This document shows, piece by piece, positions 1 through 64,000 of a stretch of DNA of 64,000 bases (the stretch's first letter is position 1; each line of letters begins with the position of its first letter). Both the position numbers and the translations under genes were made by a program. This stretch comes from a bacterium. Its GTDB lineage: Bacteria; Patescibacteriota; Andersenbacteria; UBA10190. Where the stretch lies: NCBI GenBank assembly GCA_002686445.1, contig NZCO01000007.1, forward strand, positions 5,483 through 69,482. Reading direction: 5' to 3'. The notes beneath the pieces were generated by a model. It made no database searches, had not been told where the DNA came from, and saw nothing but the letters and a program-made list of their open reading frames with translations.

Positions 1-276
1 ATTGTTAACGGCCAGGCTGGGGAGGCATATAACATAGGCAGCCCGGAACGGATGACCTTTGGCGATATGGTGGATGCGATAATTACCACCGTCGGTGCGG
101 GGGATAAGGAGTATCTCCCCTGGCCTGAGGATTACGAGAAGAACGAAACAGGTGATTACGTCGCCGACACCAGCAAAATCGAGCTAGACACCAACTGGCG
201 TCCGCGGGTGAAATTTGCTGATGGCATCGCCGAGATGGTGGCGTACTATAAAGAGAACAAGGAATTATATTGGTAA
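1..276 (+). CDS. NAD-dependent epimerase/dehydratase, C-terminal fragment (5' end outside window)
   Basis: Frame 1 is open from nt 1. It translates as IVNGQAGEAYNIGSPERMTFGDMVDAI...WRPRVKFADGIAEMVAYYKENKELYW, typical of the C-terminal substrate-binding region of GalE/RmlB-type SDR epimerases (YNIGSG-like motif). Confidence 0.55.
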   Translation: MVNGQAGEAYNIGSPERMTFGDMVDAIITTVGAGDKEYLPWPEDYEKNETGDYVADTSKIELDTNWRPRVKFADGIAEMVAYYKENKELYW

Positions 277-283
277 TTGGTAA

Positions 284-2947
284 GTGATCTATTACACGCG
301 TATGAGCACTGCTTTTAAAGTGGGAAGTATCCTATTCATCGTCGTCCTCTTCGGGGGCGTTGTTTTGGCGCAAGCCGTTTCAGTACAGATAGAAGGGGTT
401 AGACATGTTGCCTACACAACTAATGCCGAGGAGCTGACTGCCAATCGTCTGGTTGGACAGACGTTTGTTTCCCCAAAAAAGAATCTGTCGGGCATAGGTG
501 TGTTATTCGCCACCTATTCTGGTAGGACTAACACACAGCAAGTTGAGCTCCATGTGCGTGCTTCGATCACTGACACTACGGACCTGCGGGTAGTGACGGC
601 TGATCCACGAGACTTTGGCGACAATCAGACGTACCGATTTACCTTTGACCCAATTCCGGAGAGCGATGGCGTGACTTTCTTTTTCTACGTGGTTTCTCCT
701 GGCAGTTCACCAGGTGACGCAGTCACCGTTGATCTTGATACCAGGGATCCGTATCACCTCGGCACTGCATTCTTGGTGCGCGGGCCACCCGAACTATTAA
801 ATCAGCCAACGGCGCTTGAGTTTGGCGGTAAGCAGACAATTGATGTGGCCTTTAGTACCTACCACACCGTCCCCGTTCGCACGGCGATCTTAGCGAGAGC
901 AGAGGGCGCGGCCAAGACATTCGTAGGCACCTTCTCCGAGCGACAAGGGGAGTACGGCCTATGGCTGAAGCTGACTGGGCCGGTGCTGGTCATATTGTTG
1001 CTGATGTGGGGCTTGAGTCGAGCGAACATAGAAAGCCGCCTGACCAAACCGCGAATTCTTATGGTGCTGGCGGCTTTAGTGATAGCCGGGTTCATCTGGC
1101 GCCTGTTTTATGCGGTTGATCTACCATTGACCAACGACGAAGGTAATTACCTCTACGACGCCTTTGCCCTACGCCAGGGTGTCTTAGCCGGTGGCGATGG
1201 GTACGTAAAGGCGCCGCTAGTTATAGGCTGGGTTGCACTGTGGCAAATGCTACTGGGTAACAGCATTATAGCCGCGCGCGTCGCGTCGATTGTGGTGGCG
1301 GTCTTGACCGCTGTACCGCTGTACGGCCTAGGTAAAAGCTTCGCTAATAAGCGCGCGGGATTGATGGTTGCGGCGCTGTGGCTACTGGCGGGAGCACCAG
1401 CGGTGTTTGGCATCTACGTTCACACCCAGGCCCTAGCGGTGCTGCTGGGCACTAGTGGCATAGCCCTACTGTGGGCCACACTACGCCAAGACAAACCAGT
1501 GCCCTGGAAATTCGTCATAGCCGGTGTGCTACTGGGGTTGGGTGTTGCGTCACGTAAAAGTGTGCTGGCCTTAGGGCTCCTACCACTCGTCTTTATTCTG
1601 CTCGAGTCTCCGTCATGGCGCCTGCGCGGACAGCGATTGCTCTTTACCGGACTCGGATTCGTTGCCGTGCTATTCATTCTGCTGGGTTATGCGGGCGCGC
1701 TCTACGGCGGGGAAGGGTTGCGGGAAGTAATTGGTTTGAACTCTGCAGAAGACGGGATCACCGCGGTGAACCCAGACGAGATAGAGCAGACACGCGCCTA
1801 TTCAATTCGAGGAGTCACGCCGTTCTTCCGCGAGGCATTCTCCCTGCTGGCGCTGGCGCTCATGGGTTGGGGTTTGGTGCTCGAGCGCACGACGCGTCGC
1901 ATAGTTGGTCTATTCGTCGTGGCGAAGCCGTCCAGGTATGTGCTGTGGCTAGTTGATCATTTGTTGCCTAAAATTGCATGGGTCTTCCCCCTGATCAGTC
2001 TCTGGGTGGCTTGGCAGTTCTTCTTTGAATACGAAGGTGAGATATACCACCGCTTTGGTGGCATGACTGGCCTGTGGTACACGGCTCTCCTACTTATGTT
2101 AGTGGTGCTACTGTGGCCGCGTGGTTCACGAGACGCGTTGCGGTTTACGGAAGCACCTATGGTGCCGGCTAGCACACAGCCGGTCCCATCGCGACTAGGC
2201 AGTATCAAGCCTGGGCCAGGAGAGGCTCTGCTGCACACTGAGCCGGTAGGGAAATTGCTCGCAGCCAGTCTGCTCTTACCGCTGTGGTTTGGCGGACTGT
2301 ATCTCTTCTATACCAACTGGATAAAGTTTCACGCGAATTACATAGTTGAATTTCTGGTGCCGGCCGTCATCTTGGGCGGGGTAGGTGCTGTGTATGTAGC
2401 TGCTCGACTGACGGACATTACTGGCTTTGGAGATCGACTGATACTGCTGGGAGTGTGGTTGCGGCGAGTGAGCGTCATCCTACTGTCCGCGTGGCTATTC
2501 TGGGGACTATACCTTAATAGCTACATTACGCGGACGGTGCCACATACCGGCACCTTTGATCAGGGAGCAGTCCAAGAAGCAGCGGACTGGTTGAGCCAGA
2601 ATGTCCCTGAGGACGAGACGCTGTTTACCGGTGCCGCGGCTATCCCCTACGTCGCTGAACGTCGCATCGCGCTCGATATTGCGCATCCACGATGGTATGC
2701 CTATGAATTCACTCGCAAAAACACGCCTCGCCTGAACACCTTCCTGCCCCCGATCGAGGAAATGCTACATGCGTATCGGACTGCTAATTGGTTCTTGCTT
2801 GATAAGCAGACAGGGTTCTCGTTCCTGATGGAATATAGCGAAATAGAGGCGGGTCTGGAGACTGACTGGCAGAAAGTACACGCCATTGAGAATGGCTCAA
2901 ATACGCTAACCTTTTACCGACGAACGCAGCCGTCTATCGAATTATAG
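284..2947 (+). CDS. GT-C fold membrane glycosyltransferase (ArnT/PMT GT39/83-like) with an N-terminal extracytoplasmic beta-rich module
   Basis: 887 aa. N-terminal hydrophobic anchor or signal (ILFIVVLFGGVVLAQA), then a ~95-aa module (VGQTFVSP...SPGSSPGDAVTV) shared with ORFs 7179 and 9200. Many TM helices follow, with a DEGNYLYDAF motif in the first loop (GT-C DE motif), and a ~180-aa C-terminal soluble domain. The GTG start at 284 versus ATG at 302 is ambiguous. Confidence 0.55.
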   Translation: MIYYTRMSTAFKVGSILFIVVLFGGVVLAQAVSVQIEGVRHVAYTTNAEELTANRLVGQTFVSPKKNLSGIGVLFATYSGRTNTQQVELHVRASITDTTDLRVVTADPRDFGDNQTYRFTFDPIPESDGVTFFFYVVSPGSSPGDAVTVDLDTRDPYHLGTAFLVRGPPELLNQPTALEFGGKQTIDVAFSTYHTVPVRTAILARAEGAAKTFVGTFSERQGEYGLWLKLTGPVLVILLLMWGLSRANIESRLTKPRILMVLAALVIAGFIWRLFYAVDLPLTNDEGNYLYDAFALRQGVLAGGDGYVKAPLVIGWVALWQMLLGNSIIAARVASIVVAVLTAVPLYGLGKSFANKRAGLMVAALWLLAGAPAVFGIYVHTQALAVLLGTSGIALLWATLRQDKPVPWKFVIAGVLLGLGVASRKSVLALGLLPLVFILLESPSWRLRGQRLLFTGLGFVAVLFILLGYAGALYGGEGLREVIGLNSAEDGITAVNPDEIEQTRAYSIRGVTPFFREAFSLLALALMGWGLVLERTTRRIVGLFVVAKPSRYVLWLVDHLLPKIAWVFPLISLWVAWQFFFEYEGEIYHRFGGMTGLWYTALLLMLVVLLWPRGSRDALRFTEAPMVPASTQPVPSRLGSIKPGPGEALLHTEPVGKLLAASLLLPLWFGGLYLFYTNWIKFHANYIVEFLVPAVILGGVGAVYVAARLTDITGFGDRLILLGVWLRRVSVILLSAWLFWGLYLNSYITRTVPHTGTFDQGAVQEAADWLSQNVPEDETLFTGAAAIPYVAERRIALDIAHPRWYAYEFTRKNTPRLNTFLPPIEEMLHAYRTANWFLLDKQTGFSFLMEYSEIEAGLETDWQKVHAIENGSNTLTFYRRTQPSIEL

Positions 2948-2960
2948 GGGTTCAGCGTCG

Positions 2961-3068
2961 GTGAATTGACAAAAGCACCTAATCATTGGCACTATAACAA
3001 CGCTTTAACGAGCGCAGTTAATAGGTACGTTACCAATTAAAAATAGACGTCTCGCAAGGAGCAATTAC
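2961..3068 (+). promoter_or_regulatory. Conserved upstream element, copy 1: TTGACA box, identical 21-bp core, second conserved block and SD
   Basis: TTGACA at 2966-2971. The 21-bp core TTGGCACTATAACAACGCTTT at 2986-3006 is identical to 3678-3698. A second conserved block GGTACGTTACCAA lies at 3024-3036. SD AAGGAGCA sits at 3056-3063, 5 nt before the ATG at 3069. Confidence 0.5.
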
Positions 3069-3626
3069 ATGTATGAACGCTTTACTGACCGCGCTCGCAA
3101 AGTTATGCAGCTGGCCCATCAAGAAGCGCTGCGGATGAATTTTGAGTACATCGGCACAGAGCACGTCCTGCTCGGATTGATTAAAGAGGGTTCGGGTGTT
3201 GCAGCACATGTGCTCAAGAATTTCGACATGGGCCTGCTCAATGTTCGCCAACAGATTGAGAAGCTCCTTGGGGCCGCACCTGCTGACAGGGTCGTGATAG
3301 GCAAGCTGCCGATGACACCGCGCGCCAAGCGGCTTCTCACATTCGCCGCGGCGGAAGCCCGCAATCTAGGGCACAACTGCGTCGGCACCGAACACCTGCT
3401 CTTGGCTCTAACACGATTAGATCAGTCTGTTGCTTGTCACGTCTGGCTCAGCCTAGGACATCGAATTGAGGATGTGCGCAGTGAAGTGTTCCATATGCTT
3501 GACTGTGATGATACTGCAGTGCTACCGGTTGAAACGTATTCCACTACGCGCGTTATCTACGTTGTGGACACGCACACGGTTGTGTCAGGCTGGTGGAACT
3601 GGCTCTACAGAGTTGTTATTGGCTAA
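3069..3626 (+). CDS. Standalone Clp N-terminal domain (Clp_N repeat) protein, no AAA+ module
   Basis: MYERFTDRARKVMQLAHQEALRMNFEYIGTEHVLLGLIKEGSGVAAHVLKNF... is a canonical ClpC/ClpB N-domain repeat 1 (ERFT..A..V...A..EA..L.H.YIGTEHLLLGL). The second half-repeat (LPMTPRAKRLLTFAAAEARNLGHNCVGTEHLLLAL) is more degenerate. It is followed by an atypical aromatic/hydrophobic tail. No Walker motifs are present. Confidence 0.8.
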   Translation: MYERFTDRARKVMQLAHQEALRMNFEYIGTEHVLLGLIKEGSGVAAHVLKNFDMGLLNVRQQIEKLLGAAPADRVVIGKLPMTPRAKRLLTFAAAEARNLGHNCVGTEHLLLALTRLDQSVACHVWLSLGHRIEDVRSEVFHMLDCDDTAVLPVETYSTTRVIYVVDTHTVVSGWWNWLYRVVIG

Positions 3627-3654
3627 TTAGAACCGTTCACGTTGTGGGCGGTTT

Positions 3655-3760
3655 TTAATTGACGAAACGCCCTAAAATTGGCACTATAACAACGCTTTTG
3701 AAGCACCATTAATTCGTACGTTACCAACAAAACATATTCGTTTAGGCAAGGAGCACTGAC
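3655..3760 (+). promoter_or_regulatory. Conserved upstream element, copy 2 (duplicate of 2961-3068)
   Basis: TTGACG at 3659-3664. Identical 21-bp core at 3678-3698. CGTACGTTACCAA at 3715-3727. SD AAGGAGCA at 3748-3755, 5 nt before the ATG at 3761. Confidence 0.5.
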
Positions 3761-4870
3761 ATGTATGAACGCTTTACGGATCGAGCTCGCAAGACCATGC
3801 AGCTGGCCAATCAAGAAGCACAGCGGTATAACCATGAGTACATTGGCACTGAGCATATTTTGCTTGGCTTAGCCAAGGAAGCCTCAGGCGTCGCGGCTAA
3901 TGTGCTCAAGAATCTAGATGTTGACCCAAGGGTGATTGTGCGTGAGGTTGGAAAACTCCTGCTTTCTGGGCCCGACATGGGGGTCACTATGGGCAAGCTA
4001 CCTCAGACCCCCAGGGCCAAGAAAGTCGTTGAGTTTTCCATGGATGAAGCACGCAACCTTCGTCACCATTACGTGGGGACCGAGCATATCTTGCTTGGAT
4101 TACTTCGTGAACTGGAAGGCGTTGCCGCTCAGGTACTGATCAATTTGGGTCTGCAGCTTGAGGCTGTCAGGGAAGAAACACTGAGTCTTTTGGGTGAGGG
4201 CGACCGCGGCCAGTCGTTGCGCGAGCTAGCGGCGGAAGCAGATTTGCCGTCTACTGCGGAGCTGGTCTACGAGCACACTCGTGTCGTCTTCGCAGTGACT
4301 CCGGTTAAGATCGACTGGCTAAGTTGGCTGCGCTCGCGTCGGATAGGGATCAGCTTGCTCGGACTAACTCGGTACTTGTCGTTTTCAGCGGGCTCGACCG
4401 CTGCCAGTAACGAACCCACAGGTCCGCCCAAGGAGAGCGATCAGGTAACGGCTGTGTGGCGCGAGGCAAACACTTTTGCGAAGGCGCAAAGGCGAGAATA
4501 CTTGGCTCCAGCAGACCTTCTCTATGGTGTCGCGGTTTGGGCCACAGATCCGCTGAGAGTGGTGTTGCGCGAGTATAACATCAAGACCGGACCAGTCAGA
4601 GCGGCGGTTGAACTTGCTGTGGGTCTCGGAACTGCTGAGTTCACTATGACCACTCTGCCCAAAACGCCTAACGCCAGGGCGATTCGCAAGGCGATGTGTG
4701 ACAGGGCAGCTGCAGCCGGTAGCGCTGAGGTTACGCTCCTTCATCTGGTCGAAGCATTGCTCGAAGAGCATGATGACGATCTATATCGGGTGATGATTCA
4801 AATCGGATCCCTACCAGAGCACCTAGCCGCGGAGATCCACCAGCGAGTGAGATTGGCGCAGCCCGCCTAA
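3761..4870 (+). CDS. Tandem-Clp_N protein: two complete Clp N-domain double repeats, no ATPase
   Basis: 369 aa. Residues 1-145 form a ClpC-like N-domain (MYERFTDRARKTMQLANQEAQRYNHEYIGTEHILLGL...LPQTPRAKKVVEFSMDEARNLRHHYVGTEHILLGLL). Residues ~230-360 form a second Clp_N-like unit (AVWREANTFAKAQRREYLAPADLLYGV...LPKTPNARAIRKAMCDRAAAAGSAEVTLLHLVEALL). No Walker A/B motifs. Confidence 0.8.
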   Translation: MYERFTDRARKTMQLANQEAQRYNHEYIGTEHILLGLAKEASGVAANVLKNLDVDPRVIVREVGKLLLSGPDMGVTMGKLPQTPRAKKVVEFSMDEARNLRHHYVGTEHILLGLLRELEGVAAQVLINLGLQLEAVREETLSLLGEGDRGQSLRELAAEADLPSTAELVYEHTRVVFAVTPVKIDWLSWLRSRRIGISLLGLTRYLSFSAGSTAASNEPTGPPKESDQVTAVWREANTFAKAQRREYLAPADLLYGVAVWATDPLRVVLREYNIKTGPVRAAVELAVGLGTAEFTMTTLPKTPNARAIRKAMCDRAAAAGSAEVTLLHLVEALLEEHDDDLYRVMIQIGSLPEHLAAEIHQRVRLAQPA

Positions 4871-7126
4871 CTATATGCCGTTTGCTTTTGCAAGCGGTTT
4901 TTTTCTTACCACCAATGCGACGCAGGCCAGTGCGGAGATAGTGCTTACAACAATTCCGAGAGCGAGCGGCCGAGGGCGATAGTGCATCTGCACTAGATGT
5001 GTACCCGGGGGAACATCAATCGAACGGAAGAAAGGATCGACCTGGTTAATAGTTGCTGGCTGACCATCAATGGTGGCCTGCCAGCCTGGGTACCAGGTAT
5101 CACGAACCAGCAATTCGCCCGCGGTATCAGTAGTGACGTCGAGTCGCACGTGCGCCGGTGATACTTGTTTGTAGGTAACCGGGGTAATGACCTCCGGCGT
5201 AATAAGCTCGGCGCGAGGGTAGGTACCGTTTACGTAGATGGTCCCGGCTGCTAATTCGTTTGCCGAGCCGTAGTATGTGCGCATTGTCTCGTCTTCGACT
5301 ACGACGGCGGCGATGTTAAGTTCAGTGACCAAGGTGCCGAAGACTGGTGTGGTCAGACTACTACGCAGTGCTTCGAGCTGCTGACTATGCACAGTCATTG
5401 GCAGAGACGCCGGCCACTCAATGCCCGGCAGACCAAATTGGGCGTATGTAAGCGGGCCTAGTAGTTCTCGATTGCTCCTATCTGCTGCGGGTCGTCGTGA
5501 GGCAGGGTTAGTTAGCAGTAATCCCGTGTCACCACCCTCGCGTCGGAAGGTGGCGATGCGCGCGCGTCCGGCCCTAACTGAGTCCGGGACTTGCTCAAGC
5601 GCCGCGGGCGGCGCTAACAGCGTTTGCCATGAAACCGCTGGGCTGGTGAGCGAAGCAATGATGATGAGCTCGGCTACGGCAATTGCAGTAACGACCCGCC
5701 GTTGCCGATACAGGAGAGCGGCTAAGCCAAGCGTTACCAGGGGCAAGAACGTGAACGGTGAGCGCCAGCTAAGCGCGGAAGTCTGTAGGCTGATTACCAA
5801 CTGCTCAAGTTTATCGATGTAGTAGGCGGGAGACCTGCCAGAAACCAACTCTGGGGCTCGCTCCTGTATAGCCTGGTAGGCTAACGCAGCACCGTTGTCA
5901 GGAACTAACCACAGGCCAACATTGTAGAGCACGACCACCGCCAAGATAGCGACAAAGCCGACTCGCAAGTAGCGCCGCAGAAGCGCAGGCGTTCGTTGCA
6001 GATTATCAAACGCATGTGCGGCCAGTAGCGCACCAGCAAAGGTAGTAAACAATAGCCAGCGAGCGGGGGCGGAAAATAGCCACAGCGACGGCTCGAATCC
6101 CAGTAACCGGAACGGGGACAGATTTCCTAGGGCAAGCAAGAAGGATACGAGCAGCAGTACCCACCAGAATCGCAATTGTCGTCTAATTCTCCAGGCCGCG
6201 GCTGCAAGCAGCAGCGGCAAGGTGCCAATAAAGAAACCATATTCAATCTCGAGCCGTTTACCCCAATACGCTGCATCCGTATCAAAGAAGCGCGGGAATA
6301 CGGCAGTCGGTAGATGATATAGCGGCCAGCTATGTTGGTTCGCCTGCGTCAGATCGAAGTCACCGCCCCCGCGATCAGACAGCCGGGTCAGCTCTGCTGT
6401 CGGCAGGAGCTGTGCAGAGGCTAAGCCAACTGCAAGCACTACAGCCAATAAGAAAACAAGGAGCAAGCGATGCCAGGGGAGACGATTCACCCAGCGCTGG
6501 TGGAACAAATACAGGGCCGTGATACCAGCGGTCATTAGGGGGGTTTGGATGTGACCGGCGAGGAAGGGCAGACCGAAAACAAGAGCTAGTAAGGCAAGGT
6601 GACGCGCGCGTGGCCGCGAAGCGCGAGCGACCGACTGGGCAACCAGCAACTGCCACGGTAGCCAACTCAACACAATAATGATGTTGAAATGAGTGGCGTG
6701 TTGCCATACGAATTGACTCAAGGCAAAAGCGCAGGCGCCGAGTATGGCGGCGAGTGCACTTACGCGTTGGGCGCGCAGTAGCAGATAGGTACCGGCGGCG
6801 GCTGCAAAAATATGTAGGTAAAACAGCGCCGGTAGATACAGCCAGATCGGGAACAGGCGACCAATGAGTAGTAACGGATAAAAGAAGCCTAATTGCGCAG
6901 AGGCGAGCACGGGGAACCCCCAGGCAATGTCGGGATTCCAGGAGGGGAGTCGACCAGCCAGCTGTTCACTCTGGAAGAAGGTCTCCAGGGGAATATACAC
7001 GTCGGCGGTGTCACCCGTGCCGTAGTATTGGCCAGCAAAAATTGGCGCAGCCGCCAACCCAATTACTACTGCCAGGATTACCAGCACGGCGAGGCGTTTC
7101 ATGCGATAATTGTAAGATGAAACCAC
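4871..7126 (-). CDS. YfhO-family-like polytopic membrane protein (GT-C-like glycosyltransferase)
   Basis: 751 aa. N-terminal region ...YIPLETFFQSEQLAGRLPSWNPDIAWGFPVLASAQLGFFYPLLL... is followed by more than 10 TM helices. The C-terminal soluble domain ends ...TWYPGWQATIDGQPATINQVDPFFRSIDVPPGTHLVQMHYRP, the characteristic YfhO C-terminal beta-domain pattern (W..W.a.vDG....i..v......v.v..G.H.v...Y). The start could be the internal Met at ~7102. Confidence 0.6.
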   Translation of the reverse strand: MVSSYNYRMKRLAVLVILAVVIGLAAAPIFAGQYYGTGDTADVYIPLETFFQSEQLAGRLPSWNPDIAWGFPVLASAQLGFFYPLLLIGRLFPIWLYLPALFYLHIFAAAAGTYLLLRAQRVSALAAILGACAFALSQFVWQHATHFNIIIVLSWLPWQLLVAQSVARASRPRARHLALLALVFGLPFLAGHIQTPLMTAGITALYLFHQRWVNRLPWHRLLLVFLLAVVLAVGLASAQLLPTAELTRLSDRGGGDFDLTQANQHSWPLYHLPTAVFPRFFDTDAAYWGKRLEIEYGFFIGTLPLLLAAAAWRIRRQLRFWWVLLLVSFLLALGNLSPFRLLGFEPSLWLFSAPARWLLFTTFAGALLAAHAFDNLQRTPALLRRYLRVGFVAILAVVVLYNVGLWLVPDNGAALAYQAIQERAPELVSGRSPAYYIDKLEQLVISLQTSALSWRSPFTFLPLVTLGLAALLYRQRRVVTAIAVAELIIIASLTSPAVSWQTLLAPPAALEQVPDSVRAGRARIATFRREGGDTGLLLTNPASRRPAADRSNRELLGPLTYAQFGLPGIEWPASLPMTVHSQQLEALRSSLTTPVFGTLVTELNIAAVVVEDETMRTYYGSANELAAGTIYVNGTYPRAELITPEVITPVTYKQVSPAHVRLDVTTDTAGELLVRDTWYPGWQATIDGQPATINQVDPFFRSIDVPPGTHLVQMHYRPRPLALGIVVSTISALACVALVVRKKPLAKANGI
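4878..4904 (+). terminator. Intrinsic terminator for the plus-strand Clp_N gene, embedded in the 3' coding end of the convergent minus-strand gene
   Basis: CCGTTTGC-tttt-GCAAGCGG hairpin (7/8 bp) at 4878-4897, followed by TTTTTTT at 4898-4904. The stop codons of the two convergent genes abut (TAA at 4868-4870, CTA/TAG at 4871-4873). Confidence 0.5.
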
Positions 7127-7178
7127 ATATGAAGCCCAGGCTTTACAGATGGGCTAACATCCGTACTGTAAGGAAAAT

Positions 7179-9203
7179 ATGACGGTATCGAAGCAAATTA
7201 TAGCCACCGTATTATTGGGTTTATTGGCTTTTAGCCTGCGTTTTCCCGGCGCAGGCTCATTTACGACAGTTGATGAGTTTAATTGGATGGGACGCAGTCA
7301 AACCTTTTGGCACGAGCTATTCTACGACCGGGACATAGGAGGCACGTTTGTCACCAGTCACCCTGGAGCTACGGCCACGTGGTTGGCCGGTGCAGGTATC
7401 TTTTGGCAAGAAAATCAGTTGGGCCAAGAGTTTAGTGCCAACAACGTGGCCCATTTCCGACGCTACGCCACCGCGCCAATTGTGCTGACTATCGCCGTTC
7501 TGATTGCTGTGGTTACAGCGCTGGCCATTAGCGTCTTTGGTTTAGTGCCGGGAATTATCACTGGGCTCATCTTGGCAACTGAACCGTATCTGATCGGGAT
7601 GGGACAAGTGGTGCATTTGGATATGTTGCAGGCCTTGTTCATGCTCACCGCGCTGCTGGGCGTCTTACGCATGCGCGTCGACAAACATCGCAAATGGATT
7701 TGGTTGGTGGGCGTTATGTTTGGTCTCGCACTGGCTACCAAGATGGTGTTGGCATTGTGGCTACTACCATTCATTGGCTGGCCCTTGGTTACTGCGTTGG
7801 CCCTTCGTCGAGGGCGAAACGCGATTATCGTAGAAGTTAAACGAGTATTCACTATTATCGTGCTGGGAGTAGTAGCGCTGGCTATACTTTGGCCAGCCTT
7901 GCTCGCGCAACCTGATTTCCAGCTGGGGTATATCTCACGGGATACCGGGAGCGTGATCACTCAAGAACATGTCGCCCTGTCAGCGGGTAGCGACCCGATC
8001 GCTCCTTGGACATTCTATGCGCGTACGTTCCTGGCTCGTAGTTCACTACTTGTCCTCGCTGGTACTCTGGCGGCTGTGCTCGTGCTCGCCTATCGTCGCC
8101 AAAAATCATGGCAGTGGCACGACATAGGCACAGTTTTACTCTATTTATTGGGCTATCTTATTGCGATTAGTTTTGCGGCCAAAAAGGCTGATCGCTATGC
8201 CCTGCCTGCCCTGGCTGCATTGCCGCTGCTCGTTGGCTGGGTAGTTGCCTTATTACTGCCGATAGCGACCGTTCGTATTAAGCAGTTACGTACTGCCAAG
8301 CAAACCACCGTAGTGGCGATTGGCGCTATTTTGGTTATTGGTCTGGCGAGCGCTTGGCTCTGGCTGCCACACGCAATTGCGTACAATAACCCGCTGTTCC
8401 CTGACCTGCGCTCACGGTCACAGCAGGGCTGGGGAGAAGGCCTTGAGGATGCGGCTGCTTGGCTCAATCAATTGCCGGATGCTGAACAGATTCGTGTCGC
8501 CTCCTGGTATCAGTCTGCCTTTCGCGCTCACTTCAATGGATTAACCACCTCGTTGTCCGCGCGTGATGATTATCGCGTTACCTACCTCGTGACGTATCGC
8601 AACATGGGCGGTCGCGCGGGGGATACGCTCGCCAGCGATGTGCTTGATGAGTTTAAGAACCAAACACCCGTTCATGTGGTGAGCATCCGGGGACTAGAAT
8701 ATGCCTGGATATATAAGCTGAATAATGTGGGTGAATATATCAAGACAGCAGGAGAATTAACTACCGGGGTGGAGCACGGTCAAACTATTACTGTTGAGGA
8801 CGACGGCTGGAGCTTCATGGAGATCGGCTTTGCTACCTATGGTGACCGGGCAAATACAGAAGATGTGCTGGTGCATATCAGACAGAGCATCGCTGATACC
8901 AGAGATATTCGAACCATACGGATACCGGTTGCGGATATCATCGATAATAAGTGGCACGAGATTGAGTTTGAGGAAATCCAAGATAGCGGTAACAAGACAT
9001 ACTACGTCGCTATTACCAGTCCTACAGCAACGGCGGGGAACGCGATCACCACTCGATACACCGATTCCGACATTCAGTCGGGCCAGCTGTTCATTCGTCG
9101 GCATGCTCGCCGGTTAGGAGAAGACCAAGCCCAGTATCTGCGTGCGGGAGACTTAGCTGTCCGCGTGCCGTACTGGCAGTTTATTACGCACGATACGCAA
9201 TGA
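7179..9203 (+). CDS. GT-C fold membrane glycosyltransferase (ArnT/PMT-like) with C-terminal soluble domains, paralog A
   Basis: 674 aa. N-terminal TM, then FTTVDEFNWMGRSQTFWHE (DE motif loop), then ~12 TM helices. The C-terminal region contains the conserved block QQGWGEGLEDAAAWLNQLPDAEQIRVASWYQSAF...YLVTYRNMGG...EYAWIYK (shared with 9200 and 21091) and the ~95-aa beta-module (GQTITVEDD...ITSPTATAGNAITTRY). Its end overlaps the start of the next gene by 4 nt. Confidence 0.6.
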   Translation: MTVSKQIIATVLLGLLAFSLRFPGAGSFTTVDEFNWMGRSQTFWHELFYDRDIGGTFVTSHPGATATWLAGAGIFWQENQLGQEFSANNVAHFRRYATAPIVLTIAVLIAVVTALAISVFGLVPGIITGLILATEPYLIGMGQVVHLDMLQALFMLTALLGVLRMRVDKHRKWIWLVGVMFGLALATKMVLALWLLPFIGWPLVTALALRRGRNAIIVEVKRVFTIIVLGVVALAILWPALLAQPDFQLGYISRDTGSVITQEHVALSAGSDPIAPWTFYARTFLARSSLLVLAGTLAAVLVLAYRRQKSWQWHDIGTVLLYLLGYLIAISFAAKKADRYALPALAALPLLVGWVVALLLPIATVRIKQLRTAKQTTVVAIGAILVIGLASAWLWLPHAIAYNNPLFPDLRSRSQQGWGEGLEDAAAWLNQLPDAEQIRVASWYQSAFRAHFNGLTTSLSARDDYRVTYLVTYRNMGGRAGDTLASDVLDEFKNQTPVHVVSIRGLEYAWIYKLNNVGEYIKTAGELTTGVEHGQTITVEDDGWSFMEIGFATYGDRANTEDVLVHIRQSIADTRDIRTIRIPVADIIDNKWHEIEFEEIQDSGNKTYYVAITSPTATAGNAITTRYTDSDIQSGQLFIRRHARRLGEDQAQYLRAGDLAVRVPYWQFITHDTQ

Positions 9204-11170
9204 AGAGGTCGATCGGCGTTTTTATCGTCCTGGCGATCACGCTCGTAGCCCTGGTCGTTCGGTTGCCGGGGTTGGGAACGTTTATGACTGTCGACGAAGA
9301 ATCCTGGATGCTACGCAGCGGTGAGTTTTGGCACAAACTCGTACAACAAGGTGATCCAGGAGGGACGTTCTTGACTACGCATCCCGGAGCCACCACTATG
9401 TGGTTGGCGGGTGCGGGAATCGCGGCGCAGGAAGCGCGCCTAGGTTTTAACATCGATACGTCGAACTTACGACACTTCCGACTAGCGGCGACCTTGCCCA
9501 TTGCGATTGCCACCTCGCTGCTTATCGGGCTGATAACGCTGTGGCTCGTTCCTGTTATAGGTAAGCCGCAGGCGATAGGAGGCGGCGTGGTGCTGGCTAC
9601 AGCTCCCTTTTTGACGGGTCTGAGTCAAATTGTGCACCTTGATGCCTTGTTGGCTTTGTGTATGGTCGGCAGTCTGGTCTGTTGGTTAGGCTTTATGCAT
9701 GATGGACGATGGTCTCGCGCTATCGGCGCTAGCGTTTTAGCAGGCCTGGCGCTGGTTACGAAGTTCATAGTAGCGAGCTGGCTTGTTCCCGTGCTGGGAC
9801 TCATCGCGCTATGGCACGTACGTCGGGACCTTGCATCATTCTGGCCCTGGTTGGTTCGTGTGGTTGGTTTGGCGCTGGGCATCACGGTGTTGACTGCCTT
9901 CATAGCCTGGCCGGCACTATGGGAAAAAACTGACCTGACTGCATCGTTTGAACGAGACATCGCAAACGTGGTCACGCAGGAGCACACTGCATTAGAAATC
10001 AGTCGTGACCCGATTGCCCCAGCTAGTTTCTACCTGCGTACCGTGGCCGGGCGGGTACCGATCCACACGTTATTACTACTGGCCGCTGCAGTTGTTGTGT
10101 CAGTTCGAGCTTTGCGACAGCGCCAGGGAAAGAGCGCGCCACTTGTCTGGTTCCTGATATATGCAATTGGTTTCTTAGTCCTTCTCACATTTGCAGCAAA
10201 GAAGGCTGACCGCTATGCGCTGCCGGCGCTGGCTGCCTTCTCGGTGCTCGCCGGTTGGCTTGGGACCGCGGGCTGGTTACATCTTGCAGCCCGCTTTGGT
10301 TGGACAGCTCGCTGGCGCAGTATCAGCGCCGGAATACTCGTTCTCCTACTGGTGGCCGTCCCGCTGCTCATCTCTCCGCATGCCAGCGCCTATATGACAC
10401 CATTCGGGCGATCCGTACTGCCACTGCCGCAGCAAGGCTGGGGACAGGGTCTGGAACAGGCAGCTACTTGGCTCAATACGCACCCGCTGGCTGATCAAGT
10501 ACGCGTCGCGTCCTGGTATCCGTCAGTCATGCGTGCCTACTTTAACGGGGAAACGTTTAGCTTAAGCTCTCGCCATGATGATCGCGTTAGCTATATCGTT
10601 ACCTACCGCAACATGGAGGGTAGGGAGCAAGACGACATAGCCAGCAACGTATTGGACGAACTGGTAGAGCGCCTACCAGTGCATGTGGTGAACGTGAATA
10701 ACGTTCCCTACGCCTGGATTTATAAAACAGACAGTCTGGTACTGTATGACCGAAACATTGGAGAGCTGACTAATGACGTACTAGTAGGGCAAACGTTCAC
10801 ATCGCCAACAGCCTCACTGAGTGCAATCGATATAGGCTTTGCTACTTTTAGCAGCAGGGCTAATACACAGGACGTGATCGTAACTTTGTACAATGGTATT
10901 GGCGGAGAGACGCTGCGAACAGTGGTAACTTCGGCAACCGATATTGAGGATCGTTCTTGGCACCGCTTTAGCTTCGAGCCACTTACTGTGGAGGCGAGTA
11001 GGGAGCTATATATCACCGTGACTAGCCCGACGTCCACGCCGGGTGATGCGGTGACGGTATTGTATGCCAATGCGGATATTGCTTCAGGTTCGATGCAGCA
11101 GCAGCGTGCTGCAACGAGTGAACTAAAGACATCACTAGGCGCTGATATTGCCTACCGGCTGTACCCGTAA
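9200..11170 (+). CDS. GT-C fold membrane glycosyltransferase (ArnT/PMT-like), paralog B
   Basis: 656 aa, collinear with 7179-9203: FMTVDEESWMLRSGEFWHKL, many TM helices, QQGWGQGLEQAATWLNTHPLADQVRVASWYPSVMRAYFNG...YIVTYRNMEG...PYAWIYK, then the beta-module VGQTFTSPTASLSAIDIGFATFSSRANTQDV...TSPTSTPGDAVTVLY. Confidence 0.6.
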   Translation: MKRSIGVFIVLAITLVALVVRLPGLGTFMTVDEESWMLRSGEFWHKLVQQGDPGGTFLTTHPGATTMWLAGAGIAAQEARLGFNIDTSNLRHFRLAATLPIAIATSLLIGLITLWLVPVIGKPQAIGGGVVLATAPFLTGLSQIVHLDALLALCMVGSLVCWLGFMHDGRWSRAIGASVLAGLALVTKFIVASWLVPVLGLIALWHVRRDLASFWPWLVRVVGLALGITVLTAFIAWPALWEKTDLTASFERDIANVVTQEHTALEISRDPIAPASFYLRTVAGRVPIHTLLLLAAAVVVSVRALRQRQGKSAPLVWFLIYAIGFLVLLTFAAKKADRYALPALAAFSVLAGWLGTAGWLHLAARFGWTARWRSISAGILVLLLVAVPLLISPHASAYMTPFGRSVLPLPQQGWGQGLEQAATWLNTHPLADQVRVASWYPSVMRAYFNGETFSLSSRHDDRVSYIVTYRNMEGREQDDIASNVLDELVERLPVHVVNVNNVPYAWIYKTDSLVLYDRNIGELTNDVLVGQTFTSPTASLSAIDIGFATFSSRANTQDVIVTLYNGIGGETLRTVVTSATDIEDRSWHRFSFEPLTVEASRELYITVTSPTSTPGDAVTVLYANADIASGSMQQQRAATSELKTSLGADIAYRLYP

Positions 11171-11193
11171 ACTTTCCACAATAAAACCATTGC

Positions 11194-11208
11194 GGCCAAT
11201 AATTGGCC
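11194..11208. promoter_or_regulatory. Perfect 15-bp palindrome GGCCAATAATTGGCC upstream of orphan gene 11282
   Basis: Read directly from sequence, about 75 nt upstream of the ATG at 11282. SD AAGGAGAAGAGG immediately precedes the start. Confidence 0.4.
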
Positions 11209-11281
11209 TGGTAAACTGCTAAACGGCCTTGAAGCAGGGTGCACATTTCACTTGGACATTCGTCCATAAGGAGAAGAGGCA

Positions 11282-12289
11282 ATGGATGTGACGCAGCTTT
11301 TAGAGCGACCGAGTCGTAGTACTTCCAGGGTGACCAGGAATCGTTGGTCTAGTCGGAGGCATACAGCGAAGGATCGCCGTCCGACGACGATTGGGTTTGG
11401 CGACATGCAGTTTGCCACCGTGCAAGGTGCCGTCGACGCGTTTGAGTATCCGCTGGTAGGGATCGCCCACCAGGACATCAGCGTGCCGAAGGCAAGCGCG
11501 ATGGCCACGCTGCGCGAAGCACTGCTGCAACGCTACACGGGACCAGAGTGTTGGCGTGGACTGTGGTGGTTAACGTGTCGTAACCAGCCCGCTTTGTTCG
11601 ACCAGTACACGGTGGTTACTATGCCCAAGCCAAGCAACGCGATCGTGGCTGGCAATCATGTGTTCCAGATGGAGTGGAACGCAACTGGAGTTGACGCTCG
11701 CGACATGCACAGTCTGCGTCCTGACCAGCGTGGTCAGGTGCATGGTGCTATCAATGATGGGAAGCTTCGTTTTCCGGTCAATGAGTTCGACCATGTCCTC
11801 ATGCGACCCGTCTTTGCCGAAAATAACGGTCGGCTGGGCGCGTTAATGAGTGTGGCTGCCGTGCAGCGCGAAGCGCAGCGAATGGAAAGCGCGTTGCACA
11901 ACTTCTGTTACTACCAAGGACCGTTTATCAGGATGGCCCGAGGTACTCGTTCCGCCTGGTCGTACTCGCGCAACTTAGTGGGTCGTCTGGGAGTGGAGTC
12001 GTTGGAAGCCGCCGAGTTTATTGGCATGACAGTTTCTGACATTAGCGAAGCACGTATTCAGAGACGCATGCGCATGTTGGCTCGCATGATGGACCCACGG
12101 GAATATCTCTGGGACCCAATCTGGGCCGTGAGCATCCCGCAGTGGCGACCAGCACAAGGTGGCAGGCGCTGTCCCCTTGTCTACGGCCGCCGCCGGATCG
12201 ACTACTTGTGCCGAGTCGTGCACTGGATAGACGACTGGTTCAACGTCGCGACCATCCGCACCGCAGACGAACTGGCGGGCGTCGCCTAA
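11282..12289 (+). CDS. Hypothetical protein with Arg-rich N-terminus; no recognisable family
   Basis: 335 aa ORF with a strong SD (AAGGAGAAGAGG) and its own downstream terminator. The N-terminus RPSRSTSRVTRNRWSSRRHTAKDRRP is highly basic. No TM segments, no motif I recognise. Confidence 0.5.
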   Translation: MDVTQLLERPSRSTSRVTRNRWSSRRHTAKDRRPTTIGFGDMQFATVQGAVDAFEYPLVGIAHQDISVPKASAMATLREALLQRYTGPECWRGLWWLTCRNQPALFDQYTVVTMPKPSNAIVAGNHVFQMEWNATGVDARDMHSLRPDQRGQVHGAINDGKLRFPVNEFDHVLMRPVFAENNGRLGALMSVAAVQREAQRMESALHNFCYYQGPFIRMARGTRSAWSYSRNLVGRLGVESLEAAEFIGMTVSDISEARIQRRMRMLARMMDPREYLWDPIWAVSIPQWRPAQGGRRCPLVYGRRRIDYLCRVVHWIDDWFNVATIRTADELAGVA

Positions 12290-12295
12290 GCTCTT

Positions 12296-12332
12296 GCCCC
12301 CGTATCTCTACCGAGAAACGGGGTCTTTTTTT
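12296..12332 (+). terminator. Rho-independent terminator after 11282-12289
   Basis: CCCCGT(a)TCTC-tacc-GAGA(a)ACGGGG extended hairpin at 12298-12323, followed by TCTTTTTTT at 12324-12332. Confidence 0.65.
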
Positions 12333-12386
12333 GCCACGTAGACGGCTCGACCAACGACTGAGCCGTTTATCGGCTATACTGACCGG

Positions 12387-13823
12387 GTGAAGCTGCAAGA
12401 GCTGCTTAAAGGCAAGAGTGTATTTCTGATAATGTTTATCGCGTTTCTTGTCGCGAATGGCGCGTACTTACATCGCGTGCCGGGCTTAATGGGAGACGAA
12501 GCATCGGAAGGTGAAAATGTGTTTGAGTTACTACAGAGCGAGACGATTACCCTAACCGGCGAGCGTTCATACATTGGCCCGGCCCCAGACTACCTGCGCG
12601 TACCCTTTATCGCGGCCTTTGGGTACTCAGCCCTTGCACTACGAATACCACTGTATCTAGCTAGCATAGCCACGTTTTTACTAACATGGAGTATTTTTCG
12701 GCGCCTATTATCCAAAGAAACGGCGCTGCTGGTTCTCGCAGTGGCCTTCTTCTCGCCCACCTACTTAAGCTACCAGCGACTAGGGTGGGCTATTACCCTC
12801 TTTCCCTTATTTGCTGTACTGATTATCTGGTTACTGATGAGCCACTGGCGGCACCGTGCCGTACTAGCGGGATTCGTCGCCGGTATCGGATTACACACAC
12901 ATATTATGTTCCTGCCGACGCTCGCGGCCATCGCGGCAGTCTGGGTTGTCGTTGAACTGGTGCGCTCCGGCGCGATTCGTGAACGTACAAAGCGGGTCTT
13001 AGCTTGGTGGCCAGCCATTATCGGTTTTTGGGCCGCCTTTGCTACCCAGTTCGTGATCCTGCTGCAATTTACTGATGACCAAGGTGATCCGGGCGCCGTG
13101 GGGGAGCTGATCAGCGATCGCTTTAAGGACTTGCCGGACATCTTACCACTTGTCATCTCAGGCTCATCGTACGTGGCGCGCTACACTGGCCTCGAATTCG
13201 CCCCGGGTATTTTGCTCACCGTGACTGGTATCGTTCTGGCCCTGAGTGTATTGGGGCTCGTTCTGGGTAAACACAGAAAAATCGCGTGGCTCTGGTTGTT
13301 GGGAATAGCTATGCACTTGGTAGTGCTGATGTACATGATAGACCGGTTTACCCTCCGCTATTTCGTGATCTTCGTGCTCGGACTGTGGTTGCTGGCTGCC
13401 ATTGGGCTGGGGGTTGCAATGGCCAAGCTACCAGATCGCTGGCGTCAGTTTACGCCGCTGGTCGTGGCGCTCGCACTCCTGCTGTGGTCAGCGGCAGCAA
13501 TGCTTGCGCCGTTTTTGCGCACTGGCGGCAGTGTGGCTGATTTCTCACTCGGCAATCGCACGAATAGTGCGGCTGCGCTCGTTGACACCAGGCCGCTGGT
13601 GACGTGTCTACGAGGGGCTGGTTCAGTTACCAGTGAAGGCGTTCATATCTTCAATCGACTGCAATACTTCAGTCACCAGTACAGCAACCTTGAAGTCTTA
13701 CCAGAAACCCAAAAAAATACCGCAGACTTTCTCGTGCACTATCGGCAGGAAGGTAGCCCCGAGGTTTCTGCGAAGCAGGAGTTGTGCCCCGACCTCAACC
13801 ACTTTATTGTCGAGCGCAGATAA
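12387..13823 (+). CDS. GT-C fold membrane glycosyltransferase (ArnT/PMT-like), shorter paralog without large C-terminal domain
   Basis: 478 aa. GTG start. N-terminal TM, then loop RVPGLMGDEASEGENVFELL (DE motif), then ~11 TM helices, with the R/K-rich loops typical of GT39/83-like enzymes. Confidence 0.5.
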   Translation: MKLQELLKGKSVFLIMFIAFLVANGAYLHRVPGLMGDEASEGENVFELLQSETITLTGERSYIGPAPDYLRVPFIAAFGYSALALRIPLYLASIATFLLTWSIFRRLLSKETALLVLAVAFFSPTYLSYQRLGWAITLFPLFAVLIIWLLMSHWRHRAVLAGFVAGIGLHTHIMFLPTLAAIAAVWVVVELVRSGAIRERTKRVLAWWPAIIGFWAAFATQFVILLQFTDDQGDPGAVGELISDRFKDLPDILPLVISGSSYVARYTGLEFAPGILLTVTGIVLALSVLGLVLGKHRKIAWLWLLGIAMHLVVLMYMIDRFTLRYFVIFVLGLWLLAAIGLGVAMAKLPDRWRQFTPLVVALALLLWSAAAMLAPFLRTGGSVADFSLGNRTNSAAALVDTRPLVTCLRGAGSVTSEGVHIFNRLQYFSHQYSNLEVLPETQKNTADFLVHYRQEGSPEVSAKQELCPDLNHFIVERR

Positions 13824-13827
13824 CTAA

Positions 13828-15678
13828 CTACTTCCCGAGGTTGCTAATTCGCGGGTAGATCAGGAGTCCCACCGCCAGCAGGAGGGCTAAGAGGGTGACC
13901 ATCTGCCCAAAGACAAAGCCGGGAGGCGCATAGGTAAAAGTGAGCGTGTGTGATCCGGCTGGGATGGTGATGGCCAGTTGATTTTTTATCTCGATAGCGG
14001 GATTCCCGTTTACTTCCCAGCCTCGAGCGTAATTCGCGTTTACCATAACGTCAGTCGACTCAACGGAGGCGACTTGTGCCACAATCTTATCTGGCTCCCA
14101 GCGCAGCAACGTGGCGGTGCCATCCGGCGACCGTGTGCGCACCAGAGCTTGTGGTTCCTCGGTCTGTTCGACAGTCGCGACGGATGGAGGTGCTCCCAAA
14201 ACCGTGCAGTATGCTTGTGTGCCGTAGTTGGCCAGAGTCGCTGCGTAGGCGCGGCTGTGGTCTACGCCATCCTCATCACGAATTTCGTATCGGGCAAAGG
14301 TGTGTTGCAGTGGTTCTTGCGCAGTAGTAGCACTGACCGTAGGCAGAACGGTAAACGCCTGTTCTGAAAGGGGCTGCGTCAGGCTGCCCAGGTCAGTAGC
14401 CACAACACCTAGGGCGATAACGGCGACGATGCTCGGGATCACTACGTTGAGCTTATACTTTGGTGAAATGACGCTAGCTAGTAGTTGGCGCAGCCTGTCT
14501 AAGCCAATACCGGCTAACAGCGCTAGTGGTAACACCGTGAACAACACTAGGCGAGACACGTTTGAACGGGGTAAGAAAGATGCCTGGTCGAAGAGCGGCT
14601 TTAAGAGCGGGCCCGATGAGGAAATAGCGATTGCGATCAGACCAGCCACGAGCAGCAGTTTGATTACACGTGACCGCTTTATTCGGGTGAGCGCTAAGGC
14701 CGCGAGCGCTAGTACAAGTGGCCCCACATACGCGCCGTACTCGTGCCAGCCACTTCCCTGATTGGGAATGACCTCACTGCCGTGCAAATACCGACCGAGG
14801 AATATTTCTGGCAGGGATGTGAGAGTGGACGCTGAGCTGGCGTAGGACTGGTCCTGAAATTGCGTTAGCCACAGCAGTACGGGAACAAGCTTGAGCGCCG
14901 CTAAGCTTAGGCCCCACACGCCGGCCGTCACCGTTACACGCAGTGCGTCCACTCGTCGCCGTACCACAGCCAGGAGGAAGATAAACGCTCCAGCCGTATA
15001 CATAAGCAAATAAATGCCACCTTGTAGGAACGTTGCGGCTAAGAGCACACCAGTTAGTAAAGACCAAAGCCGTGAGTGCCGTCTATTACCGTTACTGCTT
15101 TGATACGCAGCCAGCCAGCTCCAGAAAATCCACGGGATGTACATGACCGCGAATACATTGGGGTGGCCCTCCACCAGCTCGAGAATAGTGACGCTGCCGA
15201 AGCTAAAGGCGAGAGCGGCGAGTAATCCAGCTAGTGCCGATAACTTGAGCCGATGCGCGAGCGCCAGCATGCCTAAGGCCCCGATGGCCGTGGTCACCAT
15301 TGCGGCCAACCGCAGCCCAAACGGTACGCCGTAGAGGAGCTCAAGTAAGAACGTCGGTGTGAAGAACGGAAACTCGGGGTCGCCGACGGCGGTGGTGCCA
15401 CCACAGATGTATGGGTTCCAGGTGGGGACGGTGCCGTACGTTAGCGTCAGGTCACGTACGACCTCGTGGTAGGAGAAGTAATAATCCCAGTCGGAAATTC
15501 CCCACTGCCCGTTCGGTAAAAAACCGACCAACATGATGGGAGTAACAATAATGAGAAGTAGGCCGGCCACTACCCAGCGGTAGCGAGGCAATAGTGCTAC
15601 GAGCAGAGCGCCTAAGGCGACTACGACGCCAACAGTTAGTGCGAGCGGAGTTAGTAAGTCGATCCAGGGTGAAACCAT
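13828..15678 (-). CDS. YfhO-like polytopic membrane protein
   Basis: 616 aa. N-terminal region ...DWDYYFSYHEVVRDLTLTYGTVPTWNPYICGGTTAVGDPEFPFF... is followed by many TM helices. The C-terminal domain ends YARGWEVNGNPAIEIKNQLAITIPAGSHTLTFTYAPPGF (YfhO-type beta-domain), then a C-terminal TM. Confidence 0.55.
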   Translation of the reverse strand: MVSPWIDLLTPLALTVGVVVALGALLVALLPRYRWVVAGLLLIIVTPIMLVGFLPNGQWGISDWDYYFSYHEVVRDLTLTYGTVPTWNPYICGGTTAVGDPEFPFFTPTFLLELLYGVPFGLRLAAMVTTAIGALGMLALAHRLKLSALAGLLAALAFSFGSVTILELVEGHPNVFAVMYIPWIFWSWLAAYQSSNGNRRHSRLWSLLTGVLLAATFLQGGIYLLMYTAGAFIFLLAVVRRRVDALRVTVTAGVWGLSLAALKLVPVLLWLTQFQDQSYASSASTLTSLPEIFLGRYLHGSEVIPNQGSGWHEYGAYVGPLVLALAALALTRIKRSRVIKLLLVAGLIAIAISSSGPLLKPLFDQASFLPRSNVSRLVLFTVLPLALLAGIGLDRLRQLLASVISPKYKLNVVIPSIVAVIALGVVATDLGSLTQPLSEQAFTVLPTVSATTAQEPLQHTFARYEIRDEDGVDHSRAYAATLANYGTQAYCTVLGAPPSVATVEQTEEPQALVRTRSPDGTATLLRWEPDKIVAQVASVESTDVMVNANYARGWEVNGNPAIEIKNQLAITIPAGSHTLTFTYAPPGFVFGQMVTLLALLLAVGLLIYPRISNLGK

Positions 15679-15716
15679 AGGAACAGTATCGCACTAGGCT
15701 GATCGCCAATCAACAA

Positions 15717-18554
15717 CTAGCCCTTACGCTTTATTTTCCGAACCAGATGGTAGGGAAGCTGTAGCAAGAGGAGCAACACCAATCCCGCCAGCGTGGCTCG
15801 GGTAGCTTTTGTAATAGCAGGGGAGTCATAAAGCCACCGCACTTCGTGTTGCCCGCCTGGCACGAAGACGGTCTTAAAGAGCGTATTGGCCAGGTAATAA
15901 GGTTGCGGCTCTCCATCGACCGTTATTTGCCACTGTGGGGCGTTGGTATCGCTTACGACCAACCAACCCGGCTGCGTACTATCGACTGACACAACTACCT
16001 CAGTATCGGTATATTTCACCACTGTTACCTTCGACCTGCCGCGTTGGCTGGTGAGCTGTTGATCTGGCGGTGGGACGGGCCCAGAAACGTATATAGTTCC
16101 ATCTAATTTGAATTGTGGGTCAGACAGTGCGGCTCGGATATCGTCCGCCGCCGCAACATAAATGGCATTGGCGACGAGGAACGCCTTGGGGTAGACAGCT
16201 GGGTTCGTATACAGCCGATAGGCAGTTGTGTGTGCCACCGCTTCAGCCTCGAGATTGAACTTGCTGGCAGTCATGGTATCAGTAGCCCCCTGTGGAATGA
16301 GCTGTGCCAGATGGGTGACTCCTGAAAAATTAAATAGCTCTCGGTGCTTAGCCAGCACGTGCAGGTCATCGCCATCGACGGGTTCGCGGTCGTTGGCAAA
16401 GAAAAACTCTATGAATTCCCTATACGGCTTGGTGGTTAGCGCGCCAATCCAACGAGCACTGCTCGCGCCGGCCGCCACGTGAAGGTGACGCGCCATAAGG
16501 TAGGACTCTTCATCGGAAAATGGCTGGTCGTAGACCAGTACGTCTAGTCGGAGCTCTTTTTGCGAAGCCAGTACTTGCTCGCTGGTTGGTTCTGGAGCTC
16601 TGACCAAATACATTGATGCTTCTCCTGGCGTACTTTGAACCGATAAGGTCAAACCGCTGGGCTCTCCGCTAGTAATGGACAAGAAGTACGGTTCGTCTCG
16701 AGGGGCGACGTCACTAAAACAGACTGGCGGATGTTCGCCTTGCCGTACTTCATCCGTCCTGACACTCATCGTACTTAGCGGGGCTACGACAAGTGACTCA
16801 TGAAGCCCCACTACTACTTCGCCTCGAGTATCCTCCAGGCGACTTAGTGGCAAGCCGTAGCACGGATTGGTGACAAAGACTGGCACTGGTTGCCACACTT
16901 GTAGGTCGGGGCCCACCGCACGGGTGGCGACCAAGTCCCGAGTGTTGCGACTAGAGAGCAACAGTGGCCGAGAATACAGCCGGGCGGGGATATCAGCCTT
17001 AGGCCCAACGACGCTGTCTGCTAGGGGCGAGCGTACGACAAGTCCCGCGCGGTCAGTCAGCGGATTGTAGTCCCAGGCGAACGTAAGCAGCGTCAAGGCG
17101 GTAAAGACCGTCAGTATAAGCTCGCGAGGCAGCTGCTTTTTGATGATGATGCTAGCGGTGAAGGCACTAGCCCCCGCCACGAACATGATGAGGCTTAGGT
17201 GCCCCATTGTCAGATAGTAATGCGCTTGGTTCAGCCAGCGTGGCATCGAGTAAAAAGTGGCGGCGAAGGTGGCAAGGAAGAGTACGGGTAAGCCGATTGC
17301 TAATAGCAGCCTTGGCCAGTGTTTTTTTATGCTAGTTATGTGGACCAAGTCATCGAGACCGGCAATAGCTAGGAAGACGAGCCCGGTGACTGTGAAAAAG
17401 ACAAAGCGACCCGGGATAGTGAGCGACGTGATAATGTCGTTCTCAACCAAGTAGGTATACAGCGGGCTGTGTTTCCCGAGCGCAATGATTATGCCGATCA
17501 CCAGTAACAGCACGCCAGTCACGCGCAGGGCCAGGCGTTTACGCCAGTTGCCTAAAGCATATCCTGCTAGTAGCAGTGGGATGATACCGGTGAATGCAGC
17601 TAGCTCCTGAAACCCTTTGGCTCCCCAGTAATTATCGTGGTCACCGAAGAAATACGGCGCGATCAGTGTAATTGCATGGCTGGGTGGATAGCTGAACTCA
17701 TACAGCACCGTGCGCGGTAATCCATCCGCACGCTCTGTCAGCGGGAGGAACTCGAGGAGTGGAAAAATGGCGAATGAGGATAAGAGTAGCGTGAGTATTG
17801 CGGCTAGTACGAGCATGGCCACGGTCTTTATCACCCAGCGGTAATTCGCCAGGCGAGAGGCACCGCCTGACAGCAGTGACGCCACGCCGTAGATTGCAGC
17901 CACGGCCACACTGTAAGCGCCGACTTGTGGTTGACCGGAGAGTATCATCACCGCTATGGCCACAGCGATGAGGCCGGTGCGCTTCAGGGTCGGTTTTTGT
18001 AGGAAGTAGTGGACCGCGACCAGTAGCCACGGTAGTACCATGGTTGAGGTATAGAAATTGACGTGGTTTAAGTGCCCAATGTTAAAACCTGAGAATGCAT
18101 ACACTACAGCACCAAATGAAGCGATGACTGGCGTGAGTTGTTGCCGGCGCAAGAATACGTAGAGGCCTACGAGTCCAAACAAAAAATAGCTGACGACTGA
18201 TACCTGCAGTAGGTTGAGAGGATCAAGCACCAGGCGCAGTACGACATGCAGTGGGGTGAAGAAACCGAGCTGCCCCCACGCGATCAGCGGTTGCCCAAAT
18301 CCGAACAGGTTGCTCCAAACAGGCAGCTGCATCGCAGCCTGTGCCTGAGCGTATACAATCTCCATTGGGTAGTAGATGATTTTGAGGTCATCAAGCCAGT
18401 AGACGGAGTGGCCGAAAATGATGCGCGAAAAGAAAGTGACCCAGGTCGCGCCGATAATAATCAGTCCTAAGTATTCGGTCTTGGTTTGGCTCGCTATACG
18501 AATGCCAAGTTTGCGGAAATCGGGTTTCATACGGTGATTCTGGTATGGTAGCAC
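15717..18554 (-). CDS. YfhO-like polytopic membrane protein (large paralog)
   Basis: 945 aa. N-terminus YYPMEIVYAQAQAAMQLPVWSNLFGFGQPLIAWGQLGFFTPLHVV..., then ~14 TM helices. The large C-terminal soluble region ends ...WLVVSDTNAPQWQITVDGEPQPYYLANTLFKTVFVPGGQHEVRWLY, matching the YfhO C-terminal pattern. Confidence 0.6.
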   Translation of the reverse strand: MLPYQNHRMKPDFRKLGIRIASQTKTEYLGLIIIGATWVTFFSRIIFGHSVYWLDDLKIIYYPMEIVYAQAQAAMQLPVWSNLFGFGQPLIAWGQLGFFTPLHVVLRLVLDPLNLLQVSVVSYFLFGLVGLYVFLRRQQLTPVIASFGAVVYAFSGFNIGHLNHVNFYTSTMVLPWLLVAVHYFLQKPTLKRTGLIAVAIAVMILSGQPQVGAYSVAVAAIYGVASLLSGGASRLANYRWVIKTVAMLVLAAILTLLLSSFAIFPLLEFLPLTERADGLPRTVLYEFSYPPSHAITLIAPYFFGDHDNYWGAKGFQELAAFTGIIPLLLAGYALGNWRKRLALRVTGVLLLVIGIIIALGKHSPLYTYLVENDIITSLTIPGRFVFFTVTGLVFLAIAGLDDLVHITSIKKHWPRLLLAIGLPVLFLATFAATFYSMPRWLNQAHYYLTMGHLSLIMFVAGASAFTASIIIKKQLPRELILTVFTALTLLTFAWDYNPLTDRAGLVVRSPLADSVVGPKADIPARLYSRPLLLSSRNTRDLVATRAVGPDLQVWQPVPVFVTNPCYGLPLSRLEDTRGEVVVGLHESLVVAPLSTMSVRTDEVRQGEHPPVCFSDVAPRDEPYFLSITSGEPSGLTLSVQSTPGEASMYLVRAPEPTSEQVLASQKELRLDVLVYDQPFSDEESYLMARHLHVAAGASSARWIGALTTKPYREFIEFFFANDREPVDGDDLHVLAKHRELFNFSGVTHLAQLIPQGATDTMTASKFNLEAEAVAHTTAYRLYTNPAVYPKAFLVANAIYVAAADDIRAALSDPQFKLDGTIYVSGPVPPPDQQLTSQRGRSKVTVVKYTDTEVVVSVDSTQPGWLVVSDTNAPQWQITVDGEPQPYYLANTLFKTVFVPGGQHEVRWLYDSPAITKATRATLAGLVLLLLLQLPYHLVRKIKRKG

Positions 18555-18634
18555 CTATACCACAGGAGTAAGAACCTATAGTATAGGGGGCTTGGGTACC
18601 TCCCAGGCCTTATCTACGACATACTACCTATATG
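18554..18634. promoter_or_regulatory. Divergent promoter region with CCTATA repeats and palindrome CCTATAgTATAGG
   Basis: CCTATACC at 18554-18561. Palindrome CCTATAGTATAGG at 18575-18587. CCTATA at 18627-18632 overlaps the asnB ATG at 18632. Confidence 0.3.
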
Positions 18635-20512
18635 TGCGGAATAGCAGGAATATGGCATCGCGATGGCAGCCTCCCTCGGGAAAGCGACCTGGAGCGTATG
18701 GGCGAGACACTAGCTCATCGTGGTCCGGACGACCACGGTACGGTCATTTTAGGATCGTGCGGGTTAGCCCATCGTCGATTATCAATCATTGACTTAACTA
18801 CAGCCGGACGGCAGCCAATGACCACGGCTGACGGACGATTTACGATTTCATACAACGGTGAGATATATAACTACAAGGAGCTGGCGAGTACGTATCTAGC
18901 GGATGTGCCACTTACGTCTTCTTCGGATACCGAGGTCCTACTCAATCTATTAGCCCTACGTGGGACCGAAGTGTTGTCTGAAATACGCGGCATGTTTGCG
19001 CTGGCCTTGTGGGATAATCAAAAGCACGAGCTGGTATTGGCCCGGGATCCCTTTGGGAAGAAGCCGCTGTTCTACCAGTTAAGCAATCAGCGTGTGCAGT
19101 TTGCGTCTGAGCCCAAGGCCCTGCTCTCGGTGACCAAGGCTACTCAGAACAAGCTCGACCGCGAGGCTGTGGCCAACTACTTCCTGCACGAATATCCACC
19201 TGCGCCAGGAAGCATGTGGGCAGAGATACGTCAGCTCGAACCTGGGTCGTGGTTACGCATCACAAAGAAAAACACGCACACCGACAGGTTTTGGACTCCG
19301 CATTTTTTGCCAAAATGGCAGACTGACGAAAAACAAGCCCTAGGCACACTAGACTTACTTTTGAGGCGGGCGGTGGAGCGTCGCTTAATTGCCGACGTGC
19401 CTGTAGGACTCTTTTTAAGCGGCGGATTAGACTCCGCAACTATCGGTTGGTATGTATCTGAGCTCACAAACGAACCAATGCATTCTTTTTCTGTTGGCTT
19501 CGCCGAACAGGACTTTGACGAGTCACCACACGCACGTCGCGTGGCGCAGCACCTTGGCCTACAGCACCACGAGACAACCTTCGGATTAAAAGAGTTCAAA
19601 GAGGGGATTGAACGATTAGTCCCGCTGGTGGACATGCCACTTGCTGATGCCAGCCTGCTACCCACGGCGCTAGTCAGCCAATTAGCTAGTAAGGAAGTTA
19701 CTGTGGTGTTGGATGGCGACGGTAGCGATGAACTGCTTGCCGGCTACGGCACATTTAAGGCGGCCGAGGCTGCGGAGCGGATCCCTGGTCGAGAAGCCAT
19801 CGCCCCCTTCTTTCAAGAGCTCACTAGCTTACTTCCCACTCGACTGGGACACTTCACCTGGGACTTTGTCTTAAGGTCGTTTGTCCGGGGCTTGCCATAC
19901 TCCCTACATCGCCGGAACGCGATCTGGCTAGGGTCGTTCACAGATGTTGACCTAAAATCGTTGCTCATGCCCGCTTGGCAGGCTCAGGTTGACATGCTGT
20001 TTGCGGGACCGGATGCTGTGGCTAAAGAGTTCACTGATGAAACAATTCTTGACCAAGTATCCGCACTTACCATTGATGGGTATTTAACGAACGATATCCT
20101 GGTCAAGCTCGACCGCGCCACGATGTATTCTAGCATTGAGGCCCGTACGCCATTTCTCGACACAGACCTAGCTGACTTTTTATTGCGGCTTCCCGATGCG
20201 CTCAAGCGCGAGAAGTATTTACTGAAGCGTCTGATGAGAGATCGTTTGCCCGCCGGCATTGTTGATCGACCCAAAAAGGGGTTTGGTATCCCGCTCGGCA
20301 GTTGGCTCCGTGGCCCCCTTCATGATTGGGCGACCGAGGTTCTCGATGCGACGAAGCTGCATAATCAGGGGATATTAAACGCCCGCTACGTGACCCGGCT
20401 GCTGCGCGAGCACAAGGCAGGGCGAGCTGACCATCGTAAGAAACTCTGGACGCTCCTCTCCTGGCAGCTGTGGTATGACTATTGGGTTGCTAATGAGAGA
20501 GGAGAGAGGTAA
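18632..20512 (+). CDS. asnB: Asparagine synthase (glutamine-hydrolysing), AsnB family amidotransferase
   Basis: MCGIAGIW... N-terminal Cys2 Ntn-glutaminase start, then ...LSGGLDSATI... PP-loop (SGGLDS) in the synthetase domain. 626 aa. Confidence 0.9.
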   Translation: MCGIAGIWHRDGSLPRESDLERMGETLAHRGPDDHGTVILGSCGLAHRRLSIIDLTTAGRQPMTTADGRFTISYNGEIYNYKELASTYLADVPLTSSSDTEVLLNLLALRGTEVLSEIRGMFALALWDNQKHELVLARDPFGKKPLFYQLSNQRVQFASEPKALLSVTKATQNKLDREAVANYFLHEYPPAPGSMWAEIRQLEPGSWLRITKKNTHTDRFWTPHFLPKWQTDEKQALGTLDLLLRRAVERRLIADVPVGLFLSGGLDSATIGWYVSELTNEPMHSFSVGFAEQDFDESPHARRVAQHLGLQHHETTFGLKEFKEGIERLVPLVDMPLADASLLPTALVSQLASKEVTVVLDGDGSDELLAGYGTFKAAEAAERIPGREAIAPFFQELTSLLPTRLGHFTWDFVLRSFVRGLPYSLHRRNAIWLGSFTDVDLKSLLMPAWQAQVDMLFAGPDAVAKEFTDETILDQVSALTIDGYLTNDILVKLDRATMYSSIEARTPFLDTDLADFLLRLPDALKREKYLLKRLMRDRLPAGIVDRPKKGFGIPLGSWLRGPLHDWATEVLDATKLHNQGILNARYVTRLLREHKAGRADHRKKLWTLLSWQLWYDYWVANERGER

Positions 20513-20626
20513 CTCCTGCCTCATGACGTTCGCTACGCTCACTGCTCTCTCCTCACATGGAGACGAAGAAGACAGGGGAACCCTGATTTTCTTCGCGACA
20601 TTTTAATTCTGCCGATACGACACACT

Positions 20627-21037
20627 TCACTTGAAGTAGTAAGTCAGCGCTAACATCGTCACGCTTCCCAAGAGGAAGGAGACCACCCCTTTTATCCAAG
20701 TATATTTGCCAAACGCCTCTTCTACAAAACCTGCCCAACTGATGAGCTTTCTTCCCTCTTTTGTCACCGTCAGCCGGTCTCGGCTACCGTCATTGTACCC
20801 AAGATATACGCCAATCGAGTCCTCTAGCGCCTCTCGCAGTCTATATTGAACGTCATTTGGTCTACGCAGATAGATTAATATGTAGTTGATTTGTGGCCAT
20901 CTCCACCAAACCCGAGGCGGGATAAATTCTAGAATTAGATCGAGCTCAGTGGGCGAAATGCCGTCCCTGTTTAGCCGCTGTACTTTTTTGACAAAGTATC
21001 GTTGTAAAGCTAAATGATCCATAGGTGTAGGATACAC
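20627..21037 (-). CDS. Hypothetical small protein with C-terminal TM anchor (lower-GC gene)
   Basis: 136 aa. C-terminal WIKGVVSFLLGSVTMLALTYYF hydrophobic segment. Composition about 45-48% GC, below the flanks. No recognisable motif. Confidence 0.35.
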   Translation of the reverse strand: MYPTPMDHLALQRYFVKKVQRLNRDGISPTELDLILEFIPPRVWWRWPQINYILIYLRRPNDVQYRLREALEDSIGVYLGYNDGSRDRLTVTKEGRKLISWAGFVEEAFGKYTWIKGVVSFLLGSVTMLALTYYFK

Positions 21038-21090
21038 TTTTTAGGCGCCCAATCCTTTTTCTTGCAAGTAGAGCTAGGCTGTCGAAAGAA

Positions 21091-22563
21091 TTATAGAGCT
21101 GATCGATTGTAGATCCAGGCCATCTCAATTCCAGACAGGCGGATTATGTGCTCAGGGGTAAATTGTTTGTAATACGTAACGAGGTCAGTCTCCCAGGCAT
21201 CGGGACCACGTGCCAGCATTGAACGGTAGATAATCACGTAATCGGCGCTGCCGTTGTCGTGCTGATGTGCGTTGATCGCCCGGCCGACGAACTTTGACTC
21301 GAATTCACTAGGCCAGACTGTGGCAACGGTAAGGGAATCGACGTTGGGCTTGCTGTTGAGATACTTAGCGGCGAGATCCAGTCCTTCCCCCCAGCCATGA
21401 CGACGCTCACCGAACAATGAGCGGGTCAGCGGGTTTACATAGGCGAGCTGGTGCTGATAATCAGTTACGATGATGCCGGCCTGCCAAATGATCGTGAGGG
21501 TGGCGAGCACTAGCGCAGCCGGCCGCCACAGTGCCTTCGTTTTCAAAGTGACCAGCCAGCCAAGAGTGATAGCCGCGCTGGCATCCAGAAAGAGAAACGA
21601 GGGCAAGACGTATCGGTCACCCTTCTTTAGTCCGATCATCATTTGGACTGTGAAGAGGACTGCGAACAGGAGGAATACAACGATGGCTGTTCTGTCCAAC
21701 TTACTGTCTTTAGCAACTCGCTGGTGCCAGGCAAGAGCACCTATAGCGATGACTAGCAACAACATCTGTGCAGGAGTTGAGAAGAATAGTAGTGAGCCAA
21801 GGTAATAGGTGGCCGGCGCCGCGTGGGCATCAAGATACTCGTCCGAGCGGAAGAGCTCTGCGAACTCTCCATATACACCCAGCGGCGCCACAGCGATTGA
21901 AGGCAGAAATATTATGAGTCCTATGGCAAAGGCGACTAGCCAGATCACGCTGGTGCGGGTGAGCAGTTTTGTGCCCCACTTATGGCGCCAAGCCCAGTAG
22001 ATAAGTACGAGTCCGGTGAACGGCACGATAATAACGCCGGGTAGCTTCGACAGGAGCGCGGCCGCCCCCGCTACGCCAGCCAGCACGAGGTAGCGAGTTT
22101 GTGTATCTTTTTGCCACAGCAGAAGCGCCGCTACCGAGAGCAATAAGAATAGAGCTAACAACGAATCCATGGCGTACACGCGCGTATGTGCGAACAGGAA
22201 TGGGTTCGTGGCCAGCAGCGCTATCGCCAGACCGCCTGTCCAAGCGCCCCAGCGTCGCCAAAAGATATAGCCGATCAGCAAAATTAGCAGTCCCTGCCCG
22301 ACAACCAGGGGTAGTTTCTTAATGGCCCAGTCATCAGCTCGTATGGTGAGCGCTCCTAACCACTGGGTGGTGATTCCTGGATGGGGTTGCTGCACCAACT
22401 GGTCAATTTGCCCGTGCGCGAACTTCGTCACGAACCCACTGGTGTTGGCTAGCCATCGCTTTTCATCAGGCGAGCGAACCGCATCTAAATCGAGCACACG
22501 TGGGACAAATACAGCCAGCATAAGTCCGGCAATCACTAATACTTTCACTACCCGCGTATCCAT
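21091..22563 (-). CDS. GT-C fold membrane glycosyltransferase (ArnT/PMT-like), paralog C
   Basis: 490 aa. N-terminal TM, then DLDAVRSPDEKRWLANTSGFV (DE loop), then ~11 TM helices. The C-terminal block GWGEGLDLAAKYLNSKPNVDSLTVATVWPSEFESKFVGRA...YVIIYRSMLARGPD...EMAWIYN is homologous to the conserved block in 7179/9200. Confidence 0.6.
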   Translation of the reverse strand: MDTRVVKVLVIAGLMLAVFVPRVLDLDAVRSPDEKRWLANTSGFVTKFAHGQIDQLVQQPHPGITTQWLGALTIRADDWAIKKLPLVVGQGLLILLIGYIFWRRWGAWTGGLAIALLATNPFLFAHTRVYAMDSLLALFLLLSVAALLLWQKDTQTRYLVLAGVAGAAALLSKLPGVIIVPFTGLVLIYWAWRHKWGTKLLTRTSVIWLVAFAIGLIIFLPSIAVAPLGVYGEFAELFRSDEYLDAHAAPATYYLGSLLFFSTPAQMLLLVIAIGALAWHQRVAKDSKLDRTAIVVFLLFAVLFTVQMMIGLKKGDRYVLPSFLFLDASAAITLGWLVTLKTKALWRPAALVLATLTIIWQAGIIVTDYQHQLAYVNPLTRSLFGERRHGWGEGLDLAAKYLNSKPNVDSLTVATVWPSEFESKFVGRAINAHQHDNGSADYVIIYRSMLARGPDAWETDLVTYYKQFTPEHIIRLSGIEMAWIYNRSAL

Positions 22564-22587
22564 ACTGGTATACTATAGGTTGTTGAG

Positions 22588-22986
22588 ATGAATACACTAG
22601 CCAAAAAAGAAGCGTTCATTCTTGGATTGATTGTAGTGCTGTTTATCGCGCTGTTTATACCAGCACTGCTGCAGAGTCGAGCTGAGAAGCGCGACGGCAT
22701 TAGACGGGATGAGATTGCGGAGCGAAAGACAGACCTGGAGCTCTACTTCAACGATCATGAGGCCTACCCCCTCGAGTTTGATGCGTCGCCACATCAATAT
22801 GTGGTGACTGATCAGGATCAAGCTGGCGCGACGTATTGGTTTTTGCGGGCCGTACTAGAAAACCCCGCTGACACTGGGGCCTACTATGATGCGGAGTCGG
22901 GGCGAAACTATCACTACCGAATCCAACAGGTGGACGGGCAGACCGTATATGAAGTGTGTGGTGGCGGACCCGACTGTCCACTATAA
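22588..22986 (+). CDS. Small N-terminally anchored secreted or periplasmic hypothetical protein
   Basis: 132 aa. KKEAFILGLIVVLFIALFIPALL TM/signal anchor, then a soluble domain ending CGGGPDCPL. Confidence 0.4.
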   Translation: MNTLAKKEAFILGLIVVLFIALFIPALLQSRAEKRDGIRRDEIAERKTDLELYFNDHEAYPLEFDASPHQYVVTDQDQAGATYWFLRAVLENPADTGAYYDAESGRNYHYRIQQVDGQTVYEVCGGGPDCPL

Positions 22987-23002
22987 ATAGGGAAAAGTTA
23001 CT

Positions 23003-23692
23003 ATGATACAAATATTGATTCGCAGCGCTATTTCGATAGTGCTGGTCGTGGGGCTTATCATTCTTGGGGTGCGGTATCTACAGGAACCAGTTATTCGGCC
23101 AACGGTCGAGATAGAAGCCAGCCAAGACACGCTGACGAATGTTGTCCCGGTATATGCCCAGTTCGTAGCGACGCAGAAACTAATCCTAGATTCCGCTGGC
23201 CCGGTTACATACATAGAGCTCCCGGTCTATGAAGCAGAGCTTGGTCAGCACTTCACTGTCATGTTGCGAGGCGCAGAAACGGTAGGGGAGTGGGACTTGA
23301 TGACAACAGCCGCGGGGGAAGTGGTGCCGGCAAGACTGACACTGACACCGGCGCGGGTGCTCACCGGTGACTTTGAACTGCAAATAGATGGTGACAGCAT
23401 CAGTCACGACGATAAGGATCTTGCACCACAACTCTTCATTCAGACAGCGGACGATTACTATCCAGACGGCAACTATCGCATTGCTGATAACGAAAAGCAG
23501 GGGGATATAGCTATGGTGCTCTATGAAGAGGTCTCGAACCTACAGGAGTATCAGGAAGATTGGCGCAATCGCCCGCTCAATGCCGTGAAGCTCGGGCTGC
23601 TCGTTGCACTTACGCTTTTGCTGGCTGCTAGCGTCGCGTGGCTCCGACTCACTCCCCTCTCTAGGCAAGAAAACGGCTCATCCGCTGGCTGA
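23003..23692 (+). CDS. Hypothetical bitopic membrane protein (N- and C-terminal TM)
   Basis: 229 aa. N-terminal TM SAISIVLVVGLIILGV, C-terminal TM LGLLVALTLLLAASVAWL, acidic central domain. Confidence 0.4.
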   Translation: MIQILIRSAISIVLVVGLIILGVRYLQEPVIRPTVEIEASQDTLTNVVPVYAQFVATQKLILDSAGPVTYIELPVYEAELGQHFTVMLRGAETVGEWDLMTTAAGEVVPARLTLTPARVLTGDFELQIDGDSISHDDKDLAPQLFIQTADDYYPDGNYRIADNEKQGDIAMVLYEEVSNLQEYQEDWRNRPLNAVKLGLLVALTLLLAASVAWLRLTPLSRQENGSSAG

Positions 23693-23716
23693 GCCGTTTT
23701 TTGGATACTAAGGCTC

Positions 23717-24688
23717 CTATTTCCTAAAGTTTGGGAGGTACCAGTCCTGGTACCAGCTGACGAATTTCTTTACTCCTTCCTCAATGGAAGTCGTGGGTTT
23801 GTAACCAAGGCGCTCCTTAGCCTTACTGATGTCTGCCAGTGTCTGGGGGACGTCGCCAGGGGGCAGCGGCACATCTGTGATAGTCGCCTTTTTATCCAGT
23901 GCCGCTTCAATAGCCTTTATGAAACGAGGCAGCGGGACAGCATCCTGATTACCTAGGTTATATATTTCGTAGCCTGCAGGCGGATTGTCGATTGCGCCCA
24001 GAAGGCCTTGGACGATGTCATCAATAAACGTAAAGTCACGTTTGGTTTCGGAGCCACGCATCTCAATTGTGCGACCCTCTTCGATCGCTTCAGTAAATTT
24101 AAATAGTGCCATCTCGGGACGACCCCATGGGCCATAGACGGTGAAGAAGCGCACTGCGGAAATAGGGAGGTCATACAGGTAATTCCAGGTGGCGCAGAGC
24201 GCTTCGCCGGCCACCTTGGTGGCTGCGTACGGTGAAATTGGTTTTGACACGTCATCGGTCTCCGATAGTGGCATTTCTTCCCGGCCACCATACACGGATG
24301 AGCTTGAAGCGAAAACAAAGTTTTTCACATTATGCTTACGCGCTTCTTCAAGCATTACAATCGTCCCGTTAATGTTTGCGTTGCTATAGGTTAGTGGCTC
24401 GTCGATGCTGCGTTGGACAGCAGCCCAGGCTGCGAGATGCACAACCGCATCGAATTTATGGTTAGCAAATACCTTGGCCATAGCTTCAGCATCCGAGACA
24501 TCCTCGCGGATAAGCACATCCGTTGGGAAGTCTGGAAGCAGCTCTGATACTCGAGCTTCCTTTAGCTTTGGATCGTAGCGGTTGTTAAAATCATCGACTA
24601 TAACAACCTCATCGCCTCGGGCGAGTAGTTCTTTTACGAGGTGCGCTCCAATAAAGCCCGCACCGCCTGTTACGAGTATCTTACTCAT
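23717..24688 (-). CDS. NAD-dependent nucleotide-sugar epimerase (UDP-glucuronate/UDP-glucose 4-epimerase-like SDR)
   Basis: MSKILVTGGAGFIGAHLVKELLARGDEVVIVDDF... Rossmann GxxGxxG, SSSSVYG, YAATKVAGE (YxxxK catalytic motif). The start is taken at the internal MSKIL (24688) rather than the ORF-track 24715. Confidence 0.8.
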   Translation of the reverse strand: MSKILVTGGAGFIGAHLVKELLARGDEVVIVDDFNNRYDPKLKEARVSELLPDFPTDVLIREDVSDAEAMAKVFANHKFDAVVHLAAWAAVQRSIDEPLTYSNANINGTIVMLEEARKHNVKNFVFASSSSVYGGREEMPLSETDDVSKPISPYAATKVAGEALCATWNYLYDLPISAVRFFTVYGPWGRPEMALFKFTEAIEEGRTIEMRGSETKRDFTFIDDIVQGLLGAIDNPPAGYEIYNLGNQDAVPLPRFIKAIEAALDKKATITDVPLPPGDVPQTLADISKAKERLGYKPTTSIEEGVKKFVSWYQDWYLPNFRK

Positions 24689-25010
24689 GCCGTAAGAGTA
24701 TAGCAGCTGTACCAATTGTCGCTAGTATACCCCATATACCCACTGACAGACCTAATTGGACCGCTGTCGGGACTGCGTCGGGCCACGGTATAGGCAGCCA
24801 AAATGCCAGCGCGATCAGGATCACTAAGCCCGCTGGCACAACGAAATCAGGCAACTTACGAGCAACACTCAACCAGACCAGGATGGTGCCGACTATACTT
24901 GCCCAAAAAGTCACAGATAGGGGAATTGGAGCCAGCACGCTTGCGGCGGCCACTAACAACAGCCAGCTACTGGCAGTTACCATGAACTGACGTACCTTAT
25001 CGGAGATCAT
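24681..25010 (-). CDS. Small polytopic membrane protein (3 predicted TM)
   Basis: 109 aa, almost entirely hydrophobic helices. Overlaps neighbouring genes by a few nt at both ends (operonic). Confidence 0.4.
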   Translation of the reverse strand: MISDKVRQFMVTASSWLLLVAAASVLAPIPLSVTFWASIVGTILVWLSVARKLPDFVVPAGLVILIALAFWLPIPWPDAVPTAVQLGLSVGIWGILATIGTAAILLRHE

Positions 25011-26407
25011 AGATGGTTACCTTGCCGTCTTCGTACAGTGGATGATGTTGTGTTGCGAAGTTCGAACTTACCGGCTCGCGTCTGCCGAAGAAGATGACAG
25101 CGTCTGCTTCCAGCTCCTTCGCTGCTGTCCGAAGCGCCGCGTCCGTAGCATGAAATACCGCCTCGCCTTCACCAATCGCTTCCCAGGTATGGTGGCTCAA
25201 GACCGGGATCCACTCACTGTGCCGGTTCACGGATGTTGAGACTATGTGCCCGGCTGGTAAGTTAGCGTGCAGCCAGGAGATGGCGGCTAGCTCATCGTCG
25301 TGTACTCGAGAATACTGGCTTGGCGATTCGTACACGTTATAGACGACTGAAGCCTCTTGCCATAACCCGACTCCCGCAGTGCCAAACAGGATAACTATAA
25401 AGACGGCCCGCATGAGGGTATTTGGAAAGACTCGGCGGCTAACTGCACTGAGACCAATTGCGCCGAAGGCTACTATCGTGAGCAATAGATAGGGCTCAAA
25501 GCGGAAGGCGAAGAGATTGATACCGAGGAGTGTATTAAAACTGGTTAGTATCGAGACAATCCCCAGGGCAATCAGGAATAGGGTACCGAAACGGTTACGC
25601 CTGCGTTGTAACCAACTGAAGACTAAACCGATCGGCGCCAGCAAAACCAGCGGGCCGACCGGGCTTTTCAGATATTCCGCGAACGCAACACCTCTCTCCT
25701 CGGGCACGAAGTTGCCCACGGCAATATTGCTCAGGCTGGTTATCAGTCCTACGCCAACTATCATCACCAAGAAGAGTGTCAAGGCATGAAAAGTCTTACG
25801 TTTGGTTTTGCTAAGTCTGCGATACATAACCGCCACGGAAATAGCGACTAGCGTTATAAGTAGTCCGAGGAACAGGGCTGTCATAGGGTGCAGCACGGCT
25901 GCAATCAGGGTGAGAACAATAGCGACGATAGAGCGACCAGAACTCCAGCGCTCTAGTGCCAGCAACAAGAACGGCAAGCTAAGTAGCTGCGCTAGCGTAG
26001 CGTCTTCATAATGTCCGCTGAGCATAGTGGTGAGTCCCCAGCCCGCCAGCGCGATAACGCCGGCTGTCCAACCGTATTGACGATAGACGAGCCAGCCTAA
26101 AGCGAGGCCGGTAGCTAGGTACGCCAGCGTCATAACCCAAACGAAGACTGAGGGCCAGTTGGGGTCAGTTAGATCAATAATGGCGAGCCCAGCAGTTACC
26201 ACGGGATAATTAGAGTTTCGTGCCAGAGTTGTGATACTTGCAGCCAAACCCTGACTGGTTGCGTCTGAAACCTCTTGCGCGCGGTCAATATATCGGACCG
26301 CATCCCCTCCGATGGGAAATGTTGTCTGCAAGGGATATTGCAAAACGAGGGTGCCACAGAAAATAATTGCAGCAATTAGTGGCAGGGACTTTAGAGATTT
26401 ACGCATG
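24997..26407 (-). CDS. Polytopic membrane protein (~12 TM), possible oligosaccharide polymerase/ligase-like
   Basis: The long ORF to 26475 would overlap the terminator at 26459-26488, so the start is taken at MRKSLKSLPLIAAIIF (ATG at 26407). Many TM helices with a large loop. No diagnostic motif. Confidence 0.45.
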
Positions 26408-26458
26408 GCCGAGTGTTTGGTTACTAGTGTACTACGTCCCGAGTCTCGTTTCAGAGCA

Positions 26459-26488
26459 CAAAAAAACCCTCTCACACGAGAGGGCTTT
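26459..26488 (-). terminator. Rho-independent terminator on the minus strand after gene 26508-27095
   Basis: Minus-strand reading AAAGCCCTCTCgtgtGAGAGGGTTTTTTT: an 8-bp GC-rich stem followed by a U7 run. Confidence 0.7.
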
Positions 26489-26507
26489 CCTCATTGCTGC
26501 CCTCGAA

Positions 26508-27095
26508 TTAGTCGCCGCGGCGACCCTCTTTAACAAGAATCAGGCGATCATTGCTGACATAGCTGGCTGTCAGCTTGTGAGAAGAAAAGACTTTCTCAAG
26601 CTTCTGTCGAGTGATACCCGACCAATCCTCCTGCGGTTTTTTCTTGGTACCAAAGAGCCTGACATCGTCAATAATGATCAGGTCTGCGTAGGGGCGTTTG
26701 GCAATAGCAGTAAGTTCCCCGTACAGCGGTATGTCTCGTCCCGCGGTGTACCCAGATGAGCAGTGCGCGTCGAGGAAGAACACAGCCGGCTCGGTAGTCC
26801 GCGCAGCAATTTTTGGCAATATTCTCGCGGAATCTCCGAAGCGGAATCGAATGCCTTGTCCGAATAACTTAAAACGAGCATAGACGTAGAATAGAGGTGA
26901 TAGCTCTATTGTGTGGCGGACAGAAAAGAGCGATCGCATATTCTTGATAGTTCTTCCCAGCTCAGTACCGGACTCTATGAAAACGCGGATCGAACTATAC
27001 TGAGGGTGCGCTGCAAGAATTTCTCCAACTTCTTGGGTAGTAAGTGGGCCGGCCATAGCTACGGGCGAACGTAATTTAATATCATATGGAGTCAC
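26508..27095 (-). CDS. Putative class I SAM-dependent methyltransferase (TylF/CmcI/Methyltransf_24-like)
   Basis: 195 aa. VFIESGTELGRTI resembles the E-x-G-x-x-x-G SAM-binding start of the TylF/CmcI family. FFLDAHCS and IIDDV acidic motifs are present. Confidence 0.4.
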   Translation of the reverse strand: MTPYDIKLRSPVAMAGPLTTQEVGEILAAHPQYSSIRVFIESGTELGRTIKNMRSLFSVRHTIELSPLFYVYARFKLFGQGIRFRFGDSARILPKIAARTTEPAVFFLDAHCSSGYTAGRDIPLYGELTAIAKRPYADLIIIDDVRLFGTKKKPQEDWSGITRQKLEKVFSSHKLTASYVSNDRLILVKEGRRGD

Positions 27096-27177
27096 GAATA
27101 GTTATCACAATATAGTACGCGCAATCAGCCTATATAAGGAAGTATCGCGCGCGCAGCCTGAGGGGCTTGTCTAGAAC

Positions 27178-28269
27178 CTACTTAGTGACCTTTTCTAGGT
27201 ATTCAACCCAGCGGACAGCGCTATGGCCTCGAAAAACGTCAGCGCGTCCTCGGTGACCCATTTCTTCGAGTAACGGCCAATTAACCAGTCCATCCACAAG
27301 GAATCGTTCAATACTAGCTACGATATCCTCGGGTGAGCTCGCCGAACTTAGATAGCCCGTCTCGCCACGACGCACGTACGAGGCAGCACCAGCGTCCTCA
27401 CTGACGATCACCGGCAGACCGGCAGCCATTGCTTCGACAACCGCATAGCCTAAGGGCTCGTGGCGTGCAGGCAATATAAAGAGGTGGGATGTTGCATAGA
27501 GTGCTGCCATGTCTTCATAGCCAACGTCAGCAATGATTTGAATACTGTCTCGTAGCTGAAGTGAGTCAACAAGCTGCTGGGCCAACTCGTATTCGCGTTT
27601 ACTTGTCGGGTGCGAAGTCTGATTCGCGATGATGGTGAGCTGGAGTTGGAGTTTGGGATATTTGTTCTTCAGCAGGCCTATCGCCTGAAGCAGCGTCGGT
27701 AGTTGTTTACGCGGTTGCCACTTGCCGACGGTCAGCACCCGCAAGGTCTCCTGCGGAGGAAACGCAGCCAGCTCAAACCGGGCCGCATCAATAGCTGCTG
27801 GAAGATAGGATATGCGGCGTATGCGCGGTTTTAGGTGTTGATAGCTTGGTGAGGTGACGCAGATAACATCAGCTCGCAGAACGTTTAGCCAGGTGATCAT
27901 CAGCTGCCACAACACGCGATAGCCTGGAAATGATCGGTGGCTGATGCGCTGCACGATTACAACCGGTCGATAGCCCAGTATCGGCGCGAACAACAAAGGG
28001 AGAATATTTAGCGGATTGTTGATGTGCTTAAGTACGACAACATCTGCACCCTTGAGCAACGACCACAGTGACCGGGGCTGGTACATGAAGGCTGGCCGAC
28101 CCCACATGAGGGGTGCTCGATTACTTATGCCCGGTATCAGTTTGCTAATTCGGTGGGATAAGAACTCGACATCGTTACCCTGAGCCAGGGCACGATACGT
28201 GTCGAGCATGTTGTTGTGGTATTGGTGGAGTATCTTGATTTTCATGCTATTTACTAGGAACGGCGGCAT
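27178..28269 (-). CDS. Glycosyltransferase family 4 (GT-B, retaining)
   Basis: EPLGYAVVEAMAAGLPVIVSEDAGAASYVRRGETGYL is a canonical GT4 E-X7-E motif. Confidence 0.8.
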   Translation of the reverse strand: MPPFLVNSMKIKILHQYHNNMLDTYRALAQGNDVEFLSHRISKLIPGISNRAPLMWGRPAFMYQPRSLWSLLKGADVVVLKHINNPLNILPLLFAPILGYRPVVIVQRISHRSFPGYRVLWQLMITWLNVLRADVICVTSPSYQHLKPRIRRISYLPAAIDAARFELAAFPPQETLRVLTVGKWQPRKQLPTLLQAIGLLKNKYPKLQLQLTIIANQTSHPTSKREYELAQQLVDSLQLRDSIQIIADVGYEDMAALYATSHLFILPARHEPLGYAVVEAMAAGLPVIVSEDAGAASYVRRGETGYLSSASSPEDIVASIERFLVDGLVNWPLLEEMGHRGRADVFRGHSAVRWVEYLEKVTK

Positions 28270-28339
28270 TTAAGCGATATAGCCGCCATAAAACATACTA
28301 CGAGTCTAGCACCTGCCGAAGAGTCGAGGATAGGGTAGG

Positions 28340-30208
28340 ATGGTGGGTATGACAAAATACAGCTATTTTGATCGCCTGGCACGAGCGCGAGAAGACATCA
28401 AACAAAAACGAATACTACTGCGAAAGCTCACTGGAGTGATGCATGTGCAGCCGCACCAAATTGTCATCGTGGTTGCATTTTCGGTGTTGGTGGCGGCGCT
28501 CGATGCGGTTGGTTTGGGTTTGCTTGTACCGCTGGCGGAAGGAGTGGTAGCCGGTGATTTCACGGCCACAGATCTTCCAATCGGGCTCGATCAAATCGTG
28601 ACGAGTTCGCTCAAGGCTCTGGAAGTTGCACCAACCGCGGCGGTAATGTTTGCGGCCATAGCAGCAGTCATCTTTGTTGTAAACCTTCTCGGCATTGTGA
28701 CGGGGTTTTTGAATGTCGTTTATGGCCAGTACTTGCAGGGGAAATATCAGTATCATCTCAATACGTTTGTATACAGCCGTTACTTCTCGTTTGGCAAAGC
28801 GTATTTTGACAGAACAAGCCAGGGAACAATTAAGAAAGTTCTCGAATATACGAATCAGATAGTACGGGTGATACGGGCCTTACAAGTCAACTTAGGGAAT
28901 TTCACACGGCTACTCGCATATATGGTGGTGATGTTTTGGTTGTCTTGGCAGTTGATGTTACTGGTGCTCCTGGTTGGTCCCCTTCTTTACATTATTTCAC
29001 GGTTTGTCATGAGACGGGTCAATGCACTATGGACCCAGGCGAAGGACATTACGCTCGCACTCGGACAGGAGTCATTCAACATGCTCTCAGCTTTGCCGTT
29101 GGTGTGGAGCTACTCGCGCGAGAAGCAAGCGAAGAAAAAGTACGGAGCTATGAATGAGAACTTTCGTAAAGTTCAACTTCGGGCTCAGATGTTTGGCGCC
29201 TTTACGGTAACAATTCCAACCCTTATGACGCTGGTTACTATGCTGGTGGTGGTGTCGTATATCACCTGGACTATGCAGCGGGGAGGAGCGATTGACTTAA
29301 CTCGCATGGTCATCTTTTTGTATGTAGCGTCTCGAACAGTGCCGCTGTTTAAGGTGTTTAACACAGCGTGGGTTGTGATATCTGAGATCACGCCTCCCAT
29401 ACAGGAGGTTCTGCGGCTGTTTGGCGATAAGAAGAAATATATGGTCGCCGGAGGTTCTGTGCAATTTGCAGGGCTACAAGAGCATATAGAGTTCAGGGAT
29501 CTGACGTATGCCTATGAGGGCCGCTCAGAAATTCTACAGCGGGTTAGTTTCCGCATCCCTAAGGGACAGCTTACGGCGCTGGTCGGACCGTCCGGCGGTG
29601 GGAAATCAACAATTATTAGCCTGTTGATGCGATTCTATGACTGCCCGCCGGGCACCGTATTTGTTGATGGCGCTGATATCAGAACGTTTACGCTGGCCTC
29701 GCTCAGGCATCAGATGGCTACTGTGGACCAAGAGCCCATACTACTGCACGATAGTTTACGAAACAATATTACGTATGGGCATGAAGAGGTGACACCTGAA
29801 CTTGTCCACGATGTCGCGGTTAAGACTCATTTGGACGAACTAATTAAGCGACTGCCTCAGGGGCTGGATACGCTGATTGGGGATCGTGGGGTCCAACTGT
29901 CAGGCGGCGAAAAGCAGCGAGTCGCAATTGCACGGGCGATGCTGAAAGGCTCAGAGATATTACTACTTGATGAGGCAACCAGCGCTCTGGACTCAAAGAC
30001 AGAACAAATTGTGCAGGAAGCGTTGGCGGAGGCCATCCAAGGTCGAACCGCATTGGTGATTGCTCATCGGCTTTCAACCATTCGTGGCGCTGACAACATA
30101 ATATACGTGGACGATGGAAAGGTTGTCGAACAGGGCACAATGACCGAGCTCATCGACAAGGGCGGCGCATTTGCTCGACAATGGGAAGCGCAAGCGGCGA
30201 ACGCCTAG
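28340..30208 (+). CDS. ABC exporter, fused permease-ATPase (MsbA/type I exporter-like)
   Basis: 622 aa. N-terminal 6-TM domain. Walker A GPSGGGKST, signature LSGGEKQRVAIARA, Walker B ILLLDEATSALD. Confidence 0.85.
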   Translation: MVGMTKYSYFDRLARAREDIKQKRILLRKLTGVMHVQPHQIVIVVAFSVLVAALDAVGLGLLVPLAEGVVAGDFTATDLPIGLDQIVTSSLKALEVAPTAAVMFAAIAAVIFVVNLLGIVTGFLNVVYGQYLQGKYQYHLNTFVYSRYFSFGKAYFDRTSQGTIKKVLEYTNQIVRVIRALQVNLGNFTRLLAYMVVMFWLSWQLMLLVLLVGPLLYIISRFVMRRVNALWTQAKDITLALGQESFNMLSALPLVWSYSREKQAKKKYGAMNENFRKVQLRAQMFGAFTVTIPTLMTLVTMLVVVSYITWTMQRGGAIDLTRMVIFLYVASRTVPLFKVFNTAWVVISEITPPIQEVLRLFGDKKKYMVAGGSVQFAGLQEHIEFRDLTYAYEGRSEILQRVSFRIPKGQLTALVGPSGGGKSTIISLLMRFYDCPPGTVFVDGADIRTFTLASLRHQMATVDQEPILLHDSLRNNITYGHEEVTPELVHDVAVKTHLDELIKRLPQGLDTLIGDRGVQLSGGEKQRVAIARAMLKGSEILLLDEATSALDSKTEQIVQEALAEAIQGRTALVIAHRLSTIRGADNIIYVDDGKVVEQGTMTELIDKGGAFARQWEAQAANA

Positions 30209-30221
30209 GTCTGACGAGTAG

Positions 30222-32198
<1,977 letters not shown>

Positions 32199-32220
<22 letters not shown>

Positions 32221-33137
32221 AGAAGCTAGTCGTATTTCAATCCCCAGCTCATCTGTATGAGGTAGTGCCTCCTTTTTACAAGGAGCTCAACAAGATGCAG
32301 TACTTCGATAAGTTCTATCTAGCGACTGACCAGAAGGATACGTGGGGAATTGGCGATAATGTTGATGTGCTTAAGCTCGAGGAAGATCTAGGCTGGGAAG
32401 GAAATTTAGACCTGTTACTACAGCGAGTGCCAGAGGATTTGTTTGTCATGATGTGTGACGATCACGTAACAGTAGAGCAGACCGACGTTAATCTCGATCC
32501 ATATTTCGATATCATGCTTCGTAATCCCGAAATAGGTCGGCTACAGCTATCACCGCCAAGTCTGAACTACTCTCGCTTCCTGGAAGCACATCATTTACCG
32601 ATTGAAGTTCCGGACGATAGCAAAGAGTGGTATCCATACGACAGGCGCTACCGCTTTCATTTGAATTTTCAACCATCAATTTGGCGTAAGGATTTTTTGC
32701 GGCACGTGATTGAAGGTGGCGGAAACCGTAGTCAGCTAGAGATTCGGGCAAGTGAGAGAGCGCGGCAAAGTGATCAATACGTTTCTGGATACATTGGCTG
32801 GCATGCGATCCGGTATCAGAATTTCTTGGCAAGCTGTCAGGTTCATCACATGGACCCCGATCACCACAAAAAAAAGAAAACTTCGCACTATAAGGAAGAC
32901 TTCGCTCGCTACGCAATGAGGCGCGGGATAAAACTAAAGTCGGACAAGCGGGTACACGTGCGCCGAGAGGAATATAGTGCCTCAGTGCCGATTGATTTTT
33001 ACATTACGCACTACCATGATCAGGAACAGTACCGGCAGTTTGCATTGAAGCGAAAGCCACTAGCTCATATGATGTTCTGGTTGGGGAAACGAGCGCGAGC
33101 GAAGGTAGCACCACGAATTAGCGTGTCGAGTCGATAA
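32199..33137 (+). CDS. Hypothetical protein (lower-GC cassette)
   Basis: 312 aa, no TM. Acidic motif MMCDDHV. C-terminal Lys/Arg-rich region. Unknown family. Confidence 0.35.
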
Positions 33138-33159
33138 TTTACTAAGAACTTATTTTCAT

Positions 33160-33381
33160 ATGACACAGGTAGAGATGCCAGGTATGAGCAATCCTGATGG
33201 AACTGAGCCAACTCGTTACCCGGTGTGGCAACTAACCGACGGCACTATTGTCGTGCAGAGCTTGTCTGACGCAGATCAACAGGCTATTAATATGGGGTCT
33301 GTTCGCGCCAGTGATCGTAGCAAAAGTAGCATGATGAGGAAGGTACGGCATCGTGTGTTAAGCGTACTGGAGTCGCTTTAG
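33160..33381 (+). CDS. Small hypothetical ORF (73 aa)
   Basis: Fills a 285-bp gap between two co-directional genes. No clear SD, so this is speculative. Confidence 0.2.
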   Translation: MTQVEMPGMSNPDGTEPTRYPVWQLTDGTIVVQSLSDADQQAINMGSVRASDRSKSSMMRKVRHRVLSVLESL

Positions 33382-33421
33382 GGTATTCGCCCAGGGCAGT
33401 GTCTTTCGTTGAATAGAGCAT

Positions 33422-34306
33422 ATGTTTGTTCACCAAGGACATTCCGGATGCCGGCTTGAACTCTTAACAGCGGACGGGCAGTCTGTAGTGCGGAAATCTA
33501 CTCAGAGCGTGAGCTACGGAACACGCCTGCGTCGACAGGCTGATAAGCAGGAAGCTTTTTCACACCAAACTAGACTATCCACCATCAGCGCCCCCCCTGT
33601 CCTGAGTATCGAAGATGGCAATGGAGGATTTAGTTTTGTAATGCCATTTGTGGCTGGGCTGGACGGCGTCACGTTCGTACAAAGGTCCTCCCGTGGCGAG
33701 ATTAATGCCCTGATGCGCCAATTGCTCGCATTAGTTGATGACTATCTCGATCAATGCGACTGGCAGGCATTTCCGCGGGAGACTTTTGAGCAGAAACTCA
33801 TTGATATTGGCGATAAGCTGAAAACTAACATGCTCCTGTCTAAGGGGCAGGCGCAAGGTGCGATGCGCGAAGTGCAGTCGGTGCTTGCTGCCCTGGCTTC
33901 AGATGAGAAGCTACCCGTCGGTCACTGCCATGGAGATTTAACATTGGCCAACATGCACACGCTGCTGATGGGAGACCAACTAGTACTGATCGACTTTCTT
34001 GATAGCTTTGTGGAGACCCCTCTGCAAGATATGGTGAAGCTTCGGCAGGACACAAGGTATATGTGGTCTTCCCTATTATACCGAGGACAACTGGACCGAG
34101 TGCGTCACACCATTACGATGCGATACATGGATGCTGCCCTCGACACCCATTTTCGGCAGCATAATTTTTATCGTAAATACTATCCAATCTTCCAACAAGT
34201 TAGCCTGCTGCGTGTGTTGAGTTATGCTACACGAGCTGATATCGTTCACCACATCTTGAACTGCTTGGAGCATAATTTTACTCACAGGACTGAATATGAA
34301 AGATAA
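33422..34306 (+). CDS. Protein-kinase-like-fold small-molecule kinase (APH/choline-kinase family)
   Basis: GHCHGDLTLANMH...LVLIDFLDSF matches the HGD.h.N catalytic loop and D-[FL] metal-binding motif of aminoglycoside/choline/ethanolamine kinases. Confidence 0.6.
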   Translation: MFVHQGHSGCRLELLTADGQSVVRKSTQSVSYGTRLRRQADKQEAFSHQTRLSTISAPPVLSIEDGNGGFSFVMPFVAGLDGVTFVQRSSRGEINALMRQLLALVDDYLDQCDWQAFPRETFEQKLIDIGDKLKTNMLLSKGQAQGAMREVQSVLAALASDEKLPVGHCHGDLTLANMHTLLMGDQLVLIDFLDSFVETPLQDMVKLRQDTRYMWSSLLYRGQLDRVRHTITMRYMDAALDTHFRQHNFYRKYYPIFQQVSLLRVLSYATRADIVHHILNCLEHNFTHRTEYER

Positions 34307-35441
34307 AGTCAATCTAATTATTCCAGCCGCCGGCAAATCTTCTCGTTTTCCTGGCGTGAAGCCGAAGTGGTTGCTTACCCATCCAACCGGTGAACTTATG
34401 GTCACGGCTGCATTGGCCGGACTTGATATGAGTGATGTTGAAGCTATCCATTTAGTGGTCCTGGCCGAACACATCCAAAAACATATCAGCCTGGACAGCA
34501 TACAAACCGCATTTCGTGTTGCCGGCATAGACACGTCCCTCAAAATTCTGGAGCTGTCTGAAAGCACTAGTAGCCAACCAGAGACAGTAGCCCGCGCAAT
34601 TGAGCACTTTGACTTGTCAGGTCCGATGTATATCAAGGACGTAGATAACTATTTCGTAAGCCCGGTGCGAGCGGAAGACTCAATCGCTGTCCGCAGCTTA
34701 AGCACTGCGGGTAAGGTCAATGCTGGAAACAAAAGCTATGTGCTGGTGGATGATCACGGCCTCGTGACCAACGTCGTCGAAAAGCAAGTCGTGAGTTCAG
34801 ACTATTCTGTTGGTGGGTACTCCTTTGCCCAAGCGGAGCTATTCCTCGAATATTTCAATAATCAGGAAAACACGAGCGACCTATATGTCTCCCACATTAT
34901 CTTTGCTATGGTTCTGGCTGGTGTCGGTTTTCACACGAGGCAAGTGTCTGCTTACGATGACTGGGGAACCCTTGAGGACTGGAACGAATATAAATCGACC
35001 TTTACGACGCTACTGCTTGATATAGATGGCGTGATCGTGAAGAACTCAGGGCAGTTTTTTGATCCGCAATGGGGTAAAACTGACGCTCTCGTTAAGAATG
35101 TCGCTCTCCTTAATCGATTGCATGACGCAGGTAGGACGAAAATAATATTGACCACGTCGCGAACGTCCGAATTTAGGGAGGCAACAGTCAAACAGCTAAA
35201 CAAACTTGGAATGCAGTATCACGAAATCGTGTTTAATCTCTTTCATGGCAAGCGGACCGTTGTTAATGATTATGCATCTTCTAACCCCTACAAAAGTTGT
35301 GAGGCGATAAATATTAAGCGAGATAGTGACACATTAGAAGAAATGCTTGAAGTTCAGTTGGGCAGCACAGTTGAAGCGTCTCCAGCAATATCGGTCACGG
35401 AATCGCCCACAGTGAGTAAAGAAACAAAAGAGCATGCGTAA
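34296..35441 (+). CDS. Bifunctional fusion: IspD/TarI-like cytidylyltransferase domain plus HAD-superfamily phosphatase-like domain
   Basis: N-terminal LIIPAAGKSSRFPGVKPKWLL is the nucleotidyltransferase P-loop-like motif of the IspD/TarI/KdsB type. C-terminal LLLDIDGVIVKN (HAD motif I DxDGV), ILTTSR (motif II-like) and a distal K...VNDY match HAD phosphatases. Confidence 0.5.
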   Translation: MKDKVNLIIPAAGKSSRFPGVKPKWLLTHPTGELMVTAALAGLDMSDVEAIHLVVLAEHIQKHISLDSIQTAFRVAGIDTSLKILELSESTSSQPETVARAIEHFDLSGPMYIKDVDNYFVSPVRAEDSIAVRSLSTAGKVNAGNKSYVLVDDHGLVTNVVEKQVVSSDYSVGGYSFAQAELFLEYFNNQENTSDLYVSHIIFAMVLAGVGFHTRQVSAYDDWGTLEDWNEYKSTFTTLLLDIDGVIVKNSGQFFDPQWGKTDALVKNVALLNRLHDAGRTKIILTTSRTSEFREATVKQLNKLGMQYHEIVFNLFHGKRTVVNDYASSNPYKSCEAINIKRDSDTLEEMLEVQLGSTVEASPAISVTESPTVSKETKEHA

Positions 35442-36129
35442 TCGAAGCTGGCGGCAAGTAGTGTGGCAGCGCCTTCGCTGGGGTAGTGAAGCTCAGATAC
35501 GCCAGCGCCTCCTGGGGACTAGGAGCGACTTAACGGAACCTGAGATCAATTGTATCCGTGAATGTCTTGATGAGTTTGAGGAGCCTACGTATGTTGAGGT
35601 GGGAGTGTTGTTTGGCGGGACCTTAGTTCGAGTACTGAAGCACCTGAGTGACAACAAGAGCCTATTTCATGTGATGGGGATAGATTTATTTGATGATCTA
35701 GCATTGGCGAATGAAGGCGAAGCGACGCAGACGCACGATAAATACAATAAGTGGCGAACTCTCAACGTGGCACTACGGGATGATCTTGATATTCGCCTGC
35801 GCCAAATGGGATTTTCGAACTTCGAGTTAATTAAGGGCAGCTCAGACGAAGTAATACGTGAGCTCGACTTGACGGGCGATGTGTTCTTTATCGATGGTAA
35901 TCACACCTACGAGCAAACCAGCCTAGACGCTCAGGCATGCTTAACGAAGGCGCGAGCTGGCTCGTACCTCATTTTTCATAACGCCACTAATACACAGCAA
36001 CCTGATAAACAGTACGTGGAGCGCGATGGTGGACCGCGAAAGGCTTGTCAGGACTTGGTTGATGCCAAGCAGGTTGAATACGTGGGACTATTTGATAGGG
36101 CGGCAGTGGTGCGGGTTGTAGGCGTATGA
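35434..36129 (+). CDS. SAM-dependent O-methyltransferase (Methyltransf_24/TylF-like)
   Basis: YVEVGVLFGGTLV (E/DxGxxxG) and FFIDGNHTYE (DGDHsYe block), characteristic of the class I MTase_24 family. Confidence 0.5.
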   Translation: MRNRSWRQVVWQRLRWGSEAQIRQRLLGTRSDLTEPEINCIRECLDEFEEPTYVEVGVLFGGTLVRVLKHLSDNKSLFHVMGIDLFDDLALANEGEATQTHDKYNKWRTLNVALRDDLDIRLRQMGFSNFELIKGSSDEVIRELDLTGDVFFIDGNHTYEQTSLDAQACLTKARAGSYLIFHNATNTQQPDKQYVERDGGPRKACQDLVDAKQVEYVGLFDRAAVVRVVGV

Positions 36130-37073
36130 GTCAGGCACCTCTTATTTCGTACTACGTGGTGACCTGGAATCGAGTCCACTTGCTCAAAAACCTATTGCGA
36201 AGCTTTGTCGCATGTAATCTCTATGAAAACTATGAGTGGTTACTGATCGATCACGGATCGACTGATGGCACACTTGAGTTTTTAGAGCAGTTAGACCGTG
36301 ATCCTGAGTTTGCGTCACTACGCGGCAAGCTGCGAGTTGTTATTGATCATGAGCGAACGTATCGCGAGCACCTAGACAGCCGCGGCATAGAATTGGCCAC
36401 GCCTCGACGAGTACAAGAGGCGATGGTCGGACATTATCGTAATATGGCTCGGCGTTTGGCAAAGGGTGACTATATTATCGACATCGCGGACGATCACCAG
36501 TTTATTCGGCGCGCCAATTGGGTTGAAGAGATGCTAGGCGTCTATAATGATCGGCGCCAACTGTTTGGTAGTGACGACATTGCGTCACTGGTTTTTCGAA
36601 CGCGACGTCGATATCGCATCCTTAAGAAAAATAACGGGACAGGTCCAGAGGAGCAGACTACTGACGGAGTTCCATACTATGTCTGCTTGCACAAAGGATA
36701 TGACGACTACGGAATGATTTCACGAGAATCAGCTGAACGTATGGGTGATTACTTTGAGCCCGGGGAGATGCCAGAGGAGGAAATAGCTGCGTGGAATGAC
36801 CTGGATAATCAGCGCTACGATAGCGTTCACTACCAAGACTATCTACCGAGGGCAAAGGAGCTAGGGCTCAAGAAAATCATGATGAAGCATCCCTATACGC
36901 ACGACTTGCTGAACGGTCTACATAATCAGCCCCACCAAGCCCTCGTTATGCCCCTGCTAGAGGACGGTGCACTTGAGTCGACATTCGGAAAATTGCGCCG
37001 TGCGGTCTCTATCGAAGAAATGGATGATCTGCTCGCCGAGCAGACGCCGGAGCAAGTAAGCAGTCGCATTTAA
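36126..37073 (+). CDS. Glycosyltransferase family 2-like (GT-A)
   Basis: ISYYVVTWNRVHLLKNLLRSF...WLLIDHGSTDGT is a GT2 N-terminal signature. The start overlaps the upstream stop by 4 nt. Confidence 0.5.
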   Translation: MSQAPLISYYVVTWNRVHLLKNLLRSFVACNLYENYEWLLIDHGSTDGTLEFLEQLDRDPEFASLRGKLRVVIDHERTYREHLDSRGIELATPRRVQEAMVGHYRNMARRLAKGDYIIDIADDHQFIRRANWVEEMLGVYNDRRQLFGSDDIASLVFRTRRRYRILKKNNGTGPEEQTTDGVPYYVCLHKGYDDYGMISRESAERMGDYFEPGEMPEEEIAAWNDLDNQRYDSVHYQDYLPRAKELGLKKIMMKHPYTHDLLNGLHNQPHQALVMPLLEDGALESTFGKLRRAVSIEEMDDLLAEQTPEQVSSRI

Positions 37074-37103
37074 GCGCTGCAGCACTTAAAGAAAGTCAGA
37101 CAC

Positions 37104-37778
37104 ATGCCTGAAAACGAATCTCAACGATGCGTCATAGATGTGGGAGCGTGTGTTGGAAAATTTACCGACGATTGCCTAGGCCGGTATCCCAATATCGATC
37201 AGGTTTTCGCATTTGAGCCGCTGCCAGCTAATTTCACTTTTCTACAGGACAAATATGCGAAGGATTCGCGAGTAGAAGTCTTACCGCAAGCGGTAGCTAA
37301 TTTTTCTGGTCAGGCAAGGCTGTTCAATAAGCCGAACATTAGACGCTTCTATGGGCTTCCGTTTGGAATACGCTACAATTTCGCCGGTAATGAGGGAAGC
37401 AGTCTCAAGCAACGTAAAAGTAACGTGTCCAAGTCGCGCTGGGTCGAGACTGAGGTAGTCCGATTAAGCGACTTCATTGTGGAGCAGGACTTGAAGCAAG
37501 TGGATATTCTGAAAATTGATTGTGAGGGGAGCGAATACGATATATTACTCGACCTACTCGACGCGGACTTGATTGGCAGGGTGGGACAGATCTATTTCGA
37601 GGATCACGTGCGGAAGGTACCGGGCCTAACGGGAGACCGCGATCAGTTTATTGAGCGAATTCAACAGCTTGGAGTAGAAGATAAGTTTTTTGTGCAGGAC
37701 GTGGACACCCATGACGACTTACAGTACATCCCTCTGAAGCAAGCATATCAGCGCGCATTTTTCAGGCTCTCGGTTTAG
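37104..37778 (+). CDS. FkbM-family methyltransferase
   Basis: CVIDVGACVGKFT...VFAFEPLPANF...DILKIDCEGSEYDILLDL are the classic FkbM blocks. Confidence 0.7.
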   Translation: MPENESQRCVIDVGACVGKFTDDCLGRYPNIDQVFAFEPLPANFTFLQDKYAKDSRVEVLPQAVANFSGQARLFNKPNIRRFYGLPFGIRYNFAGNEGSSLKQRKSNVSKSRWVETEVVRLSDFIVEQDLKQVDILKIDCEGSEYDILLDLLDADLIGRVGQIYFEDHVRKVPGLTGDRDQFIERIQQLGVEDKFFVQDVDTHDDLQYIPLKQAYQRAFFRLSV

Positions 37779-37811
37779 TCCAAGGCGATACGATTAATCG
37801 AGCTTACTATA

Positions 37812-38888
37812 GTGCGTATGAAGGTCGCGATTCCTCTAAAAGGCACTACTTTCTTGCGAGCGGCAGCGCCGCTGATCGCGACCTCACTTAATTCAGGCAT
37901 AGAGCTCTATGTGTATATATTGGCTGAGCGAAGCGGCAAAGAGTACGACACAATAGACAAAACCGCCTTAGCGAAAGTTTTGCCTGAAGCTAATCTCAGG
38001 TCTTACGCAGACGAGGCAGACCTGCTGGGCCAATTAAAGAAGGAAGGGATCGGCCACGTGGTGGCAGCGGACGTGCCCCATCATTGGCAGGAGTTGTGTG
38101 ACGCTCCAGACCTGACGACCTATTCCATCTCCATCTTTATTGATTCACTACACTACGCGGGACGGGTTGCTCAAGGCGAAGAGCAGAAAAGAATTCCCGG
38201 GCTGACTTTTTTCCCGAATGACTATTTGGCTGACCGGTTCTTTGCCGTTGGAAGCTTTAGTCGGGAGGAAATGCCATACCGGATAGTCGGGTCACCGATA
38301 TTTGATCACGCGGCTTTTCTGCCAACTTCCGAAGACCAACAGCCAACATTATTACTGATAGCGCCGCCACCAACGCTCCTAACCTGGAGCTGGCGACGCC
38401 AGCTACGAGCCTTGTTTATTCACGCGCATAACCAGGGGATGCGAGTCGTCGTCAAAGATCGTGTCAAAACGCCCCTGCCAAAAAGCTTGCACCCAGTCGT
38501 TGATGAATTGCACACCAAAGAGGCGATACGGCCTTACGCCTCCCTGGCGCTGATCGCTAATTGCAGTATTCACGTCTGTGGCTACAGCACCTCGGTCCTT
38601 GAGGCTCGATACCTTAAAAAACCTACTCTAAATCTTGATCTGAATATCAAACGCGTTGCCGCGGGTGATCTCGTACACCGATTTGGCCTTGAGGATCTCT
38701 ACAACTCGCGTACGTGCATTACTGCCCGAAAGCATCTGCCGGCGGTCTTCGATAAGCTCATGGCAATAGATAGTGCTGACTATGCCGAAAACGATCGGTT
38801 CTTAAGCCCGCAAGTAGAAGTCAGCGACAGGCCAGTCGCTTCAATTGCTATTTGGCGGGAAGTTTTGTCGCACGCTTCTTCGCAATAA
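37812..38888 (+). CDS. CDP-alcohol (glycerol/ribitol) phosphotransferase-like, TagB/TagF family
   Basis: TLLLIAPPPT (cf. TagF ILYAPTWR) and ANCSIHVCGYSTSVLEARYLKKPTLNLD (cf. TagF adxlITDYSSvxFDfxxLxKPi). Confidence 0.5.
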   Translation: MRMKVAIPLKGTTFLRAAAPLIATSLNSGIELYVYILAERSGKEYDTIDKTALAKVLPEANLRSYADEADLLGQLKKEGIGHVVAADVPHHWQELCDAPDLTTYSISIFIDSLHYAGRVAQGEEQKRIPGLTFFPNDYLADRFFAVGSFSREEMPYRIVGSPIFDHAAFLPTSEDQQPTLLLIAPPPTLLTWSWRRQLRALFIHAHNQGMRVVVKDRVKTPLPKSLHPVVDELHTKEAIRPYASLALIANCSIHVCGYSTSVLEARYLKKPTLNLDLNIKRVAAGDLVHRFGLEDLYNSRTCITARKHLPAVFDKLMAIDSADYAENDRFLSPQVEVSDRPVASIAIWREVLSHASSQ

Positions 38889-39825
38889 CGGTGCCAACAG
38901 AGGAGCCGTCGAGTGGGAGCGAGCCTTCTATTACTTCAAAATGATCGGCAATAAACTGCAAAACGTCAGGGCGATCTTTTAAGGCGCTGGCGGTGTCTAA
39001 CCCGTCGCCTTGAGATGTAATGTAGTTAAAGACCAAATACCCTCCCGGTTTGAGGTGGGCATACAGGTGATGAGCAGTAGCCAGAGGCCTCGGTAGATGC
39101 TCGAACACTGTGAGGCAGTTTATGAGGTCATATGAAGCAGTCAGTTGTTCATCGTTATCCGGATCTAGCTCGTGGACCGCTATGTAGGGCCGGTCCCGAA
39201 ACTTCCAGCGCGCGAAGTGAAGCATGTATGAGGGAATATCAAAGCAGTCGATCCTCCACTTCTTGTTGCGATAAAACCTATCAAGACTAGTAGCGACAGG
39301 AGCTACGCCACAGCCAAACTCACAGATACGGGCGCCCCGTTTAAGGTAGCGAGCCACGCGATAGCCGGCCAAGGGATTTAACGCTCGCTTATATTGGTAC
39401 GAAAACAGCAGATAGATATTGGCTGGCTTCTGCCAGGCGGCTAGGAACGCAGGGCCACCTTGCGCTTCATCCACCTCCAGCTCCTGAAAACGCTGGCGGT
39501 ATATCCCGCGCAGGAAGAAGAAGTCGGGCAGATGGATCGGTCGCAGTCCTAACTCCGCTACCCAGTACTGCCGGAACTCGTTGAACCAATCGAGAGAGAG
39601 ATTGGCATACACCAAGCGTCTTAGTAACCCGGAACGGAATAAAAAACCCATCCAATAGAGCTCTAGGTTACTCAATAGCGAGGCGCTAAACGTCAAATCA
39701 TCGCTACTGTCGCCCCGGCTGGCCAGAGTCGGTAACCGTTGCGCCTGGGCATCCAGAAGGTCGCGCACGTTCAGTTGTATATCGTCATACTTATTGCTGG
39801 GCATAGCGTATATATTTACCACCAA
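38848..39825 (-). CDS. Class I SAM-dependent methyltransferase with N-terminal extension
   Basis: GARICEFGCGVAPVATSL (motif I) and LKPGGYLVF (motif post-II/III). Confidence 0.55.
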   Translation of the reverse strand: MVVNIYAMPSNKYDDIQLNVRDLLDAQAQRLPTLASRGDSSDDLTFSASLLSNLELYWMGFLFRSGLLRRLVYANLSLDWFNEFRQYWVAELGLRPIHLPDFFFLRGIYRQRFQELEVDEAQGGPAFLAAWQKPANIYLLFSYQYKRALNPLAGYRVARYLKRGARICEFGCGVAPVATSLDRFYRNKKWRIDCFDIPSYMLHFARWKFRDRPYIAVHELDPDNDEQLTASYDLINCLTVFEHLPRPLATAHHLYAHLKPGGYLVFNYITSQGDGLDTASALKDRPDVLQFIADHFEVIEGSLPLDGSSVGTVIAKKRATKLPAK

Positions 39826-40825
39826 GCTTACCTAATTGATAGCCTCGATAAGCAGCGCCCAACGCCACAGCCTGTAATCGATGTGAGCTAGTAGTGCTTG
39901 AGCGATGGTCGCTCTTTTGCACCTGGGTCGCAAACTCTAGATACTCCTGAGCTACGGCAGACAAGGAGCGCGCGGGTGGTGCCACTGGGCGTGTCATAAA
40001 CAAATTAGCAGCGGCATCAATGGCAGCCAGCACGTCGTTCCGGCTATCGAAGCGGACAGCAGTTGGAGCCAATTCGGGGTGCCCACCACTGTTGCGTATA
40101 ACCGGCAGCAAGCCGCAAGCAAGTGCTTCCAAGAGTGCATTTGAGCACGGATCATGTTGTGAACCGGTGATGAATATGTCGTGAGCGCGCAGGATCTTTG
40201 CCAGGGCTGGCGAGTCAACGGGCGCTATCGTATCAATATGTTCAAACTGTTCCGTTGTGTTACCGACGAAGGTCATCTCATACCGTGACCAGTCGAGATG
40301 GGTATCGAGGCACTGATAAATGTCGAACCCCTTACGAGGGCTCGGCGACCAGGAAACGGCCACCAATTTAATCTTCCTGTGCCTGGTAGGTTGCGATTGC
40401 CGCTGCGGATAAAAAATGCGACCGTCGGGTACATTGTGAACGACGCGGCTGAGACTCGGCGAAAAACCCAGCTTAAGGTTGGCCTCTCGGGACCATTGTG
40501 ACTGCCAAATAATACCATCGACATAGCGCCGTGCTATTTGTTTCAGAAGCTGGTCTATAAAGTGATCCTTGCCTCGAACGAGGCCGATCGGACCGTCAAT
40601 TCGGAGAATGATTGCGGGCGCAGGTGACTGCGCCCTGAACCCCGGAAGCCGCTGTAACAGTGTAGGTATCATGTTTGGATTTGCGTTCGCGATTATTACA
40701 CCAGCTAGGCTTGGATCGGCGGTACTTACTTCCTGCCGTTCAAACTCGGAACGCAAAGCCTTGAGGAATTGGTTTCCTCCACCCCAGGGACCCTCCTTAA
40801 AGTCGTATAGAATGTGTATTTTCAT
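39791..40825 (-). CDS. Glycosyltransferase family 4-like (GT-B)
   Basis: DPCSNALLEALACGLPVIRNSGGHPE (E-X7-E-like). 4-nt overlap with the upstream gene. Confidence 0.7.
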   Translation of the reverse strand: MKIHILYDFKEGPWGGGNQFLKALRSEFERQEVSTADPSLAGVIIANANPNMIPTLLQRLPGFRAQSPAPAIILRIDGPIGLVRGKDHFIDQLLKQIARRYVDGIIWQSQWSREANLKLGFSPSLSRVVHNVPDGRIFYPQRQSQPTRHRKIKLVAVSWSPSPRKGFDIYQCLDTHLDWSRYEMTFVGNTTEQFEHIDTIAPVDSPALAKILRAHDIFITGSQHDPCSNALLEALACGLLPVIRNSGGHPELAPTAVRFDSRNDVLAAIDAAANLFMTRPVAPPARSLSAVAQEYLEFATQVQKSDHRSSTTSSHRLQAVALGAAYRGYQLGKLGGKYIRYAQQ

Positions 40826-41934
40826 AGCGTGGGATCAAGGGGTCGATATAGCTGATCGTAGTACTGGCCTGCGATGCGCGGCCATGCGTGTGCTTGTACG
40901 ACCACTCGACCGAAACTGGCAAGTCGCTGTGCCAGGCTCGGGTTGCGCGCCAAAGTGACCAGTGACTCAGCGAGTGTTTCTGGGTCGATTTCCTGACTGA
41001 CCAAGGCACTTCGCCCATGTTCAGCCAGATCGGGAACCATGCCTACATTAGTTGTCACGACTGGTATGCCGCTGGCCCAGGATTCCAAGAGTGCTTTTGG
41101 TCCGCCCTCAATCCGGCTGCTTATAAGATAGGCATCAAGAGCGTGATAATACTGTGCCACCATGTCAGCAGTTGATACATGCCCAATAGCAGTGTAGGGG
41201 ATATCGCATCGCTCTAGCTCATTCATCACATATCCGCGAGCAGGGCCAACAAGAAGAACGTGGATTGGTAGATGCTTGGCTGCCTCAACAATTGTCGCTA
41301 CGAGCACATCTGGACCCTTCTCGGGCTTAGGCGCCATGCCCGCTTCCCAACCGATGCCATCCTTTTGGAATGAACCGACTACAAATGCGTCGGGCGGAAT
41401 ACCTGATTGCTCACGAAGACTATCTCTTTGTGCGTCGCTCGCCGGCGAATACACGGCAGGGTCCACCCCTAGAGGGATCACCCGAATGCTTTCTCCTGCC
41501 ATCCCGCTTTCAATGAGCGCTCTCTTGGTTAGTGTGCACGCCGTGTGGACTAATTGCAGACTGTCCATTAGGGCGGGGAGGTGCTGGTTACGAGCAGCGC
41601 CTGGAATGAGGTGAAAAATGGTTCCGATTGCTCGGTTTGAGCTGTGCACTTGGCGGATTCCCTGCTGCCACAACATCGTGTGAAGAGAGCCAAAATGGAT
41701 AACGCTATTACGTATCCCCCACGTTGCTGCACTAATTCGCATTTTTGGCCCGCCAGCCGAGCTAAGGCCCCCTGCAAGGGCGCGTCCCGTCTCGCGGATT
41801 ACCCAGTCAGCAGGTTCCGTAAGGTAGACCAGTTGAGTGCGGTTGAGCGCATTAACAGCTGTGTTGTGTAATAACAGGGAAGGTGTTTTCCATGACATAG
41901 GACAAGTGTTACTCAACTGCGATGCACACGGCAA
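40822..41934 (-). CDS. Glycosyltransferase family 4
   Basis: IEGGPKALLESWASGIPVVTTNVGMVPDL. Confidence 0.75.
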   Translation of the reverse strand: MPCASQLSNTCPMSWKTPSLLLHNTAVNALNRTQLVYLTEPADWVIRETGRALAGGLSSAGGPKMRISAATWGIRNSVIHFGSLHTMLWQQGIRQVHSSNRAIGTIFHLIPGAARNQHLPALMDSLQLVHTACTLTKRALIESGMAGESIRVIPLGVDPAVYSPASDAQRDSLREQSGIPPDAFVVGSFQKDGIGWEAGMAPKPEKGPDVLVATIVEAAKHLPIHVLLVGPARGYVMNELERCDIPYTAIGHVSTADMVAQYYHALDAYLISSRIEGGPKALLESWASGIPVVTTNVGMVPDLAEHGRSALVSQEIDPETLAESLVTLARNPSLAQRLASFGRVVVQAHAWPRIAGQYYDQLYRPLDPTL

Positions 41935-41944
41935 GCAGCACCGC

Positions 41945-42997
41945 CTATTTCAACGAATGAGTGGCGAAATATCTAGCGGTACGTAAGAAACTGATGGGGT
42001 GACGGAGCATGAGGGCTATATTGTTACGCAGGAATAGTAAAACCCGGTTAGCATCACTTGTTTGCAGGAAGCTGAGCGTTGTCTGGTAGTGGCCTGAGAC
42101 GTCTGGGAGAGGAATAGACTTGCTGCTTTTCTTGAATACAGCCTTTATCTCATCAGTGCCGGCCACCATGGTGAAGCCCGCCTTAGCGAACAAATATTGC
42201 AATAGGAGCAGGTCCCAATAGTAGAGATGTGCGAGCTGTAGTTCGCGGATGAGCTCCGGATATGGCCGCTCGGCCATGTGCCTTAGTCCAGGAACCTTCA
42301 CGTACACATGTCCGCCTGGCTCAAGTAACCTGTGAGCTTTGCTGAGCAGCACCAGTGGATCGCGCACGTGTTCGAGTGCGTCCGTGATAATCACGAGTGA
42401 AAAGCGCTGGCTGTCAAACGCAGTACCAGTAATTGGGTGGGGAATCACGGGTATTCCCCGTCCGTTGGCATAGGCAGCCAATTCGCTATCTATCTCGGAG
42501 CCCATCACCTGCCAACCATGCTCTTTGAATTTTTGCAGCACCCCTCCTGCGCCACAACCGACATCGAGCACAGAGCCAGGCGAGAAGTCATGGACGACTT
42601 CGGCTAATCGGGCGTATACGATGACACCGTGCTCCATTTGTGCGGCGAATAGTTTCTCAGGCGTATCATTTGCTGGAGAGGAATAGAGAGCACGGTAATC
42701 AGAGTTATAGAAGGTCTCCAGGCTGGCAGCAGTAAAGCGGGGCGTCTGCACTAAGAGGCCACAACTTGTACAGATGGCAGTACTGACCGGCAAAGCATGA
42801 CGGTCGCGACTCGCGATCGGCACAAAGGACGTAGAGTCGCATATACAGGCTGTAAGGCTGTCGATCGCATACTCCTGCCCTGTCATTGCCTTCAATACAC
42901 GCTCGCGAGCCTGAAGCTGGTCAGGGGTCATTTCTTTAGCTGCGGGCCCCTCCCGGCGCATCAACCTTTGGCCTATTAAAGCAGGCGTTGGGGTCAT
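41945..42997 (-). CDS. Class I SAM-dependent methyltransferase with N-terminal Cys4 zinc-ribbon
   Basis: CICDSTSF...CTSCGLL (CxxC...CxxC). VLDVGCGAGGVL (motif I). LLEPGGHVYVK. Confidence 0.65.
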   Translation of the reverse strand: MTPTPALIGQRLMRREGPAAKEMTPDQLQARERVLKAMTGQEYAIDSLTACICDSTSFVPIASRDRHALPVSTAICTSCGLLVQTPRFTAASLETFYNSDYRALYSSPANDTPEKLFAAQMEHGVIVYARLAEVVHDFSPGSVLDVGCGAGGVLQKFKEHGWQVMGSEIDSELAAYANGRGIPVIPHPITGTAFDSQRFSLVIITDALEHVRDPLVLLSKAHRLLEPGGHVYVKVPGLRHMAERPYPELIRELQLAHLYYWDLLLLQYLFAKAGFTMVAGTDEIKAVFKKSSKSIPLPDVSGHYQTTLSFLQTSDANRVLLFLRNNIALMLRHPISFLRTARYFATHSLK

Positions 42998-43007
42998 GGT
43001 TCTTGGT

Positions 43008-43997
43008 CTAAGAGGAGGTCAGTGCCCGAGTGTACTCGCGCGTCATGTGTGGCAGGGTAAAGCGCCTTGGTAAGAGAGGACGTGGAATTCGAGTCAGGGT
43101 GATGCAGCTGGCCATAGCGTGAGCAAATGATTCTGTATTAAACGACTTGGCACCTTCGCCTCGAGTTCGGACTGGCAGCAGTACCCCTGCGTCTGCTGCG
43201 ACCAGTTCAGACATGGCGCCATCGGCTAGGCCGCAGATCGGCAGTCCACAAGCCATCGCCTCAATGACGTTGTTGGGGCAGGGCGGATTACGATGAGTCA
43301 GTGCGAACACATCAGCGCCGCGCGCATAGCGCGGAATATCTGAATTCGGAACAATCCCTCGGAATTCGATGGCGTCGTGCTTATGTTTCTGGGGCCGATC
43401 AGCAACCGCACCTACAAAGTTGCCGAGTATGACTAACTTCGCGTTAGCTTCAATCTGTCGACGGTACTCGTGGAACGATGCTACTAGTGGGTCGATCTGG
43501 TCAGGCCTGCGGAAGCGAGACCAAGTAATGAAAACATGTTGATCGGGATTATCGCGTAACTCCTCGACTGGCCCGTCAGTGGAGAAGAGTTCAGTATCGA
43601 CGCCGTTATATATGACAGTCGATGGAGTCTCGGTTGCTTCATTTGACCACAAAAACTTGTCACACTGCGCTTGAGAGAACTCGCTCTGATAAATAAAAGA
43701 ATCCGCGAAGTATTTCCTAATGATCGACAGCGGCAGGTTGTGCAACCGCCACCAGACGCCTGCGCTGGAACCCGGGTAGAACACACCGTCGAGACGCTGA
43801 ACTATACGACGACGGCGAAATCTAGCATGCAGCAGAGCAGAATATGGCGCGCGCGGGCTGGCTAGAAGTACATCATAATGAGCTGGCTTCTTGAAATATA
43901 CTTGATGACCTAAGTGCTCCATCCCAGCGCGCAGCTTTAGAGCAAAGGAGGAAGTGCCACCGGTTGGCTTGATGCGTTTCGGTAACCAAATTTTCAC
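43008..43997 (-). CDS. Glycosyltransferase family 4
   Basis: NNVIEAMACGLPICGLADGAMSELV. Confidence 0.7.
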   Translation of the reverse strand: MKIWLPKRIKPTGGTSSFALKLRAGMEHLGHQVYFKKPAHYDVLLASPRAPYSALLHARFRRRRIVQRLDGVFYPGSSAGVWWRLHNLPLSIIRKYFADSFIYQSEFSQAQCDKFLWSNEATETPSTVIYNGVDTELFSTDGPVEELRDNPDQHVFITWSRFRRPDQIDPLVASFHEYRRQIEANAKLVILGNFVGAVADRPQKHKHDAIEFRGIVPNSDIPRYARGADVFALTHRNPPCPNNVIEAMACGLPICGLADGAMSELVAADAGVLLPVRTRGEGAKSFNTESFAHAMASCITLTRIPRPLLPRRFTLPHMTREYTRALTSS

Positions 43998-44788
43998 AGG
44001 AACTTCCTGACCAATGTCTTTACTGGCTGTGGTATCGCGAGCATCGCCACTGGCTCAAGCAAGCTTAGATAGTGAACAGGGGACGGTCGATACAGGCGCA
44101 GATACTTCTGAGTCAGTTGAATACTCTGGCGTATTTGTGCCCTTCGCTTGGCCTGGGAGCGAGGCAAGTCAACGCGTCGGGCACACAGAACTTCTGGAAG
44201 GTTCGCAAACTTCGTGTGCGGTAACAACCGGTACCACAAGTCGCGGTCTTGTGCGTAGCGCAATTTATTGTCATACCCGTCTACCGAATCAAGCACTGAT
44301 CGGCGCATGAGAACAGTGCTATGTCCAAGGGGATTGCGCTGCCACATGTTCGCGCGTATCTCTGCATCAGTAGTGGCAGGTCGTATTATAGTCTCGCCAC
44401 GCTCGCGCACGTTCTGATACCAGGTGCCGACTACACCTACTTCAATGTGGGCGGCAAGAAATGATGCTTGCTTGTGCAGCTTTCCCTCGAACCATTCGTC
44501 GTCATCGTCGAGCCGCGCGACATATTCTCCCCGGGCCGCATTTAAGCCTTGGTTTAAGGCCTTGGTCAGTCCGATATCCTCCGTGTTCGTTAGGACGCGT
44601 ACGGACAATCCACGCTGCGCCCGCTGCCACGAATGCATCAGTTCTGCCGTTGTGTCTGTTGACCCGTTATCGATAAGGATTACCTCACCGTCGTGGTACT
44701 GCTGTGCGCTGATACTAGCCAGCGCCGCCTCGATGGTGCCCGCACCGTTGTGACTCACTAATATGGTACTGATCGTGGGAAAACTCAT
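43994..44788 (-). CDS. Glycosyltransferase family 2 (GT-A)
   Basis: MSFPTISTILVSHNGAGTIEAALASISAQQYHDGEVILIDNGSTDTT. The start is taken at ATG 44788, which overlaps the upstream TGA by ATGA. Confidence 0.75.
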   Translation of the reverse strand: MSFPTISTILVSHNGAGTIEAALASISAQQYHDGEVILIDNGSTDTTAELMHSWQRAQRGLSVRVLTNTEDIGLTKALNQGLNAARGEYVARLDDDDEWFEGKLHKQASFLAAHIEVGVVGTWYQNVRERGETIIRPATTDAEIRANMWQRNPLGHSTVLMRRSVLDSVDGYDNKLRYAQDRDLWYRLLPHTKFANLPEVLCARRVDLPRSQAKRRAQIRQSIQLTQKYLRLYRPSPVHYLSLLEPVAMLAIPQPVKTLVRKFL

Positions 44789-45858
44789 GGTGTCGTGACT
44801 CGCTCCAGGACTGCTTCCCACTTGCTCGCAATGACAGCAGGCGCGTGGTGCTCTCTCACGTGCGCCTCAGCGGCGTGTGCGAGCGTAGCCCTCGTGTCGG
44901 CGCTCGTTAGTACCCGCACTAGTTGCTTGGCGAAGTCTGCTGGATCACCAGCGGTCGCCAGTAATCCATTTTGATCGTGAGAAATGACAGCCTTGTTGGC
45001 GGGTATGTCAGAAGCAACCACGGGTAAACCAGCGGCGAGTGATTCTAATAACGCATTGCTCATGCCCTCAGCCAGAGAGGGGAACACAAAAACGTCGCTA
45101 CCAGCCAATATGTGCGGCACATCACGACGTCGCCCTAGTAAGCGAACGCGTTGCGATAGTCCGAGCTTGATGATCTGCTGCTCGATTCTAGCTTGCTCCG
45201 GGCCCTCACCGATCAGAAAGCAGTTCCATGAGACGTGAGTCGGCAGTAGGGCAAGCGCTTGTAGCAAAGTGTTGTGTCCTTTACCTGCTCGTAAATTACT
45301 GACACAGGTGATAGCGATGTCCTCAGGCCCCAGACGTAGAAGAGCGCGCGCCTCATCTCGCTCTTGGGCAACATCTAGGCCAACCGCATTAGGAATGACT
45401 GTTGTCTCACCCGAGGGGAATCTTTGTTTGGCCACTCCCGTTTGCACTACATACTCAGTGACCAGCGGCCGCGTCAGTCGGTCCGGTAAGCGAAGATATG
45501 GTCGGCGATGATAGCTACTGCGCTGGGCGGAGACCACCGGAGTACCTGTTCGACGAGCAGCCAGGCGTCCGATCATGTCCGCTTGGGGTAGATAGGTGAC
45601 TATCGCTTTCGCCTTGGTCGTAAGTAACAGCAGCTGAACCCGGCGAATCAGCCGCAGGTCAAAGCGATTACTGCTACCCAGCGTGTGCACAATAATGCCC
45701 GCATCCTCAAGGTCCTTGTGCAGCGGCCCAACTTGGCCCAGGCAGCACACTTGATTATCAAAATTGTTTTGCATGTGCGGCAGCAGCGTTACGAGACTCA
45801 GCTCTGTACCGCCTAATTCAAGCTGGTTGATCAAATGTATTACTACTGGCTTAGCCAT
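44785..45858 (-). CDS. Glycosyltransferase family 4
   Basis: FPSLAEGMSNALLESLAAGLPVVASDIPANKAVI. Confidence 0.8.
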   Translation of the reverse strand: MAKPVVIHLINQLELGGTELSLVTLLPHMQNNFDNQVCCLGQVGPLHKDLEDAGIIVHTLGSSNRFDLRLIRRVQLLLLTTKAKAIVTYLPQADMIGRLAARRTGTPVVSAQRSSYHRRPYLRLPDRLTRPLVTEYVVQTGVAKQRFPSGETTVIPNAVGLDVAQERDEARALLRLGPEDIAITCVSNLRAGKGHNTLLQALALLPTHVSWNCFLIGEGPEQARIEQQIIKLGLSQRVRLLGRRRDVPHILAGSDVFVFPSLAEGMSNALLESLAAGLPVVASDIPANKAVISHDQNGLLATAGDPADFAKQLVRVLTSADTRATLAHAAEAHVREHHAPAVIASKWEAVLERVTTP

Positions 45859-45867
45859 ACTCTAATG

Positions 45868-47010
45868 CTAGGGCTTAACGACAGTCAGGAGCAATGCGTC
45901 ATACTTCTTTGTGGCCGCCGCCCACGAAAAACGCTCCTCGAGCTTTGAGATCGAGTCACGGCCTGGCGTCGCACTAGTTTTAACCCCAGCGCCGATAGCG
46001 TCTGCCAAGGCTTCGATACTACGAGGTGGAACAAGCGTGACATCCTGGATTTCGCTCGTACCGCCTACATCTGTCGCGATCGTATAAGAACCGGCCAGTT
46101 GAGCTTCGATGACTGCCGATGGAAGACCCTCTGTGTAGCTAGGGTTAACGAAGATATTGGAAGCTTTGAGAATTCCAAGGACTTGCGGCCTGTCCCTCTC
46201 CCCAGCGAAGTGTATGCGAGCATTGTCACCTGCTTGGTGCTTGAGCTGTTCTGCCTCCGGCCCATCTCCAATTATCAGCAAGTGAGCGCTCGGGTCATCC
46301 AAGCGAGCAAAGGCCGTCAGCAGATCGCTCACGCCTTTGCCTGCAATGAGCCGCCCGGCATACACAATCACGGGCGCTCCAACCGGGATCCCATGCTCAC
46401 CAACCAGGTCCGCGGGCTCCGCGGCGGTGATAGAGGCAGCATCAATGCCACGATAGATGACCGTAGCGGGCCGTCCAGTCAGCTGCTCGACAAAGTCAGC
46501 GCTCGCCTGAGAGTTAGCCACTACGGCCCCGGCCCGCCTAAGTACAGCTCGACCCAGTGTTATATCGTACCAATGCGCCATTAGGCCCGTTAGTGAGCGC
46601 CCAAATTGGGGATAGTCTGATCCGTGCTCAATATGCAGCCAGGGAGTCTGCCAGCGGTAGCTCGCTAACCAGGCTAGAAGTGACGTGCTAAAGAACCGCG
46701 TTCGAGAAATGACCACTTCGGGGTCCCAACCGCGTGCTTTCCTCCACATGCACCAGAACAATGGCCGCCAGATATGCGGAATTGGGTAGTTCGGTATGAT
46801 CTCACTTGCTGGAAAGCGTAGGATGTGCAGATTGTCCTCTACGGTCTCACTGGCTTTTGTTTGAGCGTCCAAACGAGGGGTAAAGACGAGAATTTTATGT
46901 CCCGCCTTGACCATCTCATGATTAAATTGCTCCGCATGGTTCTGTAAGCCCCCAATACTAGGTGGATAGAGAGGGGAAAATACTAGTAGTTTCTTTCCTG
47001 GTGGTGTCAT
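45868..47010 (-). CDS. Glycosyltransferase family 4
   Basis: NPSYTEGLPSAVIEAQLAGSYTIATDVGGTSEI. N-terminus MTPPGKKLLVFSPLYPPSIGG is a typical GT4 start. Confidence 0.8.
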   Translation of the reverse strand: MTPPGKKLLVFSPLYPPSIGGLQNHAEQFNHEMVKAGHKILVFTPRLDAQTKASETVEDNLHILRFPASEIIPNYPIPHIWRPLFWCMWRKARGWDPEVVISRTRFFSTSLLAWLASYRWQTPWLHIEHGSDYPQFGRSLTGLMAHWYDITLGRAVLRRAGAVVANSQASADFVEQLTGRPATVIYRGIDAASITAAEPADLVGEHGIPVGAPVIVYAGRLIAGKGVSDLLTAFARLDDPSAHLLIIGDGPEAEQLKHQAGDNARIHFAGERDRPQVLGILKASNIFVNPSYTEGLPSAVIEAQLAGSYTIATDVGGTSEIQDVTLVPPRSIEALADAIGAGVKTSATPGRDSISKLEERFSWAAATKKYDALLLTVVKP

Positions 47011-47019
47011 ACTGATTTT

Positions 47020-47751
47020 ATGAGTGCTAAACAGCGTATCTGCGTCATTATTCCAGCCTACAACGAAGCTGAGACATTACCAGCAGTGATAGAATCCGTT
47101 CGCAGGGAGTTGCCGGAGGCTGACATGGTTGTCATGAACGACGGCTCCGTGGATGCCACTAGTGATATTGCCCACGGCTTGGGCGTAACGGTGCTCGACT
47201 TGCCAATTAATTTAGGTATTGGCGGCGCCGTGCAGACTGGAATCAAGTACGCCTGGCGCAATGACTATGATGTTGCCGTTGAGCTTGATGGCGACGGTCA
47301 ACATAATCCGAGCTACGCACGTACTCTGGTCGACGGGCTGGAGGAAGACGGTGGATCCGACCTGGTTATTGGTAGCCGGTTTGTGGCCAGCAGTGATTAT
47401 CGCTCGTCTCCCATGCGACAGTTTGGTATCCACTTGTTCTCGTGGCTGATAAAGCTGATGACCGGAAAACGCGTATACGATTCAACCTCTGGTTTTCGAA
47501 CCTACAACCGACGGGCCATGAAGTACCTCAGCCACGACTACCCGGCTGATTTTCCAGAGCCGGAGTCAATTGTCATGCTGCTATCACGAGGTTTTCGCAT
47601 TAAGGAACTACCAGTTGAGATGCGTGAGCGCCAGGGCGGAGTGTCAGTGGTAGCCAGTGATGTCAGCTGGAAGGCAATATATTTCGTAGCCTCAAACGCC
47701 ATCGCCATTGTGCTAACGGGAGTAACAACACGCTATGTCACTTCTCGCTGA
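47020..47751 (+). CDS. Polyprenyl-phosphate sugar synthase (GT2, DPM1/GtrB/CsbB/ArnC-like) with C-terminal TM
   Basis: ICVIIPAYNEAETL...VVMNDGSVDAT...ELDGDGQHNP is the GtrB/DPM1 family signature. The C-terminal hydrophobic helices are as in GtrB. Confidence 0.75.
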   Translation: MSAKQRICVIIPAYNEAETLPAVIESVRRELPEADMVVMNDGSVDATSDIAHGLGVTVLDLPINLGIGGAVQTGIKYAWRNDYDVAVELDGDGQHNPSYARTLVDGLEEDGGSDLVIGSRFVASSDYRSSPMRQFGIHLFSWLIKLMTGKRVYDSTSGFRTYNRRAMKYLSHDYPADFPEPESIVMLLSRGFRIKELPVEMRERQGGVSVVASDVSWKAIYFVASNAIAIVLTGVTTRYVTSR

Positions 47752-48178
47752 ACTATTTGCACCGACAATACCCGGACGAGTTCAAGCAGTGGCTGTCGCC
47801 AGCAGTGTAGTGCTATTGGGCGCGGTCATACATTTCATCCGGCGCGGGCAGTTGAAGGCTGGGTATTCGATCATCTGGTTTGTCATCGGACTAGCGCTCG
47901 TTGTTTTGTCTTTAGCGACTCGATTACTCGACAGCTTCGCCCGACTCGTAGGGATCAACTATTCGCCAGCAGCGCTCGTGCTAGTGCTCGGTGGTGGATT
48001 ATTCATCTTGGCACTACACTACTCAGTTATGGTTACCAAGCACGATCGACGCATTCGCGAGCTCGCTCAGGAACACGCGCTGCTCAAGGCGCAGCTGCGA
48101 CTGGAAAAACAATCACCCGTTACCGGTGTGAGCGTTGCTGCCTCCGAGCCGCTGCCCCTTAAGGAAAAGGTGCAATGA
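47735..48178 (+). CDS. Small 4-TM membrane protein of the type found downstream of GtrB-like GT2 enzymes (DUF2304-like)
   Basis: 147 aa with 4 TM helices and a C-terminal coiled/charged tail. Overlaps the upstream gene by 17 nt and the downstream gene by 4 nt. Confidence 0.5.
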   Translation: MSLLAELFAPTIPGRVQAVAVASSVVLLGAVIHFIRRGQLKAGYSIIWFVIGLALVVLSLATRLLDSFARLVGINYSPAALVLVLGGGLFILALHYSVMVTKHDRRIRELAQEHALLKAQLRLEKQSPVTGVSVAASEPLPLKEKVQ

Positions 48179-49155
48179 AAATCTTAGTTACCGGCGGGGC
48201 TGGCTTTATTGGCTCGCACTTGGTTGAGTTCCTCTTGAAGCATGGTGATGAGGTGATCGTTCTTGATGATTTATCTACTGGACGACTTGAAAATTTAGCC
48301 GACGTGGCGGAGCATCCCGCGTTACAGGTGACGGAAGGCAATGTTACTGACGAGAAGCTAGTTGATGAGCTCGTGCCCAACGTGGATGTCGTGTATCACC
48401 TAGCCGCTTCTGTCGGAGTGAAGAATATCGTCGATAATCTAGTCGAGTCGATTGAAAACAATGTGCGTGGCACGGAAGTAATCTTACGAGCGGCATCAGA
48501 TAATATGAAGCGCATACTACTAACGTCAACCTCTGAAGTGTACGGCCGGACGAACGACGAACCATTTCGCGAGGACGATGATCTACGTATAGGGCCGACG
48601 CGCAAAACGCGCTGGTCGTATGCCTGTTCCAAAGCACTCGATGAGTACCTAGGTTTCGCCTACTACCACGAACGCCAGCTACCGGTGACCGCAGTCCGGC
48701 TCTTTAACACCGTGGGCGAGCGACAGACAGATCAGTACGGCATGGTGCTGCCCACGTTTGTACGGCAAGCCGTTGCCAATGAGCCCATCACCATTTACGG
48801 CGACGGCTCGCAGTCCCGCTGCTTTTGTCACGTAAGCGATGTAGTAACCGCCATACATGGATTAATGAGCAGCCCGGAGACAGCTGGCGAGGTTTATAAC
48901 ATCGGGAGCACAGAAGAGCTTTCGATGAACGACCTGGCCGAGCGAGTACGCACTGTGCTTGGTAGTACCAGTGAAATTACGTATGTGCCGTATGCGGAGG
49001 CGTATAAGGTGGGGTTTGATGACATCTCGCGACGAGTGCCAGATATCAGCAAATTGCTGTCGACTATGGCGTGGAAGCCAACCATCGGCCTTGATGAAAT
49101 CATCACCAGAGTCGCGGCAGCCCAGCAGGAACAGCGAGTGGCAGAAAACGCGTAA
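48175..49155 (+). CDS. NAD-dependent epimerase/dehydratase (GalE/UXS-like SDR)
   Basis: MKILVTGGAGFIGSHLVEFLL...TSTSEVYG...YACSKALDEY (YxxxK). Confidence 0.8.
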   Translation: MKILVTGGAGFIGSHLVEFLLKHGDEVIVLDDLSTGRLENLADVAEHPALQVTEGNVTDEKLVDELVPNVDVVYHLAASVGVKNIVDNLVESIENNVRGTEVILRAASDNMKRILLTSTSEVYGRTNDEPFREDDDLRIGPTRKTRWSYACSKALDEYLGFAYYHERQLPVTAVRLFNTVGERQTDQYGMVLPTFVRQAVANEPITIYGDGSQSRCFCHVSDVVTAIHGLMSSPETAGEVYNIGSTEELSMNDLAERVRTVLGSTSEITYVPYAEAYKVGFDDISRRVPDISKLLSTMAWKPTIGLDEIITRVAAAQQEQRVAENA

Positions 49156-49405
49156 AAGCGTCTTGAAACGGCGTTGACACCAAAAGCTCGTGTGCCATGG
49201 TGTGTGATATCGTAGCCTAAGTCACAGTCCACAAATAACTTAGTTATCTCTCGCCCACTATGCACCAATCTACAACTTTTACTTCGTCACGAAACACTCA
49301 CCGTAAGTTGATTACGCCTCATGTTTCGCTCGGTCGTAAAAGTCGTATCTCGGCACATATTGAACGAGATATGCCCAAGTTATTTGCGGACGGCGCCTAA
49401 GATAC

Positions 49406-51520
49406 ATGAGACAGTTATATCGACAATTACTGATAGTGTTGTTTTTTGCCCTAATTACGGTCGCTATGAGCGCTCCGGCGATAGGCAATATGACCTCGCA
49501 TATTATCGGTCAGGGCGGTGACCCTTGGCAGACCTTATGGCGCTTTGAGCACAAGTATGAAGCCTTAGTCACGGCGCTCGACAGCGGCGGTATTGGTGAA
49601 TTCACAGCCTCTGAATTTTTTGGTCGGGGAGGAGAGCGACTCGTTAACCTATCCGTATGGCCGTGGATGCCAGTGTACGCATTATTCGGACAGCCTCAGG
49701 CGTACAACTTAGTGTGGCTACTCTCGTTCGCCCTCAGCGGTTACGCTATGTATCTGCTCGCTCGATGGTGTATACGTGAATACGCCGTGCCAAGTGAGTC
49801 GATAGCGATCGAGACAGGGGCGATACTAGCAGGGCTGACCTATCAGCTGCTCCCCTTTCACGTGGCACACAGCTACGGACACTTTGGCGCCATGCAGTTG
49901 CAGTGGCTACCACTGTTGTTTTTGGTGCTCTTTTTGTGGCTGAAGCGGCCGACGACTTGGCGGACCATTGGTCTCGCTGCACTCATCACCGTTCAGACTT
50001 GGACAGAGCATCACTATGCACTGTGGTTCGCCATCGCGACTGCGATAATATTCTGGCTGCAGCGTGCGCAGATCAAGCGGCTGCGACATGTTGTGGCCAC
50101 GCGCAAACAATTTCTGTTGCTGGTAGTACTACTCATATTCATTACGCTGCCCTCCATCACGCCCACCGTGCAGTTGGCGACTAGCGACACGACACTTACT
50201 TTAGGGGCCGAGCAGACAGTGCGCTTCTCGGCGGATGCGTTTGCCTACCTGGTGCCAGCGTCATTTCACTCACTCTGGGGTGGTTTCTTCAACACATTTT
50301 TTACCCATCGCTTCACCGGCAACGTAACGGAATCAACAGCCTACCTAGGGATCATCCCGCTGCTGTTGATAATCTTCTTTCACCACAAAGTGCCCGGGTC
50401 ACAACTGAAGCTGTGGCTAACACTAGGTGTTACGTTCTGGCTGCTTAGTTTGGGTCCCCGCCTACACTTGCTCGGACTCGTTACACCGCTGCCGTTGCCA
50501 TACGCGATAATCGACGGCTGGCCCATCTTCTCTGCGATTCGAGCAGTTGGTCGAGCTGGTATAGTCGTCGGTATGAGTCTCGCAGTACTGCTTGGCTGGG
50601 TTGTGGCTACGCAGGTCAAACGACAGAAGTTTGCTTACCTACTTGGTGTCTTATTGCTCGTTGAGTTCTTATTTCTGCCCATGCCACTCATTCCGGCAGT
50701 GCTCTCACCAGCGTACAGCGCCACGCGATCGCTCAGCGGCACCTCCGTTATCGAATTGCCAGCCGCCACCAACTACACCGCCGGCTCACGTGCACTGTAT
50801 GCCACGCTAACGCACGGCAAAGCTGTCGTCGGTAATATTGCCCTGGAGCGCGCCTTGAGTGGTACAGCGCTCACTGAAGCACAATCATTGCCCTCCTTAC
50901 GTCAACTACTGCACTTGCGCACGACACACATTAGACAAGATCGCAACGATTTCTTTGAGCAAGATCCAGTCGAAACCCTGCCGGATACGTTACGTTGGTT
51001 AGATGCTGGTGGCATTTTGGTACACACCGACTCGTTGTCTGTATTACAGCTGGCTACCGTACGAGATTTTCTTGAGGACGACCTTGGCCTCACGCCAGTC
51101 ATGTACGATGATGCGTTGCTCTATGACACAGCGTCACTACTAGAGGGTGCGGTCACTGATGGCGTCTTCATGTCACGCGATGGTCGCTGGGAGAACGTCG
51201 GTTACGATGAGGAACGCGACAGTGTGTTTGCTGAACTAACTAGCGAGGCTAGTACGACACTGTATAACGTAACGACCAGACCACAGGCGGTGCGCCTCAC
51301 CTTCACCATCCCTGATGAGTCACAAGGCAACATGTTAGTTACCGCAGCTAACGGAGCTACAGTCGCCGACGTGGCCGCCACCGCTGGCGAAACCGTCACT
51401 GTTACCTATCAACTACTACCGGGAAGTACCGAATTAACGTGGCGCAACAAGCTGACGCAAAAGGTTATTTTACAGAACCCAGTCCTGTCGGTTTCGAGCA
51501 ATGAGGTCTCAGCGCGCTAA
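49406..51520 (+). CDS. Large polytopic membrane protein, possible GT-C/YfhO-like glycosyltransferase
   Basis: 704 aa. ~12 TM helices with conserved-looking periplasmic loops (GDPWQTLWRF, VWPWMPVYALFGQP) and a ~200-aa C-terminal soluble domain. No definitive family assigned. Confidence 0.4.
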   Translation: MRQLYRQLLIVLFFALITVAMSAPAIGNMTSHIIGQGGDPWQTLWRFEHKYEALVTALDSGGIGEFTASEFFGRGGERLVNLSVWPWMPVYALFGQPQAYNLVWLLSFALSGYAMYLLARWCIREYAVPSESIAIETGAILAGLTYQLLPFHVAHSYGHFGAMQLQWLPLLFLVLFLWLKRPTTWRTIGLAALITVQTWTEHHYALWFAIATAIIFWLQRAQIKRLRHVVATRKQFLLLVVLLIFITLPSITPTVQLATSDTTLTLGAEQTVRFSADAFAYLVPASFHSLWGGFFNTFFTHRFTGNVTESTAYLGIIPLLLIIFFHHKVPGSQLKLWLTLGVTFWLLSLGPRLHLLGLVTPLPLPYAIIDGWPIFSAIRAVGRAGIVVGMSLAVLLGWVVATQVKRQKFAYLLGVLLLVEFLFLPMPLIPAVLSPAYSATRSLSGTSVIELPAATNYTAGSRALYATLTHGKAVVGNIALERALSGTALTEAQSLPSLRQLLHLRTTHIRQDRNDFFEQDPVETLPDTLRWLDAGGILVHTDSLSVLQLATVRDFLEDDLGLTPVMYDDALLYDTASLLEGAVTDGVFMSRDGRWENVGYDEERDSVFAELTSEASTTLYNVTTRPQAVRLTFTIPDESQGNMLVTAANGATVADVAATAGETVTVTYQLLPGSTELTWRNKLTQKVILQNPVLSVSSNEVSAR

Positions 51521-51529
51521 TTACGAACC

Positions 51530-52699
51530 ATGCGCATTCTGATATTTAATTTTGAGTATCCGCCACTTGGTGGGGGGGGAGGAGTAGCCACCAAGGACTT
51601 GGCGCAAGAGTTAGCCAAGGACAATGAGGTGCACGTGATTACCACGGCCCCCTCGAGGCAGCTAAAGGAGAGTCTGGGGGATGTGCCCATCGAAGAAGTC
51701 AGCGGCAACCTACATGTCCACCGCGTACCCGTGATTGGCCGTACCCAAGTGGCGGTCAGTAGCCTTATTTCGATGCTCACGTTCGTGCCAACGGCAGGGT
51801 GGTATGGCTGGCGTCTAACGACTCGCGTGCAGTTTGATGTCATAAACGCCCAGTTTGCGGTGCCATCAGGGCTGCCAGCTGCACTAGTAGCCCGCTTACG
51901 CAGTATTCCGTTTGTGCTCAGTTTTATTGGCGGTGACCTCTATGACCCAAGTAAGGGCGTCTCCCCACACCGACATCCAATTTTGCGTTGGCTTATTCGC
52001 CGCATAGCTGCGCAAGCGACCGTGGCTACCGCCATCTCGGAAGACACCAAACGACGCGCTAGAGAGTTGCATAGCGTTACTCTACCGATTGAAGTAACCC
52101 ACATTGGACTGGTGCCACGAAAGTTCGGGACAGCATCGCGCGCGCAGCTCAAGCTACCAGAAGCCGCGCAACTGGCGGTCACGGTCGGGCGACTGATTCC
52201 GCGTAAGGGGTACCGCGAGCTGCTCGCAGCCTGGGCAGACGTACCGGAAGCTCACCTGGCCATTATAGGTGACGGCCCACTGCGCGATGAGCTGACCAGC
52301 TTGGCCGAGAGCCTGGGTATAACAGATCGAGTGCGGTTACTGGGGTATCAGTCAGAGGAGATCAAAGCGCAGGTGCTACGCGCTGCCGACTACTACGTAT
52401 CAGCCGCTCAACACGAAGGTTTCGGTATTGTGTTCCTCGAGGCTATGGCGGCTGGCTTACCAATCGTAGCCACCAACAATGGTGGCCACACCGACTTCCT
52501 TACTACCCAACGCAACGCGCTATTAGTCCCACCGGGCAATAAAGAAGAGTTGGTGAAAGCGCTGGCTCGACTGACTGCCGATACCAATCTGCAGACGAGT
52601 ATGGCGGCTGCAAATAAGGAAGATGTACGTGAGTTCTACGTGGACAAGACTTCTGCCCGATTTATGAATGTACTACGCGGCGCCATTGAACGCGGCTAA
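51530..52699 (+). CDS. Glycosyltransferase family 4
   Basis: EGFGIVFLEAMAAGLPIVATNNGGHTDFL. Confidence 0.8.
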   Translation: MRILIFNFEYPPLGGGGGVATKDLAQELAKDNEVHVITTAPSRQLKESLGDVPIEEVSGNLHVHRVPVIGRTQVAVSSLISMLTFVPTAGWYGWRLTTRVQFDVINAQFAVPSGLPAALVARLRSIPFVLSFIGGDLYDPSKGVSPHRHPILRWLIRRIAAQATVATAISEDTKRRARELHSVTLPIEVTHIGLVPRKFGTASRAQLKLPEAAQLAVTVGRLIPRKGYRELLAAWADVPEAHLAIIGDGPLRDELTSLAESLGITDRVRLLGYQSEEIKAQVLRAADYYVSAAQHEGFGIVFLEAMAAGLPIVATNNGGHTDFLTTQRNALLVPPGNKEELVKALARLTADTNLQTSMAAANKEDVREFYVDKTSARFMNVLRGAIERG

Positions 52700-52709
52700 T
52701 CCAAACGAT

Positions 52710-53771
52710 ATGCGTGTTGTAATCGAAGCTCGAGCCCTGGCACTACCTACTGGAGGTATCCGCAACTACGTGCGCGAGCTCGTGGCTGCACTTGAACGCT
52801 CAGCGCAGCAGGATGAGTTCGTGACCGTTGGTACAGATCGAAAACCGGGAATACTGCTGTCGTATTGGCTGAATGGTTCGCTACCCAAAGAAATCTCAGC
52901 TCTCAAACCCGATGTAGTGCATTTTACGAAGGCAGCGGTTCCAAAACACACGAGCTGGCCGACAGTGGTAACTATCTATGACGTTATCCCGCTGCTGTTC
53001 CCGCAGTCGCAGAAATTCGGCCGCGCTGGCTATTGGCACAAGGCACTGCGGCACGCAGCGTCGCGGAGCGATCACGTCATCACTATTTCCGAGGCCAGCA
53101 AACGAGATATTATTAGACATCTACAAGTCGACGCCGGCAAAGTCTCCGTGACTCCCTTGGCCGCTGATTCTACCCGCTTTAAGCCCCAAAGCGAGCCTGC
53201 GGCGAGTCCATACATACTGTTTGTCGGTACTCGCGAACCCCGCAAGAATATTTCTAGTCTACTGCGAGCATTTGCAACGATACAGGATGAAGTAACGCAT
53301 GATCTCATTATCGCTGGACGTGTCCACTCAAACCCCCGGGATGAGCAGAAATTAGCCACCGATCTCGGCATTGCTGATCGCGTTGAGTGGCGAACTGATG
53401 TTTCAGACGGAGAGTTGCCTTCGCTGTACGCCCAGGCCAGCCTGTTTGTCCTACCCTCGATCTATGAAGGGTGGGGCTTTCCCGCCCAAGAGGCGATGAC
53501 GTCGGGGACACCAGTGATTGTCAGTGATGGTGGGTCACTACCTGAGGTTGTTGGGGACGCAGGGATTGTCGTCAAGTTCAGCACTGCTGATCTCACCGAG
53601 CGCATGCGAGACGACTTGTTTGAACGAGAGCTTGGCTTACAAATGGTCCGTGTGCTGAGTGACGAGCAGCTGGCAAACGATCTGCGAATTAAGGGACTCG
53701 CGCAGGCAGCATCTTCTAGTTGGGACACCGTAGCGGCAGCAACAAAGCAGATATATAATTCGGTGCGGTAA
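52710..53771 (+). CDS. Glycosyltransferase family 4
   Basis: MRVVIEARALALPTGGIRNY start (the ORF-track start at 52668 would overlap the upstream gene). EGWGFPAQEAMTSGTPVIVSDGGSLPEVV. Confidence 0.8.
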   Translation: MRVVIEARALALPTGGIRNYVRELVAALERSAQQDEFVTVGTDRKPGILLSYWLNGSLPKEISALKPDVVHFTKAAVPKHTSWPTVVTIYDVIPLLFPQSQKFGRAGYWHKALRHAASRSDHVITISEASKRDIIRHLQVDAGKVSVTPLAADSTRFKPQSEPAASPYILFVGTREPRKNISSLLRAFATIQDEVTHDLIIAGRVHSNPRDEQKLATDLGIADRVEWRTDVSDGELPSLYAQASLFVLPSIYEGWGFPAQEAMTSGTPVIVSDGGSLPEVVGDAGIVVKFSTADLTERMRDDLFERELGLQMVRVLSDEQLANDLRIKGLAQAASSSWDTVAAATKQIYNSVR

Positions 53772-53817
53772 TACATCGCGACGAAATTTGCCCAACTGAA
53801 CGTATAGTAATAACAGC

Positions 53818-54945
53818 ATGCTAAAAGTCGCCTACATCACCAATAGTGGACCGAAATCAGGAGTGGGTGTTCGAGCTCTAGAGATCTTGAAACAGCTGAG
53901 AGCACTCGACGATGTAGCAGTAACAGTATTCCATCTGGACGGTGAGCGTGGTGTCGCCTTCCGCGGCGGCGAGGAGATTTTCCGCGTCGGTTCAATGCCC
54001 GGAATACTTGGCTCAAAAACTATTAATTGGATTCGGCTCGGTCGTAGGTTGAGCCGTTTTGTAGACGATTTCGACGTAGTACATGCTACGAATCAAACCT
54101 TAAGCTTCATCTCGACTAGCAAACCGCTGGTCGTAACAGTGCACGACATCATTGAGTTGCTTGAGCCACAGAGTGGCCTGAGCGGCTGGGCTGCCCGCTA
54201 CTTATATTCCGGACTAGTTGGCGCCTCCCAACTGATCGCCGTGTCCCAATACACGGCCGATACAGTGACGCAGAAGCTAGGTGTACCAGTTGAGCGCATT
54301 GCTCTTTCCCCAAACGCGACTGGCACAGCGTTTGCGCCCATCCCCGAGTTTACAACGAGTTTGGGCTATCAAACGCTGCGTCAGGAATTACGACTCAAAC
54401 CGGACGATCAGGTGGTTCTGTACGTTGGGTCAGATCATCCCCGCAAGAACGTGGTGACAGCGCTGAGCACGTTTGCTGCCGTGCAGCATGACATACCAAA
54501 CACCGTGTTCGTAAAGGTTGGTCGGGCCGGATTGCTGGCGGGCCGGGAGGAAACACTGGCGGAAATTGATCGTCTTGGCATTCGCGATGCTGCGCGCGTG
54601 CTTGATGCCGTATCCACACAGCGACTCAATGAGCTCTACAATCTGGCAGACGTATTGCTCTACCCCTCCTTGTTCGAGGGTTTTGGATTACCCCCGCTGC
54701 AGGCAATGGCGGCAGGGACCGCCGTGGTGACCTCAAACGCAACGTCCCTGCCCGAAGTGGTCGGCGAGGCAGCGCGGGTCTGTGCACCAACGGACACGGA
54801 CTGTCTCACCAAAGCTGTCGCAGAAATATTGGGTAACCCCCAGTTGCGATCTGACATGGCGCAGGCGGGCATTAAGCAGGCCGGGGGGTTTAGCTGGGAA
54901 ACGTCAGCTAATATGGTACGCGCAGCATACGATCAAGTGCTATGA
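53818..54945 (+). CDS. Glycosyltransferase family 4
   Basis: EGFGLPPLQAMAAGTAVVTSNATSLPEVV. Confidence 0.8.
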   Translation: MLKVAYITNSGPKSGVGVRALEILKQLRALDDVAVTVFHLDGERGVAFRGGEEIFRVGSMPGILGSKTINWIRLGRRLSRFVDDFDVVHATNQTLSFISTSKPLVVTVHDIIELLEPQSGLSGWAARYLYSGLVGASQLIAVSQYTADTVTQKLGVPVERIALSPNATGTAFAPIPEFTTSLGYQTLRQELRLKPDDQVVLYVGSDHPRKNVVTALSTFAAVQHDIPNTVFVKVGRAGLLAGREETLAEIDRLGIRDAARVLDAVSTQRLNELYNLADVLLYPSLFEGFGLPPLQAMAAGTAVVTSNATSLPEVVGEAARVCAPTDTDCLTKAVAEILGNPQLRSDMAQAGIKQAGGFSWETSANMVRAAYDQVL

Positions 54946-56204
54946 AACTTTTGTTCTTAAGTTCGTTATATCCGCCACATAGTAAGGGTGGCGGTGAAAT
55001 TTCAACTCACTTAGTAGCTCGCGGACTCGTACAGCGCGGACATAGTGTCACGGTGATCACGGGTGCCGCCGGTAGCGAGCGTGGTGCGCGAACTCGCGAG
55101 CTCGATGGTGTGCATATCAAGGAAGTGTCCCTGCCGCTGACGGCCAAGCCGCTCTTTGAACGCCAGCATGCGCGGCGTATCGCCACCAGCTTAGCTGAGT
55201 TCATACCCGGCCTGGCGAAGTTCGATGTGGTTCATGCCCACGACTTCCGATCCGCCCTGGTACTCCACGAGCTCGTTCGGGCCGGCATCGTACCGCGAGC
55301 GAGCGCGACTGTTACAGCCCGCGACTATGCGCAAATATGTGGCTCCCCCAACAACTTGATGGCGGATGGACAGTCGTGCACTGACTGTGCCCGTCTGTCA
55401 TGTATTGTCCGAAACCAGGCCGTGGTGGAAGCTTCCCTGCTGCGACGCCCTTTTCGTATCTGGCAGTACTGGTACAACATCGGCTATCGCCGCAAGGCAT
55501 TTCTGTCATTTGCCTCACAGATATTTATTTCTAATGCGCAGCAACAGGAAATAGCTGCGATTCAAGATCTGAGCGCGCAGACTACAGACGTTATATATAA
55601 TCCAGTTGCGCCAAACTATTTGAGTAAAAAAACGAACTCGGGATTCGGGCAGACCATTTTGTATACGGGTCGCGTTCAGCACTACAAGGGAGTGGGCCTG
55701 CTACTTGAGGCATTTCGCAAGCTACTGACAACGCACCCCGACATGCAATTGCGAATCGTGGGGGATGGCGACCAAAGGCAAGAGTATGAGGCGCTGGTAG
55801 CGCGGTGGGGGCTGCAGTATAAAATCAGGTTCACTAATCACGTAGCGTATGAACGATTAGTTGACCTGTATGACGAGGCCGCGATTGTGGTTGCTCCACA
55901 CGTGTGGGTGGAGCCCTTCGGACGCACTGTGGTCGAGGCAATGGCTCGAGCACGCATCGTCGTCGTAGCTGATACGGGCGGGCCTGCTGAAGTGGTGACA
56001 AACGGCCAGACCGGGTATACGTTTCGGGCAGGCGATAGTGCCGACCTAGCCCACACTATGGGCCACGCCCTCGCATCCGGCGAACTTCGTCGCCGGGCGC
56101 TGCAACGTCAAGCGCGCACCTGGGTGACTGACAACATTTCTATGGACATGATCGCCTCACGCTACGAGGATTTTTACCGCCGAGCCGTTATTGGGAGCCG
56201 ATGA
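54942..56204 (+). CDS. Glycosyltransferase family 4
   Basis: MKLLFLSSLYPPHSKGGGE typical start. EPFGRTVVEAMARARIVVVADTGGPAEVV. Confidence 0.8.
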   Translation: MKLLFLSSLYPPHSKGGGEISTHLVARGLVQRGHSVTVITGAAGSERGARTRELDGVHIKEVSLPLTAKPLFERQHARRIATSLAEFIPGLAKFDVVHAHDFRSALVLHELVRAGIVPRASATVTARDYAQICGSPNNLMADGQSCTDCARLSCIVRNQAVVEASLLRRPFRIWQYWYNIGYRRKAFLSFASQIFISNAQQQEIAAIQDLSAQTTDVIYNPVAPNYLSKKTNSGFGQTILYTGRVQHYKGVGLLLEAFRKLLTTHPDMQLRIVGDGDQRQEYEALVARWGLQYKIRFTNHVAYERLVDLYDEAAIVVAPHVWVEPFGRTVVEAMARARIVVVADTGGPAEVVTNGQTGYTFRAGDSADLAHTMGHALASGELRRRALQRQARTWVTDNISMDMIASRYEDFYRRAVIGSR

Positions 56205-56214
56205 TATCCCCGGT

Positions 56215-56385
56215 CCGCCTCCGCCAGCAGGCGGGTGGCGGAGTCGCGGGAGTGGGAGGCTTTCGTAAATGTTGCGGCGGCGGCCGCCTCTCTGCCAACA
56301 AAACGACCCTGGTTCCATTCGCCTCGCAAATACCCCGTGGCAATATGCCTGCTGGCAGGCAGGGCCACGGGGTGGCGAATGGATC
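56215..56385. other. Hairpin-dense GC-rich convergent intergenic region (terminator cluster or structured RNA)
   Basis: CTCCGCCA-9nt-TGGCGGAG hairpin at 56218-56242. 14-bp palindrome GGCGGCCGGCCGCC at 56275-56288. A 68-nt nested hairpin at 56315-56382 (CCATTCGCC...CCCCGTGGC...GCCTGC-tg-GCAGGC...GCCACGGGG-t-GGCGAATGG) is followed by ATCGTTTTAT. Confidence 0.45.
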
Positions 56386-56388
56386 GTT

Positions 56389-57444
56389 TTATAAGTACGT
56401 AAGCGCTGCCTGCTCTACTTGCACGGTCGTGAGACCAAGCAGCGACTCATGTGTAGTTTGACCCAGATCTTGCTGCAGCTCGGTCGTATAGACAGCGCTA
56501 CTACCCTCCGCTCGCAAGCTGACAGCCTCCTGACCTCTCGGGCCAGTTAACTGCTCATCAGTTGGCCCGAATAAACCAATTGTCGGCGTGCCGGTGGCTG
56601 CCGCTAAATGCATTAATCCTGAGTCATTCGCCACTACCGCAGCACACTGTTGCATAACGCCAGCGGTCGCCAACAACGACCCAGACACAGCTGATGCATG
56701 TCTGCCGATGCCTGCAACCAACCTATTTTTTAAATCACCTTCATCTGGTCCACCGAAAACCGCTACATGGGCGTTGTGTTTAGTCGTTAGGGTACGGCCC
56801 AGCTCAATAAACCGCTCGCGCGGCCAGCGCTTCCAGGCAAAATCGGGTGCTGAGCCAGCGTGGAGCCCTACCAAGCGACGGGAGGCGTCAATGCGCATGC
56901 CCGCAATCAGTTTTTCAGCCGCAGCCTTGTCTGCTGGCTCCAGTGGGGGAATCGAATACGGGCTATTGTGGTACGGCGAATCATCGATACCCAGCTCGCT
57001 CAGCAGCCGTAGGTTCTGCTCGATGTCATGCATGCCCTCTACTTCGGGAATCGCCCTTGTTAGCAAAAAAGAACTTTTGGGATTGCCTAGGTATGCATAG
57101 TGATGGCCAATGCGTTCATGTATGCCGGCCAAGAACATCTGGGCGGCGCCTTTCCACAACTGCCCGGGAGATAGCATGATGGCGAGATCAAAACGCCGCG
57201 AGATCAGGTTCCAAGTGTGTAGTCCCGTCAGCAGCACTGACCGTCGGATCGGGGCTTCAATAACCTTATCGACGTTCGGATCAGCTAAGGCGAGCGCCTT
57301 CGTGCCGCGCGGTGCCACCCACACTGTAATCTTCGCGCTGGGCCACTCCTCCTTGAGCGCCGCAATCGTCGGCGCCTGCATTAGGTAGTTACCAATGCCC
57401 GACAACGACAGAAATAGTATTTTTTGCGATTGGTCTGAATCCAT
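56389..57444 (-). CDS. Glycosyltransferase family 9 (ADP-heptose:LPS heptosyltransferase-like)
   Basis: ILFLSLSGIGNYLMQAPTIAALKEEWPSAKITVWV (GT9 N-terminal pattern) and DSGLMHLAAATGTPTIGLFGPT (GT9 C-terminal signature). Confidence 0.75.
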   Translation of the reverse strand: MDSDQSQKILFLSLSGIGNYLMQAPTIAALKEEWPSAKITVWVAPRGTKALALADPNVDKVIEAPIRRSVLLTGLHTWNLISRRFDLAIMLSPGQLWKGAAQMFLAGIHERIGHHYAYLGNPKSSFLLTRAIPEVEGMHDIEQNLRLLSELGIDDSPYHNSPYSIPPLEPADKAAAEKLIAGMRIDASRRLVGLHAGSAPDFAWKRWPRERFIELGRTLTTKHNAHVAVFGGPDEGDLKNRLVAGIGRHASAVSGSLLATAGVMQQCAAVVANDSGLMHLAAATGTPTIGLFGPTDEQLTGPRGQEAVSLRAEGSSAVYTTELQQDLGQTTHESLLGLTTVQVEQAALTYL

Positions 57445-57482
57445 ACGAGATGTGCTCCTTAGCAGTATATCAGGAGTATCAC

Positions 57483-58646
57483 TTAACCTAGCAGCTCATC
57501 GTAGAGCGATGTGATCTTGTCGATGCTCCCTTCCCAGCTAAAGTTCTCGCGCACACGTCGCTGCCCGGCCTGACCGAAGCGCTCGCGCAAGGAGCGGTCC
57601 TGAAGCAGCGTGATTAATTTGTCTGCTAGCTCCTTATTTTCTTCGAACAACAAGCCTACTTCTTGGTCCGGTGCCACATAAGGTACGGCTGACACGTTGC
57701 GAGCCACCACGGGTGTGCCGGCCGCCAGGCTTTCAGCTAGCACGATCCCAAATGCTTCGTATTGTGTAGGATGCACAAGGAGCGCGGCGTGCTGATAAGC
57801 TCCGACTAAGGCCATGTCGCTTAGTCTTCCGGCAAAGTGGACATGAGCAGTGACGCCTAGTGTCTCCGCGGCTGCCTCTAAATCGGACTGTATGCCAAAG
57901 TCCTCACCAACTAATACGAACTGCGCATCGGGCACGGCCTTAAGCACTTCAGGTAAAGCTCTGAACACCGCCTTAAGGCCCTTTCCCAGACTCAAACGAC
58001 TAACGGACAGCATTACTGGTCCACGCCGGCTGATTTCCGCAAATGGATTGGGTTGAGCTGTTGTCAGCACGGCTTCGTCGACCCCGGGTGAAATGAGCTC
58101 AAATCGCTTAACCGGCAGACCAGAGCGCTCAATAAGCTCCTGCTCAAAGGGAGAAATCACAGCCACGACATCCGCGGCCGCGAAGGTGGCCCGGCCGATA
58201 GTATGTTTATACAGTTGCCACTGCCATTTACGGCGCAGCGCATTCTCATAGTAAATAGGATGGAAAATGAACGGGATGTCGTGCGATCGAGCGTAGCGCG
58301 CCGCAGCGTCCGCCGGTTGGTACCAAAAGCTGTGCCCGTGAACGACGTCGGGCTGATGGTGCCCGAGGTAATGGCTTAGGCCCTGCAGGCGTGGATATGA
58401 AATAAGTGGCGTGTCCTTGGCGCGCAGCCGCTGAACGTATGGTGGATCGTCCTGTAGGGCTTCCCGAGCGAGTTCTGAGATTGGTCGATGCGTGCGCATG
58501 GTGCTAGTCAGCACCCTAACATCTCGAAGAGACTGGTCCGTGGCATCAGGCGAGACACGACGGGTGCGCTGAGCTATCTCCTGAACATAACGCTCAACCC
58601 CGCCAGTGGCGGGCGGATAGCGTAAACACGTATGTACGATTCGCAT
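57483..58646 (-). CDS. Glycosyltransferase family 4
   Basis: HPTQYEAFGIVLAESLAAGTPVVARNVSAVPYVA. Confidence 0.8.
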   Translation of the reverse strand: MRIVHTCLRYPPATGGVERYVQEIAQRTRRVSPDATDQSLRDVRVLTSTMRTHRPISELAREALQDDPPYVQRLRAKDTPLISYPRLQGLSHYLGHHQPDVVHGHSFWYQPADAAARYARSHDIPFIFHPIYYENALRRKWQWQLYKHTIGRATFAAADVVAVISPFEQELIERSGLPVKRFELISPGVDEAVLTTAQPNPFAEISRRGPVMLSVSRLSLGKGLKAVFRALPEVLKAVPDAQFVLVGEDFGIQSDLEAAAETLGVTAHVHFAGRLSDMALVGAYQHAALLVHPTQYEAFGIVLAESLAAGTPVVARNVSAVPYVAPDQEVGLLFEENKELADKLITLLQDRSLRERFGQAGQRRVRENFSWEGSIDKITSLYDELLG

Positions 58647-58812
58647 GTTTTGATCCTAACGTATCGAAATGATAATGACACCTCGGTCTGCTGCCCGAGC
58701 CGGTGCGCTGACACTCTCACCCAACTTCGCCCTGCGGGCTTCGCAGGGTTATCCGTTTGCTCGATCTTCGTCGCTCCAGTACCTGGAGCAGACTCATATC
58801 GGCAAACGAAAT

Positions 58813-58845
58813 AAAAAAACGGCTCATTTTTTTGGTTGAGCCGTT
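58813..58845 (-). terminator. Rho-independent terminator after minus-strand gene 58849-59256
   Basis: Minus strand reads AACGGCTCA-accaaaaaaa-TGAGCCGTT followed by TTTTTTT. Confidence 0.6.
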
Positions 58846-58848
58846 GTG

Positions 58849-59256
58849 CTACCGTGCGCTATAGCCAATCCACCAAGCCATGAATCCAAGTGCGCCGCCT
58901 ACGCCTGCGGACATTGGCCAGCTCCACCAAGCGAGTAAATCCCCATGATTGTGCTCGTACAGGAAGTGGACCGCGCCAAAAATGGCGCCGAAGCCTACAA
59001 TCGGAATCAATATCATGGCCAGGTTCCATACCATCGACTTGAGCAATGGCATCACCATGGGTGTAATACCTACGAGGAAGCCAGTGACCGTAGTTCCGAC
59101 CGTGCAGTAGAGAACGTAATCGGGTTGCAAGTAAAGCCCCAGTGCGATTCCTACGGGTATGCCAATTATTCCAAGTAGCAGTGGCGTAAGAAGAGGTCTT
59201 AGAGCTCTTCTTTTTGCCTTGCGAACCCTCTTCGGTTCCAGTGTGGCATCGCTCAT
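58849..59256 (-). CDS. Small 4-TM membrane protein, hypothetical
   Basis: 135 aa. Basic N-terminus KRVRKAKRRALR followed by four hydrophobic helices. Confidence 0.4.
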   Translation of the reverse strand: MSDATLEPKRVRKAKRRALRPLLTPLLLGIIGIPVGIALGLYLQPDYVLYCTVGTTVTGFLVGITPMVMPLLKSMVWNLAMILIPIVGFGAIFGAVHFLYEHNHGDLLAWWSWPMSAGVGGALGFMAWWIGYSAR

Positions 59257-59329
59257 TTTTTGACTCCCTTCGAGGGGAACGAAATAGTTAAGGTACAGCC
59301 TGCACAGTATGCGACCTTAGGCTTAATTG

Positions 59330-60109
59330 TCAATAGTCAATTTTTGCGAGGTACTTACGTCCCATCTCAAACTCGTAGTAGCCAGAAAGGACACACCAGA
59401 GCCATCCCGCGGGCCCGTCAAGCAGGCCACGGCGGTAAATAAACAACTTCAGAAATTGCCGAACCGCCAACCAGAGCGGCATCAGGTACCCGGGGCGAAT
59501 ATGACGGCCAGAACGATGGTGGCCGGTGCGCGCTATTTCCTCTGCATCCAGGGTCGTATAACGGTGCATTTTGTCTAAATACGAGCGTATGGTCGGATGA
59601 GAGTGGTGCATCAGGGGCGCCTTTAGAACTGCTGAGTGCGTATCGCCCAAAGCAATCCGCTCTCCCATGTTGGTTTCAACTTGCTCGTGGACTTTGGCGT
59701 CGTTCCATTGCCCTGAGGCCCGCCGCATCAGCCGAGGGTTATGGCCGTACAGGTGCCACAGGGGGCGCCGCAGAAACACCGTTACGATGCGTAGCCAATA
59801 GAAGTCCTTATCTGGATTCGTCATGGCTTCAACAATCAGCTGCTGTAGCTCATCGGTCACTTCCTCATCCGCATCAATGAAGAGTAGCCACTCACCCTTA
59901 GCTTGCGCTCGCCCGAAGTTCTTCTGGGGGCCATAGCCCGGCCAGGGCCGAACAAACACGGTCGCGCCGGCATCACGTGCCAGCTGTGCTGTCTTGTCGG
60001 TACTCTCGGCATCAACCACTATTCGCTCATCAGCAAAGGCGACGCTGGTTAGGCAGCGTTCAATGTTATCCTCCTCGTTTCTGGTAATGACGATTGCTGA
60101 GAGCTGCAT
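59330..60109 (-). CDS. Glycosyltransferase family 2 (GT-A)
   Basis: MQLSAIVITRNEEDNIERCLTSV...ERIVVDAESTDKTAQLA...LLFIDADEEVT. Confidence 0.8.
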   Translation of the reverse strand: MQLSAIVITRNEEDNIERCLTSVAFADERIVVDAESTDKTAQLARDAGATVFVRPWPGYGPQKNFGRAQAKGEWLLFIDADEEVTDELQQLIVEAMTNPDKDFYWLRIVTVFLRRPLWHLYGHNPRLMRRASGQWNDAKVHEQVETNMGERIALGDTHSAVLKAPLMHHSHPTIRSYLDKMHRYTTLDAEEIARTGHHRSGRHIRPGYLMPLWLAVRQFLKLFIYRRGLLDGPAGWLWCVLSGYYEFEMGRKYLAKIDY

Positions 60110-60114
60110 AAGAC

Positions 60115-60756
60115 TTATGATATGACAGACTTGATAGTACGAACTGAAATGCCCACGCGCTTAATGAATCCGAGGTGTTTAACAAAATCGGTATAGGGTA
60201 CGGCGTACGTTCCCTCAGACGTGTCGTCGATGACATGGTACGTCTCGATCAGCCAACGACCTCTAAGCTGTGCCCACAATACTCGTAGGTTTGCCTTAAA
60301 CAGAGACCAATTACGGTTGGTGTAGTTTACCGTCTTAAGCCGCATCGCGTCCCTTGGGGGCACCGTCTCCATCCCAAAGTCTGTGGTGCGGCCAGCTTGA
60401 TATATGGCCATAGCCGCGGTCACGACCGAATCATTGTACCCGCCTCCAGGGTATGCCAGCGTTGTGGCGGCCAGCTCTTGCGCAGGGCGAGCGAGCTCGT
60501 CGGCCAACTGGTCCGGAGATAGTGACCGCAGGTTGGCGTGTGAAATGCTGTGCGCGGCGAGCTCATGCCCTTGCTGCACGATCGATAACCAGTCTTGCGA
60601 TGGCGTCACCGGCATGTTCTCGCTCGCTGCAACCCTCTCTGTATCAAGTGGAATCGCGAACACTCCCACCATGCCCATACTGTCCAACAGGGGCACGATT
60701 TTCTTGTAGACGTGGCGATACCCATCATCAAATGTCAGCGTCAGTATTCCGGGCAT
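60115..60756 (-). CDS. Polysaccharide deacetylase (CE4/NodB-homology)
   Basis: LTLTFDDGYRHVY (motif 1, TFDDG) and ELAAHSISHANL (His-His motif). Confidence 0.7.
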   Translation of the reverse strand: MPGILTLTFDDGYRHVYKKIVPLLDSMGMVGVFAIPLDTERVAASENMPVTPSQDWLSIVQQGHELAAHSISHANLRSLSPDQLADELARPAQELAATTLAYPGGGYNDSVVTAAMAIYQAGRTTDFGMETVPPRDAMRLKTVNYTNRNWSLFKANLRVLWAQLRGRWLIETYHVIDDTSEGTYAVPYTDFVKHLGFIKRVGISVRTIKSVIS

Positions 60757-60765
60757 AGCCGATGT

Positions 60766-61977
60766 TTAAACGATCGCGCGTATCACGTCAAGTAGTCTCG
60801 TGCCGCAACTGCCGTCCGTATGCGTGATCATCTTCTGTAGCGTTCGCATACGCTCTGCCTTGTGCAGGGCTGGGTCGTCCAAGTACGCATTCACTGCCGT
60901 CACCAGCTCACGTGTGCTTTTAACGATACTGGTGCCACCCTCGTCGGTTATATACAGATAGTGCTGCTGGAAATCCCGATAGACCATTGAGCGACGCCAT
61001 CCTAGCCAATCCCACGGCTTTCCATATTTGACGTTGATGACTGGCACATCAGCTGCCATAGACTCGATCGCCACTGTAGACGATTGGTTTACCAACACGC
61101 TGGTGTGCGTAAACAGAGCAATGAGCATATACGTCTCTTCGTCTGTCGGGACGTATTTAAAGTCAGGGTGCAGAGCTGTGTCCCGCCGCCCAAAGGAGTA
61201 GCGCACGCGTGCACCGAAAGATTCATAGACTCGATGCTTCGCAATATCCCCACCCGGATGTACGGATGCATAGAGTTCAACGGGGCCAGACAATTTGTTG
61301 CCATCGCGCGCCTGGGCCAGGGCCTCAATGACGTAGGTAAATGGATAGAGTTCGGTGGTGGCACAGTGAATGAGGCAGGACTCCTTGCCGTCTAGTTCAA
61401 GATACTTCCCTAAGTCGTTGCGAGACGGGATGCGATCGTGGTGGGCGAAGTAATCAAAACGAGGCGGGCCCGTTATGGTAATCATCTCATCGGTAACTCC
61501 AGGAACTACTGCCAGCAAGTGTTCCTTGTTCATGGTATTCCAAACCGCATAGTGGTCTGGCAGCTCATAGTCACCGCCTCCCGCCTTGCTGCTGCCACTG
61601 TGTCCCTTGCTAAACAATCGCTCCATCTTAAAGACGTTATCCCAGCTGGCGACGAACGTAAGAGTCGGGATATCGAGCTGCTTGGCAGCACGTAAGATGC
61701 GCGTATCGAGCACGTCCAAGCCTACGGTGGGCGTAACGACAACGTCGGGCTTTAGCTGCTCAAGTAACGCTCGGTGGCCAGATTCATCTTGCGGATTAGT
61801 ATGCCAGGAGAACTTGTCGCCAAAGGACGGAAACAGTTCCTTGTGCCAGGGAGCGGCTGGCGTCACGACCTGGACTGCATCAATATCGGTCGCAGCTTCA
61901 AGCTGTTCGCGTAGCGGCAGCAATATCTCCCGGGCGTTATACCCGGATGGTGTTGAAATAAGTACGCGAAAGGCCAT
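60766..61977 (-). CDS. GT-B-fold transferase (TagB/TagF- or MGDG-synthase-like), hypothetical
   Basis: Start taken at MAFRVLISTPSGYN (ATG 61977; the ORF-track start is TTG 62013). C-terminal NQSSTVAIESMAADVPVINVKYG resembles the TagF/GT-B C-terminal nucleotide-binding block. A possible -35/-10 pair (TTGTCA-17-CATTAT) sits immediately upstream. Confidence 0.4.
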   Translation of the reverse strand: MAFRVLISTPSGYNAREILLPLREQLEAATDIDAVQVVTPAAPWHKELFPSFGDKFSWHTNPQDESGHRALLEQLKPDVVVTPTVGLDVLDTRILRAAKQLDIPTLTFVASWDNVFKMERLFSKGHSGSSKAGGGDYELPDHYAVWNTMNKEHLLAVVPGVTDEMITITGPPRFDYFAHHDRIPSRNDLGKYLELDGKESCLIHCATTELYPFTYVIEALAQARDGNKLSGPVELYASVHPGGDIAKHRVYESFGARVRYSFGRRDTALHPDFKYVPTDEETYMLIALFTHTSVLVNQSSTVAIESMAADVPVINVKYGKPWDWLGWRRSMVYRDFQQHYLYITDEGGTSIVKSTRELVTAVNAYLDDPALHKAERMRTLQKMITHTDGSCGTRLLDVIRAIV

Positions 61978-62104
61978 ATAGGGCATAATGCGGCATAATC
62001 GAGCTATTGACAAATGCCAGCCAAGACTCCATAATTCTGCCAGTTCAGTTTGTTCGTTTCAGTAACAACTATGATGGCAAGAAACTGTTTTAGGAGGACA
62101 GGAC

Positions 62105-62173
62105 ATGAAGACGGGGATAGATTGGCTCGAAGAGCTACTGCAGCGAGTTGGCGATGTGACCACTGTCACATGA
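62105..62173 (+). CDS. Candidate small ORF (22 aa) with perfect Shine-Dalgarno
   Basis: AGGAGG at 62093-62098, 6 nt before the ATG at 62105. Encodes MKTGIDWLEELLQRVGDVTTVT and ends TGA at 62171-62173, 18 nt before the next gene's start. Confidence 0.3.
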   Translation: MKTGIDWLEELLQRVGDVTTVT

Positions 62174-62191
62174 GAGGAGCCCTTTAGGGCG

Positions 62192-62923
62192 ATGAATGCA
62201 GAAAGTGGCGAAGTCATGTTAGGAACGCTTACGCCCGATATGTGCGCTCTACATGAGGCGGGAAATAGTCTACGCAAGGCTCACAATGACTTGGTCGACC
62301 AGTTACCAGGTCGCGACGGCGAACCAGTGGGACGTGCTAGCGTCGTTCCGGTAACCCGACAGCAGCTTGACCAGCTGAAGCGTCGTCACGCAATTGTCGG
62401 TGACTTGTTCTGGGATGCCGTGCGAAGCGAGTACAGTCCCGACAACGACGCTGTGTCGATCGAGCTCCGAGCAGGCGGTGTGGTTGTCTCTGTTCCCAAA
62501 CCAGAGCAAGAGGGATGCGGCGACCCAAGCTGTCTGGCCTGTAGACTTGGTGCGAGCAGGGGTGCGATGGACGTCGGCACGATTATGAGAAGGCTCATGC
62601 TGCGACAGATGCTAGGTGGCGGCGGTGGCATGGGCTTTCCATCCGCGATGTTCGGCGGCGCAGGTCCCCGGGGCTTCGGTGTCGACGAATTTCCGGTGGA
62701 CGGGGTTGACGAACTCGATGGGGGTATGTTGGTTATTGAAATAGGACCAGGACCATCACCCTTCGGCGATCTCTCGCCCGCCGATTTGATGAGGCTCGAT
62801 ATGAGCGAGTCTGGTGGCGACGATGAATTGCCCTTCGACCGACTTCGCCGAGAATTGAACGCCGATGCAACCGGTGCGCCCTCCGAGGGCCCCACTAGTG
62901 ACGGCGACTCAGCCGCTCCTTAG
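62192..62923 (+). CDS. Hypothetical protein with Cys cluster and Gly/Asp-rich low-complexity C-terminal half
   Basis: 243 aa. SD GAGAGGAG upstream. CGDPSCLAC motif. C-terminal GGGGGMGFPSAMFGGAGPRGFGVDEFPVDGVDELDGG...SGGDDELPFDRL is a disordered acidic/glycine-rich region. Confidence 0.45.
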   Translation: MNAESGEVMLGTLTPDMCALHEAGNSLRKAHNDLVDQLPGRDGEPVGRASVVPVTRQQLDQLKRRHAIVGDLFWDAVRSEYSPDNDAVSIELRAGGVVVSVPKPEQEGCGDPSCLACRLGASRGAMDVGTIMRRLMLRQMLGGGGGMGFPSAMFGGAGPRGFGVDEFPVDGVDELDGGMLVIEIGPGPSPFGDLSPADLMRLDMSESGGDDELPFDRLRRELNADATGAPSEGPTSDGDSAAP

Positions 62924-62941
62924 TTCCAACAAAATCATACA

Positions 62942-62969
62942 CTCTGCACAACGTGTGCAGAGTTTTTTT
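62942..62969. terminator. Hairpin terminator between convergent genes
   Basis: CTCTGCACA-acg-TGTGCAGAG (9-bp stem) at 62942-62962, followed by TTTTTTT at 62963-62969, which overlaps the stop of the minus-strand gene. Confidence 0.6.
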
Positions 62970-63711
62970 ATTTACCCATTAGGCGTAGTCGCCAAACGAG
63001 CACAATTGCCTCTTTAATTATTTTAGTCGTCATCTTTGATTGCCCTTCGCGACGCTCCGTAAATACGATTGGTATTTCCTTCACCTGATAGCCTTGCTTC
63101 CAGGCCCGATAGTTATTCACTATTTGAAAACCGTATCCATCAGCATCGCTCGTTTCTATGTGTATACCTCGCAGCGTGTCGGCGCGCCAAGCCTTAAAGC
63201 CGCCGGTCGAGTCAGAAAGGGGTAAGCCGGTGATGATTCTGGCGTACAGGTTACCGCCAATGCTGATTAACAACCGCTTCAATGGCCAGTTCACTACGCT
63301 GATGCCTTGGCTGTACCGAGAGCCAACGACAAGATCGTTTTCTTGAAGCTCGCCTAGTAGGCGCGAGACATCCTTAGGGCTGTGTGAGAAATCAGCATCC
63401 ATTTGCACTATCGCATCAGCACCGTGCTCCAAGGCGTAGGTAAACCCGTGCACGTACGCTTTGCCTAAGCCCGCCTTGTTGTCTCTAACCACCAGCTGCA
63501 CGGAAGGGAACTGTGACTCCAGGCCGCGGACAGCGTCGGCAGTCCCATCGGGAGAATTATCGTCGACTATAAGCACGGTCAGGTTGTCTATGCCTAATCC
63601 ATACAGCTGTGTAATCAGTTGTGCGATGTTTTCTATCTCGTTATAGGTAGGCACCACTACCCATGGGCTATGGCTGGTGAACGGTTCTGCCGGCTTTCGG
63701 GCTGTCTTCAT
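62968..63711 (-). CDS. ppm1: Polyprenol-monophosphomannose synthase-like GT2 (DPM1/Ppm1 catalytic-domain type, soluble)
   Basis: VVVPTYNEIENIAQLI...LIVDDNSPDGTADAV...LGKAYVHGF...VQMDADFSHSP is a very close match to DPM1/Ppm1 signature blocks. No C-terminal TM helices. Confidence 0.7.
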   Translation of the reverse strand: MKTARKPAEPFTSHSPWVVVPTYNEIENIAQLITQLYGLGIDNLTVLIVDDNSPDGTADAVRGLESQFPSVQLVVRDNKAGLGKAYVHGFTYALEHGADAIVQMDADFSHSPKDVSRLLGELQENDLVVGSRYSQGISVVNWPLKRLLISIGGNLYARIITGLPLSDSTGGFKAWRADTLRGIHIETSDADGYGFQIVNNYRAWKQGYQVKEIPIVFTERREGQSKMTTKIIKEAIVLVWRLRLMGK

Positions 63712-63748
63712 ATGAGGTTTACAGTATTAGTGATACGAGCAGTGTAAA

Positions 63749-64000
63749 TTAAGTTGTCGGCATCATGTCAGCTACGACCGACATGATTTCATCAACCGTC
63801 AGCACAGCGAGACCACCCTTCTTGGACTGGTCGCCAGGTGCGGTCCAGTTTTCGTAGCCTTGCTCTCGTGTCTCTGCAGCAGTCAGCACAGTCGGCGGCT
63901 CTGGGCTTTTAAGCATCGTTTGCGGCGTCGCAGGCGGGCCGATGATTGTACGGTGACGCTTCACAGGATCATCAATATATTCGTTTAAGAAATATGCTGG
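63749..64000 (-). CDS. C-terminal fragment of a hypothetical protein (5' end outside window)
   Basis: Minus-strand frame is open from the window edge (PAYFLNEYIDDPVKRHRTIIGPP...DEIMSVVADMMPTT*). Family not recognised. Confidence 0.3.
   Translation of the reverse strand, partial: PAYFLNEYIDDPVKRHRTIIGPPATPQTMLKSPEPPTVLTAAETREQGYENWTAPGDQSKKGGLAVLTVDEIMSVVADMMPTT

Follow-up and report, generated by a model that had tools for sequence, protein, structure and literature searches.

A Predicted Jelly-Roll Module on Opposite Sides of a Common Core in Three GT-C Glycosyltransferases

GT-C enzymes build and decorate the glycans of bacterial envelopes, including O-antigens, rhamnans, arabinans, teichoic acid decorations, and S-layer glycans, and to our knowledge the way in which they select and hold a polymeric acceptor is for the most part unexplained. 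Among the closest described systems is ORF12 of Citrobacter youngae O1, the founding member of GT136, a protein of ∼650 aa whose ∼150-aa beta-rich periplasmic C-terminal domain (residues 503–652) is a CBM that binds an acceptor polysaccharide, the unmodified O-polysaccharide backbone of an ABC-transporter-dependent pathway (PMC11127046). EmbC, EmbA, and EmbB, with lectin-like CBMs, and AftD, with its CBMs, combine a GT-C core with extracytoplasmic jelly rolls that bind the acceptor and promote chain extension, the C-terminal beta-rich domains of EmbC and AftD being the precedent for acceptor polysaccharide binding (PMC3044687). The MIR domain of eukaryotic PMT O-mannosyltransferases, an accessory of a PMT-family GT-C enzyme, binds ligand and faces the lumen or the extracytoplasmic space (PMC7759382). 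In lactococci, WpsH is a putative co-polymerase, likened to the alpha-helical Wzz and with a predicted function, that accompanies WpsI, a DUF2142 GT-C polymerase, and WpsG, a Wzx flippase (PMC12599335, PMC9574508). Because a glycan-binding beta-sandwich accessory on a GT-C enzyme is already established by EmbC, AftD, and GT136, the module described here extends that idea and is no surprise.

The locus lies in a 64-kb window (the whole stretch of DNA that was analyzed), which is a large glycan-assembly island. Three forward-strand ORFs were confirmed with the bounds given in an earlier note on this DNA: ORF A (284..2947, 887 aa), ORF B (7179..9203, 674 aa), and ORF C (9200..11170, 656 aa). The start of ORF C overlaps the stop of ORF B by 4 bp, and the two are tandem paralogs over their full length (43% identity, E = 1e-149, BLASTP). 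Judged from its sequence, ORF A is a distant relative of both; its core is collinear with that of ORF C, the pair forming the second hhalign match (A 253–855 with C 2–492, probability 97.1%, E = 6.8e-11) at 18% identity. ORF A has 140 homologs at 38–57% identity, mostly from Candidatus Andersenbacteria and labeled “glycosyltransferase family 39 protein” or “ArnT-like.”

All three host proteins are GT-C enzymes of a PMT_2 (GT39-GT83-like) type, as the earlier note had proposed. Measured against the gathering (curated) cut-offs of Pfam, PMT_2 scores 33.8 bits in A and 42.9 bits in C (cut-off 26.1), and ORF B scores 30.7 bits for PMT (cut-off 22.7) and 24.8 bits, just under the cut-off, for PMT_2. 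The first extracytoplasmic loop, which follows TM1, contains a D-E motif. This catalytic-loop motif reads T-N-D285-E286-G-N-Y in ORF A (nt 1130–1150, forward strand) and does not vary among 84 A-type orthologs; its counterpart in ORFs B and C reads T-V-D32-E33 (D32-E33 at nt 7272–7277 and nt 9293–9298, forward strand), with D32 nearly invariant in the B/C-type alignment, and hhalign aligns the acidic motifs of A and C with each other. The full-length AF2 model of ORF A (pLDDT 92.5, pTM 0.92) has a predicted GT-C fold, a result that applies to A alone, with Foldseek matches to STT3, PglB, AglB, ArnT (TMt 0.52), DPY19, ALG9/12, Pmt4, and AftB (E from 6e-7 to 6e-3). The transmembrane core of A, delimited by hhalign, orthologs, and the structural matches to ArnT/STT3, spans residues 253–751 (1040..2536, forward strand) and is followed by a C-terminal alpha/beta domain at residues 755–887 (2546..2944, forward strand; AF2 secondary structure, hhalign). 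Since A 752–855 aligns with C 403–492, this is the same domain as the one found ahead of the module in B and C, located at approximately residues 396–515 of ORF B between the GT-C core and the module.

The module itself was placed by HMM envelopes at residues 40–196 of ORF A (401..871), 516–668 of ORF B (8724..9182), and 512–656 of ORF C (10733..11167), all on the forward strand, so that its length is ∼150 aa and not the ∼95 aa first estimated; its end consists of a variable insert and then conserved “GD-l-a-f-x-x-Y” strands, which lie outside the span originally drawn. Composition-adjusted BLASTP aligned A 42–149 with C 514–620 (44% identity, E = 7e-21) and A 44–171 with B 520–646 (33% identity, E = 1e-17). 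Smith-Waterman scores of the modules lie 28.7–38.7 SD over those of 1000 residue shuffles (z = 29–39), so the similarity is not explained by composition. When profiles of 84 A-type and 24 B/C-type sequences were compared, the top hhalign match was the module (A 38–207 with C 505–656, probability 99.95%, E = 1.7e-38). The relationship proposed in the earlier note is thus real, and pairwise and profile-profile alignments both bear it out. Exactly three copies occur within the 64-kb window (tblastn and a sensitive HMM). An apparent degenerate second copy in ORF A (“IDVAFSTY” at 186–193 versus “IDIGFATF”) was rejected, because this segment is the final, conserved strand of the module itself. With module identities of just 33–44%, a recent duplication or gene conversion was likewise rejected.

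Since the modules are homologous and the collinear cores are homologous as well, hhalign aligning the one and the other alike, the sequence evidence has one module standing on opposite sides of a common GT-C core, in front of it in A and behind it in B and C. The permuted placement that the earlier note described therefore stands. Its picture of shuffling among local paralogs does not, given the distance of A from the other two (18% core identity) and given that the N-type (A) and C-type (B, C) architectures are old, widespread lineages.

In ORF A, a signal anchor at residues 9–31 (308..376, forward strand; AF2 helix and hydropathy peak) has K/R on its N-terminal side only and may be a signal peptide cleaved at an A-x-A site read from the sequence (...LAQA, with V next). 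Behind the module, residues 198–244 (875..1015, forward strand; AF2 and the layout of relatives) form an amphipathic linker helix and a return transmembrane helix (AF2 helices 198–216 and 221–244), next to which comes a K/R-rich loop at 245–257, with 4 K/R counted over 242–257. This order of signal anchor, module, return TM helix, and K/R-rich loop would put the module of A outside. The same anchor-module-return TM layout recurs in stand-alone TM-module-TM relatives, and ORF A looks like a cassette of this stand-alone type fused ahead of a GT-C core. For B and C, hydropathy alone is ambiguous, as ten clear TM peaks would leave the C-terminus inside, whereas a hidden second peak at 164–207 would bring the number to 11; homology to GT-C structures and to the C-terminal domain of A points to modules on the outside. 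With lipoboxes in relatives added to these lines of evidence, we infer with good support that all three modules are extracytoplasmic, as the earlier note had predicted.

The AF2 model of the module is all-beta (pLDDT 78, pTM 0.80), with ∼11 strands in copy A, and the predicted fold is a jelly-roll beta-sandwich, the fold class of the named CBM families. The nearest folds identified by Foldseek are phage baseplate, central-fibre, and minor-tail proteins (TMq 0.55–0.67, E from 1e-5 to 1e-3), and CBM36, CBM6, CBM32, CBM35, and CBM61 rank after them (E ∼1e-2, TMq 0.35–0.45). For none of the three modules did Pfam give a match at E≤10, nor did it match the module in 13 family members; NCBIfam likewise gave no match, the module profile matched no PDB sequence, PHROGs gave nothing significant, and a tblastn search with the module returned no match among 72,556 plasmids or 50,697 phage records. 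By sequence or profile, the module belongs to none of CBM6/35/36/32/61, Wzt_C, or F5/8-C, and the Wzz domain is absent from all members scanned, which together with the all-beta fold sets the module apart from Wzz/PCP proteins. The observation that the module carries no known name therefore holds for Pfam, NCBIfam, PHROG, and PDB sequences.

Measured against the described systems, ORFs B and C most resemble GT136 ORF12 in outline, because a ∼150-aa beta-rich domain follows the last TM helix of a GT-C enzyme, probably on the periplasmic side, at the size and position described for ORF12. The likeness is one of description, and ORF12 reportedly shows little resemblance to GT families already defined and lacks the alpha/beta domain that B and C, which are PMT_2-type, carry between core and module; N-terminal, split, and tandem forms, present in the module family, are undescribed for GT136. 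The Emb and AftD modules are always fused and never separate genes, unlike those of the present family; both are in the PDB, where no sequence matches the module profile, and they are absent from the top 50 Foldseek matches of the module. MIR is a beta-trefoil placed in a loop, whereas the module is a terminal jelly roll, and no sequence relation was found between them. CBM6, CBM35, CBM36, CBM32, Wzt_C, and the receptor-binding jelly rolls of phage tails share the beta-sandwich class and are glycan recognition modules on glycan-active proteins, although the CBM likeness is remote, structural only, below that of the phage proteins (TMq up to 0.67), and unaccompanied by a profile match.

Beyond the window, an exhaustive HMM scan identified 2,704 cluster representatives (clusters at 50% identity) at E≤1e-3, 1,040 of them at E≤1e-10, with many fusion partners and with separate genes adjoining GT-C genes. 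By comparison, a genome-contig profile search with a 3-sequence alignment found 2 loci, and a word-indexed homolog search, a method weak for so short a domain, found 10 matches, or 3 with a 41-sequence alignment. Uncultured Patescibacteria, Chloroflexota, Nitrospirota, and Actinomycetota account for nearly all members, and all members are at present labeled “hypothetical” or plain “GT39.” The module is fused N-terminally, C-terminally, or internally to PMT_2, YfhO, and unnamed polytopic cores of 5–12 TM helices; it also occurs in tandem arrays, in many stand-alone TM-module-TM proteins with lipoboxes or signal anchors plus a K/R-rich C-tail, and in TM-less, presumably cytoplasmic fusions with WsaF-like GT4 or SAM methyltransferases. 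All of its fusion partners are glycan enzymes.

Genes for separate modules are linked to GT-C genes. A GT-C-like polytopic gene was directly upstream in 6 of the first 10 loci and one gene off in another. An independent sample of metagenome loci supplied 22 module genes, stand-alone or tandem, whose upstream DNA reached 1 kb or more; 16 of these were directly downstream of a same-strand polytopic gene (−26 to +93 bp) encoding 6–11 TM helices in 415–525 aa. Seventeen upstream proteins compared with Pfam mostly matched GT-C families, yielding GT87 (7), PIG-M (4), DUF2142 (1), and PMT_2 (1). Downstream of stand-alone module genes, Wzx-type flippases are often found.

We judge the chances to be about even that the module is an autonomous, exported accessory domain or subunit of GT-C enzymes, a class of membrane glycosyltransferases with lipid-linked donors, and that it binds a glycan so as to keep it at the active site outside the cytoplasm. 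The basic unit would be a cassette composed of a signal anchor or lipoprotein signal, one to three modules, an amphipathic helix, and a TM helix, mostly encoded directly downstream of a GT-C gene and, in different lineages, fused to the enzyme. Fusion may have taken three routes: ahead of the core with the return TM helix kept, as in ORF A; straight onto the outward-facing C-terminal domain, as in ORFs B and C; or between the core and the last TM helix. Lying next to the GT-C active site on the outside of the membrane, the module would bind the polysaccharide under decoration, extension, or ligation, as acceptor or as growing chain, thereby raising the local concentration of the polymer, and could confer processivity or chain-length control. 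Because the cores diverge (18% identity) while the modules stay similar (33–44%), A, B, and C may be three different transferases acting on one common envelope glycan.

Acceptor recognition or carbohydrate binding, the role first suggested for the module, remains a candidate, the fold being like CBM6/35/36/32 and phage tail modules only remotely. Further observations bear on the parts of this proposal. The absence of sequence matches to CBM families, together with the weak structural likeness (TMq 0.35–0.45), counts against glycan binding, and in GT136 ORF12, the one tested precedent, the CBM is dispensable for activity (PMC11127046). Six polar residues, E50, Q59, R81, N83, D113, and T148, are 85–98% conserved across the family, including an invariant Arg; such near-invariance among modules on quite different GT-C families counts against binding of variable glycans. 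The occurrence on TM-less, presumably cytoplasmic GT4 and methyltransferase proteins also counts against the proposal, as does one stand-alone module gene flanked by two GT4 genes with no GT-C gene nearby.

A bolder form of the glycan-holding proposal, which we consider improbable, makes the module a new, phylum-spanning “fourth component” of GT-C systems, in which an invariant polar site (E50/Q59/R81/N83/D113/T148) would grip a common glycan feature and serve polymerases and ligases as a processivity or co-polymerase clamp. This component would be encoded in trans (TM-module(1–3)-TM) or joined to the core at one end or the other. If true, the clamp would give WpsH-type “co-polymerases” a molecular identity and a mechanism, and would found a new CBM family.

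The stand-alone relatives also bring to mind an unlikely but concrete alternative, namely that the module acts as a co-polymerase or regulates chain length by way of protein contact or oligomerization and not through sugar, as the counterpart of WpsH, with A, B, and C carrying the regulator in cis. By description, these relatives share the membrane layout of WpsH (signal peptide or TM helix, large outside loop, TM helix), and this layout is found beside GT-C at four loci (L012, with DUF2142 + SOLO, L010, L003, and L016) and in the same 16 of 22 metagenome loci; stand-alone relatives occur with Wzx at four others (L047, L051, L071, and L073). The gene order of GT-C (DUF2142 included), module protein, and Wzx flippase matches wpsG-wpsH-wpsI as described (PMC12599335, PMC9574508). 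An array of one, two, or three modules could serve as a ruler, and the high pTM of the ORF A model (0.92) is consistent with a module packed on the core. However, the role of WpsH is itself a prediction, Wzz-type co-polymerases carry a Pfam Wzz domain and are alpha-helical, in contrast to the all-beta module with no Pfam match, and the modules in the window are fused, not separate. GT-C partners from unrelated families (PMT_2, YfhO, GT87-like, DUF2142) argue against one interface, as does the presence of the module on soluble GT4 and methyltransferase proteins against a co-polymerase role.

The conserved polar loop residues, shared by all architectures and partner families, would be expected if the module bound an invariant ligand in place of a variable glycan, such as a polyprenyl-(pyro)phosphate-sugar head group on donor or acceptor, a conserved primer sugar, or a mediating metal ion. 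We regard this as quite doubtful. It agrees with the stand-alone proteins, in which a few residues separate the tethered module from the membrane at either end, and occurrence on cytoplasmic as well as exported enzymes fits a lipid-linked intermediate present on both faces. Yet GT-C cores already hold a lipid-phosphate site, the C-type module follows a ∼110-residue soluble domain, so that a position at the membrane surface is not evident, the module has no structural likeness to known folds that bind lipid or phosphate, and the conserved residues may simply hold the structure together through Ca2+ or hydrogen bonds, as happens in many jelly rolls.

Those same polar residues make it very improbable that the module is a passive spacer, structural, or wall-contact domain that shields, orients, oligomerizes, or touches the S-layer or peptidoglycan without a specific ligand; beta-sandwich domains often act as spacers and tandem arrays look like stalks, but operon linkage to GT-C genes is tight across phyla, and the module is found in cytoplasmic enzymes, where wall contact is impossible. 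Chance or compositional similarity is refuted by the BLASTP, shuffling, and hhalign values above and by a family thousands strong.

Whatever ligand the proposed glycan-holding role may involve, the module represents a large domain family, at least 2,700 clusters in size and so far unannotated, and its split and fused “Rosetta-stone” pattern marks out a functional partnership with GT-C enzymes of several families. Recognizing it would improve annotation and flag pairs of GT-C and partner genes, and it offers a small soluble target for binding and structural work on acceptor recognition and chain-length control. N-type and C-type enzymes are <7 kb apart in this window, and in a Saccharibacteria MAG they adjoin each other.

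Three GT-C glycosyltransferases in the window, ORF A (284..2947, 887 aa), ORF B (7179..9203, 674 aa), and ORF C (9200..11170, 656 aa), carry a common beta-rich module, of which tblastn and a --max HMM search found only these three copies in the 64 kb. BLASTP aligned residues 42–149 of ORF A with 514–620 of ORF C (44% identity, E = 7e-21) and residues 44–171 of ORF A with 520–646 of ORF B (33% identity, E = 1e-17), and the local alignment scores lie 29–39 standard deviations over 1000 shuffles, clearly above compositional background. The homology proposed in the earlier note is therefore real, but the module is longer than the ~95 aa claimed there: multiple alignments and HMM envelopes delimit ~150 residues (A 40–196, B 516–668, C 512–656), consisting of a best-conserved stretch of ~100 residues, a variable insert, and conserved closing “G-D-l-a-f-x-x-Y” strands. 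ORFs B and C are tandem paralogs over their full length (43% identity, E = 1e-149), and the 4 bp shared by the B stop and C start (9200..9203) suggest translational coupling. The closest full-length homolog of ORF A is 57% identical, and its sole 100% database match is a 151-aa fragment covering residues 7–157 (window 284..736) from the 0.1–0.22 µm fraction of mesopelagic Tara Oceans station 037; the source is thus a marine bacterium, probably ultra-small and Patescibacteria-like.

All three ORFs match Pfam PMT_2 or PMT, and the host enzymes display the features tested for PMT_2-type GT-C membership. The full-length AF2 model of ORF A (pLDDT 92.5, pTM 0.92) matches STT3, PglB, AglB, ArnT, DPY19, ALG9/12, Pmt4, and AftB in Foldseek, which places the model in the GT-C fold. 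Profile-profile comparison of 84 A-type orthologs with 24 B/C-type proteins returned two independent matches, one for the module (A 38–207 with C 505–656, probability 99.95%, E = 1.7e-38) and a collinear one for the core (A 253–855 with C 2–492, probability 97.1%, E = 6.8e-11, 18% identity). The core alignment pairs the catalytic-loop motifs TNDEGNY (A) and TVDEESW (C), the motifs KFHANY and KKADRY, and an alpha/beta soluble domain that ends ORF A and precedes the module in B/C. Because both module and core align, the suggestion that one module lies before the core in A and after it in B/C holds; the suggested paralogy applies to B and C, whereas A is just a remote relative. Between A and B/C, conservation is much stronger in the modules (33–44% identity) than in the cores (18%).

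The K/R-containing N-terminus of ORF A is followed by a signal anchor (helix 9–31, perhaps cleavable after LAQA), the beta module (residues 33–197 in the topology reading), an amphipathic helix (198–216), a “return” TM helix (221–244), a K/R-rich loop (245–257), the next TM helix (255–279), and the D285-E286 loop. The D-E catalytic loop faces outward in GT-C enzymes, so this helix order would place the module outside the cytoplasm, and the extra return helix would let the GT-C core begin N-in again. Stand-alone relatives (TM-module-TM proteins encoded by separate genes) share the layout of the N-terminal part of ORF A, several with a lipoprotein lipobox in place of the anchor, and all those examined have a K/R-rich tail behind the last TM. 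In ORFs B and C, hydropathy gives 10 or 11 TMs and is ambiguous as to the side of the C-terminus. Their module comes after a domain homologous to the C-terminal domain of A, the equivalent of which is periplasmic in solved GT-C enzymes (ArnT, PglB), and by this homology the B/C modules are predicted to be extracytoplasmic. The helix order in A and the domain homology in B/C thus both favor the outside location anticipated for all three modules.

Neither single module sequences nor a profile matched Pfam, NCBIfam, PHROG, or PDB sequences, in line with the earlier failure to name the module; no Pfam domain covered it in any of 13 diverse family members, and by sequence it joined no named CBM, Wzz, or Pfam family. 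An AF2 model built on a 9-sequence alignment is an all-beta sandwich (pLDDT 78, pTM 0.80), the fold about which the earlier note had asked. Its best Foldseek matches were the phage phi812 baseplate and the mycobacteriophage Douge central fibre, with a PBCV-1 capsid protein and numerous minor-tail proteins of phages also in this group (TMq 0.55–0.67, E 1e-5 to 1e-3), followed by CBM36, CBM6, CBM32, CBM35, and CBM61 (E about 1e-2, TMq 0.35–0.45). As modeled, the module would share its fold class with jelly rolls that recognize glycans and lie outside every named family.

The module is an unannotated, widespread accessory-domain family of GT-C enzymes. When 1.84 billion representatives were scanned exhaustively with HMMER, 2,704 proteins passed E≤1e-3, 1,040 passed E≤1e-10, and 120 passed E≤1e-30. 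The named ones belong to Patescibacteria (Andersenbacteria, Saccharibacteria), Chloroflexota, Nitrospiraceae, and Actinomycetota, and their annotation is in every case hypothetical, GT39, or YfhO. Among the best 150 of the 2,704 plus 74 metagenome loci, the module occurs between a signal anchor and an 8–14-TM core as in ORF A (750–1267 aa), at the C-terminus of 7–12-TM proteins as in B/C (500–720 aa), between a 10–12-TM core and a final TM (940–1018 aa, some YfhO), as two or three tandem copies between two TMs, as a single copy between two TMs (about 210–250 aa, the commonest class), and in TM-less proteins with WsaF-like GT4 or SAM-methyltransferase domains. A neighbor-joining tree of 164 modules, computed without support values, puts A in an N-type clade and B/C in an adjoining C-type clade; every architecture also turns up in several separate clades, a pattern that indicates repeated rearrangement. 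N-type and C-type enzymes adjoin in one Saccharibacteria MAG. Large TM-less proteins with one module near the C-terminus (loci L049, L056, and L076, about 980–1000 aa; also L065, L066, L080, and L050), and the related P0271, a double GT4 (WsaF-like), place the module in presumably cytoplasmic glycan-synthesis enzymes as well.

Stand-alone and tandem module genes lie in polysaccharide loci, beside rhamnose genes, GT2, GT4, methyltransferases, ABC-2/Wzt or Wzx exporters, and LPG_synthase_TM. In six of ten loci retrieved by exact protein look-up, a polytopic GT-C-like gene (PMT_2, DUF2142, or GT87-like) lies upstream on the same strand, at spacings from overlap to 103 bp; in another it is one gene off, behind a secreted GH5-like protein, and in one, with no GT-C nearby, the module gene sits between two GT4 paralogs. 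An independent metagenome scan yielded 34 non-redundant complete stand-alone or tandem genes. Upstream DNA of 1 kb or more was available for 22, and 16 of these 22 directly follow a 6–11-TM, 415–525-aa gene (−26 to +93 bp). Among such upstream proteins (n = 17), 7 matched GT87, 4 PIG-M mannosyltransferase, 1 DUF2142, 1 PMT_2, and 1 GH5; downstream proteins (n = 11) included 5 Wzx-type flippases, 2 PMT-type, and 1 Wzt. At L048 (2247..8733) the entire two-gene unit is duplicated in tandem, as two successive pairs of a 7–8-TM GT-C-like gene and a three-module protein, ahead of a 14-TM Wzx-type gene. This classical alternation of split and fused forms marks the module protein as a GT-C partner. 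The best reading of ORF A is a cassette of signal anchor, module, and TM joined to the front of its GT-C. The secreted GH5-like protein (about 490 aa, one TM) recurs directly upstream of stand-alone module genes (L011 4485..5984, there between the GT-C and module genes; L007 1..987; L028 2373..3863; L029 2294..3748). Close to stand-alone module genes, GT2 genes repeatedly have an LPG_synthase_TM (MprF-flippase-like) gene as neighbor (L007 3397..4419; L011 370..1359; L013 1910..2887), which suggests extracytoplasmic glycosylation systems of GT2, flippase, and GT-C.

These findings favor a role as an extracytoplasmic accessory domain or subunit, one that would keep the glycan substrate in place where the GT-C acts: its partners are glycan enzymes without exception, it is predicted to be exported, it shares a fold class with glycan-recognizing jelly rolls, and three enzymes with divergent cores and similar modules share one glycan island. 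By analogy, it may act most like the CBMs of GT136, EmbC, and AftD, and possibly like WpsH. In ORF12, a GT136 enzyme, the beta-rich CBM at the C-terminus was shown experimentally to bind unmodified O-polysaccharide and is dispensable under enzyme over-expression (PMC11127046); acceptor glycan binding was likewise demonstrated for the CBMs of EmbC and AftD (PMC3044687). A role in chain length or processivity is a serious variant, because the split form mirrors in layout lactococcal WpsH, a putative co-polymerase (signal peptide, outside loop, TM) adjoining WpsI (GT-C polymerase, DUF2142) and WpsG (flippase) (PMC12599335, PMC9574508). A simple acceptor-specific CBM fits poorly both with the module on cytoplasmic enzymes and with polar loop residues (E50, Q59, R81, N83, D113, and T148 in ORF A) that are 85–98% conserved across all architectures, suggesting a common ligand or structural site. 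Existing work foresaw the concept of a glycan-holding module; what is added here is the record of its N-terminal, C-terminal, internal, and split permutations. The family is useful for annotation and gives tractable access to the question of acceptor recognition.

The stretch 284..22563 is unusually rich in GT-C genes, three of the eight carrying the module: five are PMT_2-type (284..2947, 7179..9203, 9200..11170, 12387..13823, and 21091..22563, the last on the minus strand) and three YfhO/DUF6541-type (4871..7126, 13828..15678, and 15717..18554, all minus). Wedged among them are two tandem paralogs made solely of Clp_N repeat domains, lacking the AAA+ ATPase part (3069..3626 and 3761..4870, plus strand; 185 and 369 aa; 49% identity, E = 1e-52). 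Seven sizeable ORFs of the window, one of 704 aa, matched nothing in Pfam at the thresholds applied (among them 11282..12289, 23003..23692, 31249..33137, 34296..35441, 37812..38888, and 49406..51520). A very large glycan-assembly island (23717..58646) holds at least 8 GT4, at least 4 GT2, 5 methyltransferases, 3 epimerase/dehydratases, and an APH-like kinase, with a candidate EpsG-like polymerase at 24997..26475 and a fused ABC exporter at 28340..30208. An AsnB-type glutamine amidotransferase within the glycan island (18632..20512, plus strand) and an Asn_synthase gene near the two-module protein P0013 (L006 2068..3825, Nitrospiraceae contig) may point to sugar amidation.

Follow-up and report, generated by a model that had tools for sequence, protein, structure and literature searches.

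A predicted cell-envelope glycan super-locus with ten GT-C enzymes in an uncultivated marine Patescibacteria bacterium

General features of the locus

The 64-kb stretch of DNA analyzed here (the window) is devoted nearly throughout to sugar-coat synthesis and, judging from its genes, represents the greater part of a putative cell-envelope glycan super-locus of at least 69 kb in a bacterium of the Patescibacteria (CPR). Its source is a metagenome-assembled genome (MAG) from the 0.1- to 0.22-µm fraction of TARA Oceans, representing an uncultivated, ultra-small, marine organism. Glycosyltransferases account for ∼28 of the ∼52 ORFs, and 93% of the window is coding. Ten GT-C genes, assigned through Pfam or through fold, occur within the 64 kb, a density that far exceeds chance; by comparison, the entire genome of a model Firmicute encodes one to three GT-A/GT-C pairs (table in PMC8035078). 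This density appears to be a general trait of the lineage and not a peculiarity of one genome, because a related MAG harbors five GT-C genes within 20 kb. The kinds of components are already known, and what is unusual is how many of them sit together in one locus. The best explanation, which we consider likely, is that polyprenyl-phosphate-sugar synthases feed GT-C enzymes that decorate or extend an exported glycopolymer.

GT-C enzymes

The first-pass annotation had listed five ArnT/PMT-like enzymes, three clear YfhO-like enzymes, and one or two further large polytopic candidates. All ten ORFs were present at the positions listed there, intact, and full length, and all were polytopic, with ∼6 to 13 hydrophobic segments each (Kyte-Doolittle). 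When the family assignment proposed as a check was run with Pfam at gathering cutoffs, passing hits were obtained for 8 of the 10, with none for 24997 and 49406; by family or fold, the ten are GT-C enzymes and not transporters, and they are predicted to attach sugars outside the cell. Each carries an acidic motif soon after the helix that leads into the first outside loop, namely, DE in the five PMT-like proteins (invariant in an alignment of eight sequences), an invariant Asp in the YfhO-like group (after TM1 in 4871), and a GGD invariant within the 24997 family and within the 49406 family.

All five PMT-like proteins scored above the PMT or PMT_2 cutoff. The PMT_2-type enzyme at 284..2947 (forward strand; 33.8 bits versus a cutoff of 26.1) has a maximal ORF of 887 aa, called as an 881-aa gene starting at 302, and contains 13 hydrophobic segments; a signal-anchor helix and an extra outside domain (aa ∼35 to 225) precede the GT-C core, with the invariant DE at aa 285 and 286. 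Its N-terminal residues 42 to 171 resemble the C-terminal domains of 9200 (E 2e-19) and 7179 (E 4e-16). These two are tandem paralogs with 43% full-length identity, both with the DE motif and a C-terminal outside domain: 7179..9203 (forward; PMT/PMT_2 type; PMT, 30.7 versus 22.7; domain of ∼270 aa) and 9200..11170 (forward; PMT_2, 42.9). The enzyme at 12387..13823 (forward; DE invariant) passes PMT_2 marginally (26.7 versus 26.1) and has an ortholog in the related MAG L002 (49 to 51% identity). The 490-aa PMT/PMT_2-type enzyme at 21091..22563 (reverse strand; PMT, 39.5; PMT_2, 39.7) retains DE and shows weak matches to Agl23 and WsfD. A pilin-like small ORF at 22588 adjoins this gene, and a homolog of that ORF adjoins a PMT_2 gene in the genome L006.

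The description of three enzymes as clearly YfhO-like holds for 4871..7126 (reverse; 751 aa, called as 743 aa), which scored 64 bits against a cutoff of 28.5. For 15717..18554 (reverse; 945 aa, with a called length of 937 aa and an outside domain of ∼450 aa), the score is marginal (29.9) and the match is confined to the C-terminal part; this protein shares 29% identity with 4871 across 400 aa (E 1e-34). At 17.8, 13828..15678 (reverse) falls below the YfhO cutoff and is only distantly YfhO-like; it passes DUF6541 (42.9) and PTPS_related (29.7), retains the invariant Asp, and is weakly paralogous to 4871 and 15717. Orthologs of 13828 (53% identity) and 15717 (43 to 44%) occur in L002, and weak NCBIfam matches to PgfM1/PgfM2 were found for 4871 and 13828.

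Both further candidates are GT-C enzymes by fold. The protein at 24997..26475 (reverse), with GGD after TM1 and a small C-terminal outside domain, was modeled with AF2 at moderate confidence (pLDDT 74.9; 7 sequences), and its best 21 PDB matches in Foldseek were GT-C enzymes without exception (STT3, AglB, PglB, DPY19, ALG9, AftA, and ArnT; TMq 0.44 to 0.59). Its D58 is invariant in seven homologs, while its Pfam match to EpsG fails (23.3 versus a cutoff of 30.1); homologs are 442 to 469 aa long, and the true start probably lies downstream of the maximal-ORF start. The enzyme at 49406..51520 (forward), with an invariant GGDPWQ after TM1, belongs to a large family for which Pfam has no model, and its C-terminal part comprises an alpha/beta domain and a CBM6/35-like beta-sandwich. 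Its nearest structural neighbor in Foldseek is the polysaccharide-building enzyme AftD, and the review PMC8035078 connects CBM-type domains of AftD and YfhO with polymer acceptors. Structural matches of the GT-C-fold proteins include AftD, AftA, and AftB, with STT3, PglB, and ArnT being equally similar. Within the GT-C set, 49406 alone was conserved in every relative examined, and the other nine lie in the variable part of the locus.

Polyprenyl-phosphate-sugar synthases

PDB and NCBIfam matches placed the two GT2 enzymes highlighted previously, 62968 and 47020, in the polyprenyl-phosphate-sugar synthase branch rather than among processive synthases. The DPM1/Ppm1-type polyprenyl-phosphate-hexose synthase at 62968..63711 (reverse) is soluble and Ppm1-like, as had been described, with no TM segments and a match over aa 12 to 242 to the Pyrococcus Dol-P-Man synthase (PDB 5mlz; E 1.5e-30). 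It retains the DAD, GSRY, and R..G.SK motifs and is annotated in GenBank as "dolichyl-phosphate beta-D-mannosyltransferase" (MAF80518.1); its hexose is probably mannose.

The 243-aa synthase at 47020..47751 (forward) had been considered GtrB/CsbB-like. It possesses one hydrophobic C-terminal segment instead of the two C-terminal helices of GtrB/CsbB and belongs to the short GacI/PpgS type. PpgS was its top NCBIfam match (102.9 bits, E 1.7e-29, under the equivalog cutoff of 370), with AglJ and Dol-P-hexose transferase ranking next; PDB matches were to DPMS, ArnC, and GtrB, and the motifs DGD and R.GG.S could be read in the sequence. The small membrane partner reported to follow it was found at 47735..48178 (forward), overlapping 47020 by 17 nt, and is a GacJ/Rv3632-like DUF2304 protein (79.8 versus 25.5) with three TM segments predicted (Kyte-Doolittle) rather than four. 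This pair is like the GacI/GacJ system; GacJ stimulates GacI and Rv3632 stimulates PpgS, and experiments underpin both the GacI/GacJ/GacL and the PpgS/Rv3632 precedent (10.1101/180810). The pair, the epimerase at 48175, and 49406 share one strand, and in L005 and L007 the GT2-DUF2304 pair directly adjoins the 49406 ortholog.

A third synthase, of the ArnC/GtrB type, lies outside the window, 2.5 kb to its left on the same contig; the scaffold that carries it is identical to the window sequence. This 313-aa GT2 matches ArnC (5e-41) and GtrB (4e-27) over its full length, including the two C-terminal helices. Three synthases thus accompany 10 GT-C enzymes, whereas synthases and GT-C enzymes form one-to-one pairs in characterized systems (PMC8035078).

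Cytoplasmic assembly, export, and the conserved core block

The cytoplasmic half of the locus is more extensive than the first-pass annotation conveyed. It contains 11 GT4 and three further GT2 enzymes, one GT9, and one TagF-like enzyme, together with an ABC exporter and enzymes that modify sugars, and it probably builds the acceptor polymer. SDR nucleotide-sugar epimerases/dehydratases are encoded at 1-283 (a partial ORF, read in the sequence and called as a gene), 23717..24715 (reverse; Epimerase/GDP_Man_Dehyd, ∼200 bits), 30282-31256, and 48175-49155 (Pfam). The AsnB-type glutamine-dependent amidotransferase at 18632..20512 (forward; Asn_synthase, 305 bits; NCBIfam asn_synth_AEB, 435 bits) has as its top match the EPS-linked amidotransferase of the XrtA system, and its relatives adjoin glycan genes in L002, L005, and L007; it would probably amidate a component of the glycan such as a sugar acid. 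A GT4 (27178-28269) precedes a fused TMD-NBD ABC exporter at 28340..30208 (forward; Pfam ABC_membrane and ABC_tran), which is a candidate exporter or flippase of a lipid-linked glycan; it matched the HepA family (411.6 bits), MsbA (360), and PglK (203.6) in NCBIfam, all under the equivalog cutoffs. Pfam further identified sugar-activation/modification genes at 33422..39825, comprising an APH-type kinase (33422), an NTP-transferase/HAD fusion (34296), methyltransferases (35434, 37104, and 38848), and a GT2 (36126), together with an unknown ORF (37812). A cytoplasmic glycosyltransferase run follows at 39791..47010 (reverse; Glycos_transf_1, Glyco_trans_1_4, and Glycos_transf_2), with GT4 at 39791, 40822, 43008, 44785, and 45868, a methyltransferase at 41945, and a GT2 closest to EpsE/TuaG at 43994.

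Ten genes between 49406 and 62013 are collinear in four distant genomes (L005 to L008) at 39 to 62% identity, as would be expected for a core envelope component. Headed by 49406, this block continues with four consecutive GT4 (51530, 52668, 53818, and 54942, in 51530..56204; forward; ortholog identity, 39 to 55%). A GT9 of the heptosyltransferase family (56389-57444; reverse; Glyco_transf_9, 104.7; NCBIfam heptosyltransferase II, 114.3 versus a cutoff of 134.6) and a GT4 (57483-58646; reverse) have orthologs at 43 to 55% identity. The element at 59330..62013 (reverse; 39 to 62%) encodes a soluble GmaR/SunS-like GT2 (59330; PDB GmaR, 7.9e-14), a NodB-type deacetylase (60115), and a TagF/BFO_1060-like GT-B enzyme (60766), all three assigned by Pfam and NCBIfam. 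Also within this interval, a 135-aa small membrane ORF called as a gene at 58849..59256 (reverse) has about four hydrophobic stretches by eye and three by Kyte-Doolittle; it had no Pfam hit and no conservation in L005 to L008, and it is a weak flippase candidate.

Proposed pathway and alternative explanations

These components were recognized by family or fold, catalytic-motif signatures, and synteny, from which we infer donor use, topology, step order, and a glycan rather than a protein acceptor. A lipid-linked glycan would be assembled in the cytoplasm by the 11 GT4, three GT2, GT9, and TagF-like enzymes, from sugars made or modified by the SDR epimerases, amidotransferase, methyltransferases, kinase/nucleotidyltransferase pair, and deacetylase, and would probably cross the membrane via 28340. 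In parallel, 62968, 47020 (with 47735), and the upstream ArnC/GtrB-type GT2 would load polyprenyl phosphate with single sugars. At the membrane's outer face, the ten GT-C enzymes would draw on these lipid-linked sugars to lengthen or decorate the exported glycopolymer and perhaps certain proteins, with the differing outside domains giving each paralog a separate acceptor site. The general polyprenyl-phosphate-sugar/GT-C scheme is experimentally established (PMC8035078), and the extracytoplasmic lipid-linked-sugar glycosylation system proposed earlier is supported here by homology (GT-C families or fold and synthase-branch GT2); the "combinatorial" deployment of paralogs is speculation. Wzx, Wzy, Wzz, WaaL, and a priming phosphoglycosyltransferase were absent from the ORFs scanned; therefore, the locus is not a simple O-antigen cluster, in agreement with the first-pass annotation. 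Nor did the window and the flanking sequence read reveal a polyprenyl-phosphate-sugar flippase (GtrA or Wzx type), a priming phosphoglycosyltransferase, or an LCP ligase, so that the pathway is incomplete as seen. The 3-to-10 ratio of synthases to GT-C enzymes, the marginal family scores, the moderate-confidence model of 24997, and the conservation of 49406 alone also weigh against the scheme.

Some bacteria use YfhO- and PMT-type enzymes to glycosylate proteins, which weakens the case for a polymer acceptor; in characterized systems, YfhO- and PMT_2-type enzymes serve both proteins and wall polymers (PMC8035078 for polymers). The locus might accordingly act mainly in O-glycosylation of Ser/Thr in proteins that are secreted or exposed at the surface (S-layer, pilins, or membrane-anchored proteins), with the DPM1-type synthase supplying the PMT-like group and the remaining GT2 enzymes the YfhO-like group; such a role could coexist with polymer glycosylation. 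Precedents are the actinobacterial Ppm1/Pmt and the streptococcal GtrB/PgtC2 and Pgf systems. The DE loop-1 motif, the PMT matches of 7179 and 21091, and the pilin-like neighbors of 21091 and of the PMT_2 gene in L006 are consistent with this, as are the action of the YfhO-family PgfM1 and PgtC2 on proteins, the weak PgfM1/PgfM2 matches of 4871 and 13828, and the GT2-epimerase-GT-C order at 47020-49406, which recalls pgfS-pgfM1-pgfE-pgfM2; pilin glycosylation has also been predicted in the literature for Saccharibacteria. However, in Firmicutes, PMT_2-type enzymes act mostly as decorators of teichoic acids and wall polysaccharides (PMC8035078), the window encodes no Ser/Thr-rich disordered protein, and the ∼17 cytoplasmic transferases, the ABC exporter, and the CBM-like domain and AftD similarity of 49406 point to a polymer, making a mainly protein-directed role unlikely.

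Similarly improbable is that the GT-C enzymes are chain builders rather than decorators, each adding a specific linkage of a lipoglycan or wall heteropolysaccharide from a few polyprenyl-phosphate-sugar donors onto a primer made by cytoplasmic GT4. In the mycobacterial model for such extracytoplasmic assembly, PimA/PimB are followed by PimE, MptA, MptB, Emb, and Aft, with Ppm1 supplying the donor. The many GT4 genes with a Ppm1-type synthase, the AftD, AftA, and AftB matches, and the GT-C-headed block conserved across the lineage suit such assembly, and the ratio of 3 donor synthases to 10 GT-C enzymes resembles Actinobacteria, unlike the paired Firmicute systems; assembly of the Bacillus anthracis wall polymer itself requires such a system (PMC8035078). 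Yet STT3, PglB, and ArnT are structurally as similar, which leaves no specific tie to Aft/Mpt; Pfam and NCBIfam revealed no sequence-level kinship with the GT87, GT53, or Emb families; and only 1 of the 10 (49406) lies in the conserved block, the variable nine better fitting decoration or strain-level variation. Far less probable still than either is the reading that most GT-C genes are decaying duplicates or serve non-transferase roles (for instance, carrier-lipid recycling or scaffolding) within an otherwise ordinary polysaccharide cluster that depends on an ABC exporter. In its favor are the marginal values of several Pfam scores, the poor conservation of the window's left half beyond L002, and the fact that a polymer needs no more than an ABC exporter and many GT4. 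Against this, the ten ORFs are intact in highly coding DNA, ∼20 kb of dead genes would be improbable in a reduced genome, the loop-1 acidic residues are invariant in paralogs and orthologs, and 12387, 13828, and 15717 retain orthologs at 43 to 53% identity in another MAG.

A glycan-synthesis locus that exceeds the window

The 64-kb window was 93% coding and carried ~52 ORFs (named here by their start coordinates), about 28 of which were glycosyltransferases: ten GT-C, eleven GT4 (27178, 39791, 40822, 43008, 44785, 45868, 51530, 52668, 53818, 54942, and 57483, from the Pfam scan), five GT2 (36126, 43994, 47020, 59330, and 62968), one GT9 (56389), and one TagF/BFO_1060-like GT-B enzyme (60766). 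Pfam was searched with all ORFs of at least 150 aa and with the small ORFs in gaps, and NCBIfam with part of them. Most of the remaining genes also serve glycan synthesis; the window includes three SDR epimerase/dehydratases with a further, incomplete one at the left end, one AsnB-type amidotransferase, four methyltransferases, one NodB-type deacetylase, an APH-type kinase adjoining an NTP-transferase/HAD fusion, and a fused HepA/MsbA/PglK-type ABC exporter (28340). tRNA and Rfam scans of the window returned no element. The window proteins were identical to GenBank entries MAF80468-MAF80518 and to mesopelagic 0.1-0.22 µm sequences from TARA station 37, and the flanks were read from a TARA scaffold that shares 12,947 identical nt with the window. 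The flanks covered (~5.5 kb on the left and 0.9 kb on the right) held further GT2, GT4, GT9-like, SDR, and NTP-transferase genes, with a GT9-like ORF running past the right window edge (L009:1-1107 in the flanking sequence) and GT4, SDR, and NTP-transferase genes beside a 313-aa GT2 gene on the left; therefore, the locus exceeds the window. At least 69 kb of one CPR genome is devoted to glycan synthesis. With a genome size near 1 Mb, as suggested by related contigs of 0.5 to 0.7 Mb and by what is generally known, this would probably amount to several per cent of the genome.

Neither a GtrA/Wzx flippase nor a priming phosphoglycosyltransferase nor an LCP ligase was found in the ~70 kb covered. 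Pfam gave no GtrA or Wzx match among the scanned window ORFs, small ones included, and in the window it detected no Wzx, Wzy, chain-length regulator, or priming phosphoglycosyltransferase, which bears out the view taken in the first-pass annotation that this is not a simple O-antigen cluster. Three small membrane ORFs considered as GtrA flippases (58849-59256, 20627-21037, and 22588-22986) were without a Pfam match, and 58849 was not kept in four distant relatives (contigs L005 to L008). The flippase gene is often unlinked in known systems, as in B. subtilis and L. lactis (PMC8035078), and the missing flippase, priming, and ligase genes may sit elsewhere in this genome.

Ten GT-C membrane enzymes

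GT-C enzymes typically span the membrane with 8 to 13 helices. All ten candidate ORFs were polytopic, with 6 to 13 hydrophobic segments on the Kyte-Doolittle scale, which under-counts for 49406. Five of them (284, 7179, 9200, 12387, and 21091) had been read from the sequence as ArnT/PMT-like, and each of the five passed the Pfam gathering cut-off for PMT_2 or PMT (PF13231/PF02366): 284 (PMT_2, 33.8 bits), 9200 (PMT_2, 42.9 bits), 21091 (PMT_2, 39.7 bits; PMT, 39.5 bits), 7179 (PMT, 30.7 bits, with PMT_2 below its cut-off at 24.8 bits), and, barely, 12387 (PMT_2, 26.7 versus 26.1 bits). None of these PMT-like ORFs had an NCBIfam equivalog match to Pmt (GT39), and PMT_2-type enzymes are known to act on polymers too (PMC8035078). 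The three ORFs named as clearly YfhO-like fared unevenly: 4871 matched YfhO (PF09586) strongly (64 bits versus a cut-off of 28.5), 15717 did so marginally and in its C-terminal region only (29.9 bits), and 13828 fell below the cut-off (17.8 bits) and is filed under DUF6541 and PTPS_related, both of which it passed. The membrane domain of 15717 was 29% identical to that of 4871 over 400 aa (E value, 1e-34), and 13828 was weakly related to both.

No Pfam family passed for the two other large membrane ORFs, 24997 and 49406, for which family alignments and AlphaFold models were built; both AF2 models were helical bundles. All 21 of the best Foldseek matches to the 24997 model (7 sequences; pLDDT, 74.9) were GT-C structures, and the hint of a Wzy/EpsG-type polymerase in this ORF (EpsG, 23.3 versus a cut-off of 30.1) was overridden because the fold search gave GT-C only. 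This ORF, which had been listed as a further polytopic candidate, is therefore counted as GT-C and, with 49406, brings the tally to ten of ten.

An acidic motif stood in all ten enzymes a few residues past the helix preceding the first loop, and we infer that this loop lies outside the cell. DE was the sole invariant pair in an alignment of eight PMT-like sequences, an Asp was invariant in five sequences of the YfhO-like group, and GGD was invariant in the families of 49406 (D39 in 36 sequences) and 24997 (D58 in 7 sequences). These last two families were not detectably related through the shared GGD (hhalign probability, 1%). By sequence or fold similarity to established families, all ten ORFs can be assigned to the GT-C superfamily, and by analogy their predicted donor is a polyprenyl-phosphate-linked sugar. 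Pfam searches with the isolated outside domains yielded the known C-terminal YfhO matches and sub-threshold noise only, naming no domain; searching PDB sequences with 9200, with 4871, or with a profile of the 49406 family likewise returned no match.

A soluble module of ~130 aa recurred at the N terminus of 284 (386-958, aa 35 to 225) and at the C termini of 7179 (8376-9200) and 9200 (10397-11167), with the pattern LVGQTF.SP...FATYS.R.NTQ.V...SP.S.PGDAVTV. It had no Pfam or PDB sequence match; it probably serves in acceptor recognition and has been shuffled among the paralogs. In GenBank (MAF80468-MAF80518, CL628_ tags), the GT-Cs that were looked up, including 49406, were all named "hypothetical protein." Public gene calls or homologs were 6 to 50 codons shorter than the maximal ORFs for 284 (881 aa), 4871 (743 aa), 15717 (937 aa), 12387 (463 aa), 24997 (~442 to 469 aa), and 60766 (406 aa); translation probably begins at ATG codons further downstream, a shift that leaves the family assignments unaffected.

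Three candidate lipid-sugar synthases

Two GT2 enzymes had been proposed to make polyprenyl-phosphate sugars, and both belong by similarity to that branch: their best matches were characterized members, with the DxD and R-x-x-G-x-S(K) motifs kept. The soluble DPM1/Ppm1-type reading of 62968 stood, since it matched the Pyrococcus dolichol-phosphate-mannose synthase 5mlz over the whole catalytic domain (E value, 1.5e-30), kept the DAD, GSRY, and RREGQSK (R-x-x-G-x-S-K) motifs, and carried no TM segment. The reading of 47020 as GtrB/CsbB-like had to be given up for a GacI/GacJ-type one, because at 243 aa, with one hydrophobic segment, it differs from enzymes of ~310 to 340 aa with two C-terminal TM helices. 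DGD and RQGGVS could be read in its sequence; its best NCBIfam match was PpgS (102.9 bits, against an equivalog cut-off of 370), followed by AglJ and Dol-P-hexose transferase, and its PDB matches were DPMS, ArnC, and GtrB. The small partner noted downstream of it is indeed present (47735; DUF2304, 79.8 bits; 17-nt overlap with 47020), with three predicted helices rather than four. The pair has the arrangement of GacI/GacJ and of PpgS/Rv3632, two cases in which binding or stimulation of the synthase by its small partner has been demonstrated (10.1101/180810; PMC8035078).

The third candidate lay 2.5 to 3.4 kb left of the window start (L013:2107-3048 in the flanking sequence). This 313-aa GT2 with two C-terminal helices matched ArnC (5e-41) and GtrB (4e-27) over its full length and is, judging from these matches, a true ArnC/GtrB-type polyprenyl-phosphate-sugar synthase. 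The GT2 enzymes 59330, 43994, and 36126 fell outside this branch. An ArnC/ArnD-like pair formed by 59330 and 60115 was considered and rejected for 59330, which resembles GmaR, SunS, and TIGR04283 and not the polyprenyl-phosphate synthases.

A conserved ten-gene block headed by 49406

The block from 49406 to 60766 (GT-C, four GT4, GT9, GT4, GT2, NodB deacetylase, and TagF-like enzyme, in this order) was collinear, at 39 to 62% identity, in the four distant Patescibacteria relatives (contigs up to 698 kb; block at ~10001-22000). The GT2-DUF2304 pair directly abutted the 49406 ortholog in two of the four (L005 and L007), and the window's leftmost 46 kb, where the other nine GT-C genes lie, was variable. 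The 49406 family numbered 1,177 representative clusters at an E value of ≤1e-30 and 5,829 at ≤1e-10, and none of the 46 members tested had a Pfam-A match above noise. Its invariant motifs were GGDPWQ..WRF after TM1, AHS.GHFGA.Q.QWLP, and QAWTEHHYALW; named homologs were mostly from Candidatus Andersenbacteria or the "Patescibacteria group." Some distant members reach 1,000 to 1,370 aa and bear extra lectin-like domains.

The nearest genome in the GTDB set was a Candidatus Saccharibacteria MAG, which carried orthologs of 12387, 13828, 15717, and the amidotransferase at 43 to 56% identity. This affiliation and the named homologs of 49406 mark the organism as a CPR bacterium. Because five GT-C genes lie within 20 kb in this MAG, the density of GT-C genes is regarded as a trait of the lineage. 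Our literature search found no paper on GT-C-rich loci in Patescibacteria.

Proposed glycopolymer pathway and its alternatives

In the established scheme, a GT-A enzyme loads a sugar on undecaprenyl phosphate inside the cell, the lipid-linked sugar is flipped, and a GT-C enzyme transfers it outside to a wall polymer, lipoteichoic acid, or protein (PMC8035078; PMC12041528). The enzyme classes of that scheme were all present in the locus, save a recognizable flippase, and the ~17 cytoplasmic transferases, the sugar-modifying enzymes, and the ABC exporter look like the machinery that makes an acceptor; therefore, we read the locus as a putative glycopolymer pathway. Outside the cell, as many as ten GT-Cs would extend or decorate its product, drawing on three lipid-linked sugars. 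For 49406 at least, a glycan acceptor is favored because the protein has a CBM-like domain and heads an operon with four GT4 genes, and such domains have been tied to polymer binding in AftD and YfhO (PMC8035078).

Protein O-glycosylation is a less probable reading and may go on alongside that of a polymer. Streptococcal enzymes of the YfhO type have proteins as acceptors (PMC12041528), the PMT-like enzymes here carry the DE motif, and a pilin-like ORF (22588) adjoins the PMT-like gene 21091, just as its homolog adjoins a PMT_2 gene in one relative; against this, Ser/Thr-rich disordered proteins that could serve as acceptors were absent from the window. Also less probably, the GT-Cs could be chain builders in the mycobacterial style, a reading that fits the ratio of few donors to many transferases and the presence of AftD, AftA, and AftB among the structural matches, although similarity of fold to STT3, PglB, and ArnT was equally strong and the conserved block includes only one GT-C. 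Decay of the GT-C paralogs is unlikely, given ten intact ORFs, invariant catalytic residues, and the presence of orthologs in a second MAG. Glycopolymer extension or decoration thus remains our preferred reading. It is conceivable, if rather improbable, that the main envelope glycopolymer of this CPR lineage is built outside the cell by GT-Cs from two or three polyprenyl-phosphate sugars in the mycobacterial manner, with the 49406 block as its core and the nine paralogs supplying diversity. If so, mycobacterial lipomannan and arabinogalactan assembly would be the model, the 49406-headed block would be a lineage-wide core machine, and strain-specific surface diversity from the nine variable GT-Cs would bear on host attachment or phage escape.

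Comparison with known systems

The closest systems are GacI/GacJ/GacK/GacL of S. pyogenes (GlcNAc side chain of the group A carbohydrate) and PpgS/Rv3632/Rv3779 of M. tuberculosis (GalN on arabinogalactan). As in both, a short GT2 synthase of the polyprenyl-phosphate-HexNAc type abuts a DUF2304 partner with a GT-C nearby (47020, 47735, and 49406), and cytoplasmic transferases are predicted to make the polymer backbone, with an ABC system for its export. However, 47020 scores too far below the PpgS cut-off to be an ortholog, no Wzx-type GacK was found, ten GT-Cs occur rather than one, and 49406 belongs to a family without a Pfam model, unlike the PMT_2-type GacL. The three enzyme classes and the predicted logic also match those of CsbB/GtcA/YfhO and related Firmicute GT-A/GtrA/GT-C systems, termed "multi-component transmembrane glycosylation systems," which glycosylate teichoic acid and wall polysaccharide (PMC8035078): YfhO-type and PMT_2-type GT-Cs are both represented, and the upstream flank supplies a two-helix synthase of the GtrB/ArnC type. 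Those systems have adjacent one-to-one GT-A/GT-C pairs, one to three per genome (PMC8035078), whereas three synthases and ten GT-Cs were found here, with no GtrA-family flippase detected among the scanned window ORFs. The Pgf operon of S. mutans (PgfS, PgfM1, PgfE, and PgfM2) likewise brings together a GT2 synthase, a 4-epimerase-like SDR, and YfhO-type GT-Cs; nevertheless, the PgfM1/PgfM2/PgfS models scored only ~16 to 37 bits against cut-offs of 500 to 1,500, and Ser/Thr-rich adhesin genes are absent from the locus. Compared with the actinobacterial Ppm1-dependent pathways (Pmt for O-mannosylation of proteins, PimE/MptA/MptB for assembly of lipomannan) and with the arabinofuranosyltransferase AftD, the window GT-Cs showed no sequence-level membership in GT39, GT87, GT53, or AftD (DUF3367); the similarity was one of fold only (8 to 13% identity), and the host is a reduced-genome CPR bacterium and not an actinobacterium.

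The enzymes and the logic of this locus are already known, and no part of it is a new kind of enzyme or a new mechanism. Two departures from precedent are real, namely, the 3:10 ratio of synthases to GT-Cs and the lack of a flippase, priming enzyme, or ligase in ~70 kb. What is new is the scale, with ten GT-Cs in 64 kb of a reduced genome, together with the unbalanced ratio of donors to transferases, the lineage-wide ten-gene block, and a large GT-C family without a Pfam model. The cell envelope of CPR/Patescibacteria is largely uncharted, and it is through this envelope that these mostly host-dependent tiny cells attach to others and encounter phages. In a study of the pili of Saccharibacteria, their glycosylation is termed "unexplored." For an uncultivated organism, the locus offers a solid lead into the CPR envelope as a testable parts list: three candidate lipid-sugar synthases, ten outside-acting transferases, a lineage-conserved ten-gene block, and a GT-C family whose member here is annotated "hypothetical protein."

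Additional features of the locus

The protein of the pilin-like ORF 22588-22986 (+ strand, 132 aa) starts with a hydrophobic helix, after which comes a charged one (LLQSRAEKRDGIRRDE...LELYFND); its N terminus resembles pilin/pseudopilin-like proteins, without a canonical prepilin cleavage site. The homolog (L006:3855-4349, - strand; E value, 1e-11) likewise adjoins a PMT-type GT-C gene, and the 22588 protein may serve as an acceptor or have an accessory role. Two paralogous proteins with 49% identity (3069-3626 and 3761-4870) are made up of Clp_N repeat domains and lack an ATPase domain; their genes are interspersed with those for GT-Cs, a placement repeated in TARA scaffolds.

This CPR bacterium presumably has only one membrane and lacks LPS. 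GT9 (heptosyltransferase-family) genes nevertheless occur in it, at 56389-57444 as part of the conserved block (114.3 bits with the heptosyltransferase II model; cut-off, 134.6) and at the right edge (L009:1-1107), and no heptose-nucleotide pathway was recognized in the window. At 33422-35441, the APH-type kinase is followed by an NTP-transferase-like N terminus fused to a HAD phosphatase domain (both weak matches); an unusual sugar phosphate, or a substituent other than a sugar, could be activated by this pair. No LicD-type transferase was seen. The surrounding 28000-38000 region, which holds the ABC exporter, an SDR, two ORFs of unknown function, the kinase/nucleotidyltransferase pair, and methyltransferases, had a GC content of 0.47 to 0.50, versus 0.52 to 0.57 elsewhere, and a raised GC skew; possibly the region is a cassette that has been exchanged. 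Homologs of its ORFs 31249 and 32199 sit directly upstream of the 49406 ortholog in one of the distant relatives (L008).

What the first reader, a model, noticed from the sequence alone, without database searches (positions are those of the whole stretch)
2961..4904. Tandem paralogous standalone Clp N-domain proteins (no AAA+ ATPase) embedded in a glycan locus
Two adjacent genes (3069-3626 and 3761-4870) encode only the ClpC/ClpB-type N-terminal repeat domain. The second carries two full N-domains in tandem. Neither has Walker A/B or any ATPase module. Standalone Clp_N proteins are known in mycobacteria (ClpC2/ClpC3), where they bind ClpC1-targeting natural-product antibiotics and ClpC1 substrates and act as decoys or sponges. 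A tandem, promoter-duplicated pair here is an unusual regulatory or protective module. It sits between GT-C glycosyltransferase genes rather than near any clpC/clpP gene.
Basis: partly seen in the sequence, partly recalled or inferred. Interest (0 to 1): 0.7.

Follow-up and report, generated by a model that had tools for sequence, protein, structure and literature searches.

The report
Tandem ATPase-less ClpC N-domain genes
Two neighbouring genes in a marine bacterium's sugar-coat gene cluster encode only the ligand-binding "head" of the ClpC protein-unfolding machine, without its motor. Proteins like this are common but unstudied, so the pair is real and moderately interesting rather than exceptional.

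Summary
ORF1 (3069-3626, 185 aa) and ORF2 (3761-4870, 369 aa) each begin with a canonical ClpC-type N-domain: Pfam Clp_N E 7e-24 and 5e-30, and 53% identity at 1.4 A rmsd to the Mtb ClpC1 NTD. Neither has an AAA+ module, and the 64-kb window holds no AAA+ remnant.

ORF2's C-terminal half is a second Clp_N domain, but a degenerate one. Pfam misses it, it is about 23% identical to the first domain, and it has lost both GTEH pocket motifs.

ORF1 is an old tandem duplicate of the promoter, the N-domain and a family-specific R..W..WL motif. It is still under purifying selection. The ~108-nt leaders are 76% identical, against 58% for the coding DNA.

The long form keeps its place between two GT-C genes in the only two related contigs found. 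It is absent from 24 more distant Patescibacteria clusters and from GTDB representative genomes.

Thousands of AAA-less Clp_N proteins exist, often in tandem, mostly of Planctomycetota type. ORF2's N-domain is 84% identical to a genuine ClpC N-domain from such a genome.

It is not a ClpC2 family member. The most likely mechanism, which is inferred, is a motor-less binder or competitor for ClpC-NTD ligands. A link to glycan synthesis is unproven.

The parts
2961..3068 (+). Leader/promoter copy 1. -35 TTGACA at 2966-2971, an 18-nt spacer, and TGn plus -10 CACTAT at 2987-2995. Conserved 21-mer at 2985-3005, 12-mer GTACGTTACCAA at 3025-3036, Shine-Dalgarno AAGGAG at 3056-3061.
   Evidence: It is 76% identical to copy 2 and 78% identical to the ortholog leader in L004, against 58% nt identity in the N-domain coding DNA. 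The 21-mer and 12-mer each occur only twice in the window. The promoter reading is my own inspection. The consensus scan did not call it. There is no Rfam hit and no supported RNA fold.
3069..3626 (+). ORF1, 185 aa. A ClpC-type N-domain (aa 1-147, nt 3069-3509) followed by a 38-aa tail carrying the family motif R161...W175..W178-L179. No AAA+ module.
   Evidence: Pfam Clp_N E 6.8e-24. AF2 pLDDT is 80-90 over the N-domain and low over the tail. It is 49% identical to ORF2 residues 1-196. Against ORF2, pS is 0.79 (saturated) and pN is 0.30, so the gene is under purifying selection. It is identical to GenBank MAF80466.1, 'hypothetical protein [bacterium]'. No ORF1-type copy exists in L004.
3631..3656 (+). 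Weak hairpin (AACCG...CGGTT) followed by a T-run, lying between ORF1 and leader copy 2. A possible terminator, at or near the duplication junction.
   Evidence: Read from the sequence. The terminator scan did not call it because the loop is longer than 8 nt. Similarity between ORF1 and ORF2 ends at the ORF1 stop codon.
3653..3760 (+). Leader/promoter copy 2. -35 TTGACG at 3659-3664, a 17-nt spacer, and TGn plus -10 CACTAT at 3679-3687. 21-mer at 3677-3697, 12-mer at 3716-3727, Shine-Dalgarno AAGGAG at 3748-3753.
3761..4201 (+). ORF2 N-domain (aa 1-147). A canonical ClpC-type NTD with both GTEH motifs.
   Evidence: Pfam E 4.7e-30. PDB sequence match to the ClpC NTD at E 1e-42. Foldseek match to the Mtb ClpC1 NTD at TM 0.93 and rmsd 1.4 A. 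84% identical to the NTD of a genuine 925-aa ClpC in L035. dN/dS is 0.18 against ortholog P0049.
4202..4426 (+). ORF2 linker (aa 148-222). It contains the family-specific motif (aa ~170-205, nt 4268-4375) with R174, W186, W189 and L190 invariant across the four proteins aligned.
   Evidence: Alignment A2. AF2 confidence is low, with only a tentative beta-hairpin plus short helix. No Pfam family. The only true relative among 1.8 billion representatives is P0122. No transmembrane segment.
4427..4870 (+). ORF2 C-domain (aa 223-369) plus the stop codon. A degenerate second Clp_N domain. GTEH has become APAD and TLLH, and the domain has its own conserved motif Y(L/V)xP(A/C)(D/E)(L/I/V)L(Y/F)G.
   Evidence: Pfam negative. 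phmmer E down to 6.6e-12 against positions 6-139 of Clp_N proteins. BLASTP 23% identity to the ORF1 NTD, E 6e-4. AF2 predicts 8 helices at pLDDT 80-90. Alignment A6. dN/dS is 0.34 against P0049.
4877..4898 (+). Terminator-like hairpin and T-run just after ORF2. It lies inside the 3' end of the convergent YfhO gene (4871-7126, minus strand).
   Evidence: Terminator scan. ORF coordinates.

Best explanation
SHOWN. The locus holds two independently transcribed genes for soluble, motor-less proteins built from ClpC-type N-domains.
- ORF2 is the conserved 'long form'. It has a canonical N-domain with intact phospho-arginine-pocket and K85 residues. This is followed by a lineage-specific R..W..WL linker motif and a degenerate second Clp_N domain that has lost both pocket glutamates.
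- ORF1 is an old tandem duplicate of the promoter, the N-domain and the motif. The duplicate was truncated at its junction and is still under purifying selection.
- Both genes keep a strongly conserved ~108-nt promoter/leader, so they are probably co-regulated.
- The N-domain is of the Planctomycetota ClpC type. The proteins belong to the very large, uncharacterised group of AAA-less Clp_N proteins.

INFERRED mechanism. With no ATPase, they can act only by binding. The canonical N-domain most likely binds the same ligands as a ClpC N-domain: phospho-arginine-tagged or unfolded substrates, adaptor proteins, or NTD-directed peptides. It would thereby titrate or buffer them, or sense them, as mycobacterial ClpC2/ClpC3 do. 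The degenerate C-domain and the Trp motif would supply a second, family-specific contact, either self-association or an unknown partner. ORF1 would then be a single-headed competitor or partner of ORF2.

The position inside the GT-C cluster is best read as inherited from one insertion in a small clade, not as evidence of a role in glycan synthesis.

The confidence given (0.45) is for the whole statement including the inferred mechanism. The identity and anatomy alone I would put at about 0.95.
For: Domain identity and absence of a motor.

Conserved ligand-site residues: T6, E31, T83-P-R-A-K87 and E108 are present in ORF1 and ORF2, while both Glu are lost in all C-domains. The roles of these residues come from PMC12583610, and the ClpC2 T99A result from PMC13345244.

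Both genes are functional:
- Synonymous sites are saturated (pS 0.79) with pN 0.30 between ORF1 and ORF2.
- dN/dS is 0.18 for the NTD and 0.34 for the CTD against P0049.
- Orthologs P0049 and P0122 are full length.
- Identical proteins were recovered from several TARA assemblies.

Duplication: L004 has a single gene in a 117-nt-flanked slot. The duplicated unit runs from ~2950 to ~3652.

Leader under selection: 76-78% identity, against 58% in the coding DNA.

Separate transcription units: each gene has its own promoter-like site and Shine-Dalgarno. A hairpin follows ORF2, and a clean terminator precedes the L005 ortholog.

Membership of the AAA-less group, and a link to Clp:
- All 120 best hits lack AAA+.
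- L035 has a short plus long tandem pair 2.4 kb from a genuine clpC, and the short protein's NTD is 94% identical to that ClpC's NTD.
- ORF2's NTD is 84% identical to that ClpC NTD.

Precedent for binding and titration by N-domain-only proteins: PMC10030653, PMC13345244 and PMC10864484.
Against: - No ligand binding has been tested. Conserved pocket residues do not prove that pArg binds.
- No full-length ClpC, ClpP or McsB is known for this organism, and none lies in the 64-kb window.
- The surrounding genes point to Patescibacteria. The common Clp ATPase there has no N-domain or a very different one, so there may be no native ClpC N-domain to compete with.
- The cyclomarin-type groove residue F80 is not conserved, which weakens an antibiotic-sponge reading.
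- The gene has kept its position between the same GT-C genes in all three lineages available. A functional tie to the cluster is therefore not excluded.
- The linker motif and the inter-domain arrangement are not confidently modelled (pTM 0.42).
Confidence: 0.45

Rival explanations
1. Dedicated accessory of the GT-C glycosylation cluster. The long-form protein binds cytosolic parts of the neighbouring PMT_2/YfhO membrane glycosyltransferases, or their substrates. It would control their stability, assembly or turnover, possibly through peripheral membrane association by the Trp-rich motif.
For: - The gene keeps the same slot (PMT_2 -> Clp_N -> convergent YfhO -> PMT -> PMT_2 -> unk335 -> PMT_2) in L004 and L005. 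YfhO is 81% and 57% identical in these two loci.
- The long-form architecture was found nowhere else among 1.8 billion representatives, the GTDB representative genomes or the JGI metagenomes.
- Some other AAA-less Clp_N proteins carry C-terminal hydrophobic anchors: the L035 short form and P0017.
Against: - The gene has its own promoter and terminators and is not in an operon with the GT-C genes.
- It is absent from 24 Patescibacteria loci carrying the homologous YfhO. Two of these (L008, L009) show extended synteny of the cluster.
- It evolves much faster than its neighbours: 53% and 45% identity, against 57-82% for full-length neighbours.
- Only three lineages are available, all fairly closely related, so vertical inheritance is enough to explain the synteny.
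- No transmembrane segment is predicted.
- Other AAA-less Clp_N genes sit in unrelated contexts.
Confidence: 0.12
2. Trans-acting N-domain for an N-domain-less Clp ATPase, a 'split ClpC'. The free N-domain proteins dock on the compact ~550-aa double-AAA+ Clp ATPase typical of Patescibacteria. They would supply substrate or adaptor recognition in trans, with the Trp motif or the degenerate C-domain serving as the docking element.
For: - A 561-aa Clp ATPase lacking both N-domain and M-domain is encoded in the closest GTDB relative of the cluster (L008). This form is widespread in Patescibacteria.
- The window proteins have exactly the part that this ATPase lacks.
- Each has an extra conserved element of unknown function after the N-domain.
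Against: - No such ATPase is known from the window organism.
- No co-occurrence was shown. L008 has no Clp_N gene within 10 kb, and the window has no ATPase.
- The ATPase belongs to a separate conserved module with a TraG/TrwB-like protein.
- In the L035 genome, AAA-less Clp_N proteins coexist with a complete ClpC, so they do not generally replace a missing N-domain.
Confidence: 0.08
3. ORF1, or the whole pair, is a non-functional by-product. Either it is a truncated duplicate drifting toward loss, or it is the remnant of a disrupted full-length clpC.
For: - ORF1 is the most divergent N-domain of the family: 51-57% identical to the other family members and 43% to the B. subtilis ClpC NTD.
- It has substitutions at otherwise conserved positions, for example E89->T and GLLRE.EGVAAQVL -> ALTRLDQSVACHVWL.
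- It has no ortholog in L004.
Against: - No AAA+ remnant exists anywhere in the window.
- ORF2 has full-length orthologs and abuts a convergent gene.
- ORF1 is intact over 185 codons even though synonymous sites are saturated. pN (0.30) is far below pS (0.79).
- ORF1 keeps T6, both GTEH motifs, TPRAK, the R..W..WL motif, a conserved promoter and a good Shine-Dalgarno.
Confidence: 0.06

Closest known systems
N-terminal domain of ClpC (B. subtilis ClpC, M. tuberculosis ClpC1; PDB 5HBN, 3WDB)
   Same: - Same fold and sequence family: 53-57% identity, TM 0.93 and rmsd 1.4 A.
- Both GTEH motifs and the T7, E32, E106 and K85 equivalents are kept in the N-domains of ORF1 and ORF2.
   Different: - Not attached to any AAA+ motor, M-domain or ClpP-docking loop.
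- Followed instead by a family-specific Trp motif and, in ORF2, by a degenerate second Clp_N domain.
- Mtb F80 is Q in ORF2 and M in ORF1.
Uncharacterised AAA-less single or multi-Clp_N proteins of Planctomycetota type ('Clp protease N-terminal domain-containing protein'), e.g. P0041 of Planctomyces sp. SH-PL14 and the L035 and L036 tandem pairs
   Same: - No ATPase, and one or more ClpC-type N-domains starting MYERFTDRARK.
- Frequent tandem genes, including a short plus long pair.
- ORF2's NTD is 70-84% identical to them and to the ClpC NTD of the same genome type.
   Different: - In those proteins every repeat is a near-canonical N-domain. Here the second domain has lost the pocket motifs and is invisible to Pfam.
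- The R..W..WL linker motif is unique to the window clade.
- The genomic setting is a Patescibacteria-like GT-C cluster rather than a Planctomycete genome.
Actinobacterial ClpC2 (and ClpC3)
   Same: A small protein with a ClpC-NTD-like domain and no ATPase. ClpC2 binds pArg and NTD-directed cyclic peptides, and acts as a sponge and sensor (PMC10030653, PMC13345244, PMC10864484). This is the best-studied functional analogue.
   Different: - ClpC2 has its Clp_N at the C-terminus, behind a DNA-binding part, and represses its own promoter. Here the Clp_N is N-terminal and no DNA-binding domain is detected.
- Sequence similarity is much weaker than to the ClpC NTD (E 1e-17 to 2e-10 against 1e-42).
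- Of the CymA contacts F2, F80 and E89, position 80 is changed in both ORFs (Q in ORF2, M in ORF1). E89 is kept in ORF2 and is T in ORF1. F2 is Y in both.
Chloroplast ClpT1/ClpT2 (PDB 4Y0B, 4Y0C)
   Same: A free-standing double Clp-N-repeat protein without an ATPase.
   Different: - Only distant similarity (E 3e-9 and 8e-8).
- From my own knowledge, ClpT acts on the plastid ClpP/R core. No ClpP is known here, and no ClpT-specific feature was tested.

Membership tests
Clp_N domain (Pfam PF02861, double-repeat N-domain of Clp/Hsp100) | A significant match to the Clp_N repeat model, two repeats per domain | tested here: met
   ORF1 E 6.8e-24 and ORF2 E 4.7e-30, each with two stretches, against a cutoff of 20.7 bits.
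Clp_N domain (Pfam PF02861, double-repeat N-domain of Clp/Hsp100) | An eight-helix pseudo-twofold fold that superposes on a solved ClpC NTD | tested here: met
   The ORF2 model matches 8IBO/3WDB at TM 0.89-0.93 and rmsd 1.4 A. ORF1 shows the same helix pattern at pLDDT 80-90.
Clp_N domain (Pfam PF02861, double-repeat N-domain of Clp/Hsp100) | The second domain of ORF2 (aa 223-369) is also a Clp_N domain | tested here: met
   Pfam is negative. Homology is shown by phmmer, E down to 6.6e-12, aligned to positions 6-139 of Clp_N proteins. BLASTP gives E 6e-4. AF2 gives the same 8-helix pattern. The domain is degenerate, and both GTEH motifs are lost.
ClpC / class I Clp-Hsp100 ATPase | Two AAA+ modules with Walker A and Walker B motifs | tested here: not met
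   No AAA family in Pfam. No Walker A or B in any frame of 2900-4950. A 925-aa ClpC query matches only through its residues 1-150. NCBIfam ClpB/ClpA/ClpK hits are far below cutoff and cover the N-domain only.
ClpC / class I Clp-Hsp100 ATPase | M-domain/UVR coiled coil and a ClpP-docking loop | tested here: not met
   No UVR (PF02151) hit. The 'IGI/LGL' tripeptides in the ORF2 linker are not conserved in P0049 or P0122.
Actinobacterial ClpC2 | Architecture: an N-terminal DNA-binding part followed by a C-terminal Clp_N domain | tested here: not met
   The Clp_N domain is at the N-terminus. No DNA-binding family was found in the remainder.
Actinobacterial ClpC2 | Conserved cyclomarin/rufomycin contacts (ClpC1 F2, F80, E89; PMC10030653) | tested here: not met
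   ORF2 has Y2, Q82 and E91. ORF1 has Y2, M82 and T91 (alignment A6).
Actinobacterial ClpC2 | A phospho-arginine pocket that binds pArg | tested here: inconclusive
   The pocket residues (T6, GTEH twice, TPRAK) are conserved in both N-domains. Binding itself cannot be tested here.
Actinobacterial ClpC2 | Autorepression through operators in its own promoter | not testable with these tools
   A strongly conserved leader exists. No palindromic operator was found, and the proteins have no DNA-binding domain.
AAA-less (multi-)Clp_N proteins of Planctomycetota type (uncharacterised) | One or more ClpC-type N-domains, no AAA+ module, and an N-domain close to the Planctomycete ClpC NTD | tested here: met
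   The top 120 homologs all lack AAA+. ORF2's NTD is 84% identical to the L035 ClpC NTD and 81% to the L035 short form. ORF1 is 63% and 60% identical.
AAA-less (multi-)Clp_N proteins of Planctomycetota type (uncharacterised) | All repeats are near-canonical N-domains | tested here: not met
   ORF2's second domain is ~23% identical to the first and lacks both GTEH motifs. This subfamily is therefore a divergent variant.
Chloroplast ClpT1/T2 | A free Clp_N protein that binds the ClpP/R core | not testable with these tools
   Only weak sequence similarity (E 3e-9 and 8e-8). No ClpP is known for this organism.

The most novel reading that the evidence does not exclude
The bacterium is a Patescibacteria (CPR) episymbiont whose own Clp ATPases lack a ClpC-type N-domain. 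It acquired a Planctomycetota-type ClpC N-domain by horizontal transfer, and ORF2's N-domain is 84% identical to a genuine ClpC NTD of that type. It then turned the domain into motor-less mimics. These mimics either (a) act in trans on its N-domain-less Clp ATPase, or (b) interfere with a host cell's ClpC, adaptor or phospho-arginine system. The rapidly evolving C-domain and Trp motif would provide the lineage-specific function.
Probability: 0.06. Interest if true: 0.8.

Novelty: new variant of a known kind. Interest (0 to 1): 0.4.

Why it matters
N-domain-only relatives of ClpC are known to matter in mycobacteria, where ClpC2 and ClpC3 blunt ClpC1-directed antibiotics and sense phospho-arginine. 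Yet the far larger set of AAA-less Clp_N proteins in environmental bacteria has no assigned function.

This locus offers a compact, tractable example with several useful contrasts:
- One canonical and one degenerate N-domain in the same protein.
- A naturally truncated paralog.
- A strongly conserved leader.

Comparing these would help separate which N-domain surfaces are used when no motor is attached.

If the organism really is a CPR bacterium without a ClpC-type N-domain of its own, the pair would also be a clear case of a foreign regulatory domain being domesticated. As it stands, it is a solid annotation improvement and a hypothesis generator, not a surprise.

Tried and rejected
1. Broken clpC. 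Rejected: no AAA+ remnant by Pfam, motif scan or tblastn with a full ClpC.
2. Riboswitch or known RNA in the conserved leaders. No Rfam hit at E<=1. RNAalifold gives only -2 kcal/mol with one covarying pair. No inverted repeat or operator was found.
3. Sigma-54, CIRCE or CtsR-type sites in the leader. By inspection the GG/GC spacing is wrong and no CIRCE partner arm exists. The sigma-70 scan did not call the site either. My reading, TTGACR-17/18-TGnCAYWAT, is a manual one.
4. Membrane anchoring. No segment reaches transmembrane hydrophobicity.
5. ClpP-docking IGF/IGL loop in the linker. The tripeptides are not conserved in the orthologs.
6. More family members. The GTDB genome scan and the JGI metagenome scan with the C-terminal alignment found nothing new. 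The 1.8-billion-representative search found only P0122. P0125 is a spurious low-complexity hit.
7. A Clp_N gene next to YfhO homologs in 24 GTDB loci. None was found.
8. Phage origin. Only N-domain-level hits, for example in mycobacteriophages Myrna and Phabba.
9. An ancestral link between the L008 N-less Clp ATPase and the window's Clp_N slot. Rejected: that ATPase belongs to a separate conserved module with a TraG-like gene.
10. Literature on Planctomycete or CPR Clp_N-only proteins. Nothing relevant was found.
11. AF2 of the linker or tail. Low confidence in both models, so no structural claim is made for the Trp motif.

Full report
**1. What is there**

The region 2961-4904 contains two same-strand ORFs: ORF1 (3069-3626, 185 aa) and ORF2 (3761-4870, 369 aa). 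Both score strongly against Pfam Clp_N, at E 6.8e-24 and 4.7e-30. In each, the two matched stretches make one complete N-domain at residues 1-147. ORF2 residues 1-150 match the solved B. subtilis ClpC N-domain at E 1e-42. They match mycobacterial ClpC2 at E 1e-17 to 2e-10, and plant ClpT much more weakly. An AlphaFold2 model of ORF2 (mean pLDDT 72, domains 80-90) superposes on the M. tuberculosis ClpC1 NTD with TM 0.93, rmsd 1.4 A and 53% identity. The ORF1 model gives the same eight helices.

**2. No motor**

No AAA+ family is found in either protein. There is no Walker A or B motif in any frame of 2900-4950 and no hydrophobic segment of membrane-spanning strength. A genuine 925-aa ClpC used as a tblastn query hits the 64-kb window only through its first 150 residues, at these two genes. 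ORF2's stop abuts the stop of a convergent YfhO gene.

**3. The second half of ORF2**

Pfam finds nothing in residues 184-369. A phmmer search of 1.8 billion cluster representatives aligns residues ~226-359 to positions 6-139 of many Clp_N proteins, down to E 6.6e-12. BLASTP aligns the region to the ORF1 N-domain at 23% identity. AF2 predicts a second eight-helix domain at pLDDT 80-90. It is therefore a real but degenerate Clp_N domain.

In an alignment with the Mtb and Bsu ClpC NTDs, the N-domains of ORF1 and ORF2 keep both GTEH motifs, T6 and TPRAK. In Bsu/Sa numbering these correspond to E32, E106, T7 and K85, which define the two phospho-arginine pockets and a key regulatory contact (PMC12583610). 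The C-domains of ORF2, its orthologs and a further paralog have lost GTEH in both repeats: ORF2 reads APAD and TLLH, and both pocket positions lack Glu in every C-domain. They share a motif of their own, Y(L/V)xP(A/C)(D/E)(L/I/V)L(Y/F)G. The cyclomarin contacts of ClpC1 (F2, F80, E89; PMC10030653) are Y, Q, E in ORF2 and Y, M, T in ORF1.

**4. A shared extra element**

After the N-domain, ORF1 and ORF2 and the orthologs share a short motif with invariant R174, W186, W189 and L190 (ORF2 numbering). ORF1 ends 6 residues after it. It has no Pfam family and is modelled at low confidence. The only true relative found for it among the representatives is ortholog P0122.

**5. Duplication and selection**

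The ~108 nt upstream of each ORF are 76% identical. Both are 72-78% identical to the leader of the ortholog in L004. The N-domain coding DNA is only 58% identical, with saturated synonymous sites (pS 0.79, pN 0.30). An exact 21-mer and an exact 12-mer occur only at these two places in the window.

I read the conserved blocks as -35 TTGACR, a 17-18-nt spacer, TGn plus -10 CAYWAT, a ~65-nt 5' UTR, and AAGGAG 7 nt before the ATG. The consensus scan did not call this site. No Rfam family, supported RNA fold or palindrome was found.

Similarity between the two copies ends at the ORF1 stop. The closest relative, L004, has a single long-form gene directly after the PMT_2 gene. ORF1 is therefore a tandem duplicate of promoter, N-domain and motif that was truncated at the junction. 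It is old, intact and constrained, so it is probably functional. ORF2 is also constrained, with dN/dS 0.18 (NTD) and 0.34 (CTD) against P0049.

**6. Distribution and context**

The long-form architecture is rare. It is found in the window organism (identical copies in several TARA assemblies), in P0049 (L004) and in P0122 (L005). It was not found in the GTDB species representatives or the JGI metagenomes with the patterns used.

In all three lineages the gene lies between a PMT_2 gene and a convergent YfhO gene. In L005 the downstream order PMT, PMT_2, unk335, PMT_2 is also kept. L005 carries a second, upstream gene ending in a degenerate C-domain, so it too has a tandem pair.

The neighbours are more conserved than the Clp_N protein. 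YfhO is 81% and 57% identical, against 53% and 45% for ORF2. Twenty-four GTDB loci with the homologous YfhO (27-53% identity) carry no Clp_N gene within 10 kb. Two of them show extended synteny of the GT-C cluster. Most of these loci are from Patescibacteria or Andersenbacteria. The association is thus confined to one small clade, and a single insertion followed by vertical descent explains it.

**7. Who is the organism, and where does the N-domain come from?**

GenBank lists ORF1 as a hypothetical protein of an unclassified 'bacterium' MAG. The GT-C cluster and the AsnB gene of the window have their best named relatives in Candidatus Andersenbacteria and the Patescibacteria group. All of this evidence comes from the glycan locus itself, so the assignment is probable, not proven.

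In contrast, the N-domains are closest to AAA-less Clp_N proteins of Planctomycetota type. ORF2's NTD is 84% identical to the NTD of a genuine 925-aa ClpC in such a genome (L035). That is more than to its own orthologs, at 72% and 62%.

Patescibacteria commonly encode a ~550-aa Clp ATPase with no N-domain, and a ~730-aa form whose N-domain is very different. If the taxon call is right, the ClpC-type N-domain is foreign to this lineage.

**8. How unusual is it?**

Not very, as a class. The first homolog search returned 7,875 hits, and its best 120 all lacked AAA+ modules. Many carry two to four N-domains or fusions to UVR or four-helix-bundle domains. Tandem genes recur. L035 has a 194-aa short form (N-domain plus hydrophobic tail, 94% identical to the adjacent ClpC's NTD) followed by a 349-aa double form, 2.4 kb from clpC. 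L036 has a 333-aa and a 283-aa pair. I found no functional literature on this group. The specific variant here is new: a canonical N-domain, a Trp motif and a degenerate Clp_N, plus a truncated paralog, in a CPR-like glycan cluster.

**9. Mechanism**

Shown: these are soluble proteins with intact ClpC-NTD ligand-site residues, no motor, separate and similar promoters, and purifying selection.

Inferred: they act by binding ClpC-NTD ligands (pArg-tagged or unfolded proteins, adaptors, NTD-directed peptides). They would titrate or sense these ligands, as shown for ClpC2/ClpC3 (PMC10030653, PMC13345244, PMC10864484). The degenerate domain and Trp motif would supply a second, lineage-specific contact. 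ORF1 would be a single-headed competitor or partner.

The weak points are these:
- No cognate ClpC, ClpP or McsB is known for this organism.
- F80 is not conserved.
- The conserved position in the GT-C cluster remains unexplained.

The rivals, scored separately, are a glycan-cluster accessory, a trans-acting N-domain for an N-less Clp ATPase, and a non-functional by-product.

**10. Verdict**

This is not a member of the ClpC2 family. It is a divergent member of the large uncharacterised group of AAA-less Clp_N proteins. Interest is moderate (0.4). It is a good, testable system, but standalone and tandem Clp_N genes are common, and the link to glycan synthesis rests on position alone.

Noticed in passing
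L008:14669-16354 (-); also L038:3594-5279 and the P0295 contig: Patescibacteria encode a compact ~550-aa double-AAA+ Clp ATPase with no N-domain, no M-domain and no evident ClpP-docking tripeptide. It sits in a conserved module: unknown 626-726-aa protein -> ATPase -> small ORF -> TraG/TrwB-like coupling protein. A ~730-aa form has a very divergent Clp_N domain.
   Followed up: partly
L035:5384-7050 and 9505-12282: A Planctomycete-like contig has a tandem short (194 aa, N-domain plus hydrophobic C-terminal tail) and long (349 aa, double N-domain) AAA-less pair, 2.4 kb upstream of a genuine 925-aa clpC. The short form's N-domain is 94% identical to that ClpC's N-domain, which suggests recent copying or concerted evolution.
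   Followed up: partly
window 284-2947, 7179-9203, 9200-11170: Three GT-C (PMT_2-type) paralogs share a ~100-aa soluble domain with motifs GQTF.SP, FAT(Y/F)..R.NT.DV and TSP.S..G(D/N)A(V/I)T. It is N-terminal in the 887-aa protein and C-terminal in the 674-aa and 656-aa proteins, which looks like a domain permutation among paralogs (translations; cross-hit).
   Followed up: no
window 11282-12289: A 335-aa protein with no Pfam or NCBIfam family is conserved (57% identity) at the same position of the GT-C cluster in L005. It is an uncharacterised cluster component.
   Followed up: no
window 1-64000: The whole window is one very large glycan locus. It holds at least 8 GT-C-type membrane proteins (PMT/PMT_2, YfhO, DUF6541), more than 15 GT1/GT2/GT4/GT9 enzymes, several methyltransferases, epimerases, AsnB, an ABC exporter and a polysaccharide deacetylase. 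If the organism is a small-genome CPR bacterium, this is a large share of its genome. GC dips to 0.47-0.50 at 28-38 kb.
   Followed up: partly
window 4868-4908: The stop codons of ORF2 (4868-4870) and of the convergent YfhO gene (starting at 4871) abut. A terminator-like hairpin with a T-run (4877-4898) lies inside the YfhO 3' coding end, possibly a shared bidirectional terminator.
   Followed up: no
window 3025-3036 / 3067-3075 and the copy-2 equivalents: The conserved leader block GTACGT can pair with ACATGTA, which spans the start codon, in all four leaders compared. The predicted energy is only -2 kcal/mol with one covarying pair, so this is not evidence of a translational switch.
   Followed up: partly
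phage records NC_011273.1 (Myrna gp251) and NC_054714.1 (Phabba): Mycobacteriophages Myrna and Phabba carry ClpC-NTD-like ORFs, 42-48% identical to the ORF2 N-domain and annotated 'Clp family protein, ATPase domain'. N-domain-only genes therefore also occur in phages.
   Followed up: no
L005:3-482: The ortholog locus L005 has a second Clp_N-family gene immediately upstream, cut by the contig end. It ends in a degenerate C-domain (YVCPADVLYGLAV). A clean terminator hairpin at 500-521 separates it from the P0122 promoter. Tandem duplication therefore arose more than once in this small family.
   Followed up: partly
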